Below, piece after piece: positions 1-64,000 of a DNA stretch of 64,000 nucleotides. Within the stretch, counting starts at the first letter, position 1. Each line of letters opens with the position of its first letter. Both the position numbers and the translations under genes were made by a program. The notes beneath the pieces were generated by a model. The model was not told where the DNA came from, did no database searches, and saw nothing but the letters and a program-made list of their open reading frames with translations. The DNA is from Phoronis australis (taxonomy: Eukaryota > Animalia > Phoronida), in contig NMRA01000979.1 in assembly GCA_002633005.1 (NCBI GenBank), forward strand, positions 16,835 to 80,834, read 5' to 3'.

Positions 1-352
1 TGGTGGCTTTACCGAAAATTGCTTCCACTACAGTACCCTTACCGCTGTAAAAGTAGTACATCCCGGAAAGATAAAATCATTGTTTACCTAAAAATATCAC
101 TGTGTGACAAAATGTCTCGGTGGTTTGTGCAACCCCTTCTTACATTCGTCCACGGACTCGCCCGATGCGTTAAACACAGTAGTTGCCGATAAAGCATATT
201 TTGTAAGAAGTTGTCGAACCCTGATGAAGCTTTTAGGGAATAGCAAGAGCCTACAAATCATTGTTCTGTTTTGAAGACTTTACTTAACATTTAATATCGG
301 TTAACATTTAAAATCCGGGTTAAGTTACATGTAAGTGCCAGTCTGTATATAC

Positions 353-366
353 GTGTGGGTGCGTGG

Positions 367-426
<60 letters not shown>
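353..426. repeat. (GT)n microsatellite
   Basis: Direct inspection. Confidence 0.95.
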
Positions 427-1334
427 NAATGAATATGAAAAGTGATCGCCAAGTGTTTTGTCGTTTCTTTTTCATTTACGTTGAACTCTGTGCATTTACT
501 AACAGAAAACCAAATGACAAACCATAACAAAGTGACCAACACATGTGACCTGCTGTCGTAATGCGTCCAGTCACGAGAATGCAGCCTGACCTCTCACCAG
601 ATGTTTTGTACTTTCCGATATCAATTGTCGAAAATTGAACTCTTCAATTTACAGATATTGCAAACATGAAATAAAAGAAATCATTTACACACTAACTTTT
701 ACACACACAGTATCTCTCTCATCAATTCATCTGTATCCATATTGATTCCATTTCTCATAATGGAATTTTTTGTAAGATGAATTCGCTCAAAGGAGATCGC
801 CGTTCCTTAGGCACGACCCAGCTGCATATGAGGTAACTAACCCCAGAAATAGCAAAACTCATGTGTTCGAACGAAACCAGGTTCCCGGGTCTTTCATGCT
901 TGTATTTGAAACGAACACGAAATTATTTTGGCAATTTCTCTGCTCCATTTGTGCGAACTCAAGATAAGTAGTAATCAGACTGTGTTCAAATGCATTATAC
1001 TGTAGTTTATGCATTTGGGTTTCTAGTTCAAGTTTGCACTTGAAAACCCTTATATTCGTGCTACAAAGTCAAGTAGAAACAAAAAAATTGGAGTTCCAAC
1101 TGGAACTTTTAGCCTTAATGTTGGGTGTATCAACCGCAAATTAGGACTAATGAATTATTCACGTAAGTCATTATGTACTCAACCATAGAATAATAGACAC
1201 TTACTTTGAATTCCCAAAAAGAAGAGTAGAAAATGCCACAGTTTATTTAATATAATTTTGAGAACCAATTCGAGTAAAACGTTTAGAGACCGAGCCCAAA
1301 GAAATGCAAGAAAACGTGTACTCACAGTGGTTAC

Positions 1335-1457
1335 CTTGAGTACTTCAAAAGTTCTTGTAATGTAATCGGGTTTCGTCTCCTTGCTAGTGAGCGTGACGTT
1401 GATGTGGCCGTATCTTTCCACCTCATGCGAGTCTGGCCAGTACTCTTCGCATTTTCG
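1335..1457 (-). CDS. Gene A exon 36, PTP D1 (KCEEYWP); alternative donor would extend it to 1326
   Basis: PTP motif 7. Confidence 0.92.
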
Positions 1458-4400
1458 CTATAAAAATGGTAGAAGGCAAGTACGTACATTTATATATTTA
1501 TTTATTCATGTATGCATGCATGTGTGTGCGCGCACCTGTGTGTGTGCATGTTTGTGTATTTGTTTTAAAACGCATAATTCTATTGGACATCTGATTCTCC
1601 AATAGGTGGAGCCTGAAGTTGCATCACTGAGACATGCAGTGCTCACCTTCCCGTTTTCGACAGGTTTGGTCAACATAACTATCCTGGTTACGTTTTCTTG
1701 CCACACCATTCGCCAAAAGTCTTTTACAGAGTGAGTATTCGGGCCTAGAAAAAAGACCAACTTAGCTCAAACCTCTTTCCAATTCAAAGTAACAGAAACT
1801 GAATTTTTAGATTAAAGAGAATAAAGTGGTACTGTTTTGAAAATCTGGGGAGAAAATTTGGAACACTTCTGCATAGAACATGTTCACGTCTTTTAGAGTA
1901 AGGCAGTAAAGGGTTTACCCGTGTGCTGTTGCTTAACATATTCAGGCCTCACCCATTGCAGCAATGAAGGCCCGGGGTTTCTTGTAGCCATTGATGTAGC
2001 TCGCATTGATGAAGTCCGAGTCGGGTTTATTCGTTAGATCAGGAAGAACAACACGGTTCTTGTCATCTGTGAATTCCAAAAATCAAGTTATGTTTGCCGT
2101 GTACAGAAATGCTTAAGCTGCTCTTGTAATAAAATTTCACAAAAGGCGAGCATCCAAAACCGTATCGTTTTAATAAAATCTACCACAACATCATATATAT
2201 CACATAACCTGTTAGGTTTCTGGATGATAATCAGGCATTTATATACAGAATGCATTTCATTGACCTGTTGGATTATTTGCATCATATGAAAACGATTTTA
2301 ATCAATATGACAAATGGAACCGACGGCATAGCTTGCAACAAAATAAAAAAACAAAAACAATAACAAAAAAGAGAATTACCTACTGACTCGTAGGCTTCAG
2401 GATTACATACCAGTAACTTTACTATAGCCTTTAAATAGCATTTTAATGTTTATTTCAATGAACTCATAAATGGCCGATTATGCGCCTTGCAGTTGGACAC
2501 AACTCTAGTTACTTGGTGTAGAGAGACTGTGTGCTATTTCCACCTACAGGGTACAATGTTGTTGAAACGATTTTTCCTCTTGTTGTCTTCCTTCAAAGCT
2601 GCATCTCTCGCGAAAATCAGACCACTAGGTAAATTCTAAAAGGATAACAAATGCGACACCTTTAAATTACAGTAAATAGGAAAAATCAGATATCAGTGAA
2701 TCTACTTTGGGCAAACTCACCTCAGAGTTAGTCAAAGTTACGACATGGAGGTCAGATGCAAAATTGCGCCAAATCAATGCAAACAACAAGTCATAGTTTT
2801 CTGTTGTTTACTGCTAGAACAAGTTTATCGGTGATAATATTTACTTCTTGCGTATAAAACGTGATTAATGGAAACTATAAGTCATACCCTGTATTCCTCA
2901 TCGAGATTGTCTTCGCTCTGTCTTCTGGCTACATACGAATCTAATTCATCGATAGGTATTGGTTTACTGACGTTGGAGTACACCGGCTCAGCGGGTGGGG
3001 GTGCAGTGCCCTTTGGTTTAGTTTGGGGTACTGACTTCTCCTTGGGTCTGGAAGGCTCACCTTGGGAAGTGTCCCGCAGATCTTTGAACGCGTCTAGTTG
3101 GAGGGACAAAACGAACATTTGTACCTGGGTTTTATATATCCCACTTCAACTTTGTAGGAGTTACGTCTTGTTAACCCTACCGTAGTTTTAAACATCATAT
3201 AGGACCAAAGCCAACAAATCGCCACACTACACTTTCAATATACCTATGTAAATCGTAAACTGGCATGGAAATGCAGGTGTAACTCGTTTTAAGACTTGTC
3301 ACCCCGTTACCTATTGGCCACACCACGTGACCGGTGGTCCCGATGGCTCAATGGACTAGAGGGTGTACACGGTTAGCAGATGGCAACGGGTTCAAGTCCC
3401 GGTTGAGGCAGAAATCTTTTCAGACTTATTTTCATTAGGTCACGTGATGTGGCTAACAGGTGGCATGCTGACCAGACTAAAAATGTTTGCTATTACCTTT
3501 TAATTTCCCATTAGGGGTACTTCGTTTACTGAAGCTTCGCCGAAGCTTTGCTTATTTACCTTTCCAAGTTAATAGCGATATCGAAGTTATCAATGACAAC
3601 AGATGGCGTAGATCATTCGTATTCTCAGAGGAATATCGAGTGGTAGGTTCGAGGCTGACTGAAAATTATTCTTCTGCCATTTACAAGTGTTCTTGACAAA
3701 GATCAGTGTCATTTTTCATCAAATATGATTATTTCTTTTTTTATTATTCTACGTCTATTGAGAATACGTCAGCTACGCTACAATAACAAGGAAAACGTTT
3801 TTCGAGTCTCTCGTGTTCTTACATCGTTGCCACGACCTCTACCGATAACCTGAACGAAGCTTCGCTTTTAAATCCTATTACTTTAAGCGAAGTTTTACTT
3901 ACAGATTAACTCACGGAGTTAACCTTTCCCATTTACCCAAACTTTGGTAAACGTGAACTTTGGCCTCTAATTGGAAAGCTACTTACAGTGTAAGTGAACT
4001 AAGTTTTAGTCATGCGGAGACTACTTGATCCCTTGCTCACAAGCCAAGAGCGGAATTTCTATTATGTGATATGTCACGCAGCGATTTGGTAGTGATCACA
4101 ACAACGATGATATTAATGCTATTTAGGACCTTTATGAACGACCTCAACTCTAAGTCAAACATCGAAAATACTATGCCTTTTCAACCATTAAAAGAATATA
4201 TGTTCGGAAAGGAGAAACATGGTTTTGAGACATAACGTAAAGTTTTCATTTAAAAATGTTTAATTAAAGTCGGTTGGGGTTATTTTGTTAGGATTGTACA
4301 TTTCTTGTACAACTTAAATGTGGTTACGTGACAATAATAAAGACACAACAGTAAGAAGCATGTATACTTTTAATGATTGGCAAAGATAGTTTTTCGATCT

Positions 4401-7400
4401 TTGACTTAGAGTTGAGATCGTGTATATAACCTTATGCAAAATATGATTTTAAGCATCCACTTACGGGAACTAGATCCTTCATTTGTAGATATATCATGCA
4501 TCGGCAGTTGATCTGATGATGAAGGGTTCTTGGACGCTTGTCGTCGTCTCCTACAGGTTGATGGTACTGAATTGTAAACAACACAGAACACACTCATGCA
4601 CGCAAGCACCCACGCACGAACGCACGCACACAGCATCTTCTAACGAGGTTTATTCATAACGTTTAATACATGATGCGTCATTAGCTTTTTCCATCAACAT
4701 TTGCAATACATGTATATTCAGTACTTTTAGAATGTCCACATAATCTATCCAATCACGTGTGAACACATGACAGGGTACCATTGCAGCTTCAGGTTCGTAT
4801 GATCAGATTTTCCAATATATCAAAATTATTCTATTCACACATCAAAATATATGTTGTTGAACAATTTCCAGGATTTTTGAAGATAATGTCTGCCCAGAGA
4901 AGCAAGTTAAGTTTGGTGCCAGTAATAATTGCTATCTGCAGTTACTGTCATCGTCACCATGACCATTATTATTATTATTATAATCATCACCATTACTATT
5001 TCTAATAGCACTATAGACGAATACACTAAAATATTCTTCCACTTATGTTATTGCTCACCTATAAAACACCAAGCCTATGATGACCAACACCAAAAGTACT
5101 GCAACAAATGAACCTATGCCAGCTCCTATCACGGTGTCTTTGCGCTCCTTTTTCCAGTTCCTTACTGAAAACACGTTTTGTAAAACTTAGTGATAGGAAG
5201 CCGTGAAAGTAACAGTAAATGTCAGTGACAATAAGAACAACTGAAGACATTTATTAACTACAGATAAAATTCCAATAGACAATAAAAAAGAGACAGTAGC
5301 AGCAGCGGCGGCTATGGCAGAAGAAGGCAGAACCAGACTTGCGTACCCAGCATTCTTTCAAGTCATGTGCGAGTACCAGCGAAACATTCAGCTGCACTAC
5401 AGGTTGAAGAATTTAGAGTCCCCTGATACGACGTAAAATGTAACAATTTCGTAAAATGTAACAACTGTTGAATTTTAGGAGAGGTTTAGCAACGTAAAAT
5501 GTAACAATGATGTAATAAAAAAATGTTACATTTTACGGCGTATCAGTGCCCCATTAAATGTTCTTTAAATGATGTCAGTCGGGAGCATTAGAGAATACAT
5601 CACTACCTTGGTGAGTTTCTGCTTCAGCCATGTCTTCAAACTGTAGGTACTGGTAATGCTCTTTCCTTTCCTGTCACGATTGAGGAGAATTGTTAGGCTG
5701 GATGACTCGATATTCATAACGTGACGAAGACATGAACAGATCAAGAGCGGAAAGCATCTCACCAGTGTGATAGCATTGTTGGCTTAAAATGGTTGCCATT
5801 TAAATAGATTTGTTTCACCAACACTACCATTACGCGCTCTTAATGTTTACACAGGAGGTCCATTCCTAGTCACTCACTAAGTTAACTCAGCGTACTTGAA
5901 GTAACTGCGTTGCAAACGGAGGTACACTAGAATACCTGAAAACTACTTGAAAAACACATCAAAAACTACACACTTTCAACAATACGTGGTTCCAACTCTC
6001 TTTGAATATAAATAGAAGAGCATAAAAATTCGTTTACTAGTCTGACAATTGACTGTCTAGAACCGCAAGGTTAAATTTGTAAAAGCGGTATTAAGCGGGT
6101 ACAAACACGGCTTCTGTTACAAAAAGGAGTTTAGATTGACACAACTTTACGTAATGGAATTGTTCTCAATTTTTTTCTTATTCATACATACGAGATTGAT
6201 TTATTGGCTTCAAGAGAACAAATGGCTCAAGGTTTGTTTTTGCTTGATACCAGACTTCACAAAATCCTTATCAATGTGCGTCATTTTATTCACCAAGCAG
6301 GGTCTAGAATGAAAATGAGCAATATGGTGAACATTTAGGGTATGAAGTTAAGGTCCTATTTGAAAATGTTTCATGCAACGAGGCACAAGGGACTCAACTC
6401 ACTGATGTACATGAAGGAGGAATTGTCGAACGGTATTAGTCAACCGTAATTTAAGACGACTTACATTCACTACGTCATTTTCCATGACGATACCAAATAT
6501 GAATCGATACCAATCTCCAGTTACCAGCTGTCCATTTAGGAATCCACCATAATGCTTCCCGTCTCCAATCACAAATATTTGTTCGTTGGCTACAGTCGTA
6601 AAGTTTGCTGTGATGTACAGGTCTGCTGTACCACCCGAATACCCATGCAAAGATTTGCTGTCTAAGTCGATGTAGCTTCGTCGACTCTTAGATGACTGCT
6701 TCGCTCTTTCGACAACAACGAGATAGAACCTATAAAAGCATAAGCCTATCCTTAGGATTTAGAACACAACACAAAAATAGAAGTGCGTATGAATTACATC
6801 TGAATAATGAAAAAAACGTGCATTTCCGGCGGATTACTATTGTTTAATTTGATCTTACGTTCCACTCAACTATTTCTGAAAAATGTTTTAAATCTCAGTG
6901 TAGCAGTAGTACAACGCTTCAGATAACTTATCCACTTAATGGCTAGTTAGTGAGTTATTCGGTGTATTCTATTTATAACCTGTCACGTGATCATAATTAC
7001 ATAACTAAGCCTTGATTCAGTAACTTAAAGTGGCAACGTAACATTCACTTTCTAACTTAAATCTTTTAAGATTTAACTGACTTAAAAAGTCAGTTTTTGT
7101 GAAACCTACGCCAGGAGGGATATAAAGTCTATGAACACAATCGTGTCCACATAGTCTAAATGACTGTTGCTCACTTAATGTTGTCTTTATTTGGGTAACC
7201 TCTTGGAGGAGACAAGACCACCTTCACGCTGTGCTCTGTCATGTCCTCCTTTTTGATGACTGGCATGAGAATCTTTGGAACGTCTACAAAGACAAGAAGA
7301 AGTGATAAATACTGGGAATTAGTGAACACGTGAATAACTAATGTAGGCCTACGTATGTAACACTTTCATGAATAGAAACTGTTCACTTGCGAGCATTGCA

Positions 7401-10400
7401 GAAACCATATACTTACGCATGGGTTTCCTGAATTAAATGCCAGGTCATATAAAAGAAGGCACAAAGAATACTGTAGCCAATGATCAGCTCAAAAAGCGCT
7501 GAAGCTACATCGGAAATGTTTCACAATTTTGTGCACGTAAATCAGAAGAATGAGGGAAACACTTGTTGAGTGTGCCAGTAGTAGCCACATCGAATTCCCT
7601 TAGGTATTTTGGAAAAAAAGAACGATCTTACCTGATTATTTTTGCGTTTTATTACCTTTACCTAACAACGACGAATCAAACCACTTGTTATCTTGAACTC
7701 TCAGGCTTTGACTAATGACGTCATATTATAATTAGCAGTGACCTGAATGTCACCCAATGAGCGAAGTGAAAGCTTTAGTCCACGAGTTGACCGCTATGTG
7801 GAAAATGCAAAATGGCTGAGTGGCAAGCGATAACTAAAACGACGTGTCTTCGAGTGAAAAAGTTCTTTTGAAGGGTTTGATTTGCAGGAGGTTGCACCCG
7901 CCTTATTATTTTTGCAGATAGATGCTCTCACACGATTGTGATTTCGAATTGTTTAGGTTGACATTTGACGAGCAATTCGCGTGTGATAGGTATGACAGCA
8001 AATTGTACACTATCAATGTACAGATTTCCGGTTTAGCGACTAAGCAGACTGCGAAGCTTCGGACAATTATTGCCTTAGTGAACGGTAATGGGTGTGGACA
8101 GACATTTCTGACATAATGATACATTTTTGCTTTACCTGGCAGTGCTGTCCAGCACGTTATCTTGGCGGACGATCCCTCTCCAGCCGATGTTCGGGCAGAC
8201 ACGTGAATTTCATAAGGTGTGCCAGCAACAAGATTCGACAATACCGAGCTAAGGTTGTAGGTTTTCGCACTCTTTTGCTGTGGCCATTTTATCTGAAAGT
8301 TGAATTCCGTGAGTGTGAAATATTTTTCCAGAAACAGGAACCAAATTCTTGCCTATGTCTTTTTTTCGGCTTGAGCTGGGGAGCCGAAGCTTTGCATAAA
8401 ACTTCAGAATTTTCCTACCAGCAAATGCTGGAGTAGGCGCTGCGCAAAAATTGTTCAACGCTGCACATCAGTATTTTCCGATTGTGCGTCAATTTCTCGC
8501 CCGACTGATGTATTCCGCAGGGCCGAGTTTTTTCACTTTGGAGATGTGTATCGAATTCTACTAAGATGCCGATTGGGGAATATTCCCAGCGCCTACTATA
8601 AACGTGCTTGAATTCACACATGTAAGACCTTGACTCATGTCTGGTCAGCTCAGGAAGGCCATCTTTACATACATTATTTAACGCCTCGTCACACTTCACT
8701 GGACTATATGTAAATGCAACGAGAGTGGAGAAAAATGCTGTGACGGCGCCGAAAATGTTTGGGCTAAAATCTTATAATATGAGCACCAGCTGTATTTTTG
8801 AGCCGCAAAGTTTGAAATTCCTGCCTCTTTTGGGAAACGTGTTTGAGGCTTGTTTCCAAGAAACACAAAATATTAAAATACCCCTTGAAAACGGACACAA
8901 ATGAAACCAACAACAATATATTTCAAAAAAAAAAAAATAATAAACATCATGTCCATGAATTTAAACCGAATGACTATTGTCTGGTCTGCGGAAACTTAAG
9001 AGTCAACACATCCAGACGAATGGTGGCTGTCTACGTAGTAGTGGACGCAAGGGATGAGAACACAGAGACACGTGCATGCACTGAGAATCTTCTCTGTTCT
9101 GCCTTTAAAAAAGATTTTTAAAGCTGTACCATTTAAATTCCCATCTTTGAATATTGCGTTAACACATTCTTCATCTTCAACACTTCAGCCTAACGCAACC
9201 TATCTACGCACAATCAATTAGCCGAATAGCTAATTAGGAGACTTTCATGTTTTACCTTGTAATCTAGAATGATACCGTTTTTGACTAGAGGCTGAGACCA
9301 CGTTATTCTGACAGAAGTCTGTTTGAGGGATGTTGAGCAGGTCAGCGAACCGGGTTCACCCGGAGCTGCAACAAGAACACATTTTTTTCCAATTGATACA
9401 TTCACTGGAGGACAATAATAAAATGTTACAAAAGAGTCATTAGCAATTGACTTGATTTGTTGTGAATCTAAATTCATTATGAAGAATACACATCATGTAT
9501 ACAGTACAAATAAAAACTAACAGCTCCTTTTCAGATGATACACTCGGTTTTAGCTAGATAAAATTAGTTTTGCCCAATAGGTTGCGCATGTTGTAACAAC
9601 ATTTTCTGTTGCCCACACTGCAGTTTGAGAAAAGAGCACAATGGTATTAATGTGGTCGATCAGTATATTTTAATCGTATGGAATCAAGATAATGGATAAT
9701 CGTTGGAACACACCCTGTCACATTTGTTGCAGGTCTACATCTATGAATTCTTACCAGATTCTTGAATCCTTTCCTCTACAAAAGGACTCCATTCTCCCCA
9801 CTTGACAGTTCGGGCTTTAACCTGCAACAGGGTTGACATGGAAACTGTAGTGAACGCAAACGAGAACTGCTCCGAAGTGGGGAGACTACACCTAAGGTGG
9901 TCTCAGGTGGCATAATTAAATGAAAAAAGTGACGTTAACGTCGTCCCCTATGGCGCGCCGCTCATGTTTTTTCTTATCATCAACACCCATCGTCATCGTA
10001 AACATTTACCGTAAGTGTCGTGTCGCCGGCACCACCATTACCACCGTCATGCTCACAATGTCTTGACTTATGCATGTATTACATGCGTGGCATACGCGTA
10101 TGCTATACTTACCCGAAAGTTGTAGTTTACATATGGTCGAAGACTAGGAAGCGTAATTGTTGTACAGTTTTCGCAGGTTGAACTCCCTTGATGAGTTGAG
10201 TTATCCGACAGCCCAAGTAAAGCACGGTCGGTTTTGTTACTGATCTCGTAGGAAACAAGGTATCCAGTGACTTTTCCTCGGGGTGGACACGGTGCATTCC
10301 AGGAAAGTTTAACTGCTTCGGGATTGCTGTCCACCACAGAGAGATTGGTCGGCGCTATCGGTGCTGTAGTGACATAACAGAAAGTACCATGTTCTTACGT

Positions 10401-13400
10401 GCTATAGTATTTTCAGAAAAAGAGCACTGCGATTATCTGTACGACTTAGGGGTCGCAGACCAATCAGGTGTTTAACAAGAGTTGTAGTAAATTGGTGGGA
10501 ATTAATCGCATAGTGCTTCAACTATAGTACGAGATGAATTCTCCCTTCCAACATATCTATGTCAACGCTTTCCGAAATACAACCAAGAGCACGACGTAGC
10601 CAATGTTAGGATTGTTGCAGTCAGAAACCGGTGTTACCTACCAGTGCTGGCTTTAATCTACATGTATGCTTTGTCAAGTAACGGGTTTCAAAGAAATCTG
10701 AATTGTTCTACCTTCACAGCTGCTATGGAGCTTACCTGGATCGTAAAATGATCATTCACTGATCTACTCACTTGTGAGTTGCCAATCACAAAATTTGGAA
10801 TCCCAATTTAAAAAATTGTCATTAAAAAGTCAATTTTCAAAACGACCACGTTTCAACTTCAGCAAATTGAAACCTTTGGAGACTACACTAGTTTTAAACA
10901 GGTCAGTAGGTGAGTTGAAACTGGCTAAATGTGTTTTTTACTTTTGACGTCGTTTCTCAAATCGTGTCATCAACTTTTTGATAGAAGACTACCAATGATA
11001 AAACGTCCTGAGGAACAAAAGATTTGTGTGTTGGTTTGAGCAATGCAACTATCCACGATAAGGCTTTGATTTCAATTACACATTGTGGGGAAATTTGTGT
11101 TCCAAGGGGTAACTACCTACTCTAAAGTATCTGCCAATAGTTAATTACAATCAAGTTGTGTTTGTAGATTGTCGCAGCCGAAAGTGATACGCTAGATCGT
11201 GTATGGTAGTCGGAAAATGTGAGGACGATAACATGTTTCGTCAAAGCATGGGGGCTAGCACTGGCTTGTCTCGTTTGTCGCAAAATATATGTAAAACACA
11301 ACAGTAGAAATTTACACATAATATTAAATATTGACATTAAGTACGCTTAGAATAATTTGATGAACTTCGACCTCTTAACAGCACAAATTGGGCCAACATT
11401 GAGTATCAAAAATGCATATTTTCTTTTAAACCCTCAAAAGTACCAGGTTAAAGAACACAAAGCATTATTAATGGAACAAGAAGACGAACTTTTTAAAATA
11501 ACTTCAAGCAACAGAGCCTTCTAATGGTAGGGCTTTCGGGATAGAGAAGATCCCGAGTCGCACTTCAAAATATAAAAGTATAAATCTTCGAGCCAACTAA
11601 CTGTCCAGTTAATCAACTGCCCGTATTCCAACTCACCACTCTGATCTGTCGTAATGTTGATCCAGTCAGTCCACGGTCCAGCCAACTGTCGCACCGACGC
11701 CTGAACTCTGAATGCGTACTCTGTGTACGGCGTCAGGTTTAGGAAAGTGATATCACGACTACCTGTTTGATTTATGTAGACATTAGCCAAAACGCACGGA
11801 CCGTTTTCGTTACGTATGCTGTATCTGTAGTTGCTTACATTTCCATTTTGTTTCATACATTCGACTTCGTCCCATGTAAAGGACAATGACGAGTTCGATT
11901 TACTGATCAAACTTGCGTTTCGTGGAGGTGCGAAAGGGGCTGAAAAAAGAACGTACATGAATAGCACTGTCACTAAGAGAACTCACCCACTAACAGTATA
12001 CATTTTACGAACGGTGACAAAACAAGGACCTGCATACACTTGGGAAATTGGACAGATCTATAATAAAAAAGCCTCGTCAGTGAGATTGTGTTTTTCGGCT
12101 CAGAATATTTGGGTTATAGACCATTCATAGAACAGATCCTTACTACAGTAGGAAATTCGTCAAACAACCCTAATTCGTCATGCGCGGGACCAACACGAAC
12201 GTTAGTCCAGATGACATACAGTACTATCAACGTCTCTTCGGGATGCAAACTGTGCTGACCAAAGACTTAGATTCCATGTGAACTTACCATTTTCTACACT
12301 AAAATATCGGTTACAACCACGCAATGACATTGATACGATTGGCAACTGAAAAGTGCACGAAAATTCACAAATGTTTATGCAAATTAGAAGACTGACATCT
12401 AAATTCCCAATCCTGTGAGTTTCTAGGTCTGGCAATACCTTCACGAATCAAACAGTCCTATTCATCATAAAAACACAGTGGATCTATTTAAAGACAACCA
12501 AACTATTCGAAAACATGGAACATCTTGAGAAACCAAAATTACCAACAACTGTGTAATGCAGTTGGATCTATCCGAAAAAGCAGCAGGAGCTGGCGCCCCT
12601 CAGCCTAGTAGGTCAACGTATTGTGTAGTATAGCTAAAATAACTCCTACATCGCGTGTATCATAAAATTGTCAATAGACGTGGTGCAGAAATCATCTCGA
12701 TCTGAAAAAGCAGGAGTGAAAATAAATCTGACTAAACGGTGGAAGCTTTATAGGGCGTATACAAAGCGACTAATCTTTTAAAAATTGACTTTTATTCCCG
12801 TGCAATCCTGTCTTTTATTACCCTTTTCTTGTGTAGTGACATTCATCTTCTCAACATGCCCAGTTAGCGTTGGTCCCACTGGAGCAACTTCAATGACGTA
12901 TGAGGAAAAGGGAAATGCTTTCAACGATGCCTGATCTTCGTTTACAGACATCCAATTCGAAGAAACTTCAGAAGATCCAGGACACTGAGATCTAGACAAC
13001 ATTCTGTATCGCCATACATATCCCCTCAGTTGACATCCATCGTCTTGTGCTGGCGACGTCCACTTGATATGTAATTCGTCATTCAATTCCTCAGTTTTTA
13101 GTCTTTGAACTTCACGCAGACGTTCTTCTTGCGAGCTAAATATTGATTCAATTGTCCAAGGTCCGGGACCTGTCGCTGTGTACGCCCGCAATATCACGGA
13201 GTAATTTGTGAACGGAGAAAGGTTTGATAACCAAATAGATGTATTCACTGTTGTGTAAGTGTTTTTGAGGAATGCCACTGAACACCCCGTCGACAGCGTT
13301 GTTAACCGTACACTGTAATTTGTTATTATGCCGTTCCGTAAAGTGCAATCTGGTCGCAGCCATGACACATGGGCAGACCTGGCGGAAGCACTGATGCTGA

Positions 13401-16400
13401 CATTTTGTGGCCCAGTAGATGGCGCTAAAATAAACAGTGAAATTGAGTGAAAGACAAAGACATTGGGAAGCATAATAGCTCAAATCATGCCAAGACAAAA
13501 CTATATCATACAACTAGATGCATGTTCGTTTTAATGTTTCAAAAACACATAAACTACATGTACAGTTTATTATGGCTTCAGAAGCCGATTACTGAATACT
13601 TAGCAAACTACCATGCATGAACTATATCAGTGTCACCAATTTTTCGACCTAGTAAGTGTCACCAGAACGCATTCACAACAAACATAAAATGTAGAGCACA
13701 ACCTGGAGGAGGTATTTCAGTTCACTAATTCGTTAGAAAACGAACACCCGAGAAAATACCAAATATGAATTTACCCCAAACGACAGTTGTTTCATTTAAC
13801 CATTGGATATGATACCATGGAGACCCAAGAACACGACGAAACAAAACTTGAGTAGTAAATTACCTCTCGGATGGATAAATGGCATTAAAAATGTCAGTGT
13901 ATGAAAGGCAACACTAAATGAATGGATATGTGACCGGTGGAAGGAGGGAAAGCTAGCGTTAGGCACCCACAAGAGGTGTTGTATATGGAGGTAGAGAAAG
14001 GAATAAACCTTCACCTCTCACATATTTAAGCCAAAATGCGATTACCTTCTTCTTGTGTAGTGACATTCATCATGTCAACCTGCCCAGTTCGCGTTGGTCC
14101 CACTGGAGCAACTTCAATGACGTATGAGGAAAAGGGGAATACTTTCAACGATGTCCGATTTTCGTTCACACACGTCCAATTCGAGAAAGCTTCAGAAGTT
14201 CCAGGACACTGAGATCTAGACAACATTCTGTATCGCCATACATATCCCCTCAGTTGACATCCATCGTCTTGTGCTGGCCCCGTCCATTCGATATGTAATT
14301 CCCCATTCAGTTCCCCAGTTCGTATTTTTTCAACTCCACTCAGACGTTCTTCGTGTGACATAAATTTTGTTTCAATTGTCCAAGGTCCAGGACCTGTCGT
14401 TGTGTACGCCTGCACAATCACGGAGTAATTTGTGAAAGGAGAAAGATTTTGTAACAAAACAGACGTATTCACTGATTTGTAAGTGATGTTTACGAATGCC
14501 ACTGAACACCCCGTCGACAGCGTTGTTAACCGTACACTGTAATTTGTTATTATCCCGTTTCGTAAAGTGCAATCTGGTGGCAGCCATGACACATGGGCAG
14601 ACCTGGATGACACACTAATGCTGACATTTTGAGGTTCAATAGATGGCGCTACAAGAAACAGTGAAATAATGTCAATGACAATTACAATGCGAAGCACAAT
14701 GGCTCACATCACACAAAAACCACAAACACAATAACCTAAAAATAGTTATATCGTACAACTCGATACATTTTAATATTCAAAACAGCACATAAGCTACAGT
14801 TGATCATGACTTAAGATTCCCATTGCTGAATGCTTAGTAAAATATCAGACATAAACTATCACCAATTTACCAATCTAGAAAGTGCCACCAGATTGCATTT
14901 ATAACAAACAACAAATGAATAACATAATCTAGAGGAAGTCTTTCATTCACTAATCCTGAGAAAACGAGAACCCGAGAAAACACCAAATGATGAATTTCCT
15001 CCAAACGACAGTTGTTTCATTAATCATCCGATATGAAACTGTGAAGACCCAAGACCATTACGAAACAAAACTTTGAGATGTAAATAAGCTCTGGGAGGGA
15101 TAAATGGCATTAAAATGTCAGTGTATAAAAGACAACACTAGACAAATGGATATGTTAACGTTGGAAGGAGGTAAAGCTGACGTTAGGCACCCCCAAGAGG
15201 TGTTGTATATCGACCATGAGAAGGGAATAAAACTTCAGCTCTCACCATTTTCAGACAAAATTTGATTACCTTCTTCTCGTGTAGTGACGTTCATCATCTC
15301 AACCAGCCCAGTTCGCGTTGGTCCCACTGGAGCAACTTCAATGACGTATGACGAAAAGGGGAATACTTTCAACGATGTCTGATTTATGTTCACATACGTC
15401 CAATTCGAGAAAGCTTCCGAAGTTCCAGGACACTGAGATCTAAACAGCATTCTGTGTCGCCATACATATCCCCTCAGTTGACACCCGTCGTCTTGTGAGG
15501 GTGCCGTCCACTGGATATGTAATTCGCCACTCCGTTCCTCACTTTGTATTCTTTTAACTCGACTCAGACGTTCTTCGCGTGAACGAAACTTTGATTTAAT
15601 TGTCCAAGGCCCGGGACCTATCGCTGTGTATGCCCGCAATATCACGGAGTAATTTGTGAACGGAGAAAGGTTTGGTAACAAAACAGAGGTATTCACTGTT
15701 TTGTAAGTGGCGTTTACGAATGACACTGAACACCCCAAAGACAGCGCTGTTAACCGTATACTGTAATTAGTTATTATACCGTTCCGAAAAGTGCAATCTG
15801 GTGGCAGCCATGACACATGAGCAGACCTGGCAGAAGCACCAATGGTGATATTTTGTGGAGCAGTGGATGGTGCTACAAGGAACAGTGAAAAGTGTCATTG
15901 ATATGGATTATGAGAAGCGCATAGGCTATAATCATGCACATACCATAAACCAATTAACTTATCATTAGACAAATCATACAAGTATGTATCGCAGCAATAT
16001 AAATATCCTAAGTTTTTCATTGTTGGTTGGTCTTCAAGCATAAGCTAACAATGTCACTAATTTTGCCAATATTTTATTTGTCATCGAAACAAATTCACAT
16101 CGATTGCGAATGAGAAAATCCTTCAAACGGAATTGTTCATTTTAATCAGTTTCTGAGATATTTTCAAGCCACACGATCATGGGAAGACGATACCTAAAAG
16201 ATTTACTACCAACCGGATAAATGAGTATCAGGAAGAACCACCGGTGTATAAGAAATAGCAACAATGAACTGAGCAGCATATGAAAGGTGGAAGGACTTTG
16301 GGCACCCAAAAACGGTGCTTTACGAAGCATCAGAAACGAATAAAATTTGGTTTACCATCACTCTAAATGAGAATTTGATTACCTTCCTCCTTCGTAGTGA

Positions 16401-19400
16401 CGTTTATCTTCTCAACTGGCCCAGTAAGCGTAGGTCCCACTGGAGTAACTTCAATGGAGTATGTGGAAAAAGGGAATACCTTCAATGATGCCTGTGTGTC
16501 ATTCACATACTCCCATTTTGAGACAGGCTCAGAAGTTCCAAGACACCGAGATCTAGACACCAACGTGTATCGCCACGCAAACCGCTTCAGTTGGCACCCA
16601 TTGTCTTCTGGAGGAGACTTCCAACTAATATGTAGTTTTCCATTGCGTTCGAAGGCTTTTAATGTTTGCACTCCACTCAGACGTTGTTCGTGTGTAGTAA
16701 ACCTTGTTTCAACTGTCCAGGGCCCAGCACCTCTTCTTGTACACGCTCGCACTCTCACAGAATAATTGGTGAACGAAGAAATGTTTGAAAACAGAAACGA
16801 CGTATTTGTTGTTTCATAAATGATGTTGATGGATGAATTTGAACACCCTGCGGAGAGTGTTGTTAACCGTAAATAGTACTTCGTTATTACCCCGTTGCGT
16901 GAAGAGCAATTTGGTTGGAGCCATGACACGTGGGCAGAGCTGACTGAAGCATTAGTGCTAACACTTTGTGGAACACCAGATGGAGCTAGAGGGAATATAG
17001 GAAATGATGATGCAGAGTATTAGGAGTGATGTATCTATGCCATCTACATACCACAAATGTACGAGTCCTCATCAGAACCTGATCAAAGTAAGCCTGCAAA
17101 CTATAAACATGACAAATGGAGCCTCGGGACCCTGTAGTGTGAGATTGTCAGAAATCTAAGATTTCTAAGATGGATACGCATGAAATCAATATGAATTCCG
17201 CTGACCCACGCGTGGAAATTCTGCAGTCCCGGACTAAAGATTAGCATACACTGATTCTCAGATATCAGACAAGATGAAGCAAAATGATGGTATCTTTCCA
17301 TATTTCAAAAACTAAAAAAAACTGTTAAATTATAATAAGGCTCTCATTAAAGTAAATAAGGAACAATGACGGTTTCAAGTATATGTCTTGTTTGTACATT
17401 CTTCAAGCTCACCATCTTCAAGAGTAACTCCCTCTATCGACCTTTCTTCGCCCATAGATTCTGTTTTAGCCACAACCTTGATCTCATACTTAGAATTTGG
17501 CTGGAGAGCAGTGATGTTCTTCCTGGTCGATTTAAGAATTTCTTTAACTTCGTTTCCAGTTTGCAAATCTGCACACTGCACCACTTGAACCAGGCTATGC
17601 GTTAACTCGTATCCCATGATGGAACAACCATTATCTTCGGGTTCCTTCCACATAATCACCATAGAGCGGCTGGTTGTGTTGGAGGGATGTATAATTAGAT
17701 TCTGTACGGGGCCTGGTGCTAGAGAACAACACACAAAAACTAACTGAGTGTTTCAATAACTCGTACTTAAGATAACAACATGATCAAAATGTAGGGTGCA
17801 AAATGAATCAAGACTAATCAGCCTATGTGCATTTTTGGCACTGAGAATGAACAACCTGACAATGTTAATCCACTAGAATAACGTGTGAAGTGGATTGCCA
17901 TCGTCGTGACTGTGATACCGCGTGAACATTCCTGAAAAGCTAGACCAGTAAACAAACACAATGACAAAGGAATATAGGCACAGCAGATGCAAAATTGAAA
18001 AAAGCGACACCAGTCGGAATAATTGACTAAAGTCATCTCCATCGCTAGAGAAATACCTCTATTCCTGCTAGTAATGGTCTTTTCATCGGACAGGCTTGAC
18101 ATGTGTTTATTGAAGGCTCTGATTCTTACTCGCCAGGTGGTGCACGCAGCCGTATACAGTGAGGTACTACTCGATGTAACGTTGGGCAACATAATCCACT
18201 TGCTACCTGTTGTTGTGTTGATATACTCTATTACATAATAGCCAGGTGTTCCGCATCTCCAGTTAAATAGGTCAACCTGAATGTGTCAGAAAGGAAATGG
18301 ATTATACATGAACATGAAAAGAGATTTCGCCAATATTAATTTTCTTGAAGGAGATCGTTATCTTTTTGAAGGCCTCATATTTTCATTTTGACACATTTTA
18401 CCTAGGTTAACAGGTATTATGAACCTGACAAAAATTACCGAAACCTTTGTAGATTTGTAATGTAAAGCTTATGGGCTAGAGGTTACCTTGCTATACCCCG
18501 GCCACTTTCTGAGAGTTTAATATATCAACTCAGATGACATATGATATTCATGACTTTTTACGACCAGATACAGTAATCAATGCGAGAATTCCAACATACG
18601 TTGGACATGAAAATGTCTGCAGTTGGGCATCGTGTGTACATTTTAGCCACAGTATAGACTAGTTTAGAGGTCCACAACAATTCTAGGTCGAGTTCCTGTC
18701 ATTCTATAAGTGACGTATATCAATGGCCAGTCTTCAATATCGGCCTGTTAAACGTCCTGGCGACATCACTAGAAAGACGAGTACGCCCATCAAGTTCTGC
18801 TTGAACAAAGACATGTTGTTTGAACGTTTGAAACCAAACGAAATACGAGCATGGATCCACTTACATCCGTCGCTGACCTAACGACCCGCGTGACGACAAC
18901 TGCGTTCGACATATTGGTGCCGTCACCCGGATCTTCTAATATAATGCTCAGATGAACTCGGGCACTTACTGCAGACTGGATACAGTACCCAACATGATTG
19001 TTAATTAGCAATGTTTTTTAAATGAAACAAATCTTACCAAAATGGTTATGTTAGCCGAGTCAATCTCCCTGTTTGACAATGTGAACTGGGGGGTTTCTGG
19101 TTCTGAAATGCATAATTTGATTGAATATCACACAATAAATGCAGGAACAGTAATGCAAAAATTACACTTTGTCTTTCAACCACACTGGTCTTTATGTAAA
19201 ATCCCAAACTTTCCTGACTTTTTTTACGTTTTACAGGCTTTTTTTCTTGTAAATTGTTATTTATGTAAACACCATTGTGAAACAAGGCTACTACGTTCGT
19301 ACCATCCCGATCGTAGCATCACACTTACCCTAGAACGGAGCTTTAACCACGCATCTGAGGACATCATAAATCAAGTAAATCACGTGACTTTCAAAGTGGG

Positions 19401-22400
19401 AAATAACTAGCGGGATTACTTTCATCCATGAAGGGAATCGAGGCGTCGGAAATATCCTTGATAGTCCGGATTCTAACGTACCTGCGCAGACTTCTACTTC
19501 AGGACTTGCGTTCCCAAGGAGATCATCTCCAATCTTGATCCGTATCCTTACTTTGTATATCTGGGTAGCGTTCGCTTTCGAGATATTGCAAGTAAAAACT
19601 GTCTCATTCCTAATATTGACAACTTCTTTTGATAGCCAGCTCTTATCATCCTTCTGTTTGTACTCAACAACGTATTTTTCCACATGTCCCACGCCATGGC
19701 CAGTCCCACTCCGCCACCGAGTCCACCGGATGTATAAAGCTTGCCCTGTTCTGGTAACGACAGTCGGAGGTTGCTTGAGTCTGGCGATTTCTGTAAAGAG
19801 GTATATTCAAAGAAAAGTAATCTCTAAGAATCATGTTCTATTAAGAATCAGACGATGTTTTGTTCGTACATGTACAATAAACTAGCGGTCGATTAACCTT
19901 AAAGCAAATACTTAGGCGGCAGTAAAGCTACCTTCCGTCAGAGAAATCCACCTCTTATTTTTCAGACTACTTGCCGTTAAGAAGTTGGCGAAAATTTATT
20001 GCAGCTTTAAATGATTTAAATACTGAAATACGCTTAGCATACTTAATTTGATGTCATTTCATGTTATACTTAATTATTTTGATGTCATTTCATGTTTACC
20101 AACCTGTTCGACAGTATGGGTATGTCATGTACCCAGGAGCACAAGCACCATCTGGACAGTGACCAGTATAAGGACTACAGGTGGCGTTACTGTCACAATG
20201 GCCGCACGTCTGCTCACAGTCAGCACCGTAATATCCATGACTGCAGCCTTAAAAGTTAACCCACAAAATAACAGGACATGCAAACAAAAGTTGACAGCAT
20301 TTGACCAAGAAAAGGAAACCACTTTCTTTTATTCACCATATTTGTAACCAACTCAACATTATTATCAAGATTCCAAAATATTGTTCCTATATCTTGTTTT
20401 GAGAAACTTCATCAAAACCTATTTAGGATTTTCTTTCTTGTTTCTTTTTTGTGCACCTGTAGTGTATTTGAGCTTGCAAGAATTGAATTATTGCGGATAA
20501 ATAAAACAAAACAAAAATAATATATGTTTTAGGCTGCATTGGGAATTTCAGGGTCACTGCTCTACAATTAATTATTTTAGAGAAGTTACCAGATGGGAAC
20601 CTTAATTACAAGAGATAACAATACCCAATGTGTAATTGAGTATCGAATACTAAGTGGCAGACCGCAGTATAAAACCAAATGAATACATAATATCAAATGG
20701 GTATTGACCGATTGCCTACCAAGTGGCTCGAGCAAAACGGCAAATTCAATAATAAGTACCAACTGGGTGCAAACTGCCAAATGGGAAATATCACTGACAT
20801 GGCTGCAATTACAAATTGAATAGCTTGCACACGAGTCTGGTCATTTCAGCAGTCAGAGCTTGAAACTTTTTTTAAAAGAACGACATTGTACACCTGGGCC
20901 TGAGAATTAATCTATACTCGAAGCTCGACCTGAAATTTGATCAAGTACAGTGCTCTTACAAAGTAAACTTTCAAATTTGTATTGAATAGGAGTCTGATTT
21001 GAGTTTAAAGAACTCGATGTCTCGGTCTGTGTACAACGCAGCACACAATAAAATACCAATGCAATTTTGCATACAATAAATGGTCACAAACCTTGACTGC
21101 ACGCCATTCCCTTGAATCCAGCAACACACGAACACCCGTATGGATCATTGGTACACACATACTTTCCTCGACACCCGTCCACGTGACCGTCTTCCGAGCA
21201 GGAAAATGAGCAGTTACTTCCAAATCGGTTGCCTCCACAACCTAACGGCGCAAAAGAAGTATCTCCAGTCAGCTATTAGTGCTTTTTAACGATAACACTA
21301 TCTTTCAACAAAAGTAAAATCGCAATTGCCAGGGCAAGAAAACTGACTGGATTTTGGCTCCTCAAAACTGTTTTTAAGTTATTTAACAAGCACAGTGTAG
21401 CTCAGTTCAAATTGTTTGTGAAATGAGAGTTTATGTAAGATTACTAATTAGACGAGTTGTCGTTAGAAAGCAAGAGACGACTGTTCTCGCCAATCTTCAG
21501 TGCCATGTTACCTTTGAAGGAGGCGTGATACCTCCGACGTTATAAGAGTGTTTTTTGCGAGTATTGCCCAGCAGACCTGATTGAATTCGAATTCAATGAT
21601 CTTTCCCGGATCGATCAACACCTACATTTCATTAATCACGTGGTCATTGTCATTGAGCTGGTTAGTTAGTAGTATTTGCAGTAGTGTAAGGTAGTGCTTA
21701 CGTTTTATAGTGACTTTAAGTAGGCCTACAGCCTGCACATCAATTCCAACAACATATGAATTGTAATAAGAATATGTACACAGACCGAATTAGGCCATTT
21801 GTCATTCAACACACGACAGGAGAGCAATGAAGAAAGTATTAATATAATTAAGTCTATGCTTCCACGCGGACTTGACTAATCTTGAAAATTATCCATGACA
21901 AAGGTGGAATATTAATGTTAGGCACTAAGTTAATCATAAACTGAACCATCAAATGTTGCAATCCATCTTAATTGTGAATGAGATACAACATACACGTAAC
22001 CTTTCATAGACAGCAGTATATGACATGTTATCCCATACGCGTTGAATCTATCGAGGGAAATACGGACATTTAATATTCGTTTTTGTATTCACCTGCCGCA
22101 CTACTTTAACAGTGACCTCTGACATGGATAGTTCAAAAGCCAGGTAGGGCAATGTCGACTCGACATCGTTAGGTGGTTATGTAATCAAACTTTCCGAAAA
22201 TAGCTTAAAGTGATACAATTGCAGCGGTGTAAATAATACTCAACATGTAATCAGGTCTCAATCGTAACATCTGGAACAGGGTTGTTAATTATATGACAGT
22301 TCTGTCTCAGTTTTCATTTCCTAATTATTATATCGTCTGCAACTAAGGTGCCGATTCCTCGGTATCTACGATATCAAATGTTGTTTTTATTTAATTATTT

Positions 22401-25400
22401 TCAGTAGACGTTACAAGTTCAGTGCAAATTTGCCGGTGTTCTCCTCCCTGTTATCTCTTTTCAAGTAATACATCGTTACATTTAAAACTGTTTCTTTTGC
22501 TACAAAAACTTGCAACCTAACGCACAAGTACATACATATAGGATGTGATCCGCCACGTGAGCAGTCTGAGTGAAGTATTTAAAAAATCTGTGGAAAACTG
22601 AAACAAACTTAGGAATTCGAAGCGTATCGACATTATTCTGCATTTCGACCTCGACCTTCGGTCTCGGTCGATACGCAGAATAATGACTCGTAGGATATTA
22701 CATCATGTACGCCACTCTTGGTGCGCTTTGTGTATTTATGTATGTCATAACGATAAGTTTCCATGAGAAGATTAAGAGTTACAGCCCTATGCTTGGCCAA
22801 TAGGGAGCGCTGGAAACGTGACCTATAATGTTTTATACATTGTGAGTTGCATGCCAATGCTTGAGTAAAATATAATTGTTTATGCGAATCATCACGTGCT
22901 TTCACCTATCGAACAGATATCTCCGCGAAATCCCGGGGGGCATATACACTCGCCCGTGATGTCGTGACAAACACCTCCGTTCTCACATTGCGGACAGTCG
23001 TCTGTGCAGTCGCCACCAAATCTACCTCGACGGCAAACTAGAAAATGAATTGAAATCAGATTATACAGAGTCAAAATATTTACATTACACCCTACTGACC
23101 CTCAGTTACGGATCTTAAATCTTACAGTGTGACGGGACATTGAAGGAGAATGTCAGCCTGAAAGCAACCTATTTTTGTATCAATTTAAATCGAGTAGTTC
23201 CACTTGATAATAGCCACTACAGCTCTGTTACTTGACACCTGACGACAGACGGAGGTGTTGAAATTAATTAATGACGTCAGAGGTTTGAACACAGTGAAAT
23301 CACTGTCGGTAAAATGCCGGCCACTGACGGATACGGAGAAGTTTCACGGCCTCACACTTGGTATTAACGGCGTACGTTTCCTTTATCGTTACTGCGAGCT
23401 TCTTTCGGAGCATTATGGGCTCTCGAGGAAATCGAAAAACGATATACCAGCTTTCTTCGCAGCTTCATAGTTCGCACAAGCGGGAAAGATACACCACACC
23501 ATTGCGTCACTCACTCTGCAGAAGAACCATTGACGTAGCGGCATCGTTTCTTATCTCCCTCACAGGTTAACGCGGCAAATATCGACTAGATAAGATTGAC
23601 CGTATACGAGGTTCTGCTGGTATAGACCGATTAAGACAGTAAAAAATACTAATTAAATCGGGTGGCATTCTCCTTTAATGACGCTCTGACCTTAATGCAA
23701 GCATATTTTTTAATCATACCACACAGCACTGAACCCAACGTCGATTATTCAATCGTGCAGAGCTATTCAGAACAATTTGCTTTGTTACAAAATGGAAAGA
23801 TGTAATGTATACAAATATGATTTGTTAAAACATTGTTCCAGACATAAAAAACATAGTTGAAGAAGACCTTGTAACAATTTTTTTTTAACAGCGATACATA
23901 TTTTCAACCTCTAACAATTAGTCGAGTAATCCCAAGCACTTCTCCACTTGACAGACGGATGGTGTAGACTCCACCGTGTCCCTCCTCTACGCTGTCGATG
24001 CTGTTTGTTAGACTTCCCTGCCAGCTACTTATGTATCCCTCATTGTAAAATCCTTGGTTGTCTTTTTGCCACTGTATACCTAATGGGCCTATACCGTCGA
24101 ATGTTATTGTTGCGCGATCTCCGACGCTAACTCTCGTTGCTAGAGCGCTTGAAGCTTGTAAAAGATCAAGGAAACCAACATGTCAGGCTTATGAGAAACA
24201 AGCATTTGCCTTAAAGATAAAATCAAATATTTTATTGATGCTATCATTGAGTAGGCCACATGTTGAGCATGGAGATATAAAATCGACAAAAATGAAATTC
24301 AACCGTTTTCGAACTGGACTATGTTGAGATACAAGCACAAAACTGGGACATACGTGTATACTCACTTCATTTCAACTGCAATCTGTTTCAATTTTGGCTA
24401 AAACTTGACACCGATTTCTCACCAAACTGACAAAATTGCGACAGCATATTCCAAAAATATACATGTACAACATTAGTAAACAGTTAGGGGTAAGGTGTAT
24501 TAACTTCACATAAAACTTCCACAAAGCTTTGACAAAAACGTCTTTATTATTGCGACGAAGGTTCGATTATGCTGCCAACTAATTTTGTCAAGATGGTAGA
24601 GTTCTGTTAAAGTTTGTCTAGTTTATTTTTGAAATTACTATCTACTCAAATACCTGCAATCACTGGTTTCCCCCACACTTCCACTTCACACAAAGAAAGC
24701 GTTTCTGATTTGCTGTTGCCATTCTTTATGATGTACAGATATCTCCCAATGACGGGACGGTCACAAGCTATATACACTGTAGTGGCGTCACTAATGTTGC
24801 CGGTGTGGTGTTTGCACAGAGCGTCGGTAGAGGTCGCTGATGGAGTGTCACTTGTATTGGAGACCCGGACTTCAAAATCTTTTAAAGATTCGTCAAGATC
24901 TGGATGCACATAGCAATTCTTATTCATAATTAAGTACATGTACCATAAAATTGATATCAATCTGAAATTGTTATGACGAGCACGGGAATACATGTATTTT
25001 CGTGTAGATGCTCAAATACTTTTCGTGTTCTGCTGTTTCAAAAAGAGTACTTTCTGAGTACGGAGTCTCACTCTATGTCGTTGTAGTCCACAGAAATCCG
25101 CTTTGAAAACCGGGTCTGAAATATTTCTCCGTAGCTAATTAAATCTTATGTCACACACACTTAATGGCACAGAACTCAAGTCCTGGAATATCAACTTCGG
25201 TCTGGCGTTGCTGAGGTTACGCCACGCATGCGTGGCATTTCTTTGCATGTGTTTGTTCCGGTGTTGCTCATTCCTGTGGAACTTACTGGCTCTAAAACTC
25301 TTTGGAAATCTGCCGCTTTTCAACTGAATTGCAAAAAGTCATATTACTAGAAGGACTTGAAAAATTGTTGATGGTGAAGACCGCAGCAGAAGCAAACGTT

Positions 25401-28400
25401 AAATAATTTAATTCATTAAAATCATCATTTCGCATACCTGACAGATTTAAAATGTTTTTTTTTTAATTCTAAAAACCTAAAGTGTCACCAAAATTGAAAA
25501 AATAACAAGGCGTAATAGTACCTTAAACAGCAACGCTGAACGTTGATATCGCATATAGTGCAGATAGAAAATATTGTCACACATTTATACATGCTCACTC
25601 ATAAAGAATTAAAAGTGACACTGATGCACAGTGGCAGTCAGATACGTCCAAACGTCACCTGTTGTCACCCTCATAGAAAAATGCTTGCCAAATTTCACAA
25701 AGACCCAGCAGGGAGAAACACCTGAGGATGCAAAGATAACAAACTGCCATTAGGGGGCGCTTAAGTAGTCGAACTGTAAAACATTGTCAGCAATTCTCTT
25801 CCTACCAGGGACACATTTACTGATTTCCATAACAATTAGTAGAGTGCTTTGGCCGATAGAGTGATGGACGCCAAAGACAGCAACTCGGAGGCGTACTTTA
25901 AGTAAAATCAATCTGAAAACAAAAAGTGTCATCGAAGTTTACCAAATTTCATAAAAATCTGCCAAGGAACTCCTGAGGATAACGGAGAAAAATAAAAAGG
26001 CCACACACGAACACAGCGTTCATTGGATAAGTCCAAAGGTCGTTGTCACATGTTGTTACCTTCATTAATACAGATAAGGTATAGAATATACAGCTAAGAA
26101 CGCAACAAAGAGAAAATTGCAACTAGGAGGCACCACGGTAGTGGGCGCCGTCCAAACATCATCGTCACATGTCCTTTTCCAAGAAAGAAGATATAATTAT
26201 CCTAAGAGTGGTTTGGATGACACAGAGGCTGACGCCAAAAGCAGACTCAAAAATAATAAAAAGGTCACTAGGTGGCGTGTACAACGTCAACTCCTTGTGA
26301 AAACAGAAAGATGTCATCGTCTATTCACCAAATTTCATGCAAATCCGGCCAGAAACTCCAAAGACACATAGAAAAACGGAAAAATACAATTGCCCCTAGG
26401 GGACACAGGAGTTGATGAATACGTCGGAAAGTCGACATCACCTGCTGTTGCCTTCATATAAATACACCTGCCAAACTTAACAAAAATCCTGCAAAGGAAT
26501 TAACAGATACAACCACGGACGCAAAAACAAAACTGCCACTAGGAGGAGCCACTGGAGTCGGAGCTGTCCGAAAATCATCGTAAGCCGTCAACTTCCTAGT
26601 AGGAACATCTGTCATAATCAATGTTATTGTGGTTTGGTCAGTTGACGGGTAGATAGCAAAACCAGACTCGAAAACCGTAAAAAAAAAAGAAAAAACAAAA
26701 CAAACGGCCACTAGGTGGTGCAAGATAGTCTAATCCACTTGAAAACGTAAAAATAGCGTCATATTTTTAATACATGTAGATACCTATTTGCCAAATTTCG
26801 TGAAAATTTATCGAACACCGAAGATACGGAGGCAAACTTAAACTACTGAATTTGGCACTAGGAGGCACACCGGTAGTCGGTGATACTGGAACAGGTATTG
26901 TGCATTACCTTAAACAAGAGACATTGGAAGACATCTTTTAAGATAATGTTACTAAAGAAAGTGGACTGTGCAAATTAACAATATGCATGGCAAAAAGACA
27001 AATGAACACCTGTTCCACAGATGTCATCATTTGAGAATAAGAACACGGGGGAACTGGACATAAAGGCGGGAATTCAAGATAAAATGCAAAACATTTGGTT
27101 CTATGCCAAAACGCAAAAGTGTAATGTTCCCCAATAGACAAGAAAACATCAGCGTTTTTTTCGAACCCGAATTATTACACGCAAAATCGCGCGATGGCTT
27201 TTTTTAAAGTCAAATTCTCAATTCCAGGTTAATAAAAAATCATGAACCTTGTCGTTTTTTCTTTTTGGTTGAACAGGGAAATACTGCTATGTAGTGTGAG
27301 AAATTACAGTGTCGCCGTGTGTCAAAAAGCGGGATATTTTGATCGTGCGACGAAATGTCAGGATTTTTTACAAGGTTAACTTTACATTTTTAAATTTTAT
27401 TTCCGTTGTTGGTCAGTGTTCGAACATCACCGAATAAGTGTGCTGACACGCCGTGCCAGTTAGTCTGAAAATTTACTGGCCTGGCTGCCAAATTGCTTTT
27501 AAATGTTACTGACCCAGCTGCAAATCCAATGGCCCCGGGCCAGGCCACCGTGTATTTCGAACACTGGTGTAGGTACAACAGATAATATTCACTGTCAAAT
27601 CACCTGGGTAACAGGTAAACATTCTAGAAATCAATTATTTTTGAAACAATTGAAATGAGTAACAGGGTATGCAAAAACAAACTAACCCTAACCCTAAAAC
27701 TTTAATTCTTTAAATACATTGAACACATCGAAAATGGGAAGGAGTTCGTCCTCTCTCAAGATTATTTTTCCAAATTTTATTAAAATCCGTTAAAGAACTC
27801 CAAAGATACAAAGGCGAACGTTAAAAAAATACCAAATGCCGTCGCCGTCGTTGTCTGTTGTCAACTTCATATCAATACACTTGCCAAACATAATGAAAAT
27901 CCTGCATAGAGATGCAGCAACATATGCAAAACACTGTCACAAGAGGTACATCGGTAGTCCGAATGGTCCGAAAATCATTATCAGTCATTCGCTTCAAAAT
28001 GCCAGTGGTTTATTTGATATAGCGTCGGAGGCCAACAAACAGACCAGAAGACAGTAAAAATGGCCACTATTTGACGCAAAATACGTCGAGCCTACCCGAA
28101 AACGGGAAAATGTCATCAATTACCAAATTTAATAAAAATCCGTCAAGAAACTTCAGAGAAACAGAGGGATACGGAAGAAAATGAAACTGCCACTAACGTG
28201 AACAAAGTTCTTAGAATCCGTCTGAAAGTCGTCGTCGTCCGTTTTCAAATTCATAAAAATACACCCGTAAGTTCAATAAAAATCCTGCAATGAGCTAAGG
28301 AGATAAAGCTATGGGCGCAATTACAGAACCACACTGCCACTAGGAGGCACCACAGTAGTCGAAGTCGTCCAAAATCATCGTCAGCGATCCTCTTCACCTT

Positions 28401-31400
28401 AGGAACATATATCCCTGTTTTCACAATCATCCCTAGAGTGGTTTGGTTAGTAGAGGGGTGGACGCCAAACAACAGACTGGGAAACAGTAAAAATGGCTAA
28501 TAGGTGGTGGAAAATACCCGGAATCCATACGAAAACAGGAGGATAGCGTCATCCATTACAAGATGTCGATGTTCCGAATTTCATGAAAATCCGTTGAAAA
28601 CTTTGGAAGATGCAGAGGTAAACGTAAGAAATGTAAATTACAATTAGGAGACGCACAGGTTGTAAGATCAGTCCGAAATTCGCCGTCATCATAGAAATAC
28701 ATCTGACAAATCTTATCAAGATCCTGAGGGGCTTAGAAGATTAGCTGCGGACGCCCAGCGGACGATAGACACCCACACGCCCGCCAGACAAAGATGAAGG
28801 TAATACGCACCCACATATAAATGGGGTAGGTGCATAATAATATAACAAAGGCGACATCTTTGACTGTGTGTACTGCCTGTCGTCTAAACCTGTATTTTAT
28901 CAGAAATTTCGACCTTTTGAAATTTGATCGTGGTTTGTTAGCACACTGAAAGCTGGCCCAATGAGTTCAGGGTCTTGGAAATATCAAATTTCATCCCCGA
29001 TCTGTCATCAGTTTCACAAGTCAAACATCAGTCACCAGAAGAATTTTGTAGTCGTAAAACTAAAACAGTTAATACAACGGCAACCGCTCTACGTACGCAT
29101 TAAACTTGCAGAAAGGCAACTTTCGATTATTTATTTTCTGCAGTTTACATGCAGGTTCAAATAAAAACAAAACTAGATACTTTTAACAGAGAGGACGGCT
29201 ACACAGTTACGGAGATTTTTTGAAGTTTTTGTCTGGTTTTGCATTCTTTTAGGATTAGGAAAATAAATAAAATAGTTACTTGAATGGTATCAAAATCGAG
29301 AGTAAAATCTGAAGAAACGTAATTTAAATTATGGAACATTTACGATTGTCAGTTTGAATGAGTTTTTATGTGCCTGGTACATCTCGTCAACGTTGACGCA
29401 AATCCACATTCAATCTACATGTAATACCTGAACACAAGCTCACGTTGCAATGCTTCCACCGAACAGAAACAAGGTAACACCACGGTCCACCTTCCGTGTC
29501 GTCAGGATTCCGACAGAAATTTTCATGGGATTTCGGTTTCTTAGTGCTTTTCCACATTTTACATTTTTCGCCATTGCTTGCTGTGTTGACTTTGCCCATG
29601 TAATCCTTCCCGAGTTCTGTATACTTGCAATCATCTAAATTGACATTGTTTAAAAGCGAGGCATTTATCATTGTGCATTCATCTCACGGACGACACTGAA
29701 CAACAAACATCTTGGCGATCTTTTGAGATACTATTCTGAAGAGTTTAATAAAAATGTCATGTTGAAAATTAGAATTCATATACAACGTGTCATTATTGAT
29801 AAAATTGATGTCAGAGACAACCCAACGCAGACAATTCAAAACTGTTTAGCTAAATCAAATAAATCAACAATGTAGGACAACGTAACATTCAAAATAGGCT
29901 TAAAAAATCACAGTGCCACCTAGCACTAAGTTGAGTTACCATAAATTCACCGAGACAATAAAGAAAAGTTGACATTTGTTCAGTTAAAAGAGGTGCAAGA
30001 TGGTGTAAGGTGTTCATGGAAAATATGCTTACATTTTTATTCAACGTTTTCTTGGTTATAGATTATGGGTCTGGGTAAAAGAAAACCAAGATTTGCTTAT
30101 GGTTTGATAACCTTTTAAGCTCAGACAGTTCCGTTATAGCCTTGGACAATCGTACGAATAGAATCGTATAATCCTAGTCAAATCATAATCGTATCGTAAT
30201 AACATCGTAATTACAAAATGTGCATCATAGTCATATCGTTATCACATCTTAATTACAACGTAATCAAGTGCACCTCTTCCCGACAAAGGCGATTTGTAAA
30301 AAAATGGCCACGGTTGTTTAAAACTATTTTAGTAAAAGGTTCTGTGGTGATTGGCAAAAGAACAGGTCACCTAAGGCAAGTGAAATTAAAGAAATTACAC
30401 AGCAAGTGCCACTACAAAAACACTCACGAGAGCCGTTTCCACTGGTTATGTGTATCCCGTGAACAACGAAGGTTCCATTGAATTCCGCTCTCCACCACGG
30501 ATTTTGCAGATGACTTCTCTTCAATGTATGTGAACAAGACTTTCCCTTCAAGAAGTCTGTAGAATGACTGCCATCAATGGCCTTCCCGGCGTCAGCAGTG
30601 AAACTGAACGAGTGAGAAACAAGACTCAGCGTCGACGACTGGTCAGCTTTAGAGAGAGGAATTTTACCTACATTTGAACAAAACAGGTATTGTACGCATG
30701 CTTTCTGTAAACAAGGTAACTGGTGAATAGATGAAGACAGGCCGGAGAAAGTAATTACAACTTGATACGCATGTTTCCCTAAATTTTAAAAATAAAAGCG
30801 ATATCTGAGGTTGTTACAGTGATCCAAAATACAGCACCGGCAGCTATCAAACAAAGAAATATTCGGATAATTAAGGGGAAATCTAGTATATGCAAAAATA
30901 ACATATTCCATACGTGCGCACTTCTTGACTCCCACGCCATTTTACCAAATGTACATTTGTCGAAAAGTTATGTTCGTGAGTTGAGAAACGACGTCAAAAG
31001 TAAAGAAAAAACAAATTTCGTCACTTTCAATTCAACTACTTGCTTATGTTTTACTAAAATGAGCAAGGAAAGGGCAGTAGTCGTCGAGAATTTCAACTAG
31101 CGCAAGTGGAAACAGAAAATGGAGTCGTTTTTTTCGGTAAAAGGTCGAGCAATGAAGCAATTCGCATGGTACCAACTTGAAGATCGGTAAGTGGACTTCC
31201 TGGCATGCAAATCAAAATCTCCCGACCATAGAATCACCCTGACCATCAACTAAAACACTGCACATCACTGGTTGCAAAAATGACAACAATTCAAAAATAT
31301 TGTCCATTACAACACGATTTTTTAATTCTTCCACTGTGGTTGTCGGGCAAAATAATCCACCCTTAACGATGTCGCCGAGTATATGCTACTAACAAACGAA

Positions 31401-34400
31401 AGCCATTGAAACGTTAGCAGAGGAATCCGATTATATTTGCTGTCGGGTACAGTAAGGTATTACCATAGTGGGGGCTCACAACCCTAGAATACAAGTTAGT
31501 CTTGCTTCCAGTAGCCGTGAAGACGTTTACACCAGTGTGTATATGAAACTCCTTGTAGTCTAGTCTGCTTGATATTGACTGGACTTCTGACGGTGATAAC
31601 GTTGAGACACTTGCATCATACACGCTGGCTGATATGAGGTCAGTGGCTAGGTCAACGTTACTTCCGCCGTAGACGCGGACAGTTCCGGAACCCATTGACG
31701 AAAGTGTACTCAGACGGTAGAGTGGCTCTGAAAATTTTTTATGAGATATTTTATCCGTATGTGAGGCTACTCGCGCTCAGGTCATTAGAACGTGTATCAA
31801 TTGCGTCATTAAATAATAAAAACAAATTGATAAAATGAAAAGTAAAATTAGTTAAAGATACATGGAACGCGAAAAACAGACTCAATTGGAATATTGGAAG
31901 TGGTTCCGTGACACTAAAATGGAATTGAACCTGCTCACACGGTGTTTTTAAGGTTAGTTCGTAATGGTTTTTAATTTCTGTTGATATAAAACCATTTTCT
32001 TTTAGTTTCAAATTTCAGAAAAAAAAAACAATTTGTAAACTGCTCGCCCCTTCGCCTATTTTCTTCTACAAGGCAAAGCAGACATCCTTATTTGTTATGG
32101 CAAGACACAGACGTAGCACACTCCCCTAATATGGAAAATGTGATCTTTGACCTCAATGGACTTCAAGCATTTAACTGTGAGCGCATGCATGTACTTATCA
32201 TGAGTGGGAGGTAGATTACAAATTCTGTGGTGACCACAGAGCCATTCCTTCGTGCATGGTTCAACCGTGCGCGCACCCAGGGTGGGGGGGGGGGGGGGNN
32301 NNNNNNNNNNNNNNNNNNNNNNNNNNNNNNNNNNNNNNNNNNNNNNNNNNNNNNNNNNNNNNNNNNNNNNNNNNNNNNNNNNNNNNNNNNNNNNNNNNNN
32401 NNNNNNNNNNNNNNNNNNNNNNNNNNNNNNNNNNNNNNNNNNNNNNNNNNNNNNNNNNNNNNNNNNNNNNNNNNNNNNNNNNNNNNNNNNNNNNNNNNNN
32501 NNNNNNNNNNNNNNNNNNNNNNNNNNNNNNNNNNNNNNNNNNNNNNNNNNNNNNNNNNNNNNNNNNNNNNNNNNNNNNNNNNNNNNNNNNNNNNNNNNNN
32601 NNNNNNNNNNNNNNNNNNNNNNNNNNNNNNNNNNNNNNNNNNNNNNNNNNNNNNNNNNNNNNNNNNNNNNNNNNNNNNNNNNNNNNNNNNNNNNNNNNNN
32701 NNNNNNNNNNNNNNNNNNNNNNNNNNNNNNNNNNNNNNNNNNNNNNNNNNNNNNNNNNNNNNNNNNNNNNNNNNNNNNNNNNNNNNNNNNNNNNNNNNNN
32801 NNNNNNNNNNNNNNNNNNNNNNNNNNNNNNNNNNNNNNNNNNNNNNNNNNNNNNNNNNNNNNNNNNNNNNNNNNNNNNNNNNNNNNNNNNNNNNNNNNNN
32901 NNNNNNNNNNNNNNNNNNNNNNNNNNNNNNNNNNNNNNNNNNNNNNNNNNNNNNNNNNNNNNNNNNNNNNNNNNNNNNNNNNNNNNNNNNNNNNNNNNNN
33001 NNNNNNNNNNNNNNNNNNNNNNNNNNNNNNNNNNNNNNNNNNNNNNNNNNNNNNNNNNNNNNNNNNNNNNNNNNNNNNTTTTTTAAATGATAGTTTTAAG
33101 TGTAGAATGTATTTTTGACGAGGTGAAAACTCGAAATCGGTAACACAAATCCGGTCACGACCCGTTTGAAATACACTGAAGTAACGAAATGAGTACAGAA
33201 AGCGAATGGAAGTATTGTAGCCCCTAGATGGCCCCGCGTTGGTTTGAATGCGCTAAATCTCCCCTTACTCCCAGCTCTCCTAATGTTGTTTATCCATTTT
33301 TCACGAAATTCTTGGCTTGCAGGGAACTCATAAAATTCAGATTTTTATCTCTCTTGTTGTTTTTGAAGCAGCCAGGAACACAACAAGTGTATCCGCCGTA
33401 AGTTTTCTTCGCGCTCACCGCTTATTATGCTTGTTACTATGGCCGCTTTCGGAATCCTGACCACAGCACCCACAATGCACCATTTTAACCTAATTTCAAT
33501 ATGGCGTCGCTGCAAATCCGCTATTGTCCGAGCATAATTTTGTTGTTAATATTAGGTAAAAAGTCAGAAGTCGAAAGCATATGAAATTTAAACCAGAATA
33601 ACTAAAGTCAAATTGATGGAAGATAATAAATAATGGTCGTTTTTTGAATCAGTTTTCACTTAATTCACAGTGAATAAAAATTAATTCGGTCACTTACCAA
33701 TCTTTCTGGCCGACACGAAACGTTTGCATTTCCATCGGTAATGATACCTGTAAACAATTTGTTGAACGAATAATGCTCCATCCGACCGTAACATTTACTG
33801 TACGTGATGTATTTATGATAGTTAGTGGCATTTGTTTCGAAATTATCCATTCACGGTTTTTATAATGCAGTCATAGAAGTCATGTGATACCGGTCCGTCG
33901 GAAAGCATTTAACATTTTTGACGGATGGGCCAAGCTGCTACTGAGTGCTTGAAACGTGATATTGAGCAACGGGATAGAAAGAAAATTGTGCAATCTTGCA
34001 ACCTCTCCCCGTCAGCTTTTCTTCTCTCCACAAAAGTTTACACATCCACTTGCCGATCGTAATAAAGTCGTAACCCTATTGCGACCAACTTCCCGTGCCC
34101 AACACCGCGTCAACTTAACCTTTACGATTCAGTTAATTTTCAGAAAACATTTTCCGGTAACGTCATTTTAAATAATGACTTCTGGGGGACTATTGGATGC
34201 TAAATGTTTTTAAGACTCATAAAGGTTTTTTAGAAAATTATCCGCAACAACAAATAACATATTATGATTTATAATGATACTGAACCATATTTTATTGTGT
34301 TGACCCCAAATGTTTCTTTCTCCTGATATTGTGTTATTGGTGTATCCCTGGAGGTTGGACGTAATGTTCAGCCAAAACATTATGTTCACATTTTCATACA

Positions 34401-37400
34401 CGGGTTCGCTTGTTAGAGGCGCACGACCACTCTGATCTTCCCACAGTCTTAAATCAACTCACCAGAGCCGTTAGTCACGCTTTTAATTTAGATCATTTAT
34501 AAAAGACAGGTGGAGCTTCAATCAAACGGTTGAAGATTGTCCGGCGAAGGTCAACACAACATTATTTTTTTCAAAGCTTTTGTGTTGTGTTTCATTATTA
34601 TCCGTCAAGAGTAAACATCCAAGGGCAGTGTCCTTTTATCTGATCGAAGCAATGCTTTGATTTGACATGTGACTATTAACCTAACTTGAGTTCCACTTTA
34701 TTATGGAGCATTAATTGAAAGTCAAGTACCAGAAAAAGTAGGCTGTGTCAACTAGTAAAAGTACATATTTTCTAAAAGAAAAAAGATCACGGATTATAAG
34801 AAAAACTATACTTACATATCATTTTATTATAACTGGACCTCTTTTTAAGTGAAATTTTTTAAGTGAAACTTTTAAGGAAAATTCCTTTAAGTAAAAACTT
34901 GCCGATAACTCTAAACAACTCTGTTAGGAACTTTCGATGACCCATTTAGTTTAGTTTCTGCGCCAAATTAACTCGCAAAAACTAAGGCATTTTGGCAAAA
35001 AAACAACAGTCGTAGTCGTCTGTAGCACCGTCGTTTAAAAATTCCTAACAAGGTTTTTGTGTTAACATTGGGAAGATTCAGTGAAGTCGACACTTCATTG
35101 TTGTAGGCAACTTTTGAAAGTCGTACCGGGAAGACTGATATTAAGAAACCAAGTACGACATGATCAACATCCAGAATTAAAGCGCAGAGAGAGTTAGAGA
35201 ACGAAAAAGTGAAACGTCAAATTTCCGATGAAATTAATTACTTTGGGTGAGGATTTACCTTTTGTCACAACTCGCTGCTTTCGTGAAAAGAAAGTGCCTG
35301 ATGCCGTGCGGCGGAATAGTATGCACGCAAACCCGTAACTCCATCAGTATCAAAACCATGATTTGTCGCCATTTTCCGAGGCATCTTTCTATGCTATACA
35401 CATCTCGTTGAATGAAGAATATGTCAATGAATAAAAGGACTGTGAAGTCTGGAGATTCGATTTGAGTGTCGGCTCAATAACTTTTGAACTTCGATTAAGT
35501 TGCCAACAAATTCCCACGCGGTTCAAGTGGGTCGGGGAAATAGAATTTTTCCTACCATAAACAGACAAGATGTGGATTTGCAAGTTAACTAGAAATGAGG
35601 ATAACAGATTTATCAGGAATTCAATGTGGCAAAAAAAAATTTAAAAAAATAATATTGCATAGTCATAGAAATAGTCCCAACGAACGTGTCAACATCGCAA
35701 AACAAAGGAGTCGTAATACGTACATGTGGACACATCAGCCGACCTCAAGAAATGCGAAATCATATACATGCAACAACACCTTTTCCCAATTTTGTTAACC
35801 ACCCATAGAGTTCAAGGGGTCGTAATGTTAACGTGTTATTTACCCGTAACTCCGTCCAGCGCCGTAACGAAATGATGCGATATACGAAGTTCTAACTGGA
35901 GCTGTGCAAGTCGTCCATCTAACTGTTCTGTCAGAGTCGTTATCGCTCCAGGGCAAGATACGTCCGTCGTGCCACGCCGCACGACAGACTTTGGAGTCCT
36001 TTAGAAAAAATCGGATATAAGACATAGGTTTTAGACGTATACCAAAGGCCACTATAACAGAGTACCATATAAAATTAATACAATATATGGTAATTTTATC
36101 CAAAATATTCAATTACGTTCGAATAACGATACACTGTGTGTGCACTGGGGCAAACGATCACTGGAGCAATAAGTGCGTGTACAGGTTATACCACATACAT
36201 AGGAATACTACTGCCATATCCTATCTCCCATTCCTTTCATCTGGGAATGTCCCATCTCGACCGAATTATCCCGCATATATGGACTTACAGGGCCGTAGGA
36301 AGAGGGGGAGGGGGCGGGGGGGCACGGGCCCCCCAAAAAATTTTCAGGCGTCTGGGTTAAACCGTGGCAACCGACATAGGCGTGGTGCCGGGGACAGTTG
36401 AGAAAAGAAAGACCGCGAAAAACGAATAAGAGAAAAAATTCAAGAGGACATTTAACAAATCAGCATCAGTGCATGGTTTACCTTTTGAGGACCCTGTTCT
36501 CACTGTTCACAGCTGTCTAGGCTACTATTTATAATGATCGTGTACATGTCGAAAGGGGTACACCATAGACATCTTAATACTATGGAGCGGGCGCACGCGC
36601 TACTGCAGCTGACAACTTGACGCCATATTGGAGAGTGCTACTAGTCACGTGACACGGATATTTGCCATGTAAACAAACGGGGTAAATTGTCTTTTTCAAA
36701 GCGCGATATCCAACAAATAAAGAGGCCGAAGAGTGTGATTTTCTCCAGAAACATACATGTACAAAACATGTGATGTAGCACTTACATGCGTTTTTTTAGA
36801 GTTAATCAGTCGATAAGGAAAAAATCGAACTATTAGAATATCGCAACCAGTGGATACTCGAGTGGCCTGAGCGTGTTAATCCACTGCGAGCGTTTTATTT
36901 GTTTTCTTTTTTTCAAGAGAAACCAGTAAGATCACGCAAACTTATCAGTTAATTCGTGTCGCTCGTTGCAAATACATTATATCCAGGGGACGCGCTGCTC
37001 ACTTGGGACGTACTTTTGTGTGCCCCAATAAGCCTTAGTTTTCAGTATTGGAAATGACCCGGGTAACTACGTAAAATCAAAATACGACCCAGGTCGCATT
37101 TAAAGGGGGACCGTTTAAATTTAATGTGAACTACTGTTGGAGTCATATAGATAAATAACAGGTTTTTAAAGTTCATTAGGGAGTTCTCCCGTTCGACCAG
37201 ACGTACAGCCGTTGTGAACGTGTGATAGTCTTAACATGGGTTGTATAGTTGGTCGATTTTGGTGATTCAAAAACTTTAAGCATGACAAGTATTTGATGGG
37301 GAATTCAGAAATGCCATTCGTTTATGTTCAAACATTTTATAAGTTAACTTATTTTAACACCACAGCCCAGCTAGTCAATAAGATACGATCTTATTGGAGA

Positions 37401-40400
37401 TTAGAGCAACTATCGAACAAAAGAGAGCTGACCCTCGAACCCTAATTGCCAGAATGGACTTAATCAGTCGTCGGTGTAAGCTATTGGCTAACAGTGGTCA
37501 TCCGCCCAACTTGTGCTATACGGCAACCTAACAAGTTACACTAAAGGGGAGAACTCCGTAATCTAAAAACCATAGAACACAGACCCAATTCCTCTCCTGC
37601 GCATCGCTCGGGATTGCCAACGGACAAATATTCTTCTCTCACGCACGGTATTCCTCTCTCACGGACCTGAATTCCCCCCGATCATTCACCAGGCACTTGT
37701 CGGCCTTTTGTAGTATCCCCACACCGTGTAATTGTGTGCTCACAAAGAGATCAGTTCCGCTCCTATACATTATTTCGAACCGTTCCTATCCACTCCCGCC
37801 CTTAACTGAATATGTACTGCGCGTCCCTCAGCCGCCGAGAAATTTAAAATAAATTCTTCTCCCACGCACGCTTGGCCTCAGTTCTCACGATTACAAATTT
37901 GACTTTCATAATAAGAACACTTGGCTGCGATAGGAAGATTCTTAACATGTGGCCAAGTATTTTGGATTTGTCTTCATGCAGTTCAATAGTCAGATATTAC
38001 ATCTTGGCACGAGCAGAGTAAAAATGCCCAGTTGCCAAGTTGGGCAACTGAACGACGGACTGTTCGAAAAATTGTGATTGTTTTTGCTTCAGCCCAGCTT
38101 CTCTACATCATATTCCCGGTCTGCACGCCGTTCAGTACTTTCACTCTCTAATTGAGGCATATATTGAAAAAGCAAGATTTCCCTTGCCGCGCGTTAATCA
38201 GGTGACCCCCATACCTAAGCATCCGCGTATCGAACATTGTTGAAAGATCGCCAATTGCGGGTTTCGTGCCTGCTTATCCCAACCCCCTGTTGCAGAGGAA
38301 CCCAGTGGCGGATTTAGAGGGGCCAAGACCCCTTTATCCCAGCTTCCATTTGACAGTTCGGGGTGCGAAAGTCCGACGGGCAAAATCCTGGCTAATACAT
38401 GNNNNNNNNNNNNNNNNNNNNNNNNNNNNNNNNNNNNNNNNNNNNNNNNNNNNNNNNNNNNNNNNNNNNNNNNNNNNNNNNNNNNNNNNNNNNNNNNNNN
38501 NNNNNNNNNNNNNGCTCCAATGAGCCGAATGAGCCCCCATTTGACCAAGTGGGCAAAAGGTCCTTCTAAGAGAAACAAAAAGTCCGAGGAAATGAGACAA
38601 AAGTCGCGAATGCACAATGAGCGGGGTTGAACCAAGTACCCCATTTTTTAGTACTCATCGTCTTGCTCCAGTAACAGGTCCACATGTCCGCGAAATTCGA
38701 ACCCCCTCTATATTTTAGGCTGGGTACGCGCATGTAATCCTCTGCCTTTGCCCCCCTAAATCAAAATTTTTAATCCACCCCTGGAACCGTTGAATAATGA
38801 CGGGTTTTCACGGACGGGAGGTCATTTTTTCATTGGCTAAAAATTCTTCACATTAAATTTAGACCCTGTGAAAAAATAGCCCCGGTCATTTTTCACGGAG
38901 TCATTACTTAATGCTACACCGACTCGGTTGGTTATATTTCCACTCGGTTTCGAGTGGGAAATTCTGTATTTTGTGTATACGTTGGATGCGCAATTCAGTC
39001 GTACAAGTTTCATATATTGGTTACTATAAATTTTACTTCTTTTGCGCAAGTTTTGAGTCACAAATAAAGAACTCGTAAGCAAGCAGTGCAAAACCACAAA
39101 ATTTCCTATATCAAATTTAACACAAGTACAGATTTTGCAGGGGTATGTTTGTTTTAATACAACAGAAGAAATCTGATTTTGGAATACTTATTAAGAAATG
39201 AGTTTTTAAAACAGTATATGTTTCAACAGAGAATACATTCTTCACTTAGATGTACTGATTTTGATGGCTTGCGAGTAAGTTCGGGGATATTATTTTTCAG
39301 AACAATTAAAAATATATATGATTGTCATTGATACTGAATATTTATTTAAATATAATTAGCAAACAGCATCATCATTGGATAACAGCATATGCTGGTCAAT
39401 AAGTATCTTTTAATTGATCTTACATGGTCTCATGCACCAAGACTAGTGTGGAAACAGCGCATAATTGCTCCCCTTATACTATGGTGGCAGAACATAAAAA
39501 CCTAATGGCAGCACCTCTTAACTCCATGGTCGAACCAAAAAACTCATGACTCAAAGGCAGGACCAAAAAACTTAACCCTTTGGGTGCAAGCATAACACTG
39601 CGAGCCCGCCGATTTTCTGACTGATGCTGTAGGGCTAACAGTGTTTTCCGCCATTTTTGTTCTGAGTAACACTCTCCAATATGGCGTCATATTGACGACG
39701 CGAACTGCATGTATCTGAGTAGCGCGCACCCGTTCTATGTGATGTCTATGGGGTACTCAAACAACTCTCGCAATCATAAACAAAAATTTCAACGTTTTTT
39801 TGTCAGTGGAGTTCAAGTTTACATCGTGAACCGTTGTAGGTACCTCTTAATACGTATACCTCGTCTCCCATATTCCCCCGCTTACCCGTCAAAAGTCTGC
39901 AACCATGCATGCGGAAATTCGTTGGTTTCTGATTTACTTGTTTATGTATCTACGAATATCGATAGATCCATAGATGATTTTTGACAATTAGAAGCTAATC
40001 TTGTAAGACTTGGTGATAATTCAGTGAATTTAATTGCTGCTTGAAGTTGGAAAAACTCTATCTGATCCCAAAATAGTAAAGTATACCTAGACGATTTTTG
40101 CATGTCTAAAATAACTCTCAAAGACATCGATGAAATTCATACACACAAACTGTAGATAGAAAAAACGTTTTAAAAATACTTAAATAAATAAAATCAAACT
40201 CATTGTTTGGAAAGGTTGTCTTCGCAGTTCCTTGGTGTTTTTAGTTTCCAGTAGTATTGAGTAATGAAGTTTTGTTCTCCAAAACTGAATTGATTGCTTC
40301 CCTGATTCGCATGACTGGCGTATCCACGTTAAAAATGCAGTAGGCCGCGCAGACTCCCAGTGATAACCACAAGAACTGAATTTGAACTACAGGCATTCAG

Positions 40401-43400
40401 GGAGTGTGAACATTTTTGGGACACACTATCCTTTCCCCAGCCACCAGAAACTGAACTACCGGTCGTGTTTCAACTAGGGATTTTGAAACAGTCGCTAAGG
40501 TACTATACCAGGGACTTCGGGGCCTCACCTTTAAAAAAACTCTTTCAAAGAATTACCATAATGAAATAAAGTTTTCCCGAAACTGGATCACAACAAAACG
40601 AATCTTGACCTTAGAACGAGCGCAGACGGCCGGCACGAGCTAAGCTGCCCGTCTCAAGTGAATCATAGTTGAGCTGACCAGCAACTAGCTTTAGTTCATC
40701 GGGAATTTCGTATTTTCACACTGTTAGATCTCAGCTATAGCTACTTGAGGCAGCTCCTCGCTACAGGTCAGTGTACTTACNAGGGGTGGGGGGTGGTAGC
40801 AGAGGTGGTGGCGATGGGGGAGTTATTTAGCGACGTCGAAATGGTTTGTGTTCCCCAATAATTTTTGCCTTCCTAAGGGCCTGACTTATTTGCATCATCT
40901 TGGCAATACTTCCTTGGCATGTGCTCCGGCTTGTTGTTATACGACGCCATACAGTGTATGCCAAGTACGGTACCCAAGCCGGTTAAGCGACAACACTATA
41001 TGAGAAAGTGTTGAAAAGCTAGTGAAGTTTTATTTCATAATGAACTGATCAGAATTTTATGTTTGTGAAACATACAAGTTAAAGAACTGAACCATTCAAA
41101 AATGTCAAAAGTTTGTCGGAAACTTAGAAACAATCAATCCAGGAATATAGAATCTGAAAAATTCCTTGAACGGGGTTGTGCAGCAGTGTGTCCTTTTCGA
41201 TAAATTTCTTTAGTTTTCTTGGTATATTTTCGTGTGTTAGCTTCTGGACTGTAAATAGTAATAAACGCATTTCCCCGTGTTGATCACAGCATTAGAACAT
41301 AACGGCGGAAACTCTGATGATTTGCAGAACTTGAGGTAATGACTGTACCGCAAAAAGCAGATGGTAAACTACGTACTTTGAACGCTGTGTCGAGCAGACG
41401 ATTGGTTCCATAAAAACACATACTCGTTATTTAGTCTTAATTTGTCGTAAATACCTTAACCCCTGTGTAGTTATACTACCTGCATACATGAAGAAACGTT
41501 TTCCAGTGGCGGATCTACGTCGTTTTCAGTAAGGGGGGTTTAGGATTCCCGCNGGGAGGTCGGGTAAAACCCCTCCCGTGTAAGACAACTTTTTGTTTTT
41601 ACAGCCAAACAGTGAAATTTCCATGCATCCTGGTACGTTTCTGGCACTTAACATGTCCCTGGAATTTTCTTAAGATAATCAAAAACCCTTCTCGATTTCT
41701 TCACATGAACTTGGCTCATAAGTTTCGCGAAACCATATTTGTGCACATCTGGGTATGAGTCACACCACCAGCAAAAAATTTTGTTGGAACTTCGGCTTAC
41801 ACGCACCTTTTAGTGTACGAAAAAGTGTGGTGTGTATACAGGGGTTTAGACAACTAAAAATATTCAAGAGCATAAGGAGCACCGACGGAGCGTAAAAAAC
41901 TTGAAAATCAGATGATTGCAACAACCTCAAGCTGTTTAAGAACGAAGACCTGTACTGTTAGTCCGGAAATAAACATGTTTTATGTCTCGTTACGAGAAAA
42001 ACTGGCGAACGACGGTGATCTCAGCTCATAATCTATTATTAAAAGCGACAACAAACTATTAAGTATCACTTTATTAAGCTGAGTCACGTTGGCAACAATT
42101 GAAAAACGTCAAATGTATAAAGAAACAAATCATCTGAAAACAGTTTCACGAAACCAAAACATCGTGTGCACATTGGTGAAAAGATATACTGGACTAGTTT
42201 GCAGAGGGACCAGATGTACACTGAGAGTACACAAAAAGGCTGACCTGGTCCGTCACGAGACCTTAAGCGTACTTTGCAAACAATTTTGAATTGAAAACTT
42301 CTCTCTAGACACTTTTTAATCCCCAGTGGTTGCTCATACGTGTAGTTTACACATCTGGTGGTCAACTGCGAGAGGTTGTCTAGGAATGGTTTTTGCACCG
42401 TTCTGTAGTACCCAGTACCCCTGGAAGAAACAAGTATTGAGTACAGATTTAGCTACGCACTAAGTGAAATAGATTTTGGATATGAAGCAGATAGACTCAG
42501 GTGGAAATACAAACCAGAATCAGTTTCTGTGCGCTCGTAGACCCTCTGCTGTACTGGGTAAATTTGGCATGTCCAAAATAATTTCTATTTCGTTTTCATT
42601 GTACACAAGCATAAAAAACCGACATTATTACAAACTGTGTAAAATTATAACTTATTACCTGGGCGTTTCTCCTGGAACGTTGGTCCTATCTTTCTGTTGT
42701 TCAGACTGCCGAGGAATCTGTATATCGGATCCAATGGTTTGCTCGTCTTGGAACCATTCTACCCAGACATCTTTGATGTTTATTCCCAACACTTGCACTT
42801 CGTCAACTGCTCTGTCAATGAGCTTGTACGCCTCTACAATGCCAGCATCTTGTTTCGCAGCTCAGTTGGCACTAAGCCCACCGAGGTTACCAAGTCCATT
42901 CAAAAGACTTACATCATGCGCAACTAAATTGGATCCGTTTATCACCGACTACTTCAAACCTTGACGACGTATCACAGGACTCATTTGTATCTCTTGTAAT
43001 TTTCAAAATAAAGGTCCCAATGTCTGAACACTTGAAACCTGAAGTACTAACGTCAAATAAATGCCCATAGACATGGGCGTTCCGTCGGGTGAACCTTTCT
43101 GCGGAAATTCCCAGTATAAAAAATGGCAGTGTTGCTTACTGCAGGTAGAAAGACGGTAGGTGTTGAGGTCGGCGCTTCGGGCGCCTTAGGAGGCCTATTG
43201 AACATCGCACGAGTCCCGCAAGACTTTGTTGTGAAAATACAGCCTGCAAGCAAATTTTTGGTACTGTACATTGTTCGTAAATGCGGTCACTCTGTCAATG
43301 TGAGTGCCCCCTTTTTCATTCCTTGTATAGACATGAATTGTTAGAGGGCATCTTCAAACAGACTCGCGACCAGACCACGGAGCCCGCCACAATAGCAATT

Positions 43401-46400
43401 CTTCGGAAACAAGGTTTATTTTCAACAGTATTACATGTGCATGTACACTGTATGGTATTGCGCAAGACAACTTTACTATACACCAGTCAAATTCGAGTTA
43501 CAAACGTGTGGGGTGTAAAACGATGACACGGCACGGCAGATGAGGTAAAAACGTTGCACGTCAACTCGCCTGATTATCAGGGTTGCGGCACCACAGTATT
43601 TCCCGTAATCAAATCAAAAAATATCTTAGAGTAAAGAAACTAGTTACCTAAAGAAATCAGCTATAGAGCTGCTCTTTCAGCGGTGGATCCATCTAAAATG
43701 CTTGGCTAGTTTACTTAAGAAGTGTCGACGGAAGCGTGCGCACAATTGATCTCCGGGGTTTTGCCGATGAGCCCCGAAGACTCGAAATGCGTTGATTTTC
43801 ATCACAGCAATTCACATTGCAAAAAACGTATTTTCAGAGTGAACCCTACCTTATTTTTTCCAAGTTGATTTACTTGGCGTTTACACACGCTGGCTGTGCC
43901 GTTTTTGTTTTGTTGGAGACGTTTTTTTAATTTTTGTTTCCTGGCCCGAGGGTGGGGTTAAACCCCCTGAACCCCTCCCCCCGTAGATCTGCCACTGTTT
44001 TCGTCAGATTTGAGTTAAATTTTTGACTGGTTTTGCTGCCCGGGACGCTACGTAGCTTGACCTATTTATGATGACCCAGACTGAAACTTCAGTGAGGCCC
44101 AACATTTGCCGCCTGATCACCGTGCGTCGGAATTCTCATCGGTACATGTATTTACAGCAGTAAAACTGCTGTGCGTGAACCTGGACTCCTGCTTAATCTC
44201 AATATTTAGCGGAAGCGAGTGTTGCGTGAACTTGGAATTGAAAATTCTTTAAGGCAAAAGGGTACAATTTTTGTTCGGTGAAAAGATTTCTTCTAATTAT
44301 TGGCCTCGCGATCAACCATTTTCTCCTTTACCGTAAGTTGTGTCGCTGAACCGGAGGGATATGTGAATGGCTAAATCGATTGTTATTTGGTGAAACTGAT
44401 CGCCCGTAGTTAAAGAGATTGATAAAATTGATACTATTTTATTCAAATGTAACTTGATTTAGTGCAGCGCAAATTTTGATGAACATGAACGTGATTATTT
44501 CAGTGACCTTGTCAAGTTGCCTCGAGTATTCCAAGCTCACGCAAAACTCATTTCCGCTTATTCTTTAGATTAAGCAGGATTCCAAGTTCACGTACAACAA
44601 AACTGCTTTTTCAGGAAGGACACCTTAGACTGAAGGTTTGGGTTACCCAAAACGAACGATCACAATCTCATTTGACATGCATTTACTTGACAAGGAGACT
44701 GCTCACCAACCGTATACAACATCCGTATTTTCAGATATATGGGTAAAAGTAAGATATTTATGGTCGCATTACGAGCGCTGTAGGCACACACACACGGACA
44801 CACACGAACGCACACGCACGTTCACAAACACACGTTACGCTGTGCACAGGACGCAGATAAAAACGACATTGAGAACCGTACTAGTGGCACGCACAGCGGA
44901 ATAAGACGGACCACTATACTGGTAGGACGCACAATGTACGTAGTCAGGTGGAATGCTATTCCTGTAGAAAGCACACGGAACACTACATGTATGTTTGTCG
45001 GACGCAAAACCTGAGCACCGTACTCACACTACACCCAACGTATATCCATTCCATCAAGACGCACGCGTAATCAAGCCAGATCTCTAAAAGAAGTGTAACT
45101 TATCCACACGTGACGCCTATAGGCTGTAGTTGCAGGAGGCACAGTGTACTTACATGGAGCGGCACATTTGCAAGACGCATGACGTAATCATACAACGCCT
45201 CATTATTGTGACCATATGAAGTGCTATAGTACATGTATGGGGCACAACGGAATCTCAAAAATCGGCATTCGTAGGACGCGGAGCACCGTGCTTTAAGTTT
45301 GAGTCTCTCATCTGTTCTATGATAAGACGTCTTGTCTGCCTTCCAGCGAGGTAACATTGACGTCATACAGACAATGTGTATATAAATACAAAATGAACAG
45401 ATTGTTGTTTAGGCAGATTTTTTTAATTGGCTATAGCAATGTTTGCGAAGGACACATGCATGGAATAGAGGATGTTTCTTTAACCCAGGAATGCTTTGTA
45501 AAAACGGCAATGAACTAAATGTATACATTTCTTCGAAACTAATGCATTCTAAAGTCATATTTGTAAGGAGTTGTCTTTTTACAGATTTCGCATTCAATGG
45601 GTCAAATCCAAAGTAAAGTCAGTTTATCGATAACAACTTACGTTCGTATAGTAATACGCGCCAAACACAGACGTGGCTCTTGGACACTCACGCTTGGGGC
45701 AGACGTAGTCCGTGCTGAAATCGTCAGAACAAAACAAAACGTATAAATTACAACACGATTACAGTGAAAAGCAGACTGTAGAGAAGCAGTCATACTTTGA
45801 TTTCAACAGTGTCGAAATTACAGTTTGCTCGGAATTTGTTTTGAGCGTCTTCATTTTGTTCAAGGACTACAGTCGGCCGAAACAAAAAACATGCACCCCG
45901 ACCTAAAATCAAGTTTGTCTTACTTGCACGAAGTCTGGGCCGCTTTTCCCCCATAATGTTTATGAATTGTGAATGAAATAAACCGCGTCTACGTTGTAAA
46001 GCTACGTGTATTATTAAATTAGCAATTCCAACATGTAGTAGTATATCAGAAAAAACCAAGATGCACATTTAACTACTTTTCGTTAGATATTTCAAAAATA
46101 ATTACGTTTTAACCAAATGGAATTGTTGAGTTCAATGCAACTGCTCGCACGACTACATCTTGTGAACAACACAGACCCAATTTCGTACACCAAGTTTCTA
46201 GTGATAAAAGGGAGACCTCGCAAGACCACGTAAAATTACACGAGTGAAAGCTGAGTGAGTAGGCCTATGCTCGAGATTTAATTAAATCCAATCTGGCAAA
46301 CTAAAGGCCATTGAATTGTTCGGTTGGTGCGTAGATGATAGAATTAATAAAGTATGGGATGGAATTCGCCTTTCCGGGCAATAACCTGAAATTTCTCACC

Positions 46401-48351
46401 GAAGCTGCTGGTCTGTCTCTGGACTACAGCACGCAGGCCTGGTGCCCAATTGTAGATAACAATACGCCCAAAAATTGAATCACACAAGTCTTCACAAAAT
46501 ACCCCCATGCATTATATGTGGAGTACGTGATCACACTAGCTATACTGGCGAGATCCCTGCGTCTCAGAAACTCAATCTTGCAGGACCATAATTAAGCTCC
46601 AATTCGAGTCGCACGGCTACATATGCTTACAATAAGTGTTCATTTGAATATTTGCTGACTTTTGTTGACGGTAGTTCTTGATGTGACAAGTCCAATACTG
46701 CATGTTGTATTTTCACTGCGCCGAGAAAAATTTGATGGCCACAAACCTGCTGCATGCACTGTTTCGTGAAGTAAAAAAACCGAGAGTCATCGCTGCACAG
46801 GTGTAATATTCTGGAAGAACGAGAGTTTTCACCGGAATTTGCACCGGAACAGTGATGGTCAAGATCAATTTTAGATTTGCGATGGGCACACTGTGTTCAA
46901 ATCTCATCATACAAGTGTTCCTACGAAGCAGAGGCCAATTAACTTACTTATCTTTTTTATTTCTAAACTGCGTCTCACATGTTAAGTCCCCATCTGACGT
47001 GGCTGGGATCTTTAGTACACCATCTACTATAGGAAAACAAAACATAACAAGCTACGAATACAATGTTGCACGACACGTCAAACATTCTTGAATGCAAAAC
47101 ATGTTTGACCAGTAATGATGGGTTGGCAGCTGGAGATGTGAAGAGAAATCTTTCATATTTCGCATTTCTTCCATCAATAACAATTTAATCCCATTTCTGC
47201 TACTAATTTAAAGATGCAATGCTTGCAGTGTGCCTGAGATATTCTTCTTCGCCCCTTCGCCTCGAATCAATTGCATTACTAAGTGGACGGTTCATTTTTG
47301 TGGTGATGATAAAAATGGTCATTACTTTGAAAAGAGGGAAAGCAATTACAGTAGCCTTAGTATAACATGGAAACCCGCGAATTCACCTAAAAATCGAATA
47401 AATCTAATGATATGTACTTTACTAAGAGCAAATTGAATTACCCACAGTTGCCGATTCTACACTTATCTTCTGAAAAAATACACCACACGAAGCACAGCAA
47501 TTCGTTGAAGTTTGTTATTTCCTCACGACGTTATAACATAGATATATTGAGTTACTGTTGAAATACACACGATAACGGCACATTGCGTGACGTAAGGACG
47601 TTCGGACGTACGGACAAACGCAAAGTGGGCACAAGTATCCTGCGAGGTTTAATCTTCACCAACTTAGGGCCCACGTTATAATCTCTGCTCCCGGAACTCG
47701 ACAAGAGAACTAACCAAATATGTGACATGTCTCGAATATAACGACGGACAGTGCATGAATACCACAGGCCCAGAAGTCTACTTTCGTGTGAAATAAAATA
47801 AACATTTTTAGTAATCGTTGTGTTTGAAATACCAATGCCAATCCAAACGTCAGTTTGAATGTTTGAATTTTACACATATGATATGATACTGGGAATTCTT
47901 TGAGATATTCAAGCACTGGATTTCCATGAAAAGCTCATGTGAATCACTTAACGTGAAGAAATTGTCCTCAAGTTGTTCTTCATCGGTCAAACTGGGGTGA
48001 GTTAAGGGCCTCGAGGGAAGTAGGAGTTCGTTATTGCGAGAGACAAGAGTCTAGAGATTACCTCGTCACGGCCTATAATTTTATGAGACGAACACGAACA
48101 CAAACTGTTGAATGACAAACGTTCTATGGTAACTATTTCTCTTCTGAGACTGAAACTTGTTGAGACCTTCGTATGTCTGATTAAATTTGTGGGGGGGGGG
48201 GGCGAGAGCGTGCAACAATATATTGCACAACATTTCGCAGAAAACAAAACTTACGTTGATACATGTACAGAGATTCCATGGACATAATGTATACATGTAT
48301 TTACTTACCGAGAAGACAGAGTAAAACCAGTGATGTCTCAAGACGAACCAT
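1335..48351 (-). CDS. Gene A (spliced, 36 exons in window, 3' end beyond window start): receptor-type protein tyrosine phosphatase with LCCL / FTP+kringle / Tie-like Ig-EGF / FN3 ectodomain
   Basis: All 36 exons have AG/GT borders and chain in compatible phases to 7458 nt; signal peptide, TM helix and PTP motifs (KNRF, DFINAS, DFWRMVW, KCEEYWP) are present. Confidence 0.9.
1647..1744 (-). CDS. Gene A exon 35, PTP D1 ([18 protein letters not shown])
   Basis: PTP motifs 5-6. Confidence 0.94.
1953..2066 (-). CDS. Gene A exon 34, PTP D1 (DKNRVVL...[11 protein letters not shown]...FIAAMG)
   Basis: PTP motifs 2-4. Confidence 0.93.
2548..2635 (-). CDS. Gene A exon 33, PTP D1 ([12 protein letters not shown])
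   Basis: KNRY-type motif; 88 nt, same size as the gene B exon. Confidence 0.92.
2888..3093 (-). CDS. Gene A exon 32, juxtamembrane to start of PTP D1
   Basis: [24 protein letters not shown]...LDEEY; phase 1->0. Confidence 0.88.
3310..3461 (+). mobile_element. tRNA-derived (SINE-head-like) sequence enclosed by inverted repeats
   Basis: A box TGGCTCAATGG (3344), B box GGTTCAAGTCC (3389); no convincing cloverleaf. Confidence 0.5.
4465..4550 (-). CDS. Gene A exon 31, juxtamembrane
   Basis: [12 protein letters not shown]...; cctgtag/GTAAGT; phase 2->1. Confidence 0.82.
4948..5000. repeat. (ATT/CAT)n trinucleotide microsatellite
   Basis: Direct inspection. Confidence 0.8.
5059..5164 (-). CDS. 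Gene A exon 30, transmembrane helix
   Basis: [24 protein letters not shown] followed by RRRR across the splice junction. Confidence 0.88.
5421..5548. mobile_element. Foldback MITE-like element with CGTAAAATGTAACA repeats
   Basis: About 25-bp inverted ends CTGATACGACGTAAAATGTAACA / TGTTACATTTTACGGCGTATCAG; three direct copies of the motif. Confidence 0.65.
5607..5640 (-). CDS. Gene A exon 29, 34-nt linker ([11 protein letters not shown])
   Basis: cctacag/GTAGTG; supplies the required phase 0->1 bridge. Confidence 0.55.
6465..6729 (-). CDS. Gene A exon 28, RPTP membrane-proximal domain
   Basis: FYLVVVE...KSRRS...YITANF...[17 protein letters not shown]..., the RPTP stalk motif. Confidence 0.9.
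7175..7283 (-). CDS. Gene A exon 27, start of membrane-proximal domain
   Basis: [26 protein letters not shown]; tttgtag/GTGAGC; phase 1->2. Confidence 0.78.
8136..8292 (-). CDS. Gene A exon 26, FN3 second part
   Basis: [21 protein letters not shown]; phase 0->1. Confidence 0.88.
9256..9365 (-). CDS. Gene A exon 25, FN3 first part
   Basis: PGEPGSL...[17 protein letters not shown]; phase 1->0. Confidence 0.88.
9755..9821 (-). CDS. Gene A exon 24, FN3 end ([22 protein letters not shown])
   Basis: ttgcag/GTAAGA; phase 0->1. Confidence 0.85.
10113..10363 (-). CDS. Gene A exon 23, FN3 first part
   Basis: APTNLSV...LSWNAP...GYLVSY...[10 protein letters not shown]; phase 1->0. Confidence 0.9.
11637..11939 (-). 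CDS. Gene A exon 22, FN3
   Basis: PPRN...FTW...QNGNVSNY...[13 protein letters not shown]. Confidence 0.92.
12822..13424 (-). CDS. Gene A exon 21, FN3 pair (603 nt, repeat 4)
   Basis: Closely similar to exons 19 and 20; phase 1-1. Confidence 0.92.
14046..14648 (-). CDS. Gene A exon 20, FN3 pair (603 nt, repeat 3)
   Basis: Closely similar to exons 19 and 21; phase 1-1. Confidence 0.92.
15270..15872 (-). CDS. Gene A exon 19, FN3 pair (603 nt, repeat 2)
   Basis: [24 protein letters not shown]..; phase 1-1. Confidence 0.92.
16383..16985 (-). CDS. Gene A exon 18, FN3 pair (603 nt, repeat 1, most diverged)
   Basis: Two FN3 patterns; phase 1-1. Confidence 0.9.
17413..17718 (-). CDS. Gene A exon 17, FN3
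   Basis: PGPVQNL...WKEP...GYEL...[13 protein letters not shown]. Confidence 0.9.
18057..18276 (-). CDS. Gene A exon 16, FN3 second part
   Basis: GYYVIEY...WRVRIRAFN; phase 0->1. Confidence 0.82.
19038..19102 (-). CDS. Gene A exon 15, FN3 first part
   Basis: [22 protein letters not shown]; tttcag/GTAAGA; phase 1->0. Confidence 0.75.
19482..19790 (-). CDS. Gene A exon 14, FN3
   Basis: LYIRW...YVVEYK...YKVRI; 309-nt phase 1-1 exon. Confidence 0.85.
20104..20247 (-). CDS. Gene A exon 13, EGF 3
   Basis: [39 protein letters not shown]; phase 1-1. Confidence 0.9.
21092..21241 (-). CDS. Gene A exon 12, Tie-like EGF 2
   Basis: [15 protein letters not shown]...[26 protein letters not shown]; DPYGCSC is Tie-typical. 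Confidence 0.9.
22906..23037 (-). CDS. Gene A exon 11, Tie-like EGF 1
   Basis: [41 protein letters not shown]. Confidence 0.92.
   Translation of the reverse strand, partial: FAVEVDLVATAQTTVRNVRTEVFVTTSRASVYAPRDFAEISVR
23144..23674. mobile_element. MITE with Kolobok-like termini
   Basis: TIR AGGAGAATGTCA / TGGCATTCTCCT flanked by TTGA / TTAA. Confidence 0.6.
23909..24154 (-). CDS. Gene A exon 10, Tie-like Ig2 domain
   Basis: [11 protein letters not shown]...QWQKD...GGVYTI...TRLIVR, resembling Tie Ig2 that ends RLIVR; phase 1-1. Confidence 0.8.
24654..24899 (-). CDS. Gene A exon 9, C-terminal half of F-type lectin (FTP) domain
   Basis: LKDFEVRVS...LC...[13 protein letters not shown]...LSLCEVEVW motifs; phase 1-1. 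Confidence 0.88.
25640..28840 (+). repeat. Degenerate tandem array of ~140-150-bp subunits, possibly a Helentron-associated/DINE-like element, interrupted near 26900-27750
   Basis: Recurrent GCCACTAGG(A/T)GGC and CCAAATTTCA..AAAATCC motifs; terminal hairpin GCACCCAC..GTAGGTGC near 28808-28833. Confidence 0.65.
27414..27566. mobile_element. Short hAT-like MITE
   Basis: TIR CAGTGTTCGAA / TTCGAACACTG; degenerate 8-bp TSD TTGTTGGT / GTGTAGGT. Confidence 0.6.
29428..29634 (-). CDS. Gene A exon 8, kringle domain
   Basis: DCK...GKDYMG...KCKMW...NFCRNPD...PWCY...WKHC...LC, six Cys; phase 1-1. Confidence 0.9.
30428..30667 (-). CDS. Gene A exon 7, N-terminal half of F-type lectin (FTP/F5-8C-like) domain
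   Basis: ADQSST...AGKAIDG...SCSHT...NPWW...IHIT motifs; phase 1-1. Confidence 0.85.
31464..31727 (-). CDS. Gene A exon 6, Cys-free beta-rich module, possibly a diverged Tie Ig1-like domain
   Basis: Open 264-nt phase 1-1 exon with ttttcag/GTAATA; domain identity is uncertain. Confidence 0.65.
33079..33526 (-). mobile_element. THAP-domain transposon fragment, copy 1 (frameshifted; abuts gap)
   Basis: [18 protein letters not shown] / FYEFP...[10 protein letters not shown] is the THAP N-terminal pattern; near-identical inverted copy at 54927. Confidence 0.75.
33698..33747 (-). CDS. Gene A exon 5, 50-nt linker ([16 protein letters not shown])
   Basis: ttgtttacag acceptor, GTAAGT donor; supplies the required phase 2->1 bridge. 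Confidence 0.55.
35844..35998 (-). CDS. Gene A exon 4, LCCL core ([14 protein letters not shown]...SYIASFRYG)
   Basis: Matches the LCCL signature YxxDSxxCxAAxHxG when joined to exon 3; phase 0->2. Confidence 0.8.
36564..39750. mobile_element. Non-autonomous DNA transposon, P-element-like termini
   Basis: TIR CATAGACATC / GATGTCTATG, subterminal inverted GACGCCATATTGGAGAGTG, 8-bp TSD GGGTACAC / GGGTACTC. Confidence 0.75.
38303..38783. mobile_element. hAT-like MITE nested in the P-like element (spans a small gap)
   Basis: Ends CAGTGGCGGATTTA / TAATCCACCCCTG; GAACC on both flanks. Confidence 0.7.
41504..43997 (-). mobile_element. Decayed hAT-superfamily DNA transposon with transposase remnant
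   Basis: TIR CAGTGGCGGATCTACG / CGTAGATCTGCCACTG; TTTTC on both flanks; minus-strand fragments [21 protein letters not shown] and [19 protein letters not shown] resemble hAT (ZMYM1/PRKRIR-type) transposase, with stops. Confidence 0.85.
45642..45714 (-). CDS. Gene A exon 3, LCCL ([24 protein letters not shown])
   Basis: CPxxxC...VFG...YT LCCL pattern; tttcag/GTAAGT; phase 2->0. Confidence 0.8.
46948..47026 (-). CDS. Gene A exon 2, start of LCCL ([26 protein letters not shown])
   Basis: ttttcctatag acceptor, GTAAGT donor, phase 1->2. Confidence 0.75.
48309..48351 (-). CDS. Gene A exon 1, signal peptide [14 protein letters not shown]
   Basis: caaaATGG start context, hydrophobic stretch, GTAAGT donor, phase 1. 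Confidence 0.8.
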
Positions 48352-48787
48352 TTTGAGAGAGACAGAAATTCTGTTGACCTCACGTTCCAACAGTCATTTC
48401 CTAATTAGATCCACTCAGACATTGGAGCACAAATGACTTCCCTTTTCCTGAGAGAAGAATTTTGAATATCGTGTCTCGACTTCCTTGTTTATAGTTGTTT
48501 TATTATATTAAAATATCCTGTTTGGGAGAGCGTTTTGTTGCCTAAGATTCTTGCACGAAAATCAAAAACTCGCAAAATCACTTGAAGTCAACCAAATGCA
48601 AATCTGATGTCAAAAACGGGTTTCTTCACAATAGATGAGGGCCTCTGGTTTTATCGGTGTACTTGAAAATCAACTCCAAATATTTTTTTTTACATTTTAC
48701 TATGCAATTCTGTGCAAAATCACGAAAAATATTTCTTATTGCGTGCTTTTGTATGTTTTGGTTTTATAGTTGATAATTATCAAGTTA

Positions 48788-48896
48788 GCACTTGATGACT
48801 TTGATCTCGAGTAAAAACTTGAGATTTTGAGTAAAAACTCGGAATGTCGAGTTTAGACTCGAGCTCTAAGCGTTAAATGCTGGGGTCATCAAGCGC
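48788..48896. repeat. Small foldback element upstream of gene A start
   Basis: GCACTTGATGAC / GTCATCAAGCGC ends; internal CTCGAGTAAAAACT / AGTTTAGACTCGAG arms. Confidence 0.5.
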
Positions 48897-51800
48897 AAAC
48901 TAGGAGTAGACAGTTATCCATGCACACCACAGTGTACCGGAGAATATAATAACCCAAACATATCTTGAGTTCGTACAAAAGTGCAGCATGAAAACGAAAA
49001 AGTCGAGTATGACTTCGAGTATAAAGTAGAGTCTTTCAAAGACACATTTTGGTATTATTTGCGTGAATCGATGTTGTGTGAAATTTTCTTGGCGGCCACG
49101 ATACTGCTCAATCTAACCCGTCCCGAGAAGCCGACTTCAAAACGACTGTCAGTTCTTCTCAAGCTTAAACATCATGTCTTCCGAAGGAAAAATGAGGCTG
49201 ATTTTATAGTGATAGTGACACAAATAAAATTGTTCATTTAAGAATTAAGTCAAATGTCACCAAGACAACTTTTGTGTTCGTAGGCGCAAGAATGTTCAGA
49301 AAAAGTCGTTTGAAATCACGTGCTTTGCTTTAAATACATGACGGAATCTTACGCTGAAGTGAGTGATTGCGAGGCTCTCACGTCAACGGAACACAGGATG
49401 GGTTAAATTTGATTTAATTACTGTTCTATATCTTGTGCTGTTAACACTATTACATGTGCCTCGCGCTCAGCGATCTGGATTTAAGGTCACGACGAAGTTC
49501 AGAAGTTAAGTACTAGTCCTTGGATCCACTGGTCATGTTACAGCCATCTATATAGGCAAGGTCGGGGTTAACCATTAAAAACATGTTTTGCTTGGTAAAT
49601 CACATTAAGGTTGAGAGAACTGGTATAAGTTGTTCCACACTGTTCAGTTGTTTAGGATATACCAGGGTAGTCTCCTTGGGGACAAAAGTTTGAACGCAGC
49701 AATTTCTTGACACAGAATGATTCATTTTCACTACAATTTCTAGTGCACCTTCTACTTCAAAGCAATATTTTCAAATAACTTTGATAACGCGTGGAAGGTG
49801 CATGACATATTAAAACAAAAATTCACCAATCCTTTAAAATTAGTTACGATGGTAACACCGGTAATTTTTTGGTAGAGGTAGATTTTATGTACTTGAAACA
49901 GCAGTAGTACGCTATACCTTAATTCCTAATCTGCCCCACACAAAACAACTGGAAAGAATATTTATATGGACAGCTCGAACAATCCACACACTAAAATCCC
50001 ATGCAAAAACATTTACTGTCACCTAATACTGTGTTCTTACGAAAGGAATTAAAATTATAGGCTTTTCAGACACTACATGTGGATACATGTGTTTCACGTG
50101 CAATATTCAGTCAACTTGGTGCGCTACCATTACGTCACGATTATTTTACGGCCATTAACAAAACTGACTTAACTATAATTGACCCATTTCAAGGCCTGCT
50201 CCTTTGCAAAAAGTCGACAATAAATACGTTTCACCCGGCAACATGTTATTTTAAATGGCGGCTTGGAATCTAAGGTGTGTTAAGAATGCTGCGTTCTGAT
50301 TGGTCAGTTAAGCCGTCAATCACCATCCTAACGACAGGTCACTGTGTAAACTCTTAGGGACACTAGAGGTAGTCCACAGAGAGCCTACTGAAATGCGAAC
50401 TGAGCTAGTCATTCACCGATGTCACTGAATGCTTAACTAAGGCAACGCCACGCCGGATAAATGATGGCCGATCTTAAATGCAGGTTTACTAATTTATCTG
50501 GACCTGCCAGGTGCACTTAGTTTGAATTTTTCTTAAATTATCGGAAGAGACAATTTTGAAAGCAACAGTTAAACAAGTATAGCCGCTATAAGCGTGATGT
50601 AGTGAGATATCTGAGGAGCTTGAAAGGGAAAGTGATATCAAATCTAGTTTTTTCAAATTGTTGATTTGAACCCCCTTTTTAAAAGTCCTGGATCCGCCCC
50701 CCTAAAAGTCAAGGACTTAGCCCTGCATGAGGACAATCTTCCAGCTAATACCAAGGAAACATTACCACAATGTAATGTCTTCGTGTTATTACCCACTCAC
50801 GCTGTTTAGGTTCAGTCGGATGTCTTGTTCCATAAGATACTCTTATCTTTACGACAACAGCTTTCAATCTTTTGAAAATCGTTTTATTTAAACATCAAAA
50901 AATTCTGCAAGTCAAATAAAAAGTTAATTAGAGCTGGTCGTTATCCACTGTAGCGCAATGGGATATCTTGCTGCCATGCAACTAATGCCCGGCATGGTCG
51001 TGGCACATTTTGTAAAAAAGATTAATCTGTATTTTAGAGTTCTTCCAGTAAAAATTTTTGTAGGACTTCGGGGGGTAAAATTGAATGGATCGGTTTGAGC
51101 ACCAATCAACAAGCACCGATCACCATCCGGGCTGCCGGTCCCAGGCCACCTCGGCCTCGGGAACAGAAAGTAGTCATTCTTCTAATTTCCGTATGTGAAT
51201 AATACAGGAAATGGAATGCTTGCACGGTAAGTAGTTATATAAGGCTAGTTTAGGACAGGAGATGCCTGATTTTTGGTTTTAGGAAGCTGAAAAGGACGGA
51301 ATGCAGCAGCAGTTCAAAGTTATTTAATAATCAAATTTTAAATTGTTTGTTGGTTTACGTAGAGGCTGCAGTGTTTACATAGCATCAGATCAGATCAGAC
51401 GTCTGATCTGAATTTTTTTGGCACGATCCCGAGTTTGTCGGCATATCTCTTCGAGAAGGCTAAATATTTGTTTCCTTGTTCGCCAATGATAGTCGCACGT
51501 GCCTAAACGAACCATACAACACGTATGCGTTACGCATATTTTTGTTGTAGCAACTACTTGTGAGACGAAAAATAGTACAGTGACGTATCTAATGTGTAAG
51601 GGGTCTCGACTGAGGAAAATTCCCACATAAGCACAAAAAAACAATGAAGTCGTGGAGTTTATGTTTTGGTTGTGTTCATTAACTGGTTTCCTAAGTCCAG
51701 GGGTGTCTTGCGTGTCTTCATATTAAACTGTGCTGTAATCCGCTGAGGACAACACTGGAGATACAAGTTATGATATCTAGCACTATATTTTTCTACATGC

Positions 51801-53986
51801 GTTCAACTAAACGATCAGGCATGTGTTCTTCAACTTCATCTCCTTTGTCAGACGATAACTGAATTGTTTGGCACCCATATACCGTTCACAACCAAATGGC
51901 TGTCGTTCAACTTCGTTTTTGGTTCTGTCAGGGATATGCATTTAGTTGAGTTTTGAATTCAGTGAATCATTAGCAAAACAATCGTAACCCAACGTTTTAA
52001 AAATCTGAGCGATTACGCTATAGGCTAAGTCTCATCTTGTTGTATATAATGTTAGCGTCATCGCAATTGTTTGCATTCTCTAGACCAGGAGCTGAATGCT
52101 TTGAAAGAAACAATATACAGGTAAGGTACCAATGGGAAACCTATAACCACCGCAGGCCACAACACAGGCATACAGACCAAAGACCTAGGTCAACCAGGCA
52201 AACGATTAACGTGTTCATTACCAACTTTCACTTAGCGTTTTTCGATTCGGCAATACCCGTTCTTCTCAAAATGCAAATCTTTTGTTTTCGAATGTCCAAA
52301 AGTTCTTGAATATTATATATTATGAATCATTAAAGACCTATAAGAATAAGATTAATTGTCCATGCTGCACTGTAAGTACATGTGCGCCCAAGCAGTCGTG
52401 TATGAGTGATTCGATTTCATTAAAACGTTATTCTAAAGCACTCTCAATGGAGTCCATCATAAGATGACAGAGACATCTATTGGTGACACCACCAAAAGAG
52501 GGTTAAAAGGAACAGGAAAGAAATGATCCAAACAAATACTTTGAGTTCAGGGCTGGTGCTTATGATATCGACAACAGCAGCTGCTTTGTCTCCCCCAACA
52601 AAATTGGACATGAACAACAAAGGCAACCTTGTTTATTATTTCGTTATAAATAACTCATGCATTCCAAAAATCACACATTTACAAGTACATGTAGGTACAC
52701 AAGACGGGTAATTGATTAAACAATGGAGAAGCCTATACCGGCAGCTGTGTTATACTCAAATGGACCATGAATAAATACGCCCCTCAGAGAAGCTATCTTT
52801 CCACAGTTTGGATGCTTATCGCTCACGCCAATGTCCCGCCTTGTGAACCCGACACTTGTGTTGTTATGAGAATTTTTCGTGTCCTACAGAAAATTTTCTC
52901 TTAGTAACGAAAGTCATCACTGTAACAACTCGCAGGTGCGCGAGAGTTGGCAAATCGTGCGTTTCTCTTAACTTTGAAAGCAAATACCATGTCATGTGAT
53001 TGCAAACACATCGTGAAAAATCTTAACAAAAGGTTTCGTGCTCAATTCTAATACCAAATAAAAGCTGAATGATAGACATCTACATTTACTGCCACCAGGT
53101 GGCCTGACTGATCGGTTTCCTACAAATCTCTAACGCCAAAATAGGACACTGTTCAACACTTCATCGCATCATTCCAAATTAAAAGCATTCACATTTTTAG
53201 CGACCAGTATGCATGAAGCAAAGTCAATCAAAATATACAAAATATTTTACGCAAGGAATGTGTTACATATAATGTAAGCTCAGGGTTAGTACAGTGTATG
53301 CTTAATTTAGCGCATTCATTGATACGCGTATGAAACCTACAAGCTGTGGACACAGATGTGATAACAATTTTCAAAGCGAATACCCTGCAAAAATGAAACA
53401 GAACAAGAAACCTGTAACCGTGAGTGATCTTCGTTTACAATCAAGCTGATTAAAATAAATTCTTGCATATATGACATAGTACGATATGATATTCTAAGGC
53501 ATTTAATTATTGTAGTGACTAACATATTTTCTAGATACAATTGATAGAAGAACCCAATTCGAATGGTCTAATGACGTCACTTTGACTATATTCCTCACAA
53601 TAAAGACGTACATGAAGGATTAGGAGGCGTCATTATAAATTGAAAAAATAATTCAACTTACTTTTTAAATTCTTTTGAATATTATCGAAGTAATTTTCAG
53701 AATAACCGCACAATACCAGTTTTATATTTAAAAGCATTATCCAAAAACCTTCCACCCAAATTTAACTAGTAAGTCATCCGTACAAGGTTCATGTAAAACA
53801 CACAGGCATTCTTTGTTTCAGCTAGGCTGACTGTTTTGCACGGTCATCCTTCCACTTTTGTAATCGACTGGGAGACCGCTGATGCAACTTTCATAGACTG
53901 AATCCCGCCGCACTTCTGAGGCATGAAGCGAGATTAACAAACAGACACATGTGTGATTGTCTTCTTGCTGTAGGATAAGTTTTAAA

Positions 53987-54061
53987 TTACTGAAAGTTCG
54001 CGTAAGTTTCAAAGGACTCCAAAAATCGCTGAGCCATCAAGTAAAGGGACTTGTACTGTTC
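53987..54061 (-). CDS. Gene B terminal exon ([24 protein letters not shown])
   Basis: ttttttcag acceptor, EQY motif, TAA stop. Confidence 0.9.
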   Translation of the reverse strand, partial: EQYKSLYLMAQRFLESFETYANFQ

Positions 54062-57000
54062 CTGAAAAAAGTTCGAAGATAAAAAATGACGAAGCCACGT
54101 TCATACCTCCAGTAAGAATGCCCAATTCAAACAAGTGCCCGAATTGTCTGCACCCCAATCACTGGCTTCAACACATAGTAAACTGACTTACTTTTGCCAA
54201 TCGGTCGAAAGCGAAGCGAGCAATTGACAAATTTGAGAAACATGCGACAGTTGAGTCGACCAATAATAATCGAATGGTAATCGAAAACTATCGAGGTTGA
54301 AGCCCATGCAACTTTGGAGATGTCCCGTCGCCATCATAATATCGCCAATTTTAATGCCAACTGTGGTGATCCAGCTGACACCAGTCAATAGAATCCCACA
54401 AAATGACGCTGATGGCGACAGTTTACTATACATAGAGTGTCAATGTTTGACTTGGAAGAGCGCCAATACACCAATTGCCGCAATTCAATCAGATTTAGCG
54501 TATTCGAGGCAAGAGATCAAATGGATAACTACATGTACAGCTGTACGCCTACAGGTCTATCAAAAACAGTAAGTCTTTGGTAGTAGCAGAAATATTTGCA
54601 CATGCATCCTGCACTTTAATATACGCATACTGTCACTACACTGCGGGAAGGATTTTATGGAAAAAAGCAGCGCTTAATTTGAAATTCGTACTTACAATGT
54701 CGGGCACGAACTCTGGTCTGTTCGACCTCGCACTCTTTACGGTTTGGAAGACATCGACGCCTTGTTCTACTTTGATCTTATCGAACAGATTCGCCATGGA
54801 GCAAAAGAAACCGCTGCGCATGCAACCGTCCCTGCACACAGGAAAAACAATCAAACACAGGCAATAGATAAGTTACAAACTCATTCTAAACAAACAGCGC
54901 CCCGCACTTGGTAGGGTGCTGCACGGCAATAGCGGATTTGCAGCGACGCCATATTGAAATTAGGTTAAAATGGTGCATTGTGGGTGCTGTGGTCAGGATT
55001 CCGAAAGCGGCCATAGTAACAAGCATAATACGCGGTATGAGCGCGAAGAAAACTTACGGCGGATACACTTGTGTTCCTGGCTGCTTCAAAAACAACAAGA
55101 CAGATAAAAATCTGAGTTTNNNNNNNNNNNNNNNNNNNNNNNNNNNNNNNNNNNNNNNNNNNNNNNNNNNNNNNNNNNNNNNNNNNNNNNNNNNNNNNNN
55201 NNNNNNNNNNNNNNNNNNNNNNNNNNNNNNNNNNNNNNNNNNNNNNNNNNNNNNNNNNNNNNNNNNNNNNNNNNNNNNNNNNNNNNNNNNNNNNNNNNNN
55301 NNNNNNNNNNNNNNNNNNNNNNNNNNNNNNNNNNNNNNNNNNNNNNNNNNNNNNNNNNNNNNNNNNNNNNNNNNNNNNNNNNNNNNNNNNNNNNNNNNNN
55401 NNNNNNNNNNNNNNNNNNNNNNNNNNNNNNNNNNNNNNNNNNNNNNNNNNNNNNNNNNNNNNNNNNNNNNNNNNNNNNNNNNNNNNNNNNNNNNNNNNNN
55501 NNNNNNNNNNNNNNNNNNNNNNNNNNNNNNNNNNNNNNNNNNNNNNNNNNNNNNNNNNNNNNNNNNNNNNNNNNNNNNNNNNNNNNNNNNNNNNNNNNNN
55601 NNNNNNNNNNNNATGGCACCCGGTAACTGAGAGAAACTCGAGCAAACCGCGACAGATTTTCATCGATTTGTTCAAGTTTTGCTGACTAAATTGTATCCAG
55701 AGTCGTGGTATGTGTTAATTATAACTCCGTGTTCCTACATGTATGGTTCATTTGATTTTATTTGCTGTATTTTGAAATGAGTAACTTTTTGTGAGGATGT
55801 ACTATTTCCCCTGAATGCCTGCGGCATCCAGTGCGATGTAATTCAGTGCCTAGGGGCCATCGTGTGTGCAGCGAACATTTTCCTGGTGGAAAAAAGACGT
55901 ATGAGAACAACATTCCGACGGAGTTTCCTCTTAAAATGAACGTCTCTAGCATATCCACAGCGAAAGCAAAGTTAAGCAACCCATACACACGAGGTCAGGT
56001 ACCTGTAGCTATTTGGGAAACTTTAGTCGAGAAATCCTTACCAGTAGACTCATTACCAGAGAATGCATAGCTGAAAGACTTTTCCTACCATCAATAAACT
56101 ATCTTTCTGCCAAGGTTAGGTCTAAATGGGTACAGTGTACTGCTATAGAATATATTTTCTATGGAGCGAACACAACCGAAAAGAGCATGGAATATTGGTT
56201 AGCCTAAAGTGGTTAACTCACAGACAATGCACGGTGACTGGCTTGGATTCAGTTTTCCGTTGCCTGTTCTGTACTAGGTCGTAGAGCTCTATCAATGCAG
56301 GCTGAGTGGCAGAAGGTGGTATCTTTTGATTCTTCGGCCAATTGGTGAGTTCAAAATGCTTAATTTGACGAGGTGGACTGTTTGTCTGAAATAATCACAT
56401 CTTACGTTCATGTAAGCATAAAATAGTTCTGCAGAGGCATACAAGGGGACATGCACTGTAGGTTTACTTTGGAACTTTCCCAGAAGAATCTAATTACTAT
56501 GTGAGTGTGGGTAATGTTGAATACCAAGAGAATGGCACTTAATTTTACAAAAAAATACTTTTGGCAATTCCATCAATCTATCAAATACTCCTTACAAAAA
56601 GGAATCGATATGGACAAAAATTAACGTATGTATGGTTAATTAATTTGTTCTTCAAGTGGGTTTAGTGACGTTAATGAAAAACAGTATGCCCGATAACTAA
56701 AGTTTTTCAACTTCTAGTAGAATTCTAAATAATTTAGTTTAAACATGGCGTCCTTATTTGCACAACGAATGTTATAACCGGAACAGCTGGCTTCGTGGAG
56801 AGCATGGGCTATAACCATTTCTTCAAGATGGGTTAAGTATCTCATTGCATAGAAGTTTCTGTACTTAAAGTACTATCAGCTGACAGCTTCTATGGCAACC
56901 CATTGATCAAGGAATTCTTAGAAAAAAACATGAAGGGTGTAAAGGAAGCTCTCCGTGAGCAAATTGAGAGTACCTCTTTATATAAAAAGGCGACTTAACA

Positions 57001-60000
57001 TCCGATTTTCACACGTACGGGATGGTGTTCTGACGTCAGTGCCGCGCCGTCTGGTCAAAACGCCACCCATTGGCCAGAATAACGATAACGTCACAAGCCA
57101 AGCTGAAGTCCATGAGATGCAGACGCAACGTCGCAAATTTTTGTAAGTTTTTAATCCAATATTAGACTCAAATTTTATCAAGGAGTCCATACCTTCTTTG
57201 TATCAACGATGTTAAAAGTTCGGTGAATTATAAGCTCGTTATGCTCGAACCTTTTAGCCGCAGTCTCAATTCTGAAGTGTCCATGTTTAACCGCGCCCTC
57301 TTCAGCCCAGTAACGTGCGCAAGTCTACAACGTAAAATAGAGCATGTGCGCGTGATCATATTCCCATGTTGTTGAAGGGGATCTAGGTCAATAGCTCAAA
57401 TGACCGACAGATCAAAAAATTGGGCCTTTGGACTAAAAATATGTTCGTTGAATTATCATTTTCATATCACTTGTTCGAAGTACATAAATCAAAGGATTTT
57501 GGGTACAAAGGGACCATAGTCCAATACAGACATGTAACAGGAGTGCCCTGAACATGATTATGTAAGTAAGATATATGCGCCCTCTAGTGGTCAAGCTGTG
57601 TATTACGTATGGAATTTTCCTATGATGTTGAGTCCTTTGGACATGGCCAAATATGGTCAGAGCCTAGGAGCTATGGGTCTCGCCCTTCAGATCGTGTCTG
57701 ATTGGTTGAAATTGTGTACTTAAGCTTTGTCTCTGTCAGACACGAGGAGTCCAGTCGCAGAGTTCAAGAAGCAAACATGTACACCTTCACTCACAACAAA
57801 TTGCAACTGTTTGTGCAGCTTTCGGGCTCCTCCCGAACTTGGTTGCCAACAGTTTAGCCCCATGCAATTCTCGGGCTCCTCCCGAGCTTGATTGCATCTC
57901 ACCTTTCGGATCTGAATAACCAAATTGCCCCGTTCTTGCACACACAACTATTAATCAGCGACTGGCTTGCCCGTGTATGAGAACTGTATAAATCACAACG
58001 CTGCGATACTAAGTTATGGAACAACTGGATTGCTTGTGAGTGTGGAATATTGTAGTTATATATTCTTACAATAAACCTATGTATTATTCACCAACTTTTA
58101 GTTTTCAACATCACCCTCAGTCCGCACCGGGCTCGTAAAATCGGGGCGCCTTGGTCGTAGATACCGCCCCCGTTACACAGACATAGACATTCGCAATTTA
58201 GAAACTAAAATCTCGTGAAGTAATTGACAACCTTGGACAAACTTGAACCGAAACCAGGACACAAAAACATCAGCAGAACTGATATAACAAATACAATACA
58301 CATCAGAACGTATTTACCTTGTCACCATCTGCACTAGCGTTCAACATCACAATGGTGCTACTGTCGTGATCGTAAATCATTCGCCAGAAATCGAGGACAG
58401 TGTTCGGCAAAGGCATCTGTGTTACTATGAACGCGTCGCGATGTTGAAAGCCCTGTAACATTTGACTATTTAACACAACATCGAATTCTTTTCATGTATC
58501 AACATGGTTACAATTCACAGCAAAACAATGATGACAATGTTACCTTGAAAATACACTTTGTAATTTGAAGCATATGATACCCACACAACTGCAGCAAGTT
58601 CTATCATCAAGCTTCAGATAGCATTGACGTAAACACGCACACCATCACCTAAAAATTACTCTATTATATCGCTCGACTCACCACATGCCAATCAAGTTCA
58701 GAACTGACTTAAGTTTTGTCGCATAAGCTAAACGTTAGTGTTGTATTGATCGATGACGACCACACTTAAGCCCTGTTACTTACGTTGATGAAGACGGCGT
58801 TGATATAATCTGTTCCGCCTTCTTCACCAGGGGTCATTAAGTATGGACGTGCACGACTCACTGCGGAGAATTGTTGCAATATCAATTAAAATATTGACGG
58901 AAACCAGGAAGAAAATCAATGGGACGAATACAACAAATTACATGTTTGACTGAGTTTTACATTCCTTTGGAATGATACAGAAATGAGAATATGTTACAAT
59001 GGATAGCAGATCAACAAAATATTTATCTCGACATATTGCATAGGAACACCTTACGAGGCAAGATCTTGGGGAAGCGATTCTTGTTTGTATTCTGTGGAAG
59101 TCTTCCTGCGCCGTATTCTTCTGGGTCACATGGAGGGCAGAGACGCCGAAGGGTCTGAAAACGAAACCAAAAGCCTTCAACCTCTATAAAAATTTACAAC
59201 AGTTGATCATCATACCTGTTTTAGTGATCAAAGCAAAAAATGGTGACGTGCAAGACAGAAGTCCCAATTTTCCTCCATAAAACTAATTCTACATACTTGA
59301 GAAAGACTATAATTTCAGAACACACTTGTTAGTGCAGTATAGTAGTTGAGGACACACATGTCAACCAATACAGGAATTACGCATTTGCTACACAATTTTG
59401 TCTTTTCTGTATTGGTACGGCGTAGCGCCAAAATGATACGTACGGTGATTAATACGCAAACCTTTCGCTTTGGCTTTTACTAAACACGTAACACGTCTGT
59501 TAATAAGTACTGTATTTAGAGTTTTATTGGTAACCTCTTTTTTCGAAATAATCTCATATAACGAGATTTGCTCGATAGGCCCAAATGAGTTACGAAGGAG
59601 TGAAAAGGAACGCTCACAGTTACTACATGTAAGAGCTTCTAACAGGTAAGTAAGTACATGCAATGCATTTTGACAGTTGACACTATTTTGGCTCGTTTTC
59701 GTCAGTTCTGTGTTTTGCGTGATTTTTTTTTACAGAAGCGCTATTGTTAGAGCATAAAATTGTTGGCATGTACGTGAGAGATAAAATTATATTTTTCTGA
59801 CTTTTTCCAGTGCGGACACTGAACCTCCCGTTGCTTAAACCAGTACTTGTCATTCAAGGAATCCAACGATGCTGGTGAAAAGAACCTTACCTGGAACTCC
59901 TCTTGTAGAGTGTTTACCCTTTTGGTTTGCTCCTCTGTGAACAGCTCGGAAAGAGCGTTCTCGTAATCTTTTGATGGAATGAACGTGTCCCCGCCGTAAA

Positions 60001-63000
60001 TATTTTCAACCATGGCAACATGGATGAATTCGTACTGACTCTGAAAAAATGTGAGTCCAAAAACGGTTATATAGATTCTGTAACTTCAAGGTTATGCACC
60101 AGGATTAAAAATTGGATAACAAATGAGTACGCACAATTCAAAACCTCGAGTATGGCTCGAGGTTTTTGAGATATTACTGATCGATAAATTGCCAAATGGT
60201 CCTTACTGGAAAGTGACCGTGTAGCAATTGAAATGTTGAATTACGATAGAAAATTGTACCTAACACACAGTCATCCATATTTAAGTTGCATATTCAGGCA
60301 TGTGTGAGAAAGGCAGAGGCAAAACGACGACTCTGTCCCGCGGATTTCACTATAAGAAACGAAATGCCCTGGTGTTCCCAACTCCAGCAAACTGATCATG
60401 AACATGTATATAATCATATATCGTCTTCAACTAGTATAAAGCGTTATAATTTGATTAGGGGTTGGTCAGCCCTTAATGATGACCTTTTGACATTATTTCA
60501 CTTGCGCGGACCCGAAATGATTGACTTGGCGTAAACTCTTTTGCTACAACTATCCAACGTTTGAAACATATTTTGCTTGACTGACTATTAAGGATAAACA
60601 TTTACCTTCAAGGAGCGTGGATTACGGAACTTTTTCAACTCCCTTTTGCTTAAGGTGCTGAAACTCACCCATTTCATATTAAAACACCAAAAACAGCCCC
60701 ACCTGTTCATCAGCTGTCAAACTTGAACACCCGCAAGGACCATCTCGCGATATGCAAATTAGCTGATTTCGAGTTATGAGCATTTATTGGTCGATGACTG
60801 CAACGTATAATCGGGATTACCAATGCCACATTAGTCATCTTTCGTTGTTTTCAGTGAAACAAGCGGTCAGATATTGCTTTTCGTATTACGGTATAGTAAA
60901 TAATGATGAGATGCTTCGTTTGTTGTGGTTGTGACGACACAGTATTTGAGAATGCTGTTGCTGTTATAAATTTCGCGCGAGACACACAGTTGTACATGAC
61001 AAAGTAGCGCAGAATACGCTCGTATGTAACACTCACGTCTATGGAGCCAAGAAACTTTCAATTAAAATCGCCTTTCGTCTTTTCTCTCGTTCTTATAATA
61101 TGCAGTGTAATAAGGGAGTTGGTGGTGACAATATAGTCAGGTATCAAGCCATTTTACGTCATTGTTACTTTTATGAAACCAACGTCATATTATAAAGAAA
61201 ATGAACAAAATCATGAATAAGTGCTATTGGACATGGCCAGGGAGTACTCGAGTATTTTTGGTGGAGGTGTGCCGCTAGAAAAATCTGAATACCTACCCGT
61301 TTAGAGAGTGGGCTTGGACAAAAAAGTGACTGATTTAGAGACTAATTTTGTGTAAAAATTCACATTTCGCACATTTCTGTTCCAGAAATTCAGAAAAGGC
61401 ACACTTGGTAGATTTTACGAAATTGTCACATTTTACAACGTATCAGCGCACAATTGTACAAGAAACTCGCGTGCTGTTGATCGTGACGTAACACTTATGT
61501 CCCTGGATCCAAGGAACTTTCAATTAAAGTCGCTTTTCTTCTTTATCACGTCTTTATGACATGCAGTCTTTTAAGGGAATTCGTGCTGACCATATAGTCA
61601 CTTATCAAACCAAGGTAACTGTTGGTTGTAAGAACTTTAAAACTACCTTAAGATTGAGCAACGTCAGATTCACACCCACAGTGCCAATTGAGCGTACAAT
61701 GTTAATGACATACCCAGGTCTGCACCATATTAACTCTCTGTTGTCGCAGCAAATACAGTTGTCCTAGAATGTCGACGACATTCTCAGCTTGTATCTGTTC
61801 ACTTAATATGTCCATCATGATGAACGTACCAGTCCTGCCTACGCCAGCACTTAAAGTAAACACGATAGTATGTTGTGTTGGACATAATCACTGACTTGAA
61901 ATGTGGTCAAACCGACAATATTAGCTTCAAACACGGTCATTACTAATGGACATACTAAAATAACTTAGAAGCTGCCATAAACTGTCGCTTACCAAATTCA
62001 ATGTAGTTCGAAGTCAGCCTTGTTACCATATAGGCAGTGAACCATAGAAAGTTCTAGATAATCGCAACAAAAAAAAAAAAAAAAAAAAAAAAAAAAACAC
62101 ATTCCCAGATTAGTACCCAAGTGGCTGCGACTTATTTTAGAAGTCTTACAACATCGTGTTTGACAGCTTCCAAGTTTCATTTCGTTACTCCAGAATTATT
62201 CGATAATCAAACAAGGTGCTCTTTAAGCGCTTCACATGGGTCGTTAGCCGTCATGACTGTGTAACTGAGTTCAACATGAATAATGAAACACTTCCTCAAA
62301 CCTGCAGTGAACGACCGTTGGGCGTTTGTCTCCGTCACGACTCATACGTCCCTTGACCATGCGGTAGAACTTCCACGGAGCTGAACTCTTCGGCACATCG
62401 TGATCCGCCCAAGATGTGAAGTGATAGTGGACTAATTCCCTAGCTTGGTTTTGTTTTGGCTGTTGGAAACACAGAGACAGATGGAATGTCGGAAGTGTGG
62501 CGAGTACTACATTGAGAACCGTAAAATAGTGGGATATACAACTACATGTATAAATGTAAACTTTCCTGGGATAGTCTGTGCCAGATTTCGTGAGGTTGGG
62601 CAACCAACCAGTAGAATCACTTGATGTGATGAGGACAGTTTGTGTGGATGTAAGAAACATGGCATAAGCAAACATGTAAATACACAGGTATAGGTTTGAC
62701 GCAGCAAGAAACGAGCGAAATAGACTTACAGTGGTTACCTTGAGCACTTCAAAAGTTCTTGCAACATAATCGGGTTTTGTCTCTTTGCCAGTCAACGTGA
62801 CGTTGATGTCGCCGTATCTTTCTACTTCGTGGGAGTCTGGCCAATACACTTCACATTTTCTCTTAAAATGAATGAGATAGCTAAGTGAGTTTAGAGAGCA
62901 ACAGGAAGGAGTAACATGTAGACCAAAGAGCTCATCTGCAGATTCCGCTTTCAATTTTGCATTTTACTGATTAATCGACGTTAGGTGACTTGAAGCAATA

Positions 63001-63598
63001 ATACTCTATGATACGCAATTGCAGTAAACACTCTACTCACCTTGCGGCTTTCCACAGGGTTAGTCAATATAACAATCCTATTTACGTTTTCTTGCCAAAC
63101 CATCCTCCAAAAGTCCTTCACAGTGTGGCGATTCGGGCCTAGAAAAACACAAATGTGGTAAGGATAGCAAGTACATTTTTTCTAATCTTTTGGTCAATAT
63201 GCACCAGTGGTTATATGTGCATGCTCTTTTAAAGGGAGCTTACCCATGGCAGCAATGAAGGCCCGAGGTTTCTTGTAACCGTCTATGTAGCTAGCGTTGA
63301 TATAGTCTGAATTTGTTTCGGACGGTATCTTTTCAAGAATCACACGGTTTTTGTTATCTGTAAATGTTAAGGAGAAAATAAATATATCGAGTTTATGTCT
63401 GTGTGAGATGTGGAAACACACATATACTTATCTAAGAAAAATGTCCAACTTTTTAAAATTTGAGATGATTTGAAGTTACTTCGATTAGAGTTAAGTTAGT
63501 ATATACGTACACGGCAAAATATTGGTAAAACGATTTTTCTTTTTGTTGTCATCTTTCAAGGCAACACTTCTGGGAAAAATAAGGCCACTTGGCAAACT
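53987..63598 (-). CDS. Gene B (spliced, last 14 exons; 5' part beyond window end): paralogous RPTP with tandem D1+D2 domains
   Basis: 14 exons chain in phase to 1686 nt ending in TAA; [10 protein letters not shown] present in D1; the four D1 exons shared with gene A have identical sizes (88/114/98/123 nt). Confidence 0.93.
54696..54831 (-). CDS. Gene B D2 exon ([10 protein letters not shown]...[11 protein letters not shown]...PEFV)
   Basis: D2 P-loop and VDVFQTVK motif. Confidence 0.92.
54927..56070 (+). mobile_element. THAP-domain transposon fragment, copy 2 (contains gap; right boundary approximate)
   Basis: YTCVPGCF before the gap and HRVCSEHF...IPTEFP after it (THAP C2CH and AVPTIF box). 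Confidence 0.75.
56222..56385 (-). CDS. Gene B D2 exon ([10 protein letters not shown]...KPVTVHC)
   Basis: Degenerate WPD loop, start of P-loop; phase 0->2. Confidence 0.9.
57193..57324 (-). CDS. Gene B D2 exon ([10 protein letters not shown]...)
   Basis: CxxYW motif; ttgtag/GTATGG; phase 0-0. Confidence 0.88.
57533..58177 (+). mobile_element. Solo LTR (645 bp)
   Basis: TGTAAC...GTTACA termini, perfect CAGACA duplication on both flanks, internal TATAAA (~57987) and AATAAA (~58070). Confidence 0.85.
58318..58452 (-). CDS. Gene B D2 exon ([21 protein letters not shown]...IVMLN)
   Basis: D2-type motifs 4-6. Confidence 0.93.
58784..58860 (-). CDS. Gene B D2 exon (RPYL...[10 protein letters not shown])
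   Basis: DYINA motif. Confidence 0.92.
59055..59154 (-). CDS. Gene B D2 exon ([12 protein letters not shown])
   Basis: tttcag/GTAAGG; KNR motif. Confidence 0.9.
59891..60040 (-). CDS. Gene B end of D1 and linker (SQYEFIH...LQEEFQ)
   Basis: QYxFI motif; phase 0-0. Confidence 0.92.
61027..61612. repeat. Diverged ~125-bp intronic direct repeat (61027-61151 and 61489-61612)
   Basis: GTAACACT..CCAAG.AACTTTCAATTAAA.TCGC...ATGCAGT...TAAGGGA...ATATAGTCA..TATCAA.CCA occurs twice. Confidence 0.75.
61714..61849 (-). CDS. Gene B D1 exon ([10 protein letters not shown]...[11 protein letters not shown])
   Basis: P-loop and Q-loop. Confidence 0.94.
62068..62097. repeat. Poly-A tract
   Basis: About 30 consecutive A. 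Confidence 0.9.
62302..62459 (-). CDS. Gene B D1 exon ([11 protein letters not shown]...PTVVHC)
   Basis: WPD-loop equivalent and start of P-loop. Confidence 0.93.
62739..62861 (-). CDS. Gene B D1 exon (KCEVYWP); alternative donor would extend it to 62730
   Basis: PTP motif 7. Confidence 0.92.
63041..63138 (-). CDS. Gene B D1 exon ([18 protein letters not shown])
   Basis: PTP motifs 5-6. Confidence 0.93.
63244..63357 (-). CDS. Gene B D1 exon ([22 protein letters not shown])
   Basis: PTP motifs 2-4. Confidence 0.93.
63511..63598 (-). CDS. Gene B D1 exon ([12 protein letters not shown])
   Basis: 88 nt, homologous to 2548-2635. Confidence 0.92.
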
Positions 63599-64000
63599 CT
63601 AAAACGATAAAAATGTCGTATTAGAATAGACGGATATAAGGGATATTCCTGAAAAGTTCTGGTAAGTGTAAAACCCCCAAAACAAGGGGGTTAAAATGTG
63701 CCTAAAAGTTAGATTTGTATAATTGATAGAAAAAGTATCCTGTTGTGCTAAGAAACAAAGATTTCAACCTGCAAATGTCTGCAGGTGTCTAAGCGACCAG
63801 CATTGCTGAACGAGCCCAGGATTTCAGAGTAGAACAATGTTACGATGTTCTGTTTTTCTCACAAATTGTACTGACTCGTCAGTTTCATTGACCTAATCAT
63901 GCCATTGATATCATAAGGCAGTATTTCAACTATGCTCCATAAATGAATAGCAAATAGTGATTATCTTGGGTTTCATATTTTCATTTCACTTGCGTTGTAA

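Follow-up and report, generated by a model that had tools for sequence, protein, structure and literature searches.

Does a locus in a 64,000-nucleotide stretch of DNA (the window) encode one receptor in which a Tie-type Ig-EGF block is joined to a protein tyrosine phosphatase (PTP), and is such a receptor a singular fusion? The motifs that an earlier note had named at this locus, i.e. an Ig domain ending in TRLIVR, an EGF2 with DPYGCSC, an EGF3, FN3 repeats, a transmembrane (TM) segment and a PTP domain, were all confirmed on the minus strand, where every feature described here lies. Based on sequence and RNA reads, 27 exons from 24154 to 1335 form a single open frame with GT-AG at every intron; the frame encodes, in order, the Ig domain, three EGF domains, up to 14 FN3 repeats, a receptor PTP (RPTP)-type juxtamembrane domain, a TM segment and the first half of PTP D1. 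The chain assembled from sequence alone had one phase break, ahead of the TM exon, which was mended when RNA reads supplied a missing 64-nt exon (5670-5607). With that exon added, the earlier claim of a phase-consistent chain stands, and the exon number fits its count from exon 10 to exon 36. The RNA reads came from three runs of the same species, and at least nine of the 24 predicted introns in the tested stretch were seen as joints among the 15 of 34 joints listed. A 31-exon model that includes four upstream exons encodes 2362 aa with no stops, with the Ig, lectin, kringle and LCCL exons placed in the gene on sequence grounds only. The layout is that of a classical receptor PTP: an ectodomain, one TM segment and a classical PTP domain. 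The window holds only the N-terminal half of D1, and the gene continues past the window start.

Two genes could have been read as one, with a secreted or anchored Ig-EGF-FN3 protein encoded beside an FN3-PTP gene. This arrangement would fit the existence of relatives that lack a catalytic domain, and the fact that the listed RNA joints on the gene stop at 9256, with the Ig/EGF joints and the joint from the TM exon to the cytoplasmic juxtamembrane exons outside the listing. However, the phases are unbroken, and no second signal peptide, second TM segment or internal terminal exon was found in the 2362-aa model. Moreover, RNA depth is one-stranded and similar along the chain, 19 joints exist beyond the 15 listed where 15 predicted introns were expected, and many relatives show the same domain order. 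Two adjacent genes are thus very unlikely; the RNA joints and the open model gave no sign that ectodomain and PTP exons belong to different genes, and the chain from Ig to PTP is likely one expressed gene.

Evidence that the extracellular block is of Tie type came from profiles, solved structures and alignment. The cysteine-less Ig domain (23909-24154) scored 43.7 bits against a hidden Markov model (HMM) of invertebrate Tie-block Ig2 domains (best of 500 shuffles, 6.2), 11.5 bits against a vertebrate Ig2 HMM (best shuffle, 10.0), and below zero against Ig1 and Ig3 HMMs. It is identical to vertebrate Tie Ig2 at 11/77 to 21/76 positions (14-28%), and on its profile scores it is a divergent Tie Ig2. 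Tie2 is the best solved-structure match of both EGF1 (22906-23037; E 4e-9 over one full-length stretch) and EGF2 (21092-21241; E 1.9e-5, next best 0.3). EGF3 (20104-20247) is of the invertebrate Tie-block kind, with 29-51% identity to EGF3 of the family members described below. If the EGF domains were generic MEGF/SREC-type repeats that merely resemble Tie, it would be unsurprising that EGF3 has no match to Tie2, PDB or Pfam, that the Ig exon has no Tie2 match by pairwise search, and that WIF1 heads the EGF1 match list, which it does only via summed repeats. Against this, SCARF1 matched EGF1 six orders of magnitude more weakly than Tie2 (E 0.0044) and was absent from the EGF2 matches in the search of solved structures, while EGF1, EGF2 and the end of the Ig domain are arranged as in Tie and match Tie1/Tie2 column by column in the alignment. 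A generic origin is hence barely credible. The block is Tie-type, as the earlier note held, and match scores and alignment, alongside trees without MEGF10 rows, give no grouping with MEGF10/SREC.

The designation "Tie ectodomain" applies to the Ig2-EGF1-3 module rather than to the whole ectodomain. HMMs for Tie Ig1 and Ig3 found nothing in the segments of the model, where assembly gaps could hide an exon, and an invertebrate Ig1 HMM found nothing at E <1 across six frames. Like vertebrate Tie1/Tie2, the gene has a cysteine-less Ig2 followed by EGF1 (50-57% identical), EGF2 with DPYGCSC (40-47%) and EGF3, and then an FN3 stalk and a single TM segment. It differs from them in having no Ig1, Ig3 or kinase, in having up to 14 FN3 repeats rather than three, and in its upstream lectin, kringle and LCCL exons. 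Tie2 binds the fibrinogen-like domain of angiopoietins through Ig2; for this gene a fibrinogen-domain ligand, as the earlier note envisaged, is putative.

The stalk comprises 13 exons (8136-19790; joint 8292/9256 in RNA), including four tandem 603-nt exons with two FN3 repeats each (16985-16383, 15872-15270, 14648-14046 and 13424-12822). Seven of the 14 repeats exceed the Pfam cut-off, two are weak matches and five were recognized by pattern only. The long, RPTP-type juxtamembrane domain (5607-7283; exons 7283-7175, 6729-6465 and 5670-5607) has four flanking joints in RNA and weakly matches Pfam PTP_tm (E 0.045); it matches family PTPs and sea-star kinases, and none of 140 vertebrate or unnamed Tie kinases. 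The TM exon (5059-5164) was recognized from its sequence, with joint 5164/5607 in 17 reads, as were the cytoplasmic juxtamembrane exons (2888-4550; exons 4550-4465 and 3093-2888), with joint 2635/2888 in RNA. The first four exons of PTP D1 (1335-2635) have four RNA joints, and three of them exceed the cut-off for PF00102. A tandem paralogue upstream (54696-63598) has 13 exons encoding PTP D1 and D2, with 537 aa, no stops and GT-AG at all introns, and is identical to the D1 part of the gene at 109 of 141 residues (77%).

A catalytically dead decoy, in which ligand is bound and an inactive D1 works as a sink or scaffold, would be compatible with three observations: the catalytic-cysteine exons of the gene lie beyond the window start, nine Tie-block models from sea stars lack any catalytic domain, and the paralogue reads WAD at the WPD position. 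Nevertheless, the part of D1 inside the window is intact, the paralogue D1 has an intact active-site motif and retains Asp, Cys and Arg at its catalytic positions, and the D1 Cys and Arg are kept in 23 of the 24 family rows listed. A decoy is therefore improbable.

Candidate exons upstream of the Ig exon suggest an elaborate N-terminal tip. An LCCL-like half domain (35850-35998; 3' end uncertain), putatively linked to the gene, matched an HMM built on the N-termini of chelicerate/myriapod Tie-PTPs (E 3.3e-7 in a scan of 2857 segments from six frames) and an LCCL-only HMM (E 2.4e-6), with no Pfam match. Candidate exon X (31464-31727; phase 1-1, 87 aa) has no Pfam or Atlas match and is perhaps a degenerate LCCL, with 4 of 1000 shuffles scoring as high against LCCL. 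Two exons encode the halves of an F-type lectin/F5-8C domain: an N-half (30428-30667; PF22633 1-38 of 91, E 0.013; family HMM, E 6e-6) and a C-half (24654-24899; PF22633 46-89 of 91, E 0.012), which jointly cover 15-139 of 140 positions of the family HMM. Between them lies a kringle exon (29428-29634; phase 1-1; PF00051, 51.9 bits, cut-off 34.3) that resembles plasminogen/HGF kringles and, by alignment, is inserted in the loop of the sugar-binding motif. In F-type lectins this motif is His...Arg-x-Asp...Arg. In the alignment, the fold pattern is present and the motif is incomplete, with its His conserved but other residues at Arg-x-Asp and at the final Arg. The kringle motif is absent from all 344 proteins fetched. 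Pfam gave no match for the open frames at 42658-43135, 38840-39187, 34213-34458 and 33668-33850, and profile and sequence searches of the window found no upstream signal-peptide exon or N-half of the LCCL domain.

A likeness of the phosphatase to VE-PTP and the R3 class was not borne out: the paralogue and the family have D1-D2, and R2B structures outrank VE-PTP. For family member P0102, the nearest solved single PTP domains are those of PTPRT, PTPRK and PTPRM, with VE-PTP far lower (E 1e-64 versus 2e-95). By this search ranking of a family member (the PTP trees being without reference RPTP rows), and with the D1-D2 arrangement taken from paralogue and family since the gene's own D2 lies outside the window, the phosphatase is classed as an R2-type enzyme with two domains, not as VE-PTP/R3-like. 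Family members share tandem D1-D2 and an FN3 stalk with R2A/R2B phosphatases (LAR/PTPRF; PTPRT, PTPRK, PTPRM), and contain an Fn3_PTPRU domain; they differ in lacking the MAM domain of R2B and the three-Ig head of LAR. No MAM domain was found in the 27 segments of the gene scanned with Pfam, which stop short of its 5' end. R3 RPTPs are described, in passages of PMC5336234, as having a single PTP domain and an ectodomain built solely of FN3 repeats, whereas this gene has in-frame Ig, EGF and lectin exons. The parallel with VE-PTP (PTPRB) is functional, in that this receptor phosphatase restrains Tie2, as stated in passages of PMC7959691; VE-PTP does not have the ectodomain of Tie.

Separate phylogenies of block and phosphatase, which the earlier note had called for, gave a position for the PTP only. 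A split supported at 100/98 puts the gene's PTP on the same side as those of chelicerates, in unrooted trees with no hemichordate, amphioxus or spiralian rows; an echinoderm source for the gene, considered at first, has no support in these trees. A quick tree joined the Ig-EGF block to sea-urchin PTPs at 97; this grouping was rejected as long-branch attraction because a mixture-model tree dissolved it, leaving the block unplaced, with the bootstrap not settled.

Database searches showed that the gene is no singular chimera. At least 66 of the 276 Tie-block proteins retrieved have PTP motifs, and they come from all five echinoderm classes and from chelicerates; the suggestion that similar models may exist in invertebrate deuterostomes was correct for echinoderms and too narrow in its reach. 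Among the 60 matches of at least 300 aa, 14 have PTP motifs, all of them echinoderm RefSeq models, and three have kinase motifs; spiders and ticks also have Tie-block PTPs. Examples include XP_038066610.1 (Patiria), XP_022101762.1 (Acanthaster), XP_030852447.1 (Strongylocentrotus) and spider JTE90_011806, and the models carry automatic names such as PTPRT-, mu-, kappa- or F-like. Four proteins of 1741-1933 aa are read as transcripts, since their source sequences are only ~170-960 bases longer than the coding part. The relatives, in which D1 is intact and followed by D2, share Ig2-EGF1-3, FN3, the juxtamembrane domain, TM and PTP, a chain that this gene also has. Their tips vary, with F5/8C in sea stars and LCCL in chelicerates, and the members inspected keep Ig1, unlike this gene. 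Its closest PTP among the matches listed is 44-49% identical, which suggests a lineage outside those sampled. A word-based search with the EGF2 exon gave no candidate. The design is present, undescribed, among echinoderm, spider and tick gene models in databases; no publication describing Tie-ectodomain phosphatases was found in the literature covered, which did not extend to the sea-urchin phosphatase survey of Byrum 2006.

Support for a kinase/phosphatase pairing came from sea stars. In sea-star gene models, which are automated models of tandem arrays in which exons may be mis-joined, Tie kinases and Tie-block phosphatases have 80-90% identical ectodomains that are interleaved on the tree, and a kinase clade was rejected (p-AU 2.2e-5). 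This pattern points to repeated exchange of ectodomains in tandem clusters. Over residues 175-520, Patiria kinase P0034, which has a Tie2-like kinase domain, is 89-90% identical to three phosphatases encoded on its own scaffold; telling against the pairing, another Patiria kinase, P0120, is just as close to P0034, at 88%. In both Patiria and Asterias, the models of one genome include phosphatases and a kinase with near-identical ectodomains; such pairs include Patiria XP_038069022.1 with its phosphatase neighbours and P0143/P0142 of Asterias amurensis. The paired receptors proposed by the earlier note are borne out by these sea-star models; for this organism the kinase partner is a putative one. 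LILR, Siglec-5/14 and KIR are likewise encoded in gene clusters, with near-identical outsides and opposite inside signals, and recruit kinases and phosphatases via ITAM/ITIM; in contrast, each sea-star partner carries its own enzyme.

Because almost the same ectodomain is found on kinases in sea stars, we see about an even chance that this gene, a single-pass RPTP with Tie Ig2-EGF1-3, is the off-switch of a kinase/phosphatase family sharing one ectodomain. A ligand common to both would bring kinase and phosphatase into one cluster, and D1 would strip the phosphotyrosines written by the kinase. The 14-FN3 stalk would set reach and could keep the enzyme out of close contacts, and the variable tip (LCCL, lectin fold, kringle) would set specificity, probably in immune or coelomic cells. 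As side observations on this gene, the lack of Ig1 and Ig3 and of a pairwise Tie2 match for the Ig exon tell against pairing, as does its PTP falling on the chelicerate side, where none of the 15 Tie-block proteins among the matches listed has a kinase. It is quite possible, though short of even, that the Tie module is an ancient building block of a stand-alone R2-type RPTP. In that case pairing would be confined to sea stars, the LCCL/lectin/kringle tip would sense microbes, matrix or neighbouring cells, and the enzyme, lacking a kinase twin, would have junctional or immune proteins as its substrates. The position of the PTP and the absence of kinases from the listed chelicerate proteins would fit a stand-alone receptor, as would an LCCL half common to the gene and chelicerates, an array neighbour that is also a phosphatase, and kinases from sea stars alone among the named echinoderm rows listed. 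However, the searches started from a single sea-star kinase and a single spider phosphatase and covered the best 120 of 202 and the best 120 of 211 matches, so kinases can be missed; amphioxus has Tie kinases, and sea urchins have them according to passages of PMC6494969.

The gene was earlier described as having a phosphatase instead of a kinase. The PTP does follow the TM segment, with no tyrosine kinase motif in the window; the history implied may be backwards. In a tentative joint reading, which we consider rather unlikely as a whole, the Tie module would have arisen on an RPTP of the bilaterian ancestor, and deuterostomes would have grafted on a kinase. Clusters would swap ectodomains to yield on/off pairs with shuffled tips that diversify recognition (LCCL, lectin and, here, a kringle plugged into the lectin sugar loop). 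Vertebrates would have kept the kinase alone and borrowed VE-PTP as its brake, and this gene would come from a lineage outside both sampled groups.

For the gene itself the gain is smaller: one more family member, with an unusual tip. The presence of the Tie module on phosphatases of chelicerates and all echinoderm classes changes the history of Tie signalling, in receptors hidden under automatic names such as PTPRT-like. Most RPTPs are orphan receptors, and what directs such an enzyme to a particular kinase is a standing question. Receptors with one and the same outside, some carrying a kinase and others a phosphatase, offer a direct test, with the same ligand and opposite enzymes. Echinoderm immune cells express Tie-like kinases, and the family may therefore be an unrecognized, expanded family of immune receptors.

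The gene lies on the minus strand, with GT-AG splice sites at all introns in the chain, and the window edge cuts it in mid-D1, the first PTP domain. Six-frame translation and splice-site reading placed an Ig exon at 24154-23909, the EGF1, EGF2 and EGF3 exons at 23037-22906, 21241-21092 and 20247-20104, 13 FN3 exons from 19790 to 8136, a transmembrane (TM) exon at 5164-5059, juxtamembrane exons between FN3 and TM, and four PTP exons ending at 1335. The single phase break in this sequence-only chain, just before the TM exon, was closed by a 64-nt exon (5670-5607) from RNA reads, and the 27 exons counted by the earlier note from Ig to 1335 were borne out with that exon included. Four further upstream exons extend the model to 31 exons and 2362 residues with 0 stops. 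Three PTP exons exceed the Pfam cut-off, EGF1 is confirmed and Ig is weak; seven FN3 repeats are above cut-off, two are weak and five more are recognized by pattern only. Four tandem 603-nt exons at 12822-16985 hold two FN3 repeats apiece and are 73-89% identical in DNA, and two 621-base introns within this array are identical at 487/603; judged by sequence, the array is a recent internal duplication. Since all four exons are phase 1-1, stalk length could be varied through their skipping.

The gene is expressed. Reads from three RNA runs of the same species, about one-fifth of each raw run, were mapped on 1250-21249 together with one contig set; likeness was 90-99% for the majority of reads. 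Most bins that contain exons had coverage on a single strand in runs X1 and X2, the strand expected for minus-strand RNA; these include the first FN3 bin (depth 1.5 and 1.85) and the EGF3 bin (2.6 and 2.9, some repeat reads included). Among the best 15 of 34 RNA joints were nine of the 24 predicted introns in 1250-21249, five from the last FN3 via the juxtamembrane exons to TM and four from juxtamembrane through PTP; the other 15, including TM-to-cytoplasm and all above 9256, were absent from these joints. The Ig-to-PTP chain is likely one transcript, with nine of these introns seen in reads and read support confined to exons below 21249. Two intronic repeats also drew reads: that at 20674-20785 (depth near 500 on one strand, 90-95% likeness) is a copy of an element highly expressed elsewhere, and that at 3340-3490 (reads on both strands, tRNA-like loose ends) is probably a SINE.

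The earlier note had read the extracellular part as a Tie ectodomain. Against solved structures, EGF2 matched Tie2 with an E of 1.9e-5 (next protein, 0.3), and EGF1 matched Tie2 over a single full-length stretch at 4e-9, compared with 0.0044 for SCARF1, which argues against the MEGF/SREC-type EGFs named as an alternative; WIF1 heads the EGF1 list solely through summed repeats. EGF3 had no match among solved structures, and Ig matched only VEGFR2 and phage proteins, weakly. In profile comparisons, Ig scored 11.5 bits against vertebrate Tie Ig2, where 500 shuffles reached at most 10.0, and 43.7 bits against the Ig2 of Tie-block proteins from invertebrates, where they reached at most 6.2; against Tie Ig1 and Ig3 it scored below 0. 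The block aligns column for column with Tie1, Tie2 and invertebrate members, with identity to vertebrate Ties of 50-57% in EGF1, 40-47% in EGF2 and 14-28% in Ig, and the usual Ig cysteines are absent from the gene, Tie1, Tie2 and aligned invertebrate members alike. Profile search of the gene found neither Ig1 nor Ig3. Given Tie-type EGFs and an Ig2 match without Ig1 or Ig3, the gene carries the Ig2-EGF1-3 module and not a whole Tie ectodomain. In Tie2, Ig2 binds angiopoietin.

Upstream of the Ig exon on the same strand lie candidate 5' exons of the gene. Two of them weakly match an F-type lectin (F5/8C) domain, one its first half, at 30667-30428 (positions 1-38 of the 91-position Pfam model), and one its second, at 24899-24654 (positions 46-89). 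Joined, they score 36.7 bits on a 140-position profile built from 23 relatives, spanning positions 15-139, versus 24.9 and 7.2 alone. The same domain opens sea-star kinases and phosphatases; in the gene, the arginines of the F-type lectin sugar-binding motif are changed. A phase 1-1 kringle exon (29634-29428; 51.9 bits; plasminogen and HGF kringles) sits inside the intron splitting the lectin domain, and the kringle motif occurs in 0/344 fetched proteins. No further lectin half was found by a scan insensitive enough to miss the known C-half too. A candidate minus-strand exon at about 35850-35998 encodes an LCCL second half (E 3.3e-7), like chelicerate and centipede members. The region also holds an 87-aa open exon, cleanly phase 1-1, at 31464-31727, with faint LCCL likeness and no family match; two THAP-like element copies in opposite orientation (33099-33534, with a weak Pfam THAP match at E 0.0056, and 54889-56067), sharing an identical translated stretch and each abutting an assembly gap; and, at 42473-43341, several open frames that overlap one another, 70-160 aa long and found on either strand, with no convincing family match.

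The type of phosphatase is indicated by a tandem paralogue upstream (63598-54696, minus strand), read from sequence as 13 C-terminal exons with the last exon not found. In its D1, which is followed by D2, the Cys and Arg are intact and the loop reads WAD; this D1 is identical to the gene's D1 part at 109/141 residues (77%). The nearest PTP among fetched proteins, P0102 (44-49% identical), ranked PTPRT first among single-domain structures (2e-95), with PTPRK and PTPRM, and VE-PTP at 1e-64. R3 phosphatases, including VE-PTP, have ectodomains made solely of FN3 repeats and a single PTP domain (PMC5336234), whereas the gene has an Ig-EGF head, and its paralogue and relatives have D1-D2. This layout and the low rank of VE-PTP make VE-PTP only an analogy. 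The window PTP falls on the chelicerate side of a split from 17 echinoderm rows (100/98; 99 in another tree). These trees are unrooted, and neither an outgroup nor any PTP from spiralians, hemichordates or amphioxus is among their rows, so the placement by phylum is tentative, as a single origin of the family would be.

The gene is one of a family and not a singular chimera. Scanning 1.84 billion representatives with EGF2, without a profile, yielded 104 matches; the 60 of at least 300 aa were classed (44 shorter ones left out) into 14 with PTP motifs, 3 with kinase motifs and 43 with neither. The 14 with PTP motifs, every one a RefSeq model, belong to brittle star, sea stars, sea cucumber, sea urchins and crinoids; 13 have two PTP domains and one is partial. 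Two further searches (best 120 of 202; best 120 of 211) extended the range to spiders and ticks, whose proteins combine LCCL, Tie block, FN3 and PTP. The EGF1-EGF2 pattern was present in 276/344 fetched proteins (isoforms included), and among the matches listed 66 have PTP motifs, from sea stars (28), chelicerates (13), urchins (10), sea cucumbers (6), brittle stars (3), crinoids (2) and unnamed sources (4); 157 are kinases, of which 15 belong to sea stars, 2 to amphioxus and 140 to vertebrates or unnamed sources; and 53 are neither. Four phosphatases of 1741-1933 aa come from contigs of 5502-6506 bases, close to their coding lengths (5226-5802); these contigs look like transcripts, which backs the design at the mRNA level. 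Elsewhere, the block accompanies a ZP domain or EGF arrays, or stands behind a C-type lectin (fetched proteins P0156, P0033, P0153, P0026), which suggests a mobile, widely shuffled module. Two blocks in tandem occur in P0006, P0137, P0145, P0146 and P0244 (Patiria), P0005 (sea spider) and P0246 (amphioxus).

Such phosphatases are present in public databases under misleading automatic names, the 14 echinoderm models being called PTPRT-, mu-, kappa-, delta- or F-like, or uncharacterized. Byrum in 2006 reportedly named sea-urchin-specific receptor PTP groups, which may cover some of them, and Manning in 2008 is said to have described ectodomain sharing between choanoflagellate receptor kinases and phosphatases. 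A literature search, with subscription papers mostly outside its scope, found no paper on a Tie-ectodomain phosphatase or on echinoderm kinase/phosphatase ectodomain sharing, and passages of PMC8662651, PMC4342544 and PMC7959691 describe neither.

The proposal of a paired kinase/phosphatase system stands in sea-star gene models, but the 64-kb window contains no kinase motif. In P0034, a Patiria kinase, the catalytic domain is of Tie2 type (E 1.8e-83 versus 9e-69 for FGFR1). Among the matches listed (best 120 of 202), residues 175-520 of P0034 are 90, 89 and 89% identical to three same-scaffold phosphatases, 88% to one same-scaffold kinase and 68-74% to six others. Compared with P0118, another fetched protein, in 100-residue windows, P0034 is 75-95% identical to residue 900 and about 20% after TM. 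An Asterias amurensis pair (P0143/P0142) is 82-97% identical over eight windows (620/776 in a partial alignment). A sea-star tree drew 34 blocks, a subset chosen from an earlier tree, of which 15 come from kinases, 14 from phosphatases and 5 from neither; in it, the kinase label clustered no more than by chance (127/500 shuffles as low), and a kinase clade was rejected (p-AU 2.2e-5). The simplest reading of these sequences, automated models of tandem arrays in which mis-joins are possible, is repeated ectodomain exchange between neighbours. The window juxtamembrane domain matches 12 sea-star kinases, 18 phosphatases and 3 others, and 0/140 vertebrate or unnamed kinases, so that the stalk of sea-star Tie kinases is of RPTP type.

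As the main alternative, the protein could be a sensor phosphatase that stands alone, as seems to hold for chelicerate members; 0/15 chelicerate Tie blocks among the matches listed carry a kinase, but search depth makes this count weak, and we regard this alternative as possible, if somewhat doubtful. Passages of two studies report high Tie and Tie-like transcripts in sea-urchin coelomocytes and axial organ (PMC6494969), and a Tie-2-like kinase together with a phosphatase named PTPRF-like in starfish coelomocytes (PMC13409769). The most likely role of the phoronid protein, at about an even call, is as inhibitory partner within a paired kinase/phosphatase family, a reading in which we infer the activity of its D1, the partner, the ligand and the cell type. 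A shared ligand would gather kinase and phosphatase, and D1 would undo phosphorylation by the paired kinase.

Follow-up and report, generated by a model that had tools for sequence, protein, structure and literature searches.

In Phoronis australis, a complete kringle exon lies inside the sugar-binding loop of a single F-type lectin domain, in a gene of receptor-phosphatase type. The reading that we favour, with a probability of about 0.63, is that the kringle was shuffled in, that it is usually spliced in and that the two lectin halves close one barrel. Positions are those of the window, that is, the whole 64-kb stretch of DNA that was analysed.

Exon layout and host gene

The N-half of the lectin domain is encoded at 30667-30428 (240 nt), the kringle at 29634-29428 (207 nt) and the C-half at 24899-24654 (246 nt), all on the minus strand, in phase 1-1, and with AG before and GT after the exon. 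An earlier note on this DNA had given the same coordinates, lengths, phases and translations, and all were confirmed. Phase 1-1 is the sole open frame in each of the three exons. The two introns are of the GT..AG type and in phase 1; the intron between N-half and kringle (29635..30427) has 793 nt, and the one between kringle and C-half (24900..29427) has 4.5 kb, the bulk of it degenerate dispersed repeats (~25650-28730). Upstream of the N-half there is a single identifiable exon of the same gene (31727-31464, minus strand, phase 1-1, 87 aa), which has RNA depth and no Pfam match; a 780-base assembly gap lies at 32299-33078.

After the lectin domain, the minus strand carries an Ig-like exon (23909..24154; weak Ig_3 match, E 0.008), three EGF-like exons (23037-22906, 21241-21092 and 20247-20104), a run of fibronectin type III exons (7909..19790), four of which are large two-domain repeats, and a reading frame for a transmembrane segment (5058..5186), its hydrophobic stretch read from the sequence. 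The first exons of the tyrosine phosphatase domain follow (1320..2653). These were recognised by motifs and are 75-86% identical to exons of an upstream phosphatase gene, one exon of which matches PF00102. The gene continues past the window edge, and the catalytic motif lies beyond it. Ectodomain, transmembrane and phosphatase parts are colinear, and by this colinearity the head exons and the phosphatase exons may form one receptor tyrosine phosphatase gene, although no transcript was seen to run across all of these parts. The layout agrees with the receptor phosphatase proposed in the note.

A lectin domain in two halves

Each half matched PF22633 weakly (E ~0.01), the N-half over profile positions 1-38 and the C-half over 46-89 of 91. 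The closest solved relatives of the halves were F-type lectins, namely FBP32 (3cqo; E values 5.7e-12 and 7.4e-05 for the halves) and eel agglutinin (1k12); the N-half aligned to residues 27-78 and the C-half to residues 112-151 of solved F-type lectins. A custom profile of 160 columns was made from 283 F-type domains; against it, the halves were complementary (columns 26-84 and 91-159), and the kringle-skipped form scored as one continuous F-type domain (97.8 bits, columns 26-159). These alignments indicate F-type lectin homology over the whole domain, in line with the proposal that the outer exons encode the N-half and C-half of one such domain with the kringle between them. A six-frame profile scan of 3403 segments of the window returned the two halves as the only matches (next best E 3.1), and no third lectin half was found in the window or inside the 4.5-kb intron. 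Unrecognised exons completing two separate lectin domains, which had been named as a finding that would overturn the proposal, are thereby ruled out in the window.

The conserved core is largely retained (27 of 35 positions, with 8 differing), whereas none of the six conserved positions of the fucose loop is kept (Fisher p 0.0007). All four Cys of the Cys50-Cys146 and Cys108-Cys124 disulfides stand at conserved columns at the sequence level, and the equivalent of Cys50-Cys146 is predicted to join the two halves. The salt bridge Asp64-Arg131, which also crosses between the halves, is retained as Glu-Arg. The cation ligands of F-type lectins are Asp38, Ser49, Cys146 and Glu147 (PMC5712786). Equivalents of all of them were found: the h2DGx motif is present as AIDGS, Ser precedes the first Cys, and LCEV is present.

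The fucose motif HX24RXDX4(R/K) is absent from the halves. His52 is retained; Arg79 is replaced by Gly, Asp81 by Ser and Arg86 by Ser, and the equivalents of the vicinal Cys82-Cys83 are lost. That only the His survives at the junction, and that the kringle sits on the ligand face, had both been noticed earlier and hold, the exon falling in the CDR4 loop of the split domain. The domain is predicted no longer to bind fucose. Since both arginines are missing from the flanking lectin exons, the kringle-skipped form would not regain fucose binding. Both basic residues are also absent from 38 of 502 uninterrupted F-type domains (16 of the 502 keep 0/6 loop positions), so the loss of the motif may predate the insertion, and the earlier idea of a kringle taking the place of fucose recognition need not hold.

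When the two halves were folded together as separate chains, the complex score was weak (0.47; best control, 0.02). Likeness to solved lectins can let the parts of a split domain pass. Of the solved pairs, 51 of 78 came up to the mark for the score, as did 2 of 108 mismatched pairs; passing scores of 0.60 or less comprised only 5 of the 78 solved pairs but all 4 mismatches that passed. The paired-half runs agreed in at least 93% of contacts, with a partner pLDDT of at least 63. The pLDDT of the halves was 60-64 with each other, as against 34-38 for chain 1 with unrelated partners and 44 for the C-half with an unrelated chain.

The kringle, its transcription and its origin

The kringle exon matched PF00051 over nearly its full length (profile 2-79 of 79, E 9.9e-14, 51.9 bits against a cut-off of 34.3). 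Its six Cys, at residues 2, 24, 40, 52, 62 and 67 of the 69-residue exon, bear out the claim of a complete six-Cys kringle between the lectin halves. The first and last Cys span 66 residues and each lies two residues from its junction. This would clasp the ends of the insert together near the junctions and, with the disulfide, cation site and salt bridge joining the halves all kept, suggests that the barrel folds around the insert. A single-sequence model of the kringle reached pLDDT 42 and was discarded. Using the lysine-site residues described for kringles (PMC9736318), with numbering mapped in this analysis, we found equivalents of Asp55, Arg71 and Trp72; the Arg35 region is deleted and, when aligned with plasminogen kringle 1, the exon shows Thr, with some uncertainty, in place of Asp57. 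The terminal Cys pair of the kringle falls at the place of the lectin Cys82-Cys83; this match is likely coincidental, Cys-Ser being the ending of plasminogen and HGF kringles too.

RNA was drawn from three raw-read runs (X1, X2 and X3) and a contig set (X4), chosen by species label. Stranded RNA was present over all three exons, with few reads per exon, and first mates lay on the plus strand, as expected for a minus-strand transcript. Depths, estimated from 431-base bins that include intron and based on 18-19% of each run, were 2.8/2.3/1.1 for the N-half, 5.3/3.2/0.2 for the kringle and 8.0/2.6/2.7 for the C-half in X1/X2/X3, with 12 C-half reads at 24676 in X1. Kringle depth thus resembled that of the neighbouring exons in two of three runs, and less than one read fell on the kringle in X3. 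The intron bin 24903-25333 had a depth of 0 in all three runs; the intron bin 30937-31367 reached 1.37/0.61/0, a level equal to that of the N-half bins, which means that part of the depth comes from unspliced or repeat reads. No exon-exon junction read, for inclusion or skipping, was among the 15 of 79 joints listed, all 15 of which lay in repeats, and X4 covered none of the three exons.

Class 1-1 modules, the kringle among them, are reported to enter pre-existing phase-1 introns (PMC3927616). Among F-type protein fragments, columns 85-94 hold the end of 12 of the 46 N-only fragments, and columns 90-94 the start of 5 of the 23 C-only ones; these putative intron sites are read from protein, not DNA, and the boundaries differ by one to two codons. 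Seven records behind such loop breaks were looked up: five from Saccoglossus (mostly 'partial'), one from Glandiceps and one from Mactra. This loop is also where F-type gene models of hemichordates break (columns 89-92), which argues that the intron predates the kringle. Judging by these sequences, the kringle likely entered an existing phase-1 intron by ordinary exon shuffling.

The kringle exon would then be included in transcripts as a rule, and the lectin halves would close one beta-barrel, from whose former fucose face the kringle would project. The lectin domain likely now serves as a scaffold displaying the kringle. The kringle itself is the likely site of binding, with a protein as the probable ligand, and would modulate the phosphatase by way of receptor clustering.

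Competing readings and known systems

The earlier note had raised a regulated splice switch, in which including or skipping the kringle yields two forms of the receptor, each with ligands of its own. Skipping keeps the frame, both forms are without stops, and the rejoined loop, at 9 residues, would be close to the usual length (mode 8); the kringle depth of 0.2 against 2.7 for the C-half in X3 points the same way, and oyster F-type lectin genes are diversified by splicing (PMC5712786). However, phase 1-1 holds for every ectodomain exon examined (13 of 13), all equally skippable, so the symmetry is not special. The splice sites of the kringle are mid-rank among the 17 sites of the gene (donor 8th equal, acceptor 13th equal), and the weak sites that would mark a cassette exon were not seen. 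The X3 dip is within noise, since one downstream EGF exon reached only 0.4 in that run, and no skip read was among the joints listed. The skipped form, without the equivalents of Arg79, Asp81, Cys82-Cys83 and Arg86, has no evident ligand; the two ligand-binding isoforms that had been envisaged are not supported. We regard such a switch as unlikely. A bolder version makes the F-type barrel an antibody-like display scaffold whose CDR4 intron is a socket for 1-1 modules, with paralogues carrying other modules; the kringle would have replaced fucose recognition, and regulated splicing would turn ligand sensing on and off. We hold this to be speculative and, if anything, a little less likely than the simple switch.

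Rather improbable is a passenger kringle, young or neutral and mostly skipped, with an intact but sugar-blind F-type domain as the working protein. No orthologue carrying the insert was found among the matches listed, and the motif is lost in 38 of the 502 domains, all of them free of an insert; yet the intact exon keeps its six Cys and an open frame, its splice sites are ordinary, there is no donor copy of the kringle within the window, and stranded RNA on the kringle is as deep as on its neighbours in X1 and X2. Quite improbable is a lectin fold broken by the insertion, its halves relics or spacers and the kringle alone folding. The weak complex score and the differing core positions would fit such damage, whereas the sequence retains the cation motif, the salt bridge across the halves and all four core Cys, erasure is confined to the loop, and the halves gain pLDDT with each other over unrelated chains. 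Joining of a kringle exon from another locus by misassembly is very improbable: repeats abound in the intron and there are gaps in the window, but no gap lies between the lectin halves, strand, phase and frame all fit, and the RNA is on the strand expected from the host gene.

We favour a shuffled-in, usually included kringle on a single closed barrel, which would be a natural graft in which one recognition module is set on the binding face of a second, the host core being kept and the binding loop erased. An intron placed mid-domain, in a loop that binds ligand, would let exon shuffling alter receptor specificity, and the F-type CDR4 loop is pointed to as tolerant of whole-domain inserts. Split domains of this kind can be missed in annotation, as two weak halves below Pfam cut-offs. 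The mechanism of origin, exon shuffling, is already known; the nested F-type[kringle] architecture was not found in our searches, neither among 576 lectin domain hits nor in the literature searched, which matches the earlier suspicion that it is undescribed. A HMMER search with the N-half, of which the best 150 of 232 matches were listed, favours multi-repeat proteins, single-domain receptors mostly ranking lower; no match listed exceeded 49% identity, and a Pfam scan of 33 of these 150 showed no kringle and no phosphatase. Word-based homologue searches with the C-half, the N-half and the kringle, over longer proteins of about 120-2000 residues, were blank; as even the kringle drew no match there, they are given no weight. 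The phosphatase motif occurred in 0 of 157 retrieved proteins, and a metagenome scan with the kringle gave three loci, none with an F-type half.

The Ig-like, three EGF-like and many fibronectin type III exons, the transmembrane segment and the phosphatase exons match the make-up of invertebrate receptor tyrosine phosphatases with TIE-like Ig-EGF-FN3 ectodomains. Only one protein among the best 150 of 232 matches, amphioxus XP_078580859.1, combines kringle and F-type domains, and its kringles (965-2609) lie apart from its F-type domains (4385-5588), none being nested. With the F-type lectins AAA (1k12) and striped bass FBP32 (3cqo), the Phoronis domain shares alignment of both halves, the cation motif, the Cys of two core disulfides and His52. 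Unlike them, it lacks Arg79, Asp81, Cys82-Cys83 and Arg86, its CDR4 is interrupted by the 69-residue kringle exon, and it is membrane-anchored in a putative phosphatase receptor. The FBP32 intron lies at the barrel bottom near Glu123-Cys124, not in CDR4 (PMC5712786). The kringle shares with those of plasminogen, HGF and prothrombin (4a5t, 7mo7) the six-Cys pattern, CRNPD, PWC and the Asp55 and Arg71-Trp72 equivalents; it is about 12 residues shorter than plasminogen kringles, between Cys2 and Cys3 (the Arg35 region), and, encoded by one exon, is nested inside another domain rather than placed between domains. The FN2 repeats of MMP-2 sit inside the catalytic domain. Like these repeats and the kringle of thrombin, both examples of class 1-1 shuffling, the Phoronis kringle is a symmetric phase-1 module in a phase-1 intron that was probably there before it (PMC3927616), but it was set into a lectin barrel, at a ligand-binding loop.

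The kringle exon and the split lectin domain

The N-half exon (30667-30428), the kringle exon (29634-29428) and the C-half exon (24899-24654) lie on the minus strand and measure 240, 207 and 246 nt. Each is preceded by AG, followed by GT and open in a phase 1-1 frame, and the coordinates, lengths and phases proposed in the earlier note were thus borne out. The middle exon encodes a complete kringle, as had been claimed (PF00051, 51.9 bits versus a cut-off of 34.3, profile 2-79 of 79), and it matched 84 solved sequences at E ≤ 0.001, with plasminogen and HGF at the head. The outer exons matched complementary parts of PF22633 (1-38 and 46-89 of 91 positions), each below the cut-off. Their best solved relatives were two F-type lectins, FBP32 and eel agglutinin.

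Using 283 domains cut out of the 150 listed matches (of 232) to the N-half, we built an F-type profile of 160 columns. The halves fell on columns 26-84 and 91-159, and the skipped form, in which they are joined directly, scored as a single domain at 97.8 bits, in agreement with the claim that they are the N- and C-terminal parts of one domain around the kringle. No further F-type half was found in the window (3403 six-frame segments; next match E 3.1), and there is no assembly gap between the two halves. Since the halves are complementary, no other half was found and no gap separates them, this is one split F-type domain, not two truncated ones. Two separate lectin domains completed by unrecognised exons were ruled out by the presence of only two halves in these segments.

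Predicted as separate chains, the halves scored 0.47 (best control, 0.02), which gives weak support: the mark was passed by 51 of the 78 solved pairs and by 2 of the 108 mismatched ones, and passes at ≤ 0.60 comprised only 5 of the 78 solved pairs, yet all 4 mismatches that passed. Contacts agreed between runs at ≥ 93% and partner pLDDT was ≥ 63; split halves can pass this test through likeness to solved lectins. The first and last cysteines of kringles pair. Here they lie two residues from each exon junction, a placement that suits insertion into a loop. The nested kringle-in-lectin domain is real and probably functional.

Residues kept and lost

In known F-type lectins, the fucose triad is His52, Arg79 and Arg86, with Asp81 and Cys82-Cys83 in or beside the sugar-binding loop, CDR4; the structural clamps are Cys50-Cys146, Cys108-Cys124, Asp64-Arg131, Arg41-Glu149 and the cation ligands (PMC5712786). 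Conservation was measured in 502 full-length domains of 576 domain matches in 148 of the 150 listed proteins, 74 partial domains being excluded. Of the 41 columns conserved at ≥ 60%, 35 lie outside the loop, and the Phoronis australis domain keeps 27 of these; of the 6 loop columns it keeps none (Fisher p 0.0007). Its core score of 27 is slightly under the most frequent values in the comparison set (29-33). Each of the four core cysteines is kept. The N-half carries one of them and the C-half the other three, so that a Cys50-Cys146 bond would bridge the kringle. The Asp64-Arg131 clamp is Glu-Arg, the Arg41 equivalent is His, and the loop contains an N-glycosylation sequon.

The predicted loss of fucose binding may have had a cause other than the kringle, because the motif is also lost in uninterrupted domains: of the 502, 16 keep none of the six loop positions and 38 have neither basic residue. 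Degenerate F-type domains of this kind have been described (PMC5712786).

The lysine-binding site of kringles includes Asp55, Asp57, Arg35, Arg71 and Trp72 (PMC9736318). Compared with plasminogen kringles, the P. australis kringle keeps the equivalents of Asp55, Arg71 and Trp72; that of Asp57 is uncertain in the alignment, and the Arg35 region lies within a deletion of ≈ 12 residues. For this kringle a protein ligand is likely, and lysine binding is possible, at low confidence.

Host gene, expression and splicing

The nine exons in a row between 31727 and 19482 can be joined without a stop, giving 645 residues. Downstream of the lectin come one Ig-like exon, three exons of EGF type and many of FN3 type, then a weak PTP_tm match (E 0.06), a hydrophobic segment and the phosphatase exons. 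From this colinearity we infer that the lectin head and the phosphatase exons are one gene. A second receptor phosphatase gene, a paralogue arranged in tandem, lies upstream at the opposite window end, with phosphatase-domain exons at 56200-63400 (minus strand). Four of its exons share 75-86% identity with the phosphatase exons at 1320-2653, and one of its exons matched PF00102. Only one exon was identified upstream of the lectin within the window, and no signal peptide exon was found there. The exon directly preceding the lectin (31464-31727, minus strand) is expressed, encodes 87 residues without a Pfam match and is probably part of an unnamed domain, the remaining exons of which were not found and possibly lie in the gap at 32299-33078. 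Four large, near-alike exons of ≈ 600 nt (12781-17019, minus strand), each with two FN3-like units and extra cysteines, form a tandem array that expanded recently. The short frames at 33293-33545, 55761-56067 and 23303-23550 share a Cys-x-Val-Pro-x-Cys / CSEHF pattern and resemble remnants of THAP-domain transposons; the two of them that were scanned had no Pfam match.

Three raw RNA runs of the same species label (X1, X2 and X3; 18-19% of each was read) and one contig set were aligned to 19300-32200. Depth over the exon bins was low. First mates mapped to the plus strand, which in most stranded libraries is the pattern of a transcript from the minus strand. Depths in X1/X2/X3, estimated per exon from 431-base bins, were 3.4/4.0/2.0 for the upstream exon, 2.8/2.3/1.1 for the N-half, 5.3/3.2/0.2 for the kringle, 8.0/2.6/2.7 for the C-half and 1.3/3.1/0.4 for one EGF exon. 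Intron bins gave 0/0/0 (24903-25333) and 0.52/0/0 (29644-30074). A third, 30937-31367, had a stranded depth of 1.37/0.61/0, akin to nearby exon bins, so that the exon signal includes some reads from unspliced RNA or repeats; the bin itself reflects unspliced RNA, repeat sequence or an exon that went unrecognised. The contig set covered none of the N-half, kringle and C-half exons. At three Ig-exon sites (23953, 24040 and 24043) every X1 and X2 read departs from the assembly and the residue is altered, which hints at a polymorphic ectodomain; a read difference at 24676 in the C-half exon is silent. The kringle/C-half intron holds a degenerate dispersed repeat family (25650-28730; shared units of 25-90 nt, ≤ 7 copies) with heavy read cover coming from other loci.

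The earlier note had read the in-frame kringle exon as a splice switch, its inclusion or skipping giving two ligand-binding isoforms. We consider such a switch unlikely. All 13 of 13 delimited ectodomain exons are in phase 1-1. When splice sites were scored by leave-one-out across 17 exons, the kringle donor (6.7) tied with the C-half donor, and the kringle acceptor (1.3) tied with the Ig-exon acceptor and scored above the N-half one. By phase symmetry and splice-site scores, the kringle bears no cassette-exon mark relative to the gene's own exons. Neither an inclusion nor a skip junction was among the joints listed (15 of 79), all 15 of which are in repeats. The skipped product would still be without the fucose residues, whose positions are encoded by the flanking exons.

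Origin and comparison with known systems

No arrangement of an F-type lectin/FTP domain with a kringle was found described in the literature searched, which took in few subscription papers. Within that scope, the searches yielded only a mussel transcriptome with one mention each for kringle and fucolectin, and only an unrelated review for receptor tyrosine phosphatase and F-type lectin; a 2025 review (PMC12221842) mentions neither kringle nor phosphatase. Among the 150 matches listed there was no orthologue of the nested domain, and one protein had both domains, apart from each other. A metagenome contig matching the kringle has two kringle-coding exons (207-460 and 880-1180) without an F-type half and is unrelated to the nested domain.

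The probable mechanism behind the arrangement is already known. Class 1-1 modules, kringles among them, as a rule enter phase-1 introns that already exist, and exon skipping can remove them again (PMC3927616); such insertions are real, yet account for < 10% of domain gains (PMC2926785). The listed matches also contain partial F-type domains. Of 46 N-only pieces, 12 stop within columns 85-94, and of 23 C-only pieces, 5 begin within columns 90-94; a further cluster falls at columns 100-119. One protein, P0084, has a start just past and an end just ahead of the same CDR4 residue; P0019, P0028 and P0157 end at this place, and P0144 passes there into non-lectin sequence. The seven named records with breaks in CDR4 are five Saccoglossus models, one from Glandiceps and one from Mactra. 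These protein fragments point to an exon boundary in CDR4 of other invertebrate F-type genes, within 1-2 codons of the P. australis boundary. In oyster bindin, every F-type domain is interrupted by an intron 'in the middle' (PMC5712786), whereas the intron of fish FBP32 is located elsewhere, unlike the breaks in the CDR4 loop (PMC5712786, PMC12221842).

Follow-up and report, generated by a model that had tools for sequence, protein, structure and literature searches.

The second of two tandem minus-strand receptor phosphatase genes in the window (the whole 64-kb stretch of DNA that was analysed, animal genomic DNA of ~39% GC) is a real, exon-shuffled variant of the Tie-like receptor phosphatases, and its most unusual feature is a kringle nested inside an F-type lectin (FTP) domain. 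The gene begins with an ATG at 48351 and extends past the left end of the window. Starting at this ATG, its GT-AG model stays open through 28 exons and 2201 residues as far as the juxtamembrane region. The predicted order of domains is signal peptide, LCCL, an 88-residue domain, the F-type lectin split by the kringle, Ig, three EGF, ~14 FN3, a membrane helix and PTP (Table 1). It is highly probable that this is a single phosphatase gene with an LCCL tip, and the LCCL likely caps a large Tie-like receptor phosphatase. A second copy of the N-terminal modules was not found within the 64-kb window.

Table 1 Features of the phosphatase gene model and of its tandem paralog, in window coordinates
Feature	Position	Strand	Remarks
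First coding exon, ATG and hydrophobic core of predicted signal peptide	48309..48351	-	43 nt; signal judged by eye
LCCL exon 1, signal peptide end, Cys 1	46948..47026	-	79 nt; contributes about 4-6 bits of profile score
LCCL exon 2, Cys 2 and 3	45642..45714	-	73 nt; ranks 2nd of 2880 six-frame window fragments (LCCL profile)
LCCL exon 3, core motif, Cys 4, conserved His	35844..35998	-	155 nt; Pfam PF03815 E 0.17; reads in run X2
LCCL exon 4, phase 2 to 1	33698..33747	-	50 nt; joint seen in RNA reads; donor at 33698 predicted
88-residue exon, at the place of the first Ig domain in Tie-type receptors	31464..31727	-	Phase 1-1; open frame; stranded reads
FTP N-terminal half	30428..30667	-	FBP32 residues 25-70, E 5.7e-12; eel agglutinin residues 27-78
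Kringle exon, phase 1-1	29428..29634	-	207 nt; Pfam PF00051 E 3.6e-13; stranded reads
FTP C-terminal half	24654..24899	-	FBP32 E 7.4e-05, C-terminal part of both its domains; splice to Ig exon in 5+1 reads
Tie-type Ig and three EGF exons	20104..24154	-	24154-23909, 23037-22906, 21241-21092, 20247-20104
FN3 stalk, ~14 repeats by exon structure, and juxtamembrane FN3-like domain	6465..19790	-	Pfam fn3 in 10 exon frames, 7 above cut-off
Predicted transmembrane exon, hydrophobic	5059..5164	-	Sequence; acceptor provisional
First four exons of membrane-proximal PTP domain	1335..2635	-	Pfam PF00102 on two of four
Tandem paralog, cytoplasmic PTP exons only	53989-63598	-	Stop near 53989

A Divergent LCCL Domain Predicted from Four Small Exons

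The initial annotation had proposed an LCCL domain assembled from three small exons of 79, 73 and 155 nt, placed directly behind a signal-peptide exon. All three exons proved real: they have AG/GT ends, compatible phases and an open frame, the quoted peptides lie on the minus strand where they had been placed, and the chain joins directly and in frame to the 43 nt exon 48351-48309. The exon count did not hold, as a fourth exon of 50 nt (33747-33698) had been missed. Splice scores for these exons are partly circular, since the 79, 73 and 155 nt exons were themselves among the 31 used to train the splice matrices. At LCCL exon 1, two AG lie three bases apart and form a tandem acceptor (47023-47026), with equal profile score either way. 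LCCL exons 2 and 3 are separated by a 9.6 kb intron, which harbors a repeat-rich, probably transposon-derived stretch (41350-44700) with many reads from other copies.

A search with exon 3 against 1.84 billion representatives gave nine matches at E up to 0.001, four of which, the top two included, are tandem-LCCL proteins with E-values that are inflated by repeats. From these four proteins (P0006, P0007, P0009 and P0013), 21 repeats were collected into an LCCL profile of our own; the other five matches, non-LCCL repeat proteins (P0008, P0010, P0011, P0012 and P0014), were kept out. Against this profile, the three joined exons reach 44.1 bits (E 2.3e-11 at Z=24736). The four-exon peptide scores 43.9 bits, a value equalled by none of 1000 shuffles. 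The profile score of exon 3 itself is circular, as the profile sequences were picked via this exon. Exons 1 and 2 alone are independent of the choice of profile and reach 13.7 bits, whereas the best of 1000 shuffles scores 5.5. When 2880 six-frame fragments of the window were scored, the best two were exons 3 and 2.

The order and choice of the exons can be judged from 253 open, phase-compatible chains that lead through one or two exons from the signal exon to the 155 nt exon. The originally proposed chain comes out on top at 44.1 bits, tied with its 3-nt acceptor variant, and no chain that lacks exon 2 exceeds 23.9 bits. Exon 1 has the least profile support, because five chains of exon 2 with a different first exon still reach 37-40 bits.

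The LCCL assignment itself stood, with its signal confined to the N-terminal half of the domain, where the aligned profile positions are only 2-53 of 95. The C-terminal 54 residues give no LCCL signal alone and can be aligned only by force; of 1000 shuffles, 192 do as well. Pfam PF03815, run on single exons only, matches exon 3 at E 0.17 (12.5 bits versus a cut-off of 22.6) and gives no match to exons 1 and 2; the 44 bits of the joined peptide come from our own profile, a model other than PF03815. All four LCCL cysteines are kept (model residues 31, 46, 51 and 70) and align with those of the profile. The motif YxxxSxxCxAAVHxGVI with its conserved His, as given in an excerpt of PMC10892792, is matched at eight of ten fixed positions, both Val being substituted. 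The predicted LCCL region spans 106 residues versus about 100 expected for a full LCCL, and it is both basic and aromatic, with 20 Lys/Arg, 10 Asp/Glu and 17 aromatic residues and a pI of 9.6, compared with a pI of 4.2-6.9 in seven of eight sampled homolog LCCL repeats. The motif is followed by an insertion, and two extra cysteines (96 and 124) could pair. In the LCCL fold, two sheets enclose a central helix.

These features bear on whether the domain has a ligand at all. Exon shuffling could have left a relaxed, mainly structural cap or spacer without ligand, with the kringle or the Tie-type unit making the contact instead. The unrecognisable C-terminal half of the LCCL hints in this direction, together with the lost sugar motif of the FTP domain described below, the lack of a detectable family for the adjoining 88-residue domain, and many residue-changing read differences, as in a fast-evolving gene family. 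Retention of four cysteines and of eight of the ten motif positions over three exons, in-frame splicing of the LCCL exons and the potential pairing of the two extra cysteines nevertheless make a ligandless cap unlikely.

The 88-residue exon behind the LCCL found no family in Pfam, protein and atlas searches, and its single-sequence structure model has a pLDDT of 34. The idea, formed by eye, that it represents the first Ig domain of Tie was unsupported (best BLASTP E 8.4 against the Patiria miniata Tie-like kinase, P0004). An other-frame reading of this region through two shorter exons was dropped once the fourth LCCL exon had fixed the phase. Word-index searches, which covered proteins of up to 2000 residues, returned no homologue for the 155 nt exon or for the second EGF exon and five distant matches for an FN3 exon, and atlas searches with two exon queries, that of the 88-residue exon included, gave no usable match. 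PDB matches of the 155 nt exon (beta-lactamase inhibitor II and weaker others) were repeat-inflated and were rejected as chance.

RNA Reads and Continuity of the Gene

RNA reads came from three raw-read runs (X1, X2 and X3) and one contig run, picked by species label. On the exons of the gene, the first mate maps almost only to the plus strand, corresponding to minus-strand RNA in most stranded libraries; the gene is thus transcribed from the minus strand. Expression is low in X1 and X2 and barely visible in X3.

Two of the eight joints listed at 96% likeness are exon joints of the phosphatase gene, namely 35844-33747 and 24654-24154 (5+1 reads). The former is carried by three reads with three different starts, all from run X2, and spans a GT-AG intron, with four letters that fit either side. 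The 50 nt exon that it reveals is needed: joined directly to 31727-31464, exon 3 breaks the frame and runs into a stop. It is the 50 nt exon that leads from phase 2, at the end of exon 3, to phase 1, with which exon 31727-31464 opens. At low coverage and with three reads needed per joint, those listed do not include the joints from the signal exon to LCCL exon 1, between LCCL exons 1 and 2 and exons 2 and 3, from exon 4 to the 88-residue exon and on to the FTP domain, or on either side of the kringle. At 90% likeness, mapping was swamped by repeats, and no joint of the phosphatase gene is among the 15 of 53 joints listed. We infer one continuous mRNA from the LCCL to the phosphatase from frame and phase, because most N-terminal joints are absent from the listed read joints.

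If the mRNA were not continuous, the LCCL exons would encode a short secreted protein of their own or be an optional 5' end, with the phosphatase starting elsewhere. This would agree with the absence of a listed read bridging exons 33698 and 31727, and the intron between them contains a 780 nt N gap. Read-through at the donor of exon 3 or exon 4 leads to an immediate stop and would yield a free LCCL, and three AATAAA hexamers lie in the intron between these two exons. On the other hand, the shift from phase 2 to phase 1 made by exon 4 is the one that exon 31727-31464 requires, AATAAA was not found in the sequenced part of the intron behind exon 4, and no other signal-peptide exon was noticed by unsystematic inspection. 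We therefore regard a separate LCCL transcript as very unlikely.

Several further stretches attract reads. In the intron past LCCL exon 4, a THAP-like fragment (33099-33344, Pfam E 0.0054) adjoins the N gap and has heavy repeat-derived read coverage; a similar repeat with heavy repeat-derived reads (about 54890-55120) borders the gap at 55120. Stranded reads of 90-96% likeness from X1 and X2 cover 30698-31363 and are mostly gone at 96%; a possible 12 nt microexon of phase 1-1 ends there at 31238, with a donor score of 8.1. Among 40 of the 72 rows of read-versus-genome differences, at least 13 are exonic, eight of them changing a residue, and the other 27 are intronic or in repeats. In the Ig exon (23909-24154), five of six such differences change a residue; these may be alleles or paralog reads.

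A Kringle Nested Inside an F-Type Lectin Domain

The kringle exon is flanked by two exons of the gene whose products align with successive halves of solved F-type lectins. The kringle, on an exon of phase 1-1, thus sits inside the F-type lectin domain. The kringle is recognised well above the Pfam cut-off (50.1 versus 34.3 bits), has six cysteines and aligns with the kringles of plasminogen and HGF. On each FTP half, Pfam F5_F8_type_C_2 is weak and under its cut-off. A head of three modules, LCCL, FTP and kringle, had been suggested by the initial annotation. The modules are indeed present at the tip of the phosphatase model, but they do not simply follow one another, as the 88-residue exon lies between LCCL and FTP and the kringle is nested in the FTP domain.

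In F-type lectins, fucose is bound by His52, Arg79 and Arg86, and loop CDR4 carries Arg79 and Asp81 (Vasta et al., excerpt of PMC5712786). The corresponding motif, His...Arg-x-Asp-x4-Arg/Lys, is broken here. The equivalent of His52 is kept, and those of Arg79 and Asp81 are Gly; the residue following eel agglutinin N78, i.e., the position of Arg79, is already Gly in the N-terminal half. The 69-residue kringle begins four residues past the Arg79 position, within the CDR4 loop. The DG motif of the Ca site is kept in the FTP domain. When both flanking introns were scanned by pattern for an overlooked Arg-x-Asp linker, a single match appeared, in a frame full of stops. Judged from these residues, the FTP fold would no longer bind fucose and likely acts instead as a pedestal that shows the kringle at the former sugar site. 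Charged glycans or proteins, and not fucose, are the likely ligands of the head.

Read depth on the kringle in run X2 is at least that on the FTP halves, and no skipping joint is among those listed, which fits inclusion of the exon without proving it. In run X1, the kringle has depth at 90% likeness and little at 96%, which points to an allele that has diverged or to a paralog sharing this kringle. Both the LCCL and the kringle have phase 1-1 boundaries, and we therefore infer that they were acquired by exon shuffling.

Tie-Type Unit, FN3 Stalk and Phosphatase

Behind the split lectin, the gene follows the Tie-type order of Ig, three EGF and then FN3. The Ig-EGF3 unit shares 40% identity across 228 residues with the Patiria Tie-like kinase, and the second EGF matches Tie2 at E 1.9e-05. 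Within the FN3 stalk, four exons of 603 nt each (12822-16985, minus strand) encode two FN3-type repeats apiece without an intron and share 73-89% DNA identity. The last three are 86-89% identical in DNA, indicating a recent internal expansion of the stalk. A candidate linking exon ahead of the membrane helix gave a stop.

The cytoplasmic exons encode PTP and not the tyrosine kinase of Tie-type receptors. The exons for the WPD loop and the catalytic motif (HCxxGxxR) lie outside the window, and the gene may encode an active phosphatase. The tandem paralog ends with its own stop 5.6 kb upstream of the ATG of the phosphatase gene and has tandem D1-D2 PTP domains, WAD for WPD and an intact catalytic Cys loop. 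The first four PTP exons of the phosphatase gene share 77% protein identity with it (109/141), and both genes carry Phe for Tyr in the KNRY motif.

Possible Ligands and Function

LAR-type phosphatases are controlled by glycosaminoglycans. We tentatively favor, at somewhat less than even chances, a comparable role for the LCCL-tipped phosphatase: its basic, aromatic LCCL would bind polyanionic self glycans in the matrix or on cell surfaces, the FTP fold would serve as the pedestal for the kringle, and clustering of the receptor by the glycan ligand would tune the phosphatase. That the ligands belong to the polyanionic glycans is by itself about evenly balanced. Cochlin binds sulfated heparin/heparan sulfate, as reported for the whole protein, the domain not being resolved (PMC9333281, excerpt). 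The high pI of the LCCL cannot separate host glycans from LPS. The missing profile signal in the C-terminal half of the LCCL, the Phe for Tyr in KNRY and the WAD of the paralog also count against the favored role. An ortholog with a head of LCCL and split FTP/kringle was not found.

An alternative is the pattern- or self/non-self-recognition receptor of the initial annotation; its basic LCCL would bind LPS or foreign surfaces, and its phosphatase would set the threshold of immune cells. Interactions with components of bacterial walls are documented for factor C, cochlin and Lgl1/CRISPLD2, although LPS binding is reported there for whole proteins (PMC10892792, excerpt). A tandem paralog is present, and eight of at least 13 exonic read differences change a residue, as do five of six in the Ig exon. 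Yet these differences are few (from 40 of the 72 rows), may come from paralog reads and are densest in the Ig exon rather than at the tip, and the fucose motif of the FTP domain is broken. Recognition of this kind is possible by analogy with the family and seems to us rather improbable. More speculative still, and distinctly unlikely, is a tandem polymorphic RPTP family in which the shuffled head, with its LCCL tip and a kringle replacing the lectin sugar site, would be an inhibitory self/non-self receptor and skipping of the kringle exon could switch between two forms.

Novelty and Significance

In the full-text literature, which included portions of PMC3269628 and PMC11788884, with most subscription papers and Byrum 2006 beyond its scope, we came across neither a receptor phosphatase that bears an LCCL nor an F-type lectin domain that contains a kringle. 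The gene offers a clear case of a domain-in-domain insertion at a known ligand-binding loop, and the Tie-type frame gains a testable head. It also illustrates how easily N-termini made of short exons are missed: two of three single-exon protein searches came back empty, and the fourth exon is visible only in RNA reads. This amounts to no paradigm shift, as shuffled heads are common among invertebrate receptors.

Comparison with Known Systems

The closest frame is that of the Patiria miniata Tie-like kinase (XP_038066666.1) and Tie2/TEK (PDB 2gy5), which have the Ig-EGF3-FN3 arrangement in common with the phosphatase gene. The Patiria protein additionally resembles it in having an N-terminal F-type lectin domain of its own and a PTPRU-type juxtamembrane FN3. 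In contrast to both kinases, the phosphatase gene has a phosphatase in place of the kinase, the LCCL tip and a much longer FN3 stalk. Its FTP domain follows the 88-residue domain and is split by the kringle, whereas the Patiria kinase retains the Arg-x-Asp-x4-Arg loop. Eel agglutinin (PDB 1k12) and FBP32 (PDB 3cqo) align with both FTP halves, with the DG motif and the His52 equivalent kept; they differ from the phosphatase gene at the equivalents of Arg79 and Asp81, which are Gly in the latter, and by the 69-residue kringle in its CDR4 loop.

DCBLD1/2 are LCCL proteins of the membrane that are not known to have a catalytic domain. The four cysteines and the core motif are common to cochlin, Limulus factor C, CRISPLD2/Lgl1 and the tandem-LCCL proteins of Branchiostoma, Clavelina and Lissotriton. 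Compared with these LCCL proteins, the phosphatase gene has just one LCCL copy, which is divergent, carries an insertion behind the motif, has two additional cysteines and is predicted to sit on a membrane phosphatase; the four profile proteins (P0006, P0007, P0009 and P0013) carry LCCL repeats and have no Pfam PTP match. Cochlin is further alike in its N-terminal LCCL behind a signal peptide (PMC10892792, excerpt).

The FN3-stalk RPTPs, i.e., the R2A/LAR, R2B and R3 types and lineage-specific invertebrate members, share the FN3 stalk, the single membrane helix and a classical PTP. Novel lectin-bearing RPTPs are reportedly named among the sea urchin phosphatases by Byrum et al. 2006. RPTPs with altered WPD loops have been described from sea urchins (PMC5336234, excerpt). 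What sets the phosphatase gene apart from the FN3-stalk RPTPs is its head, predicted to consist of an LCCL, a split FTP domain, a kringle and Tie-type EGFs.
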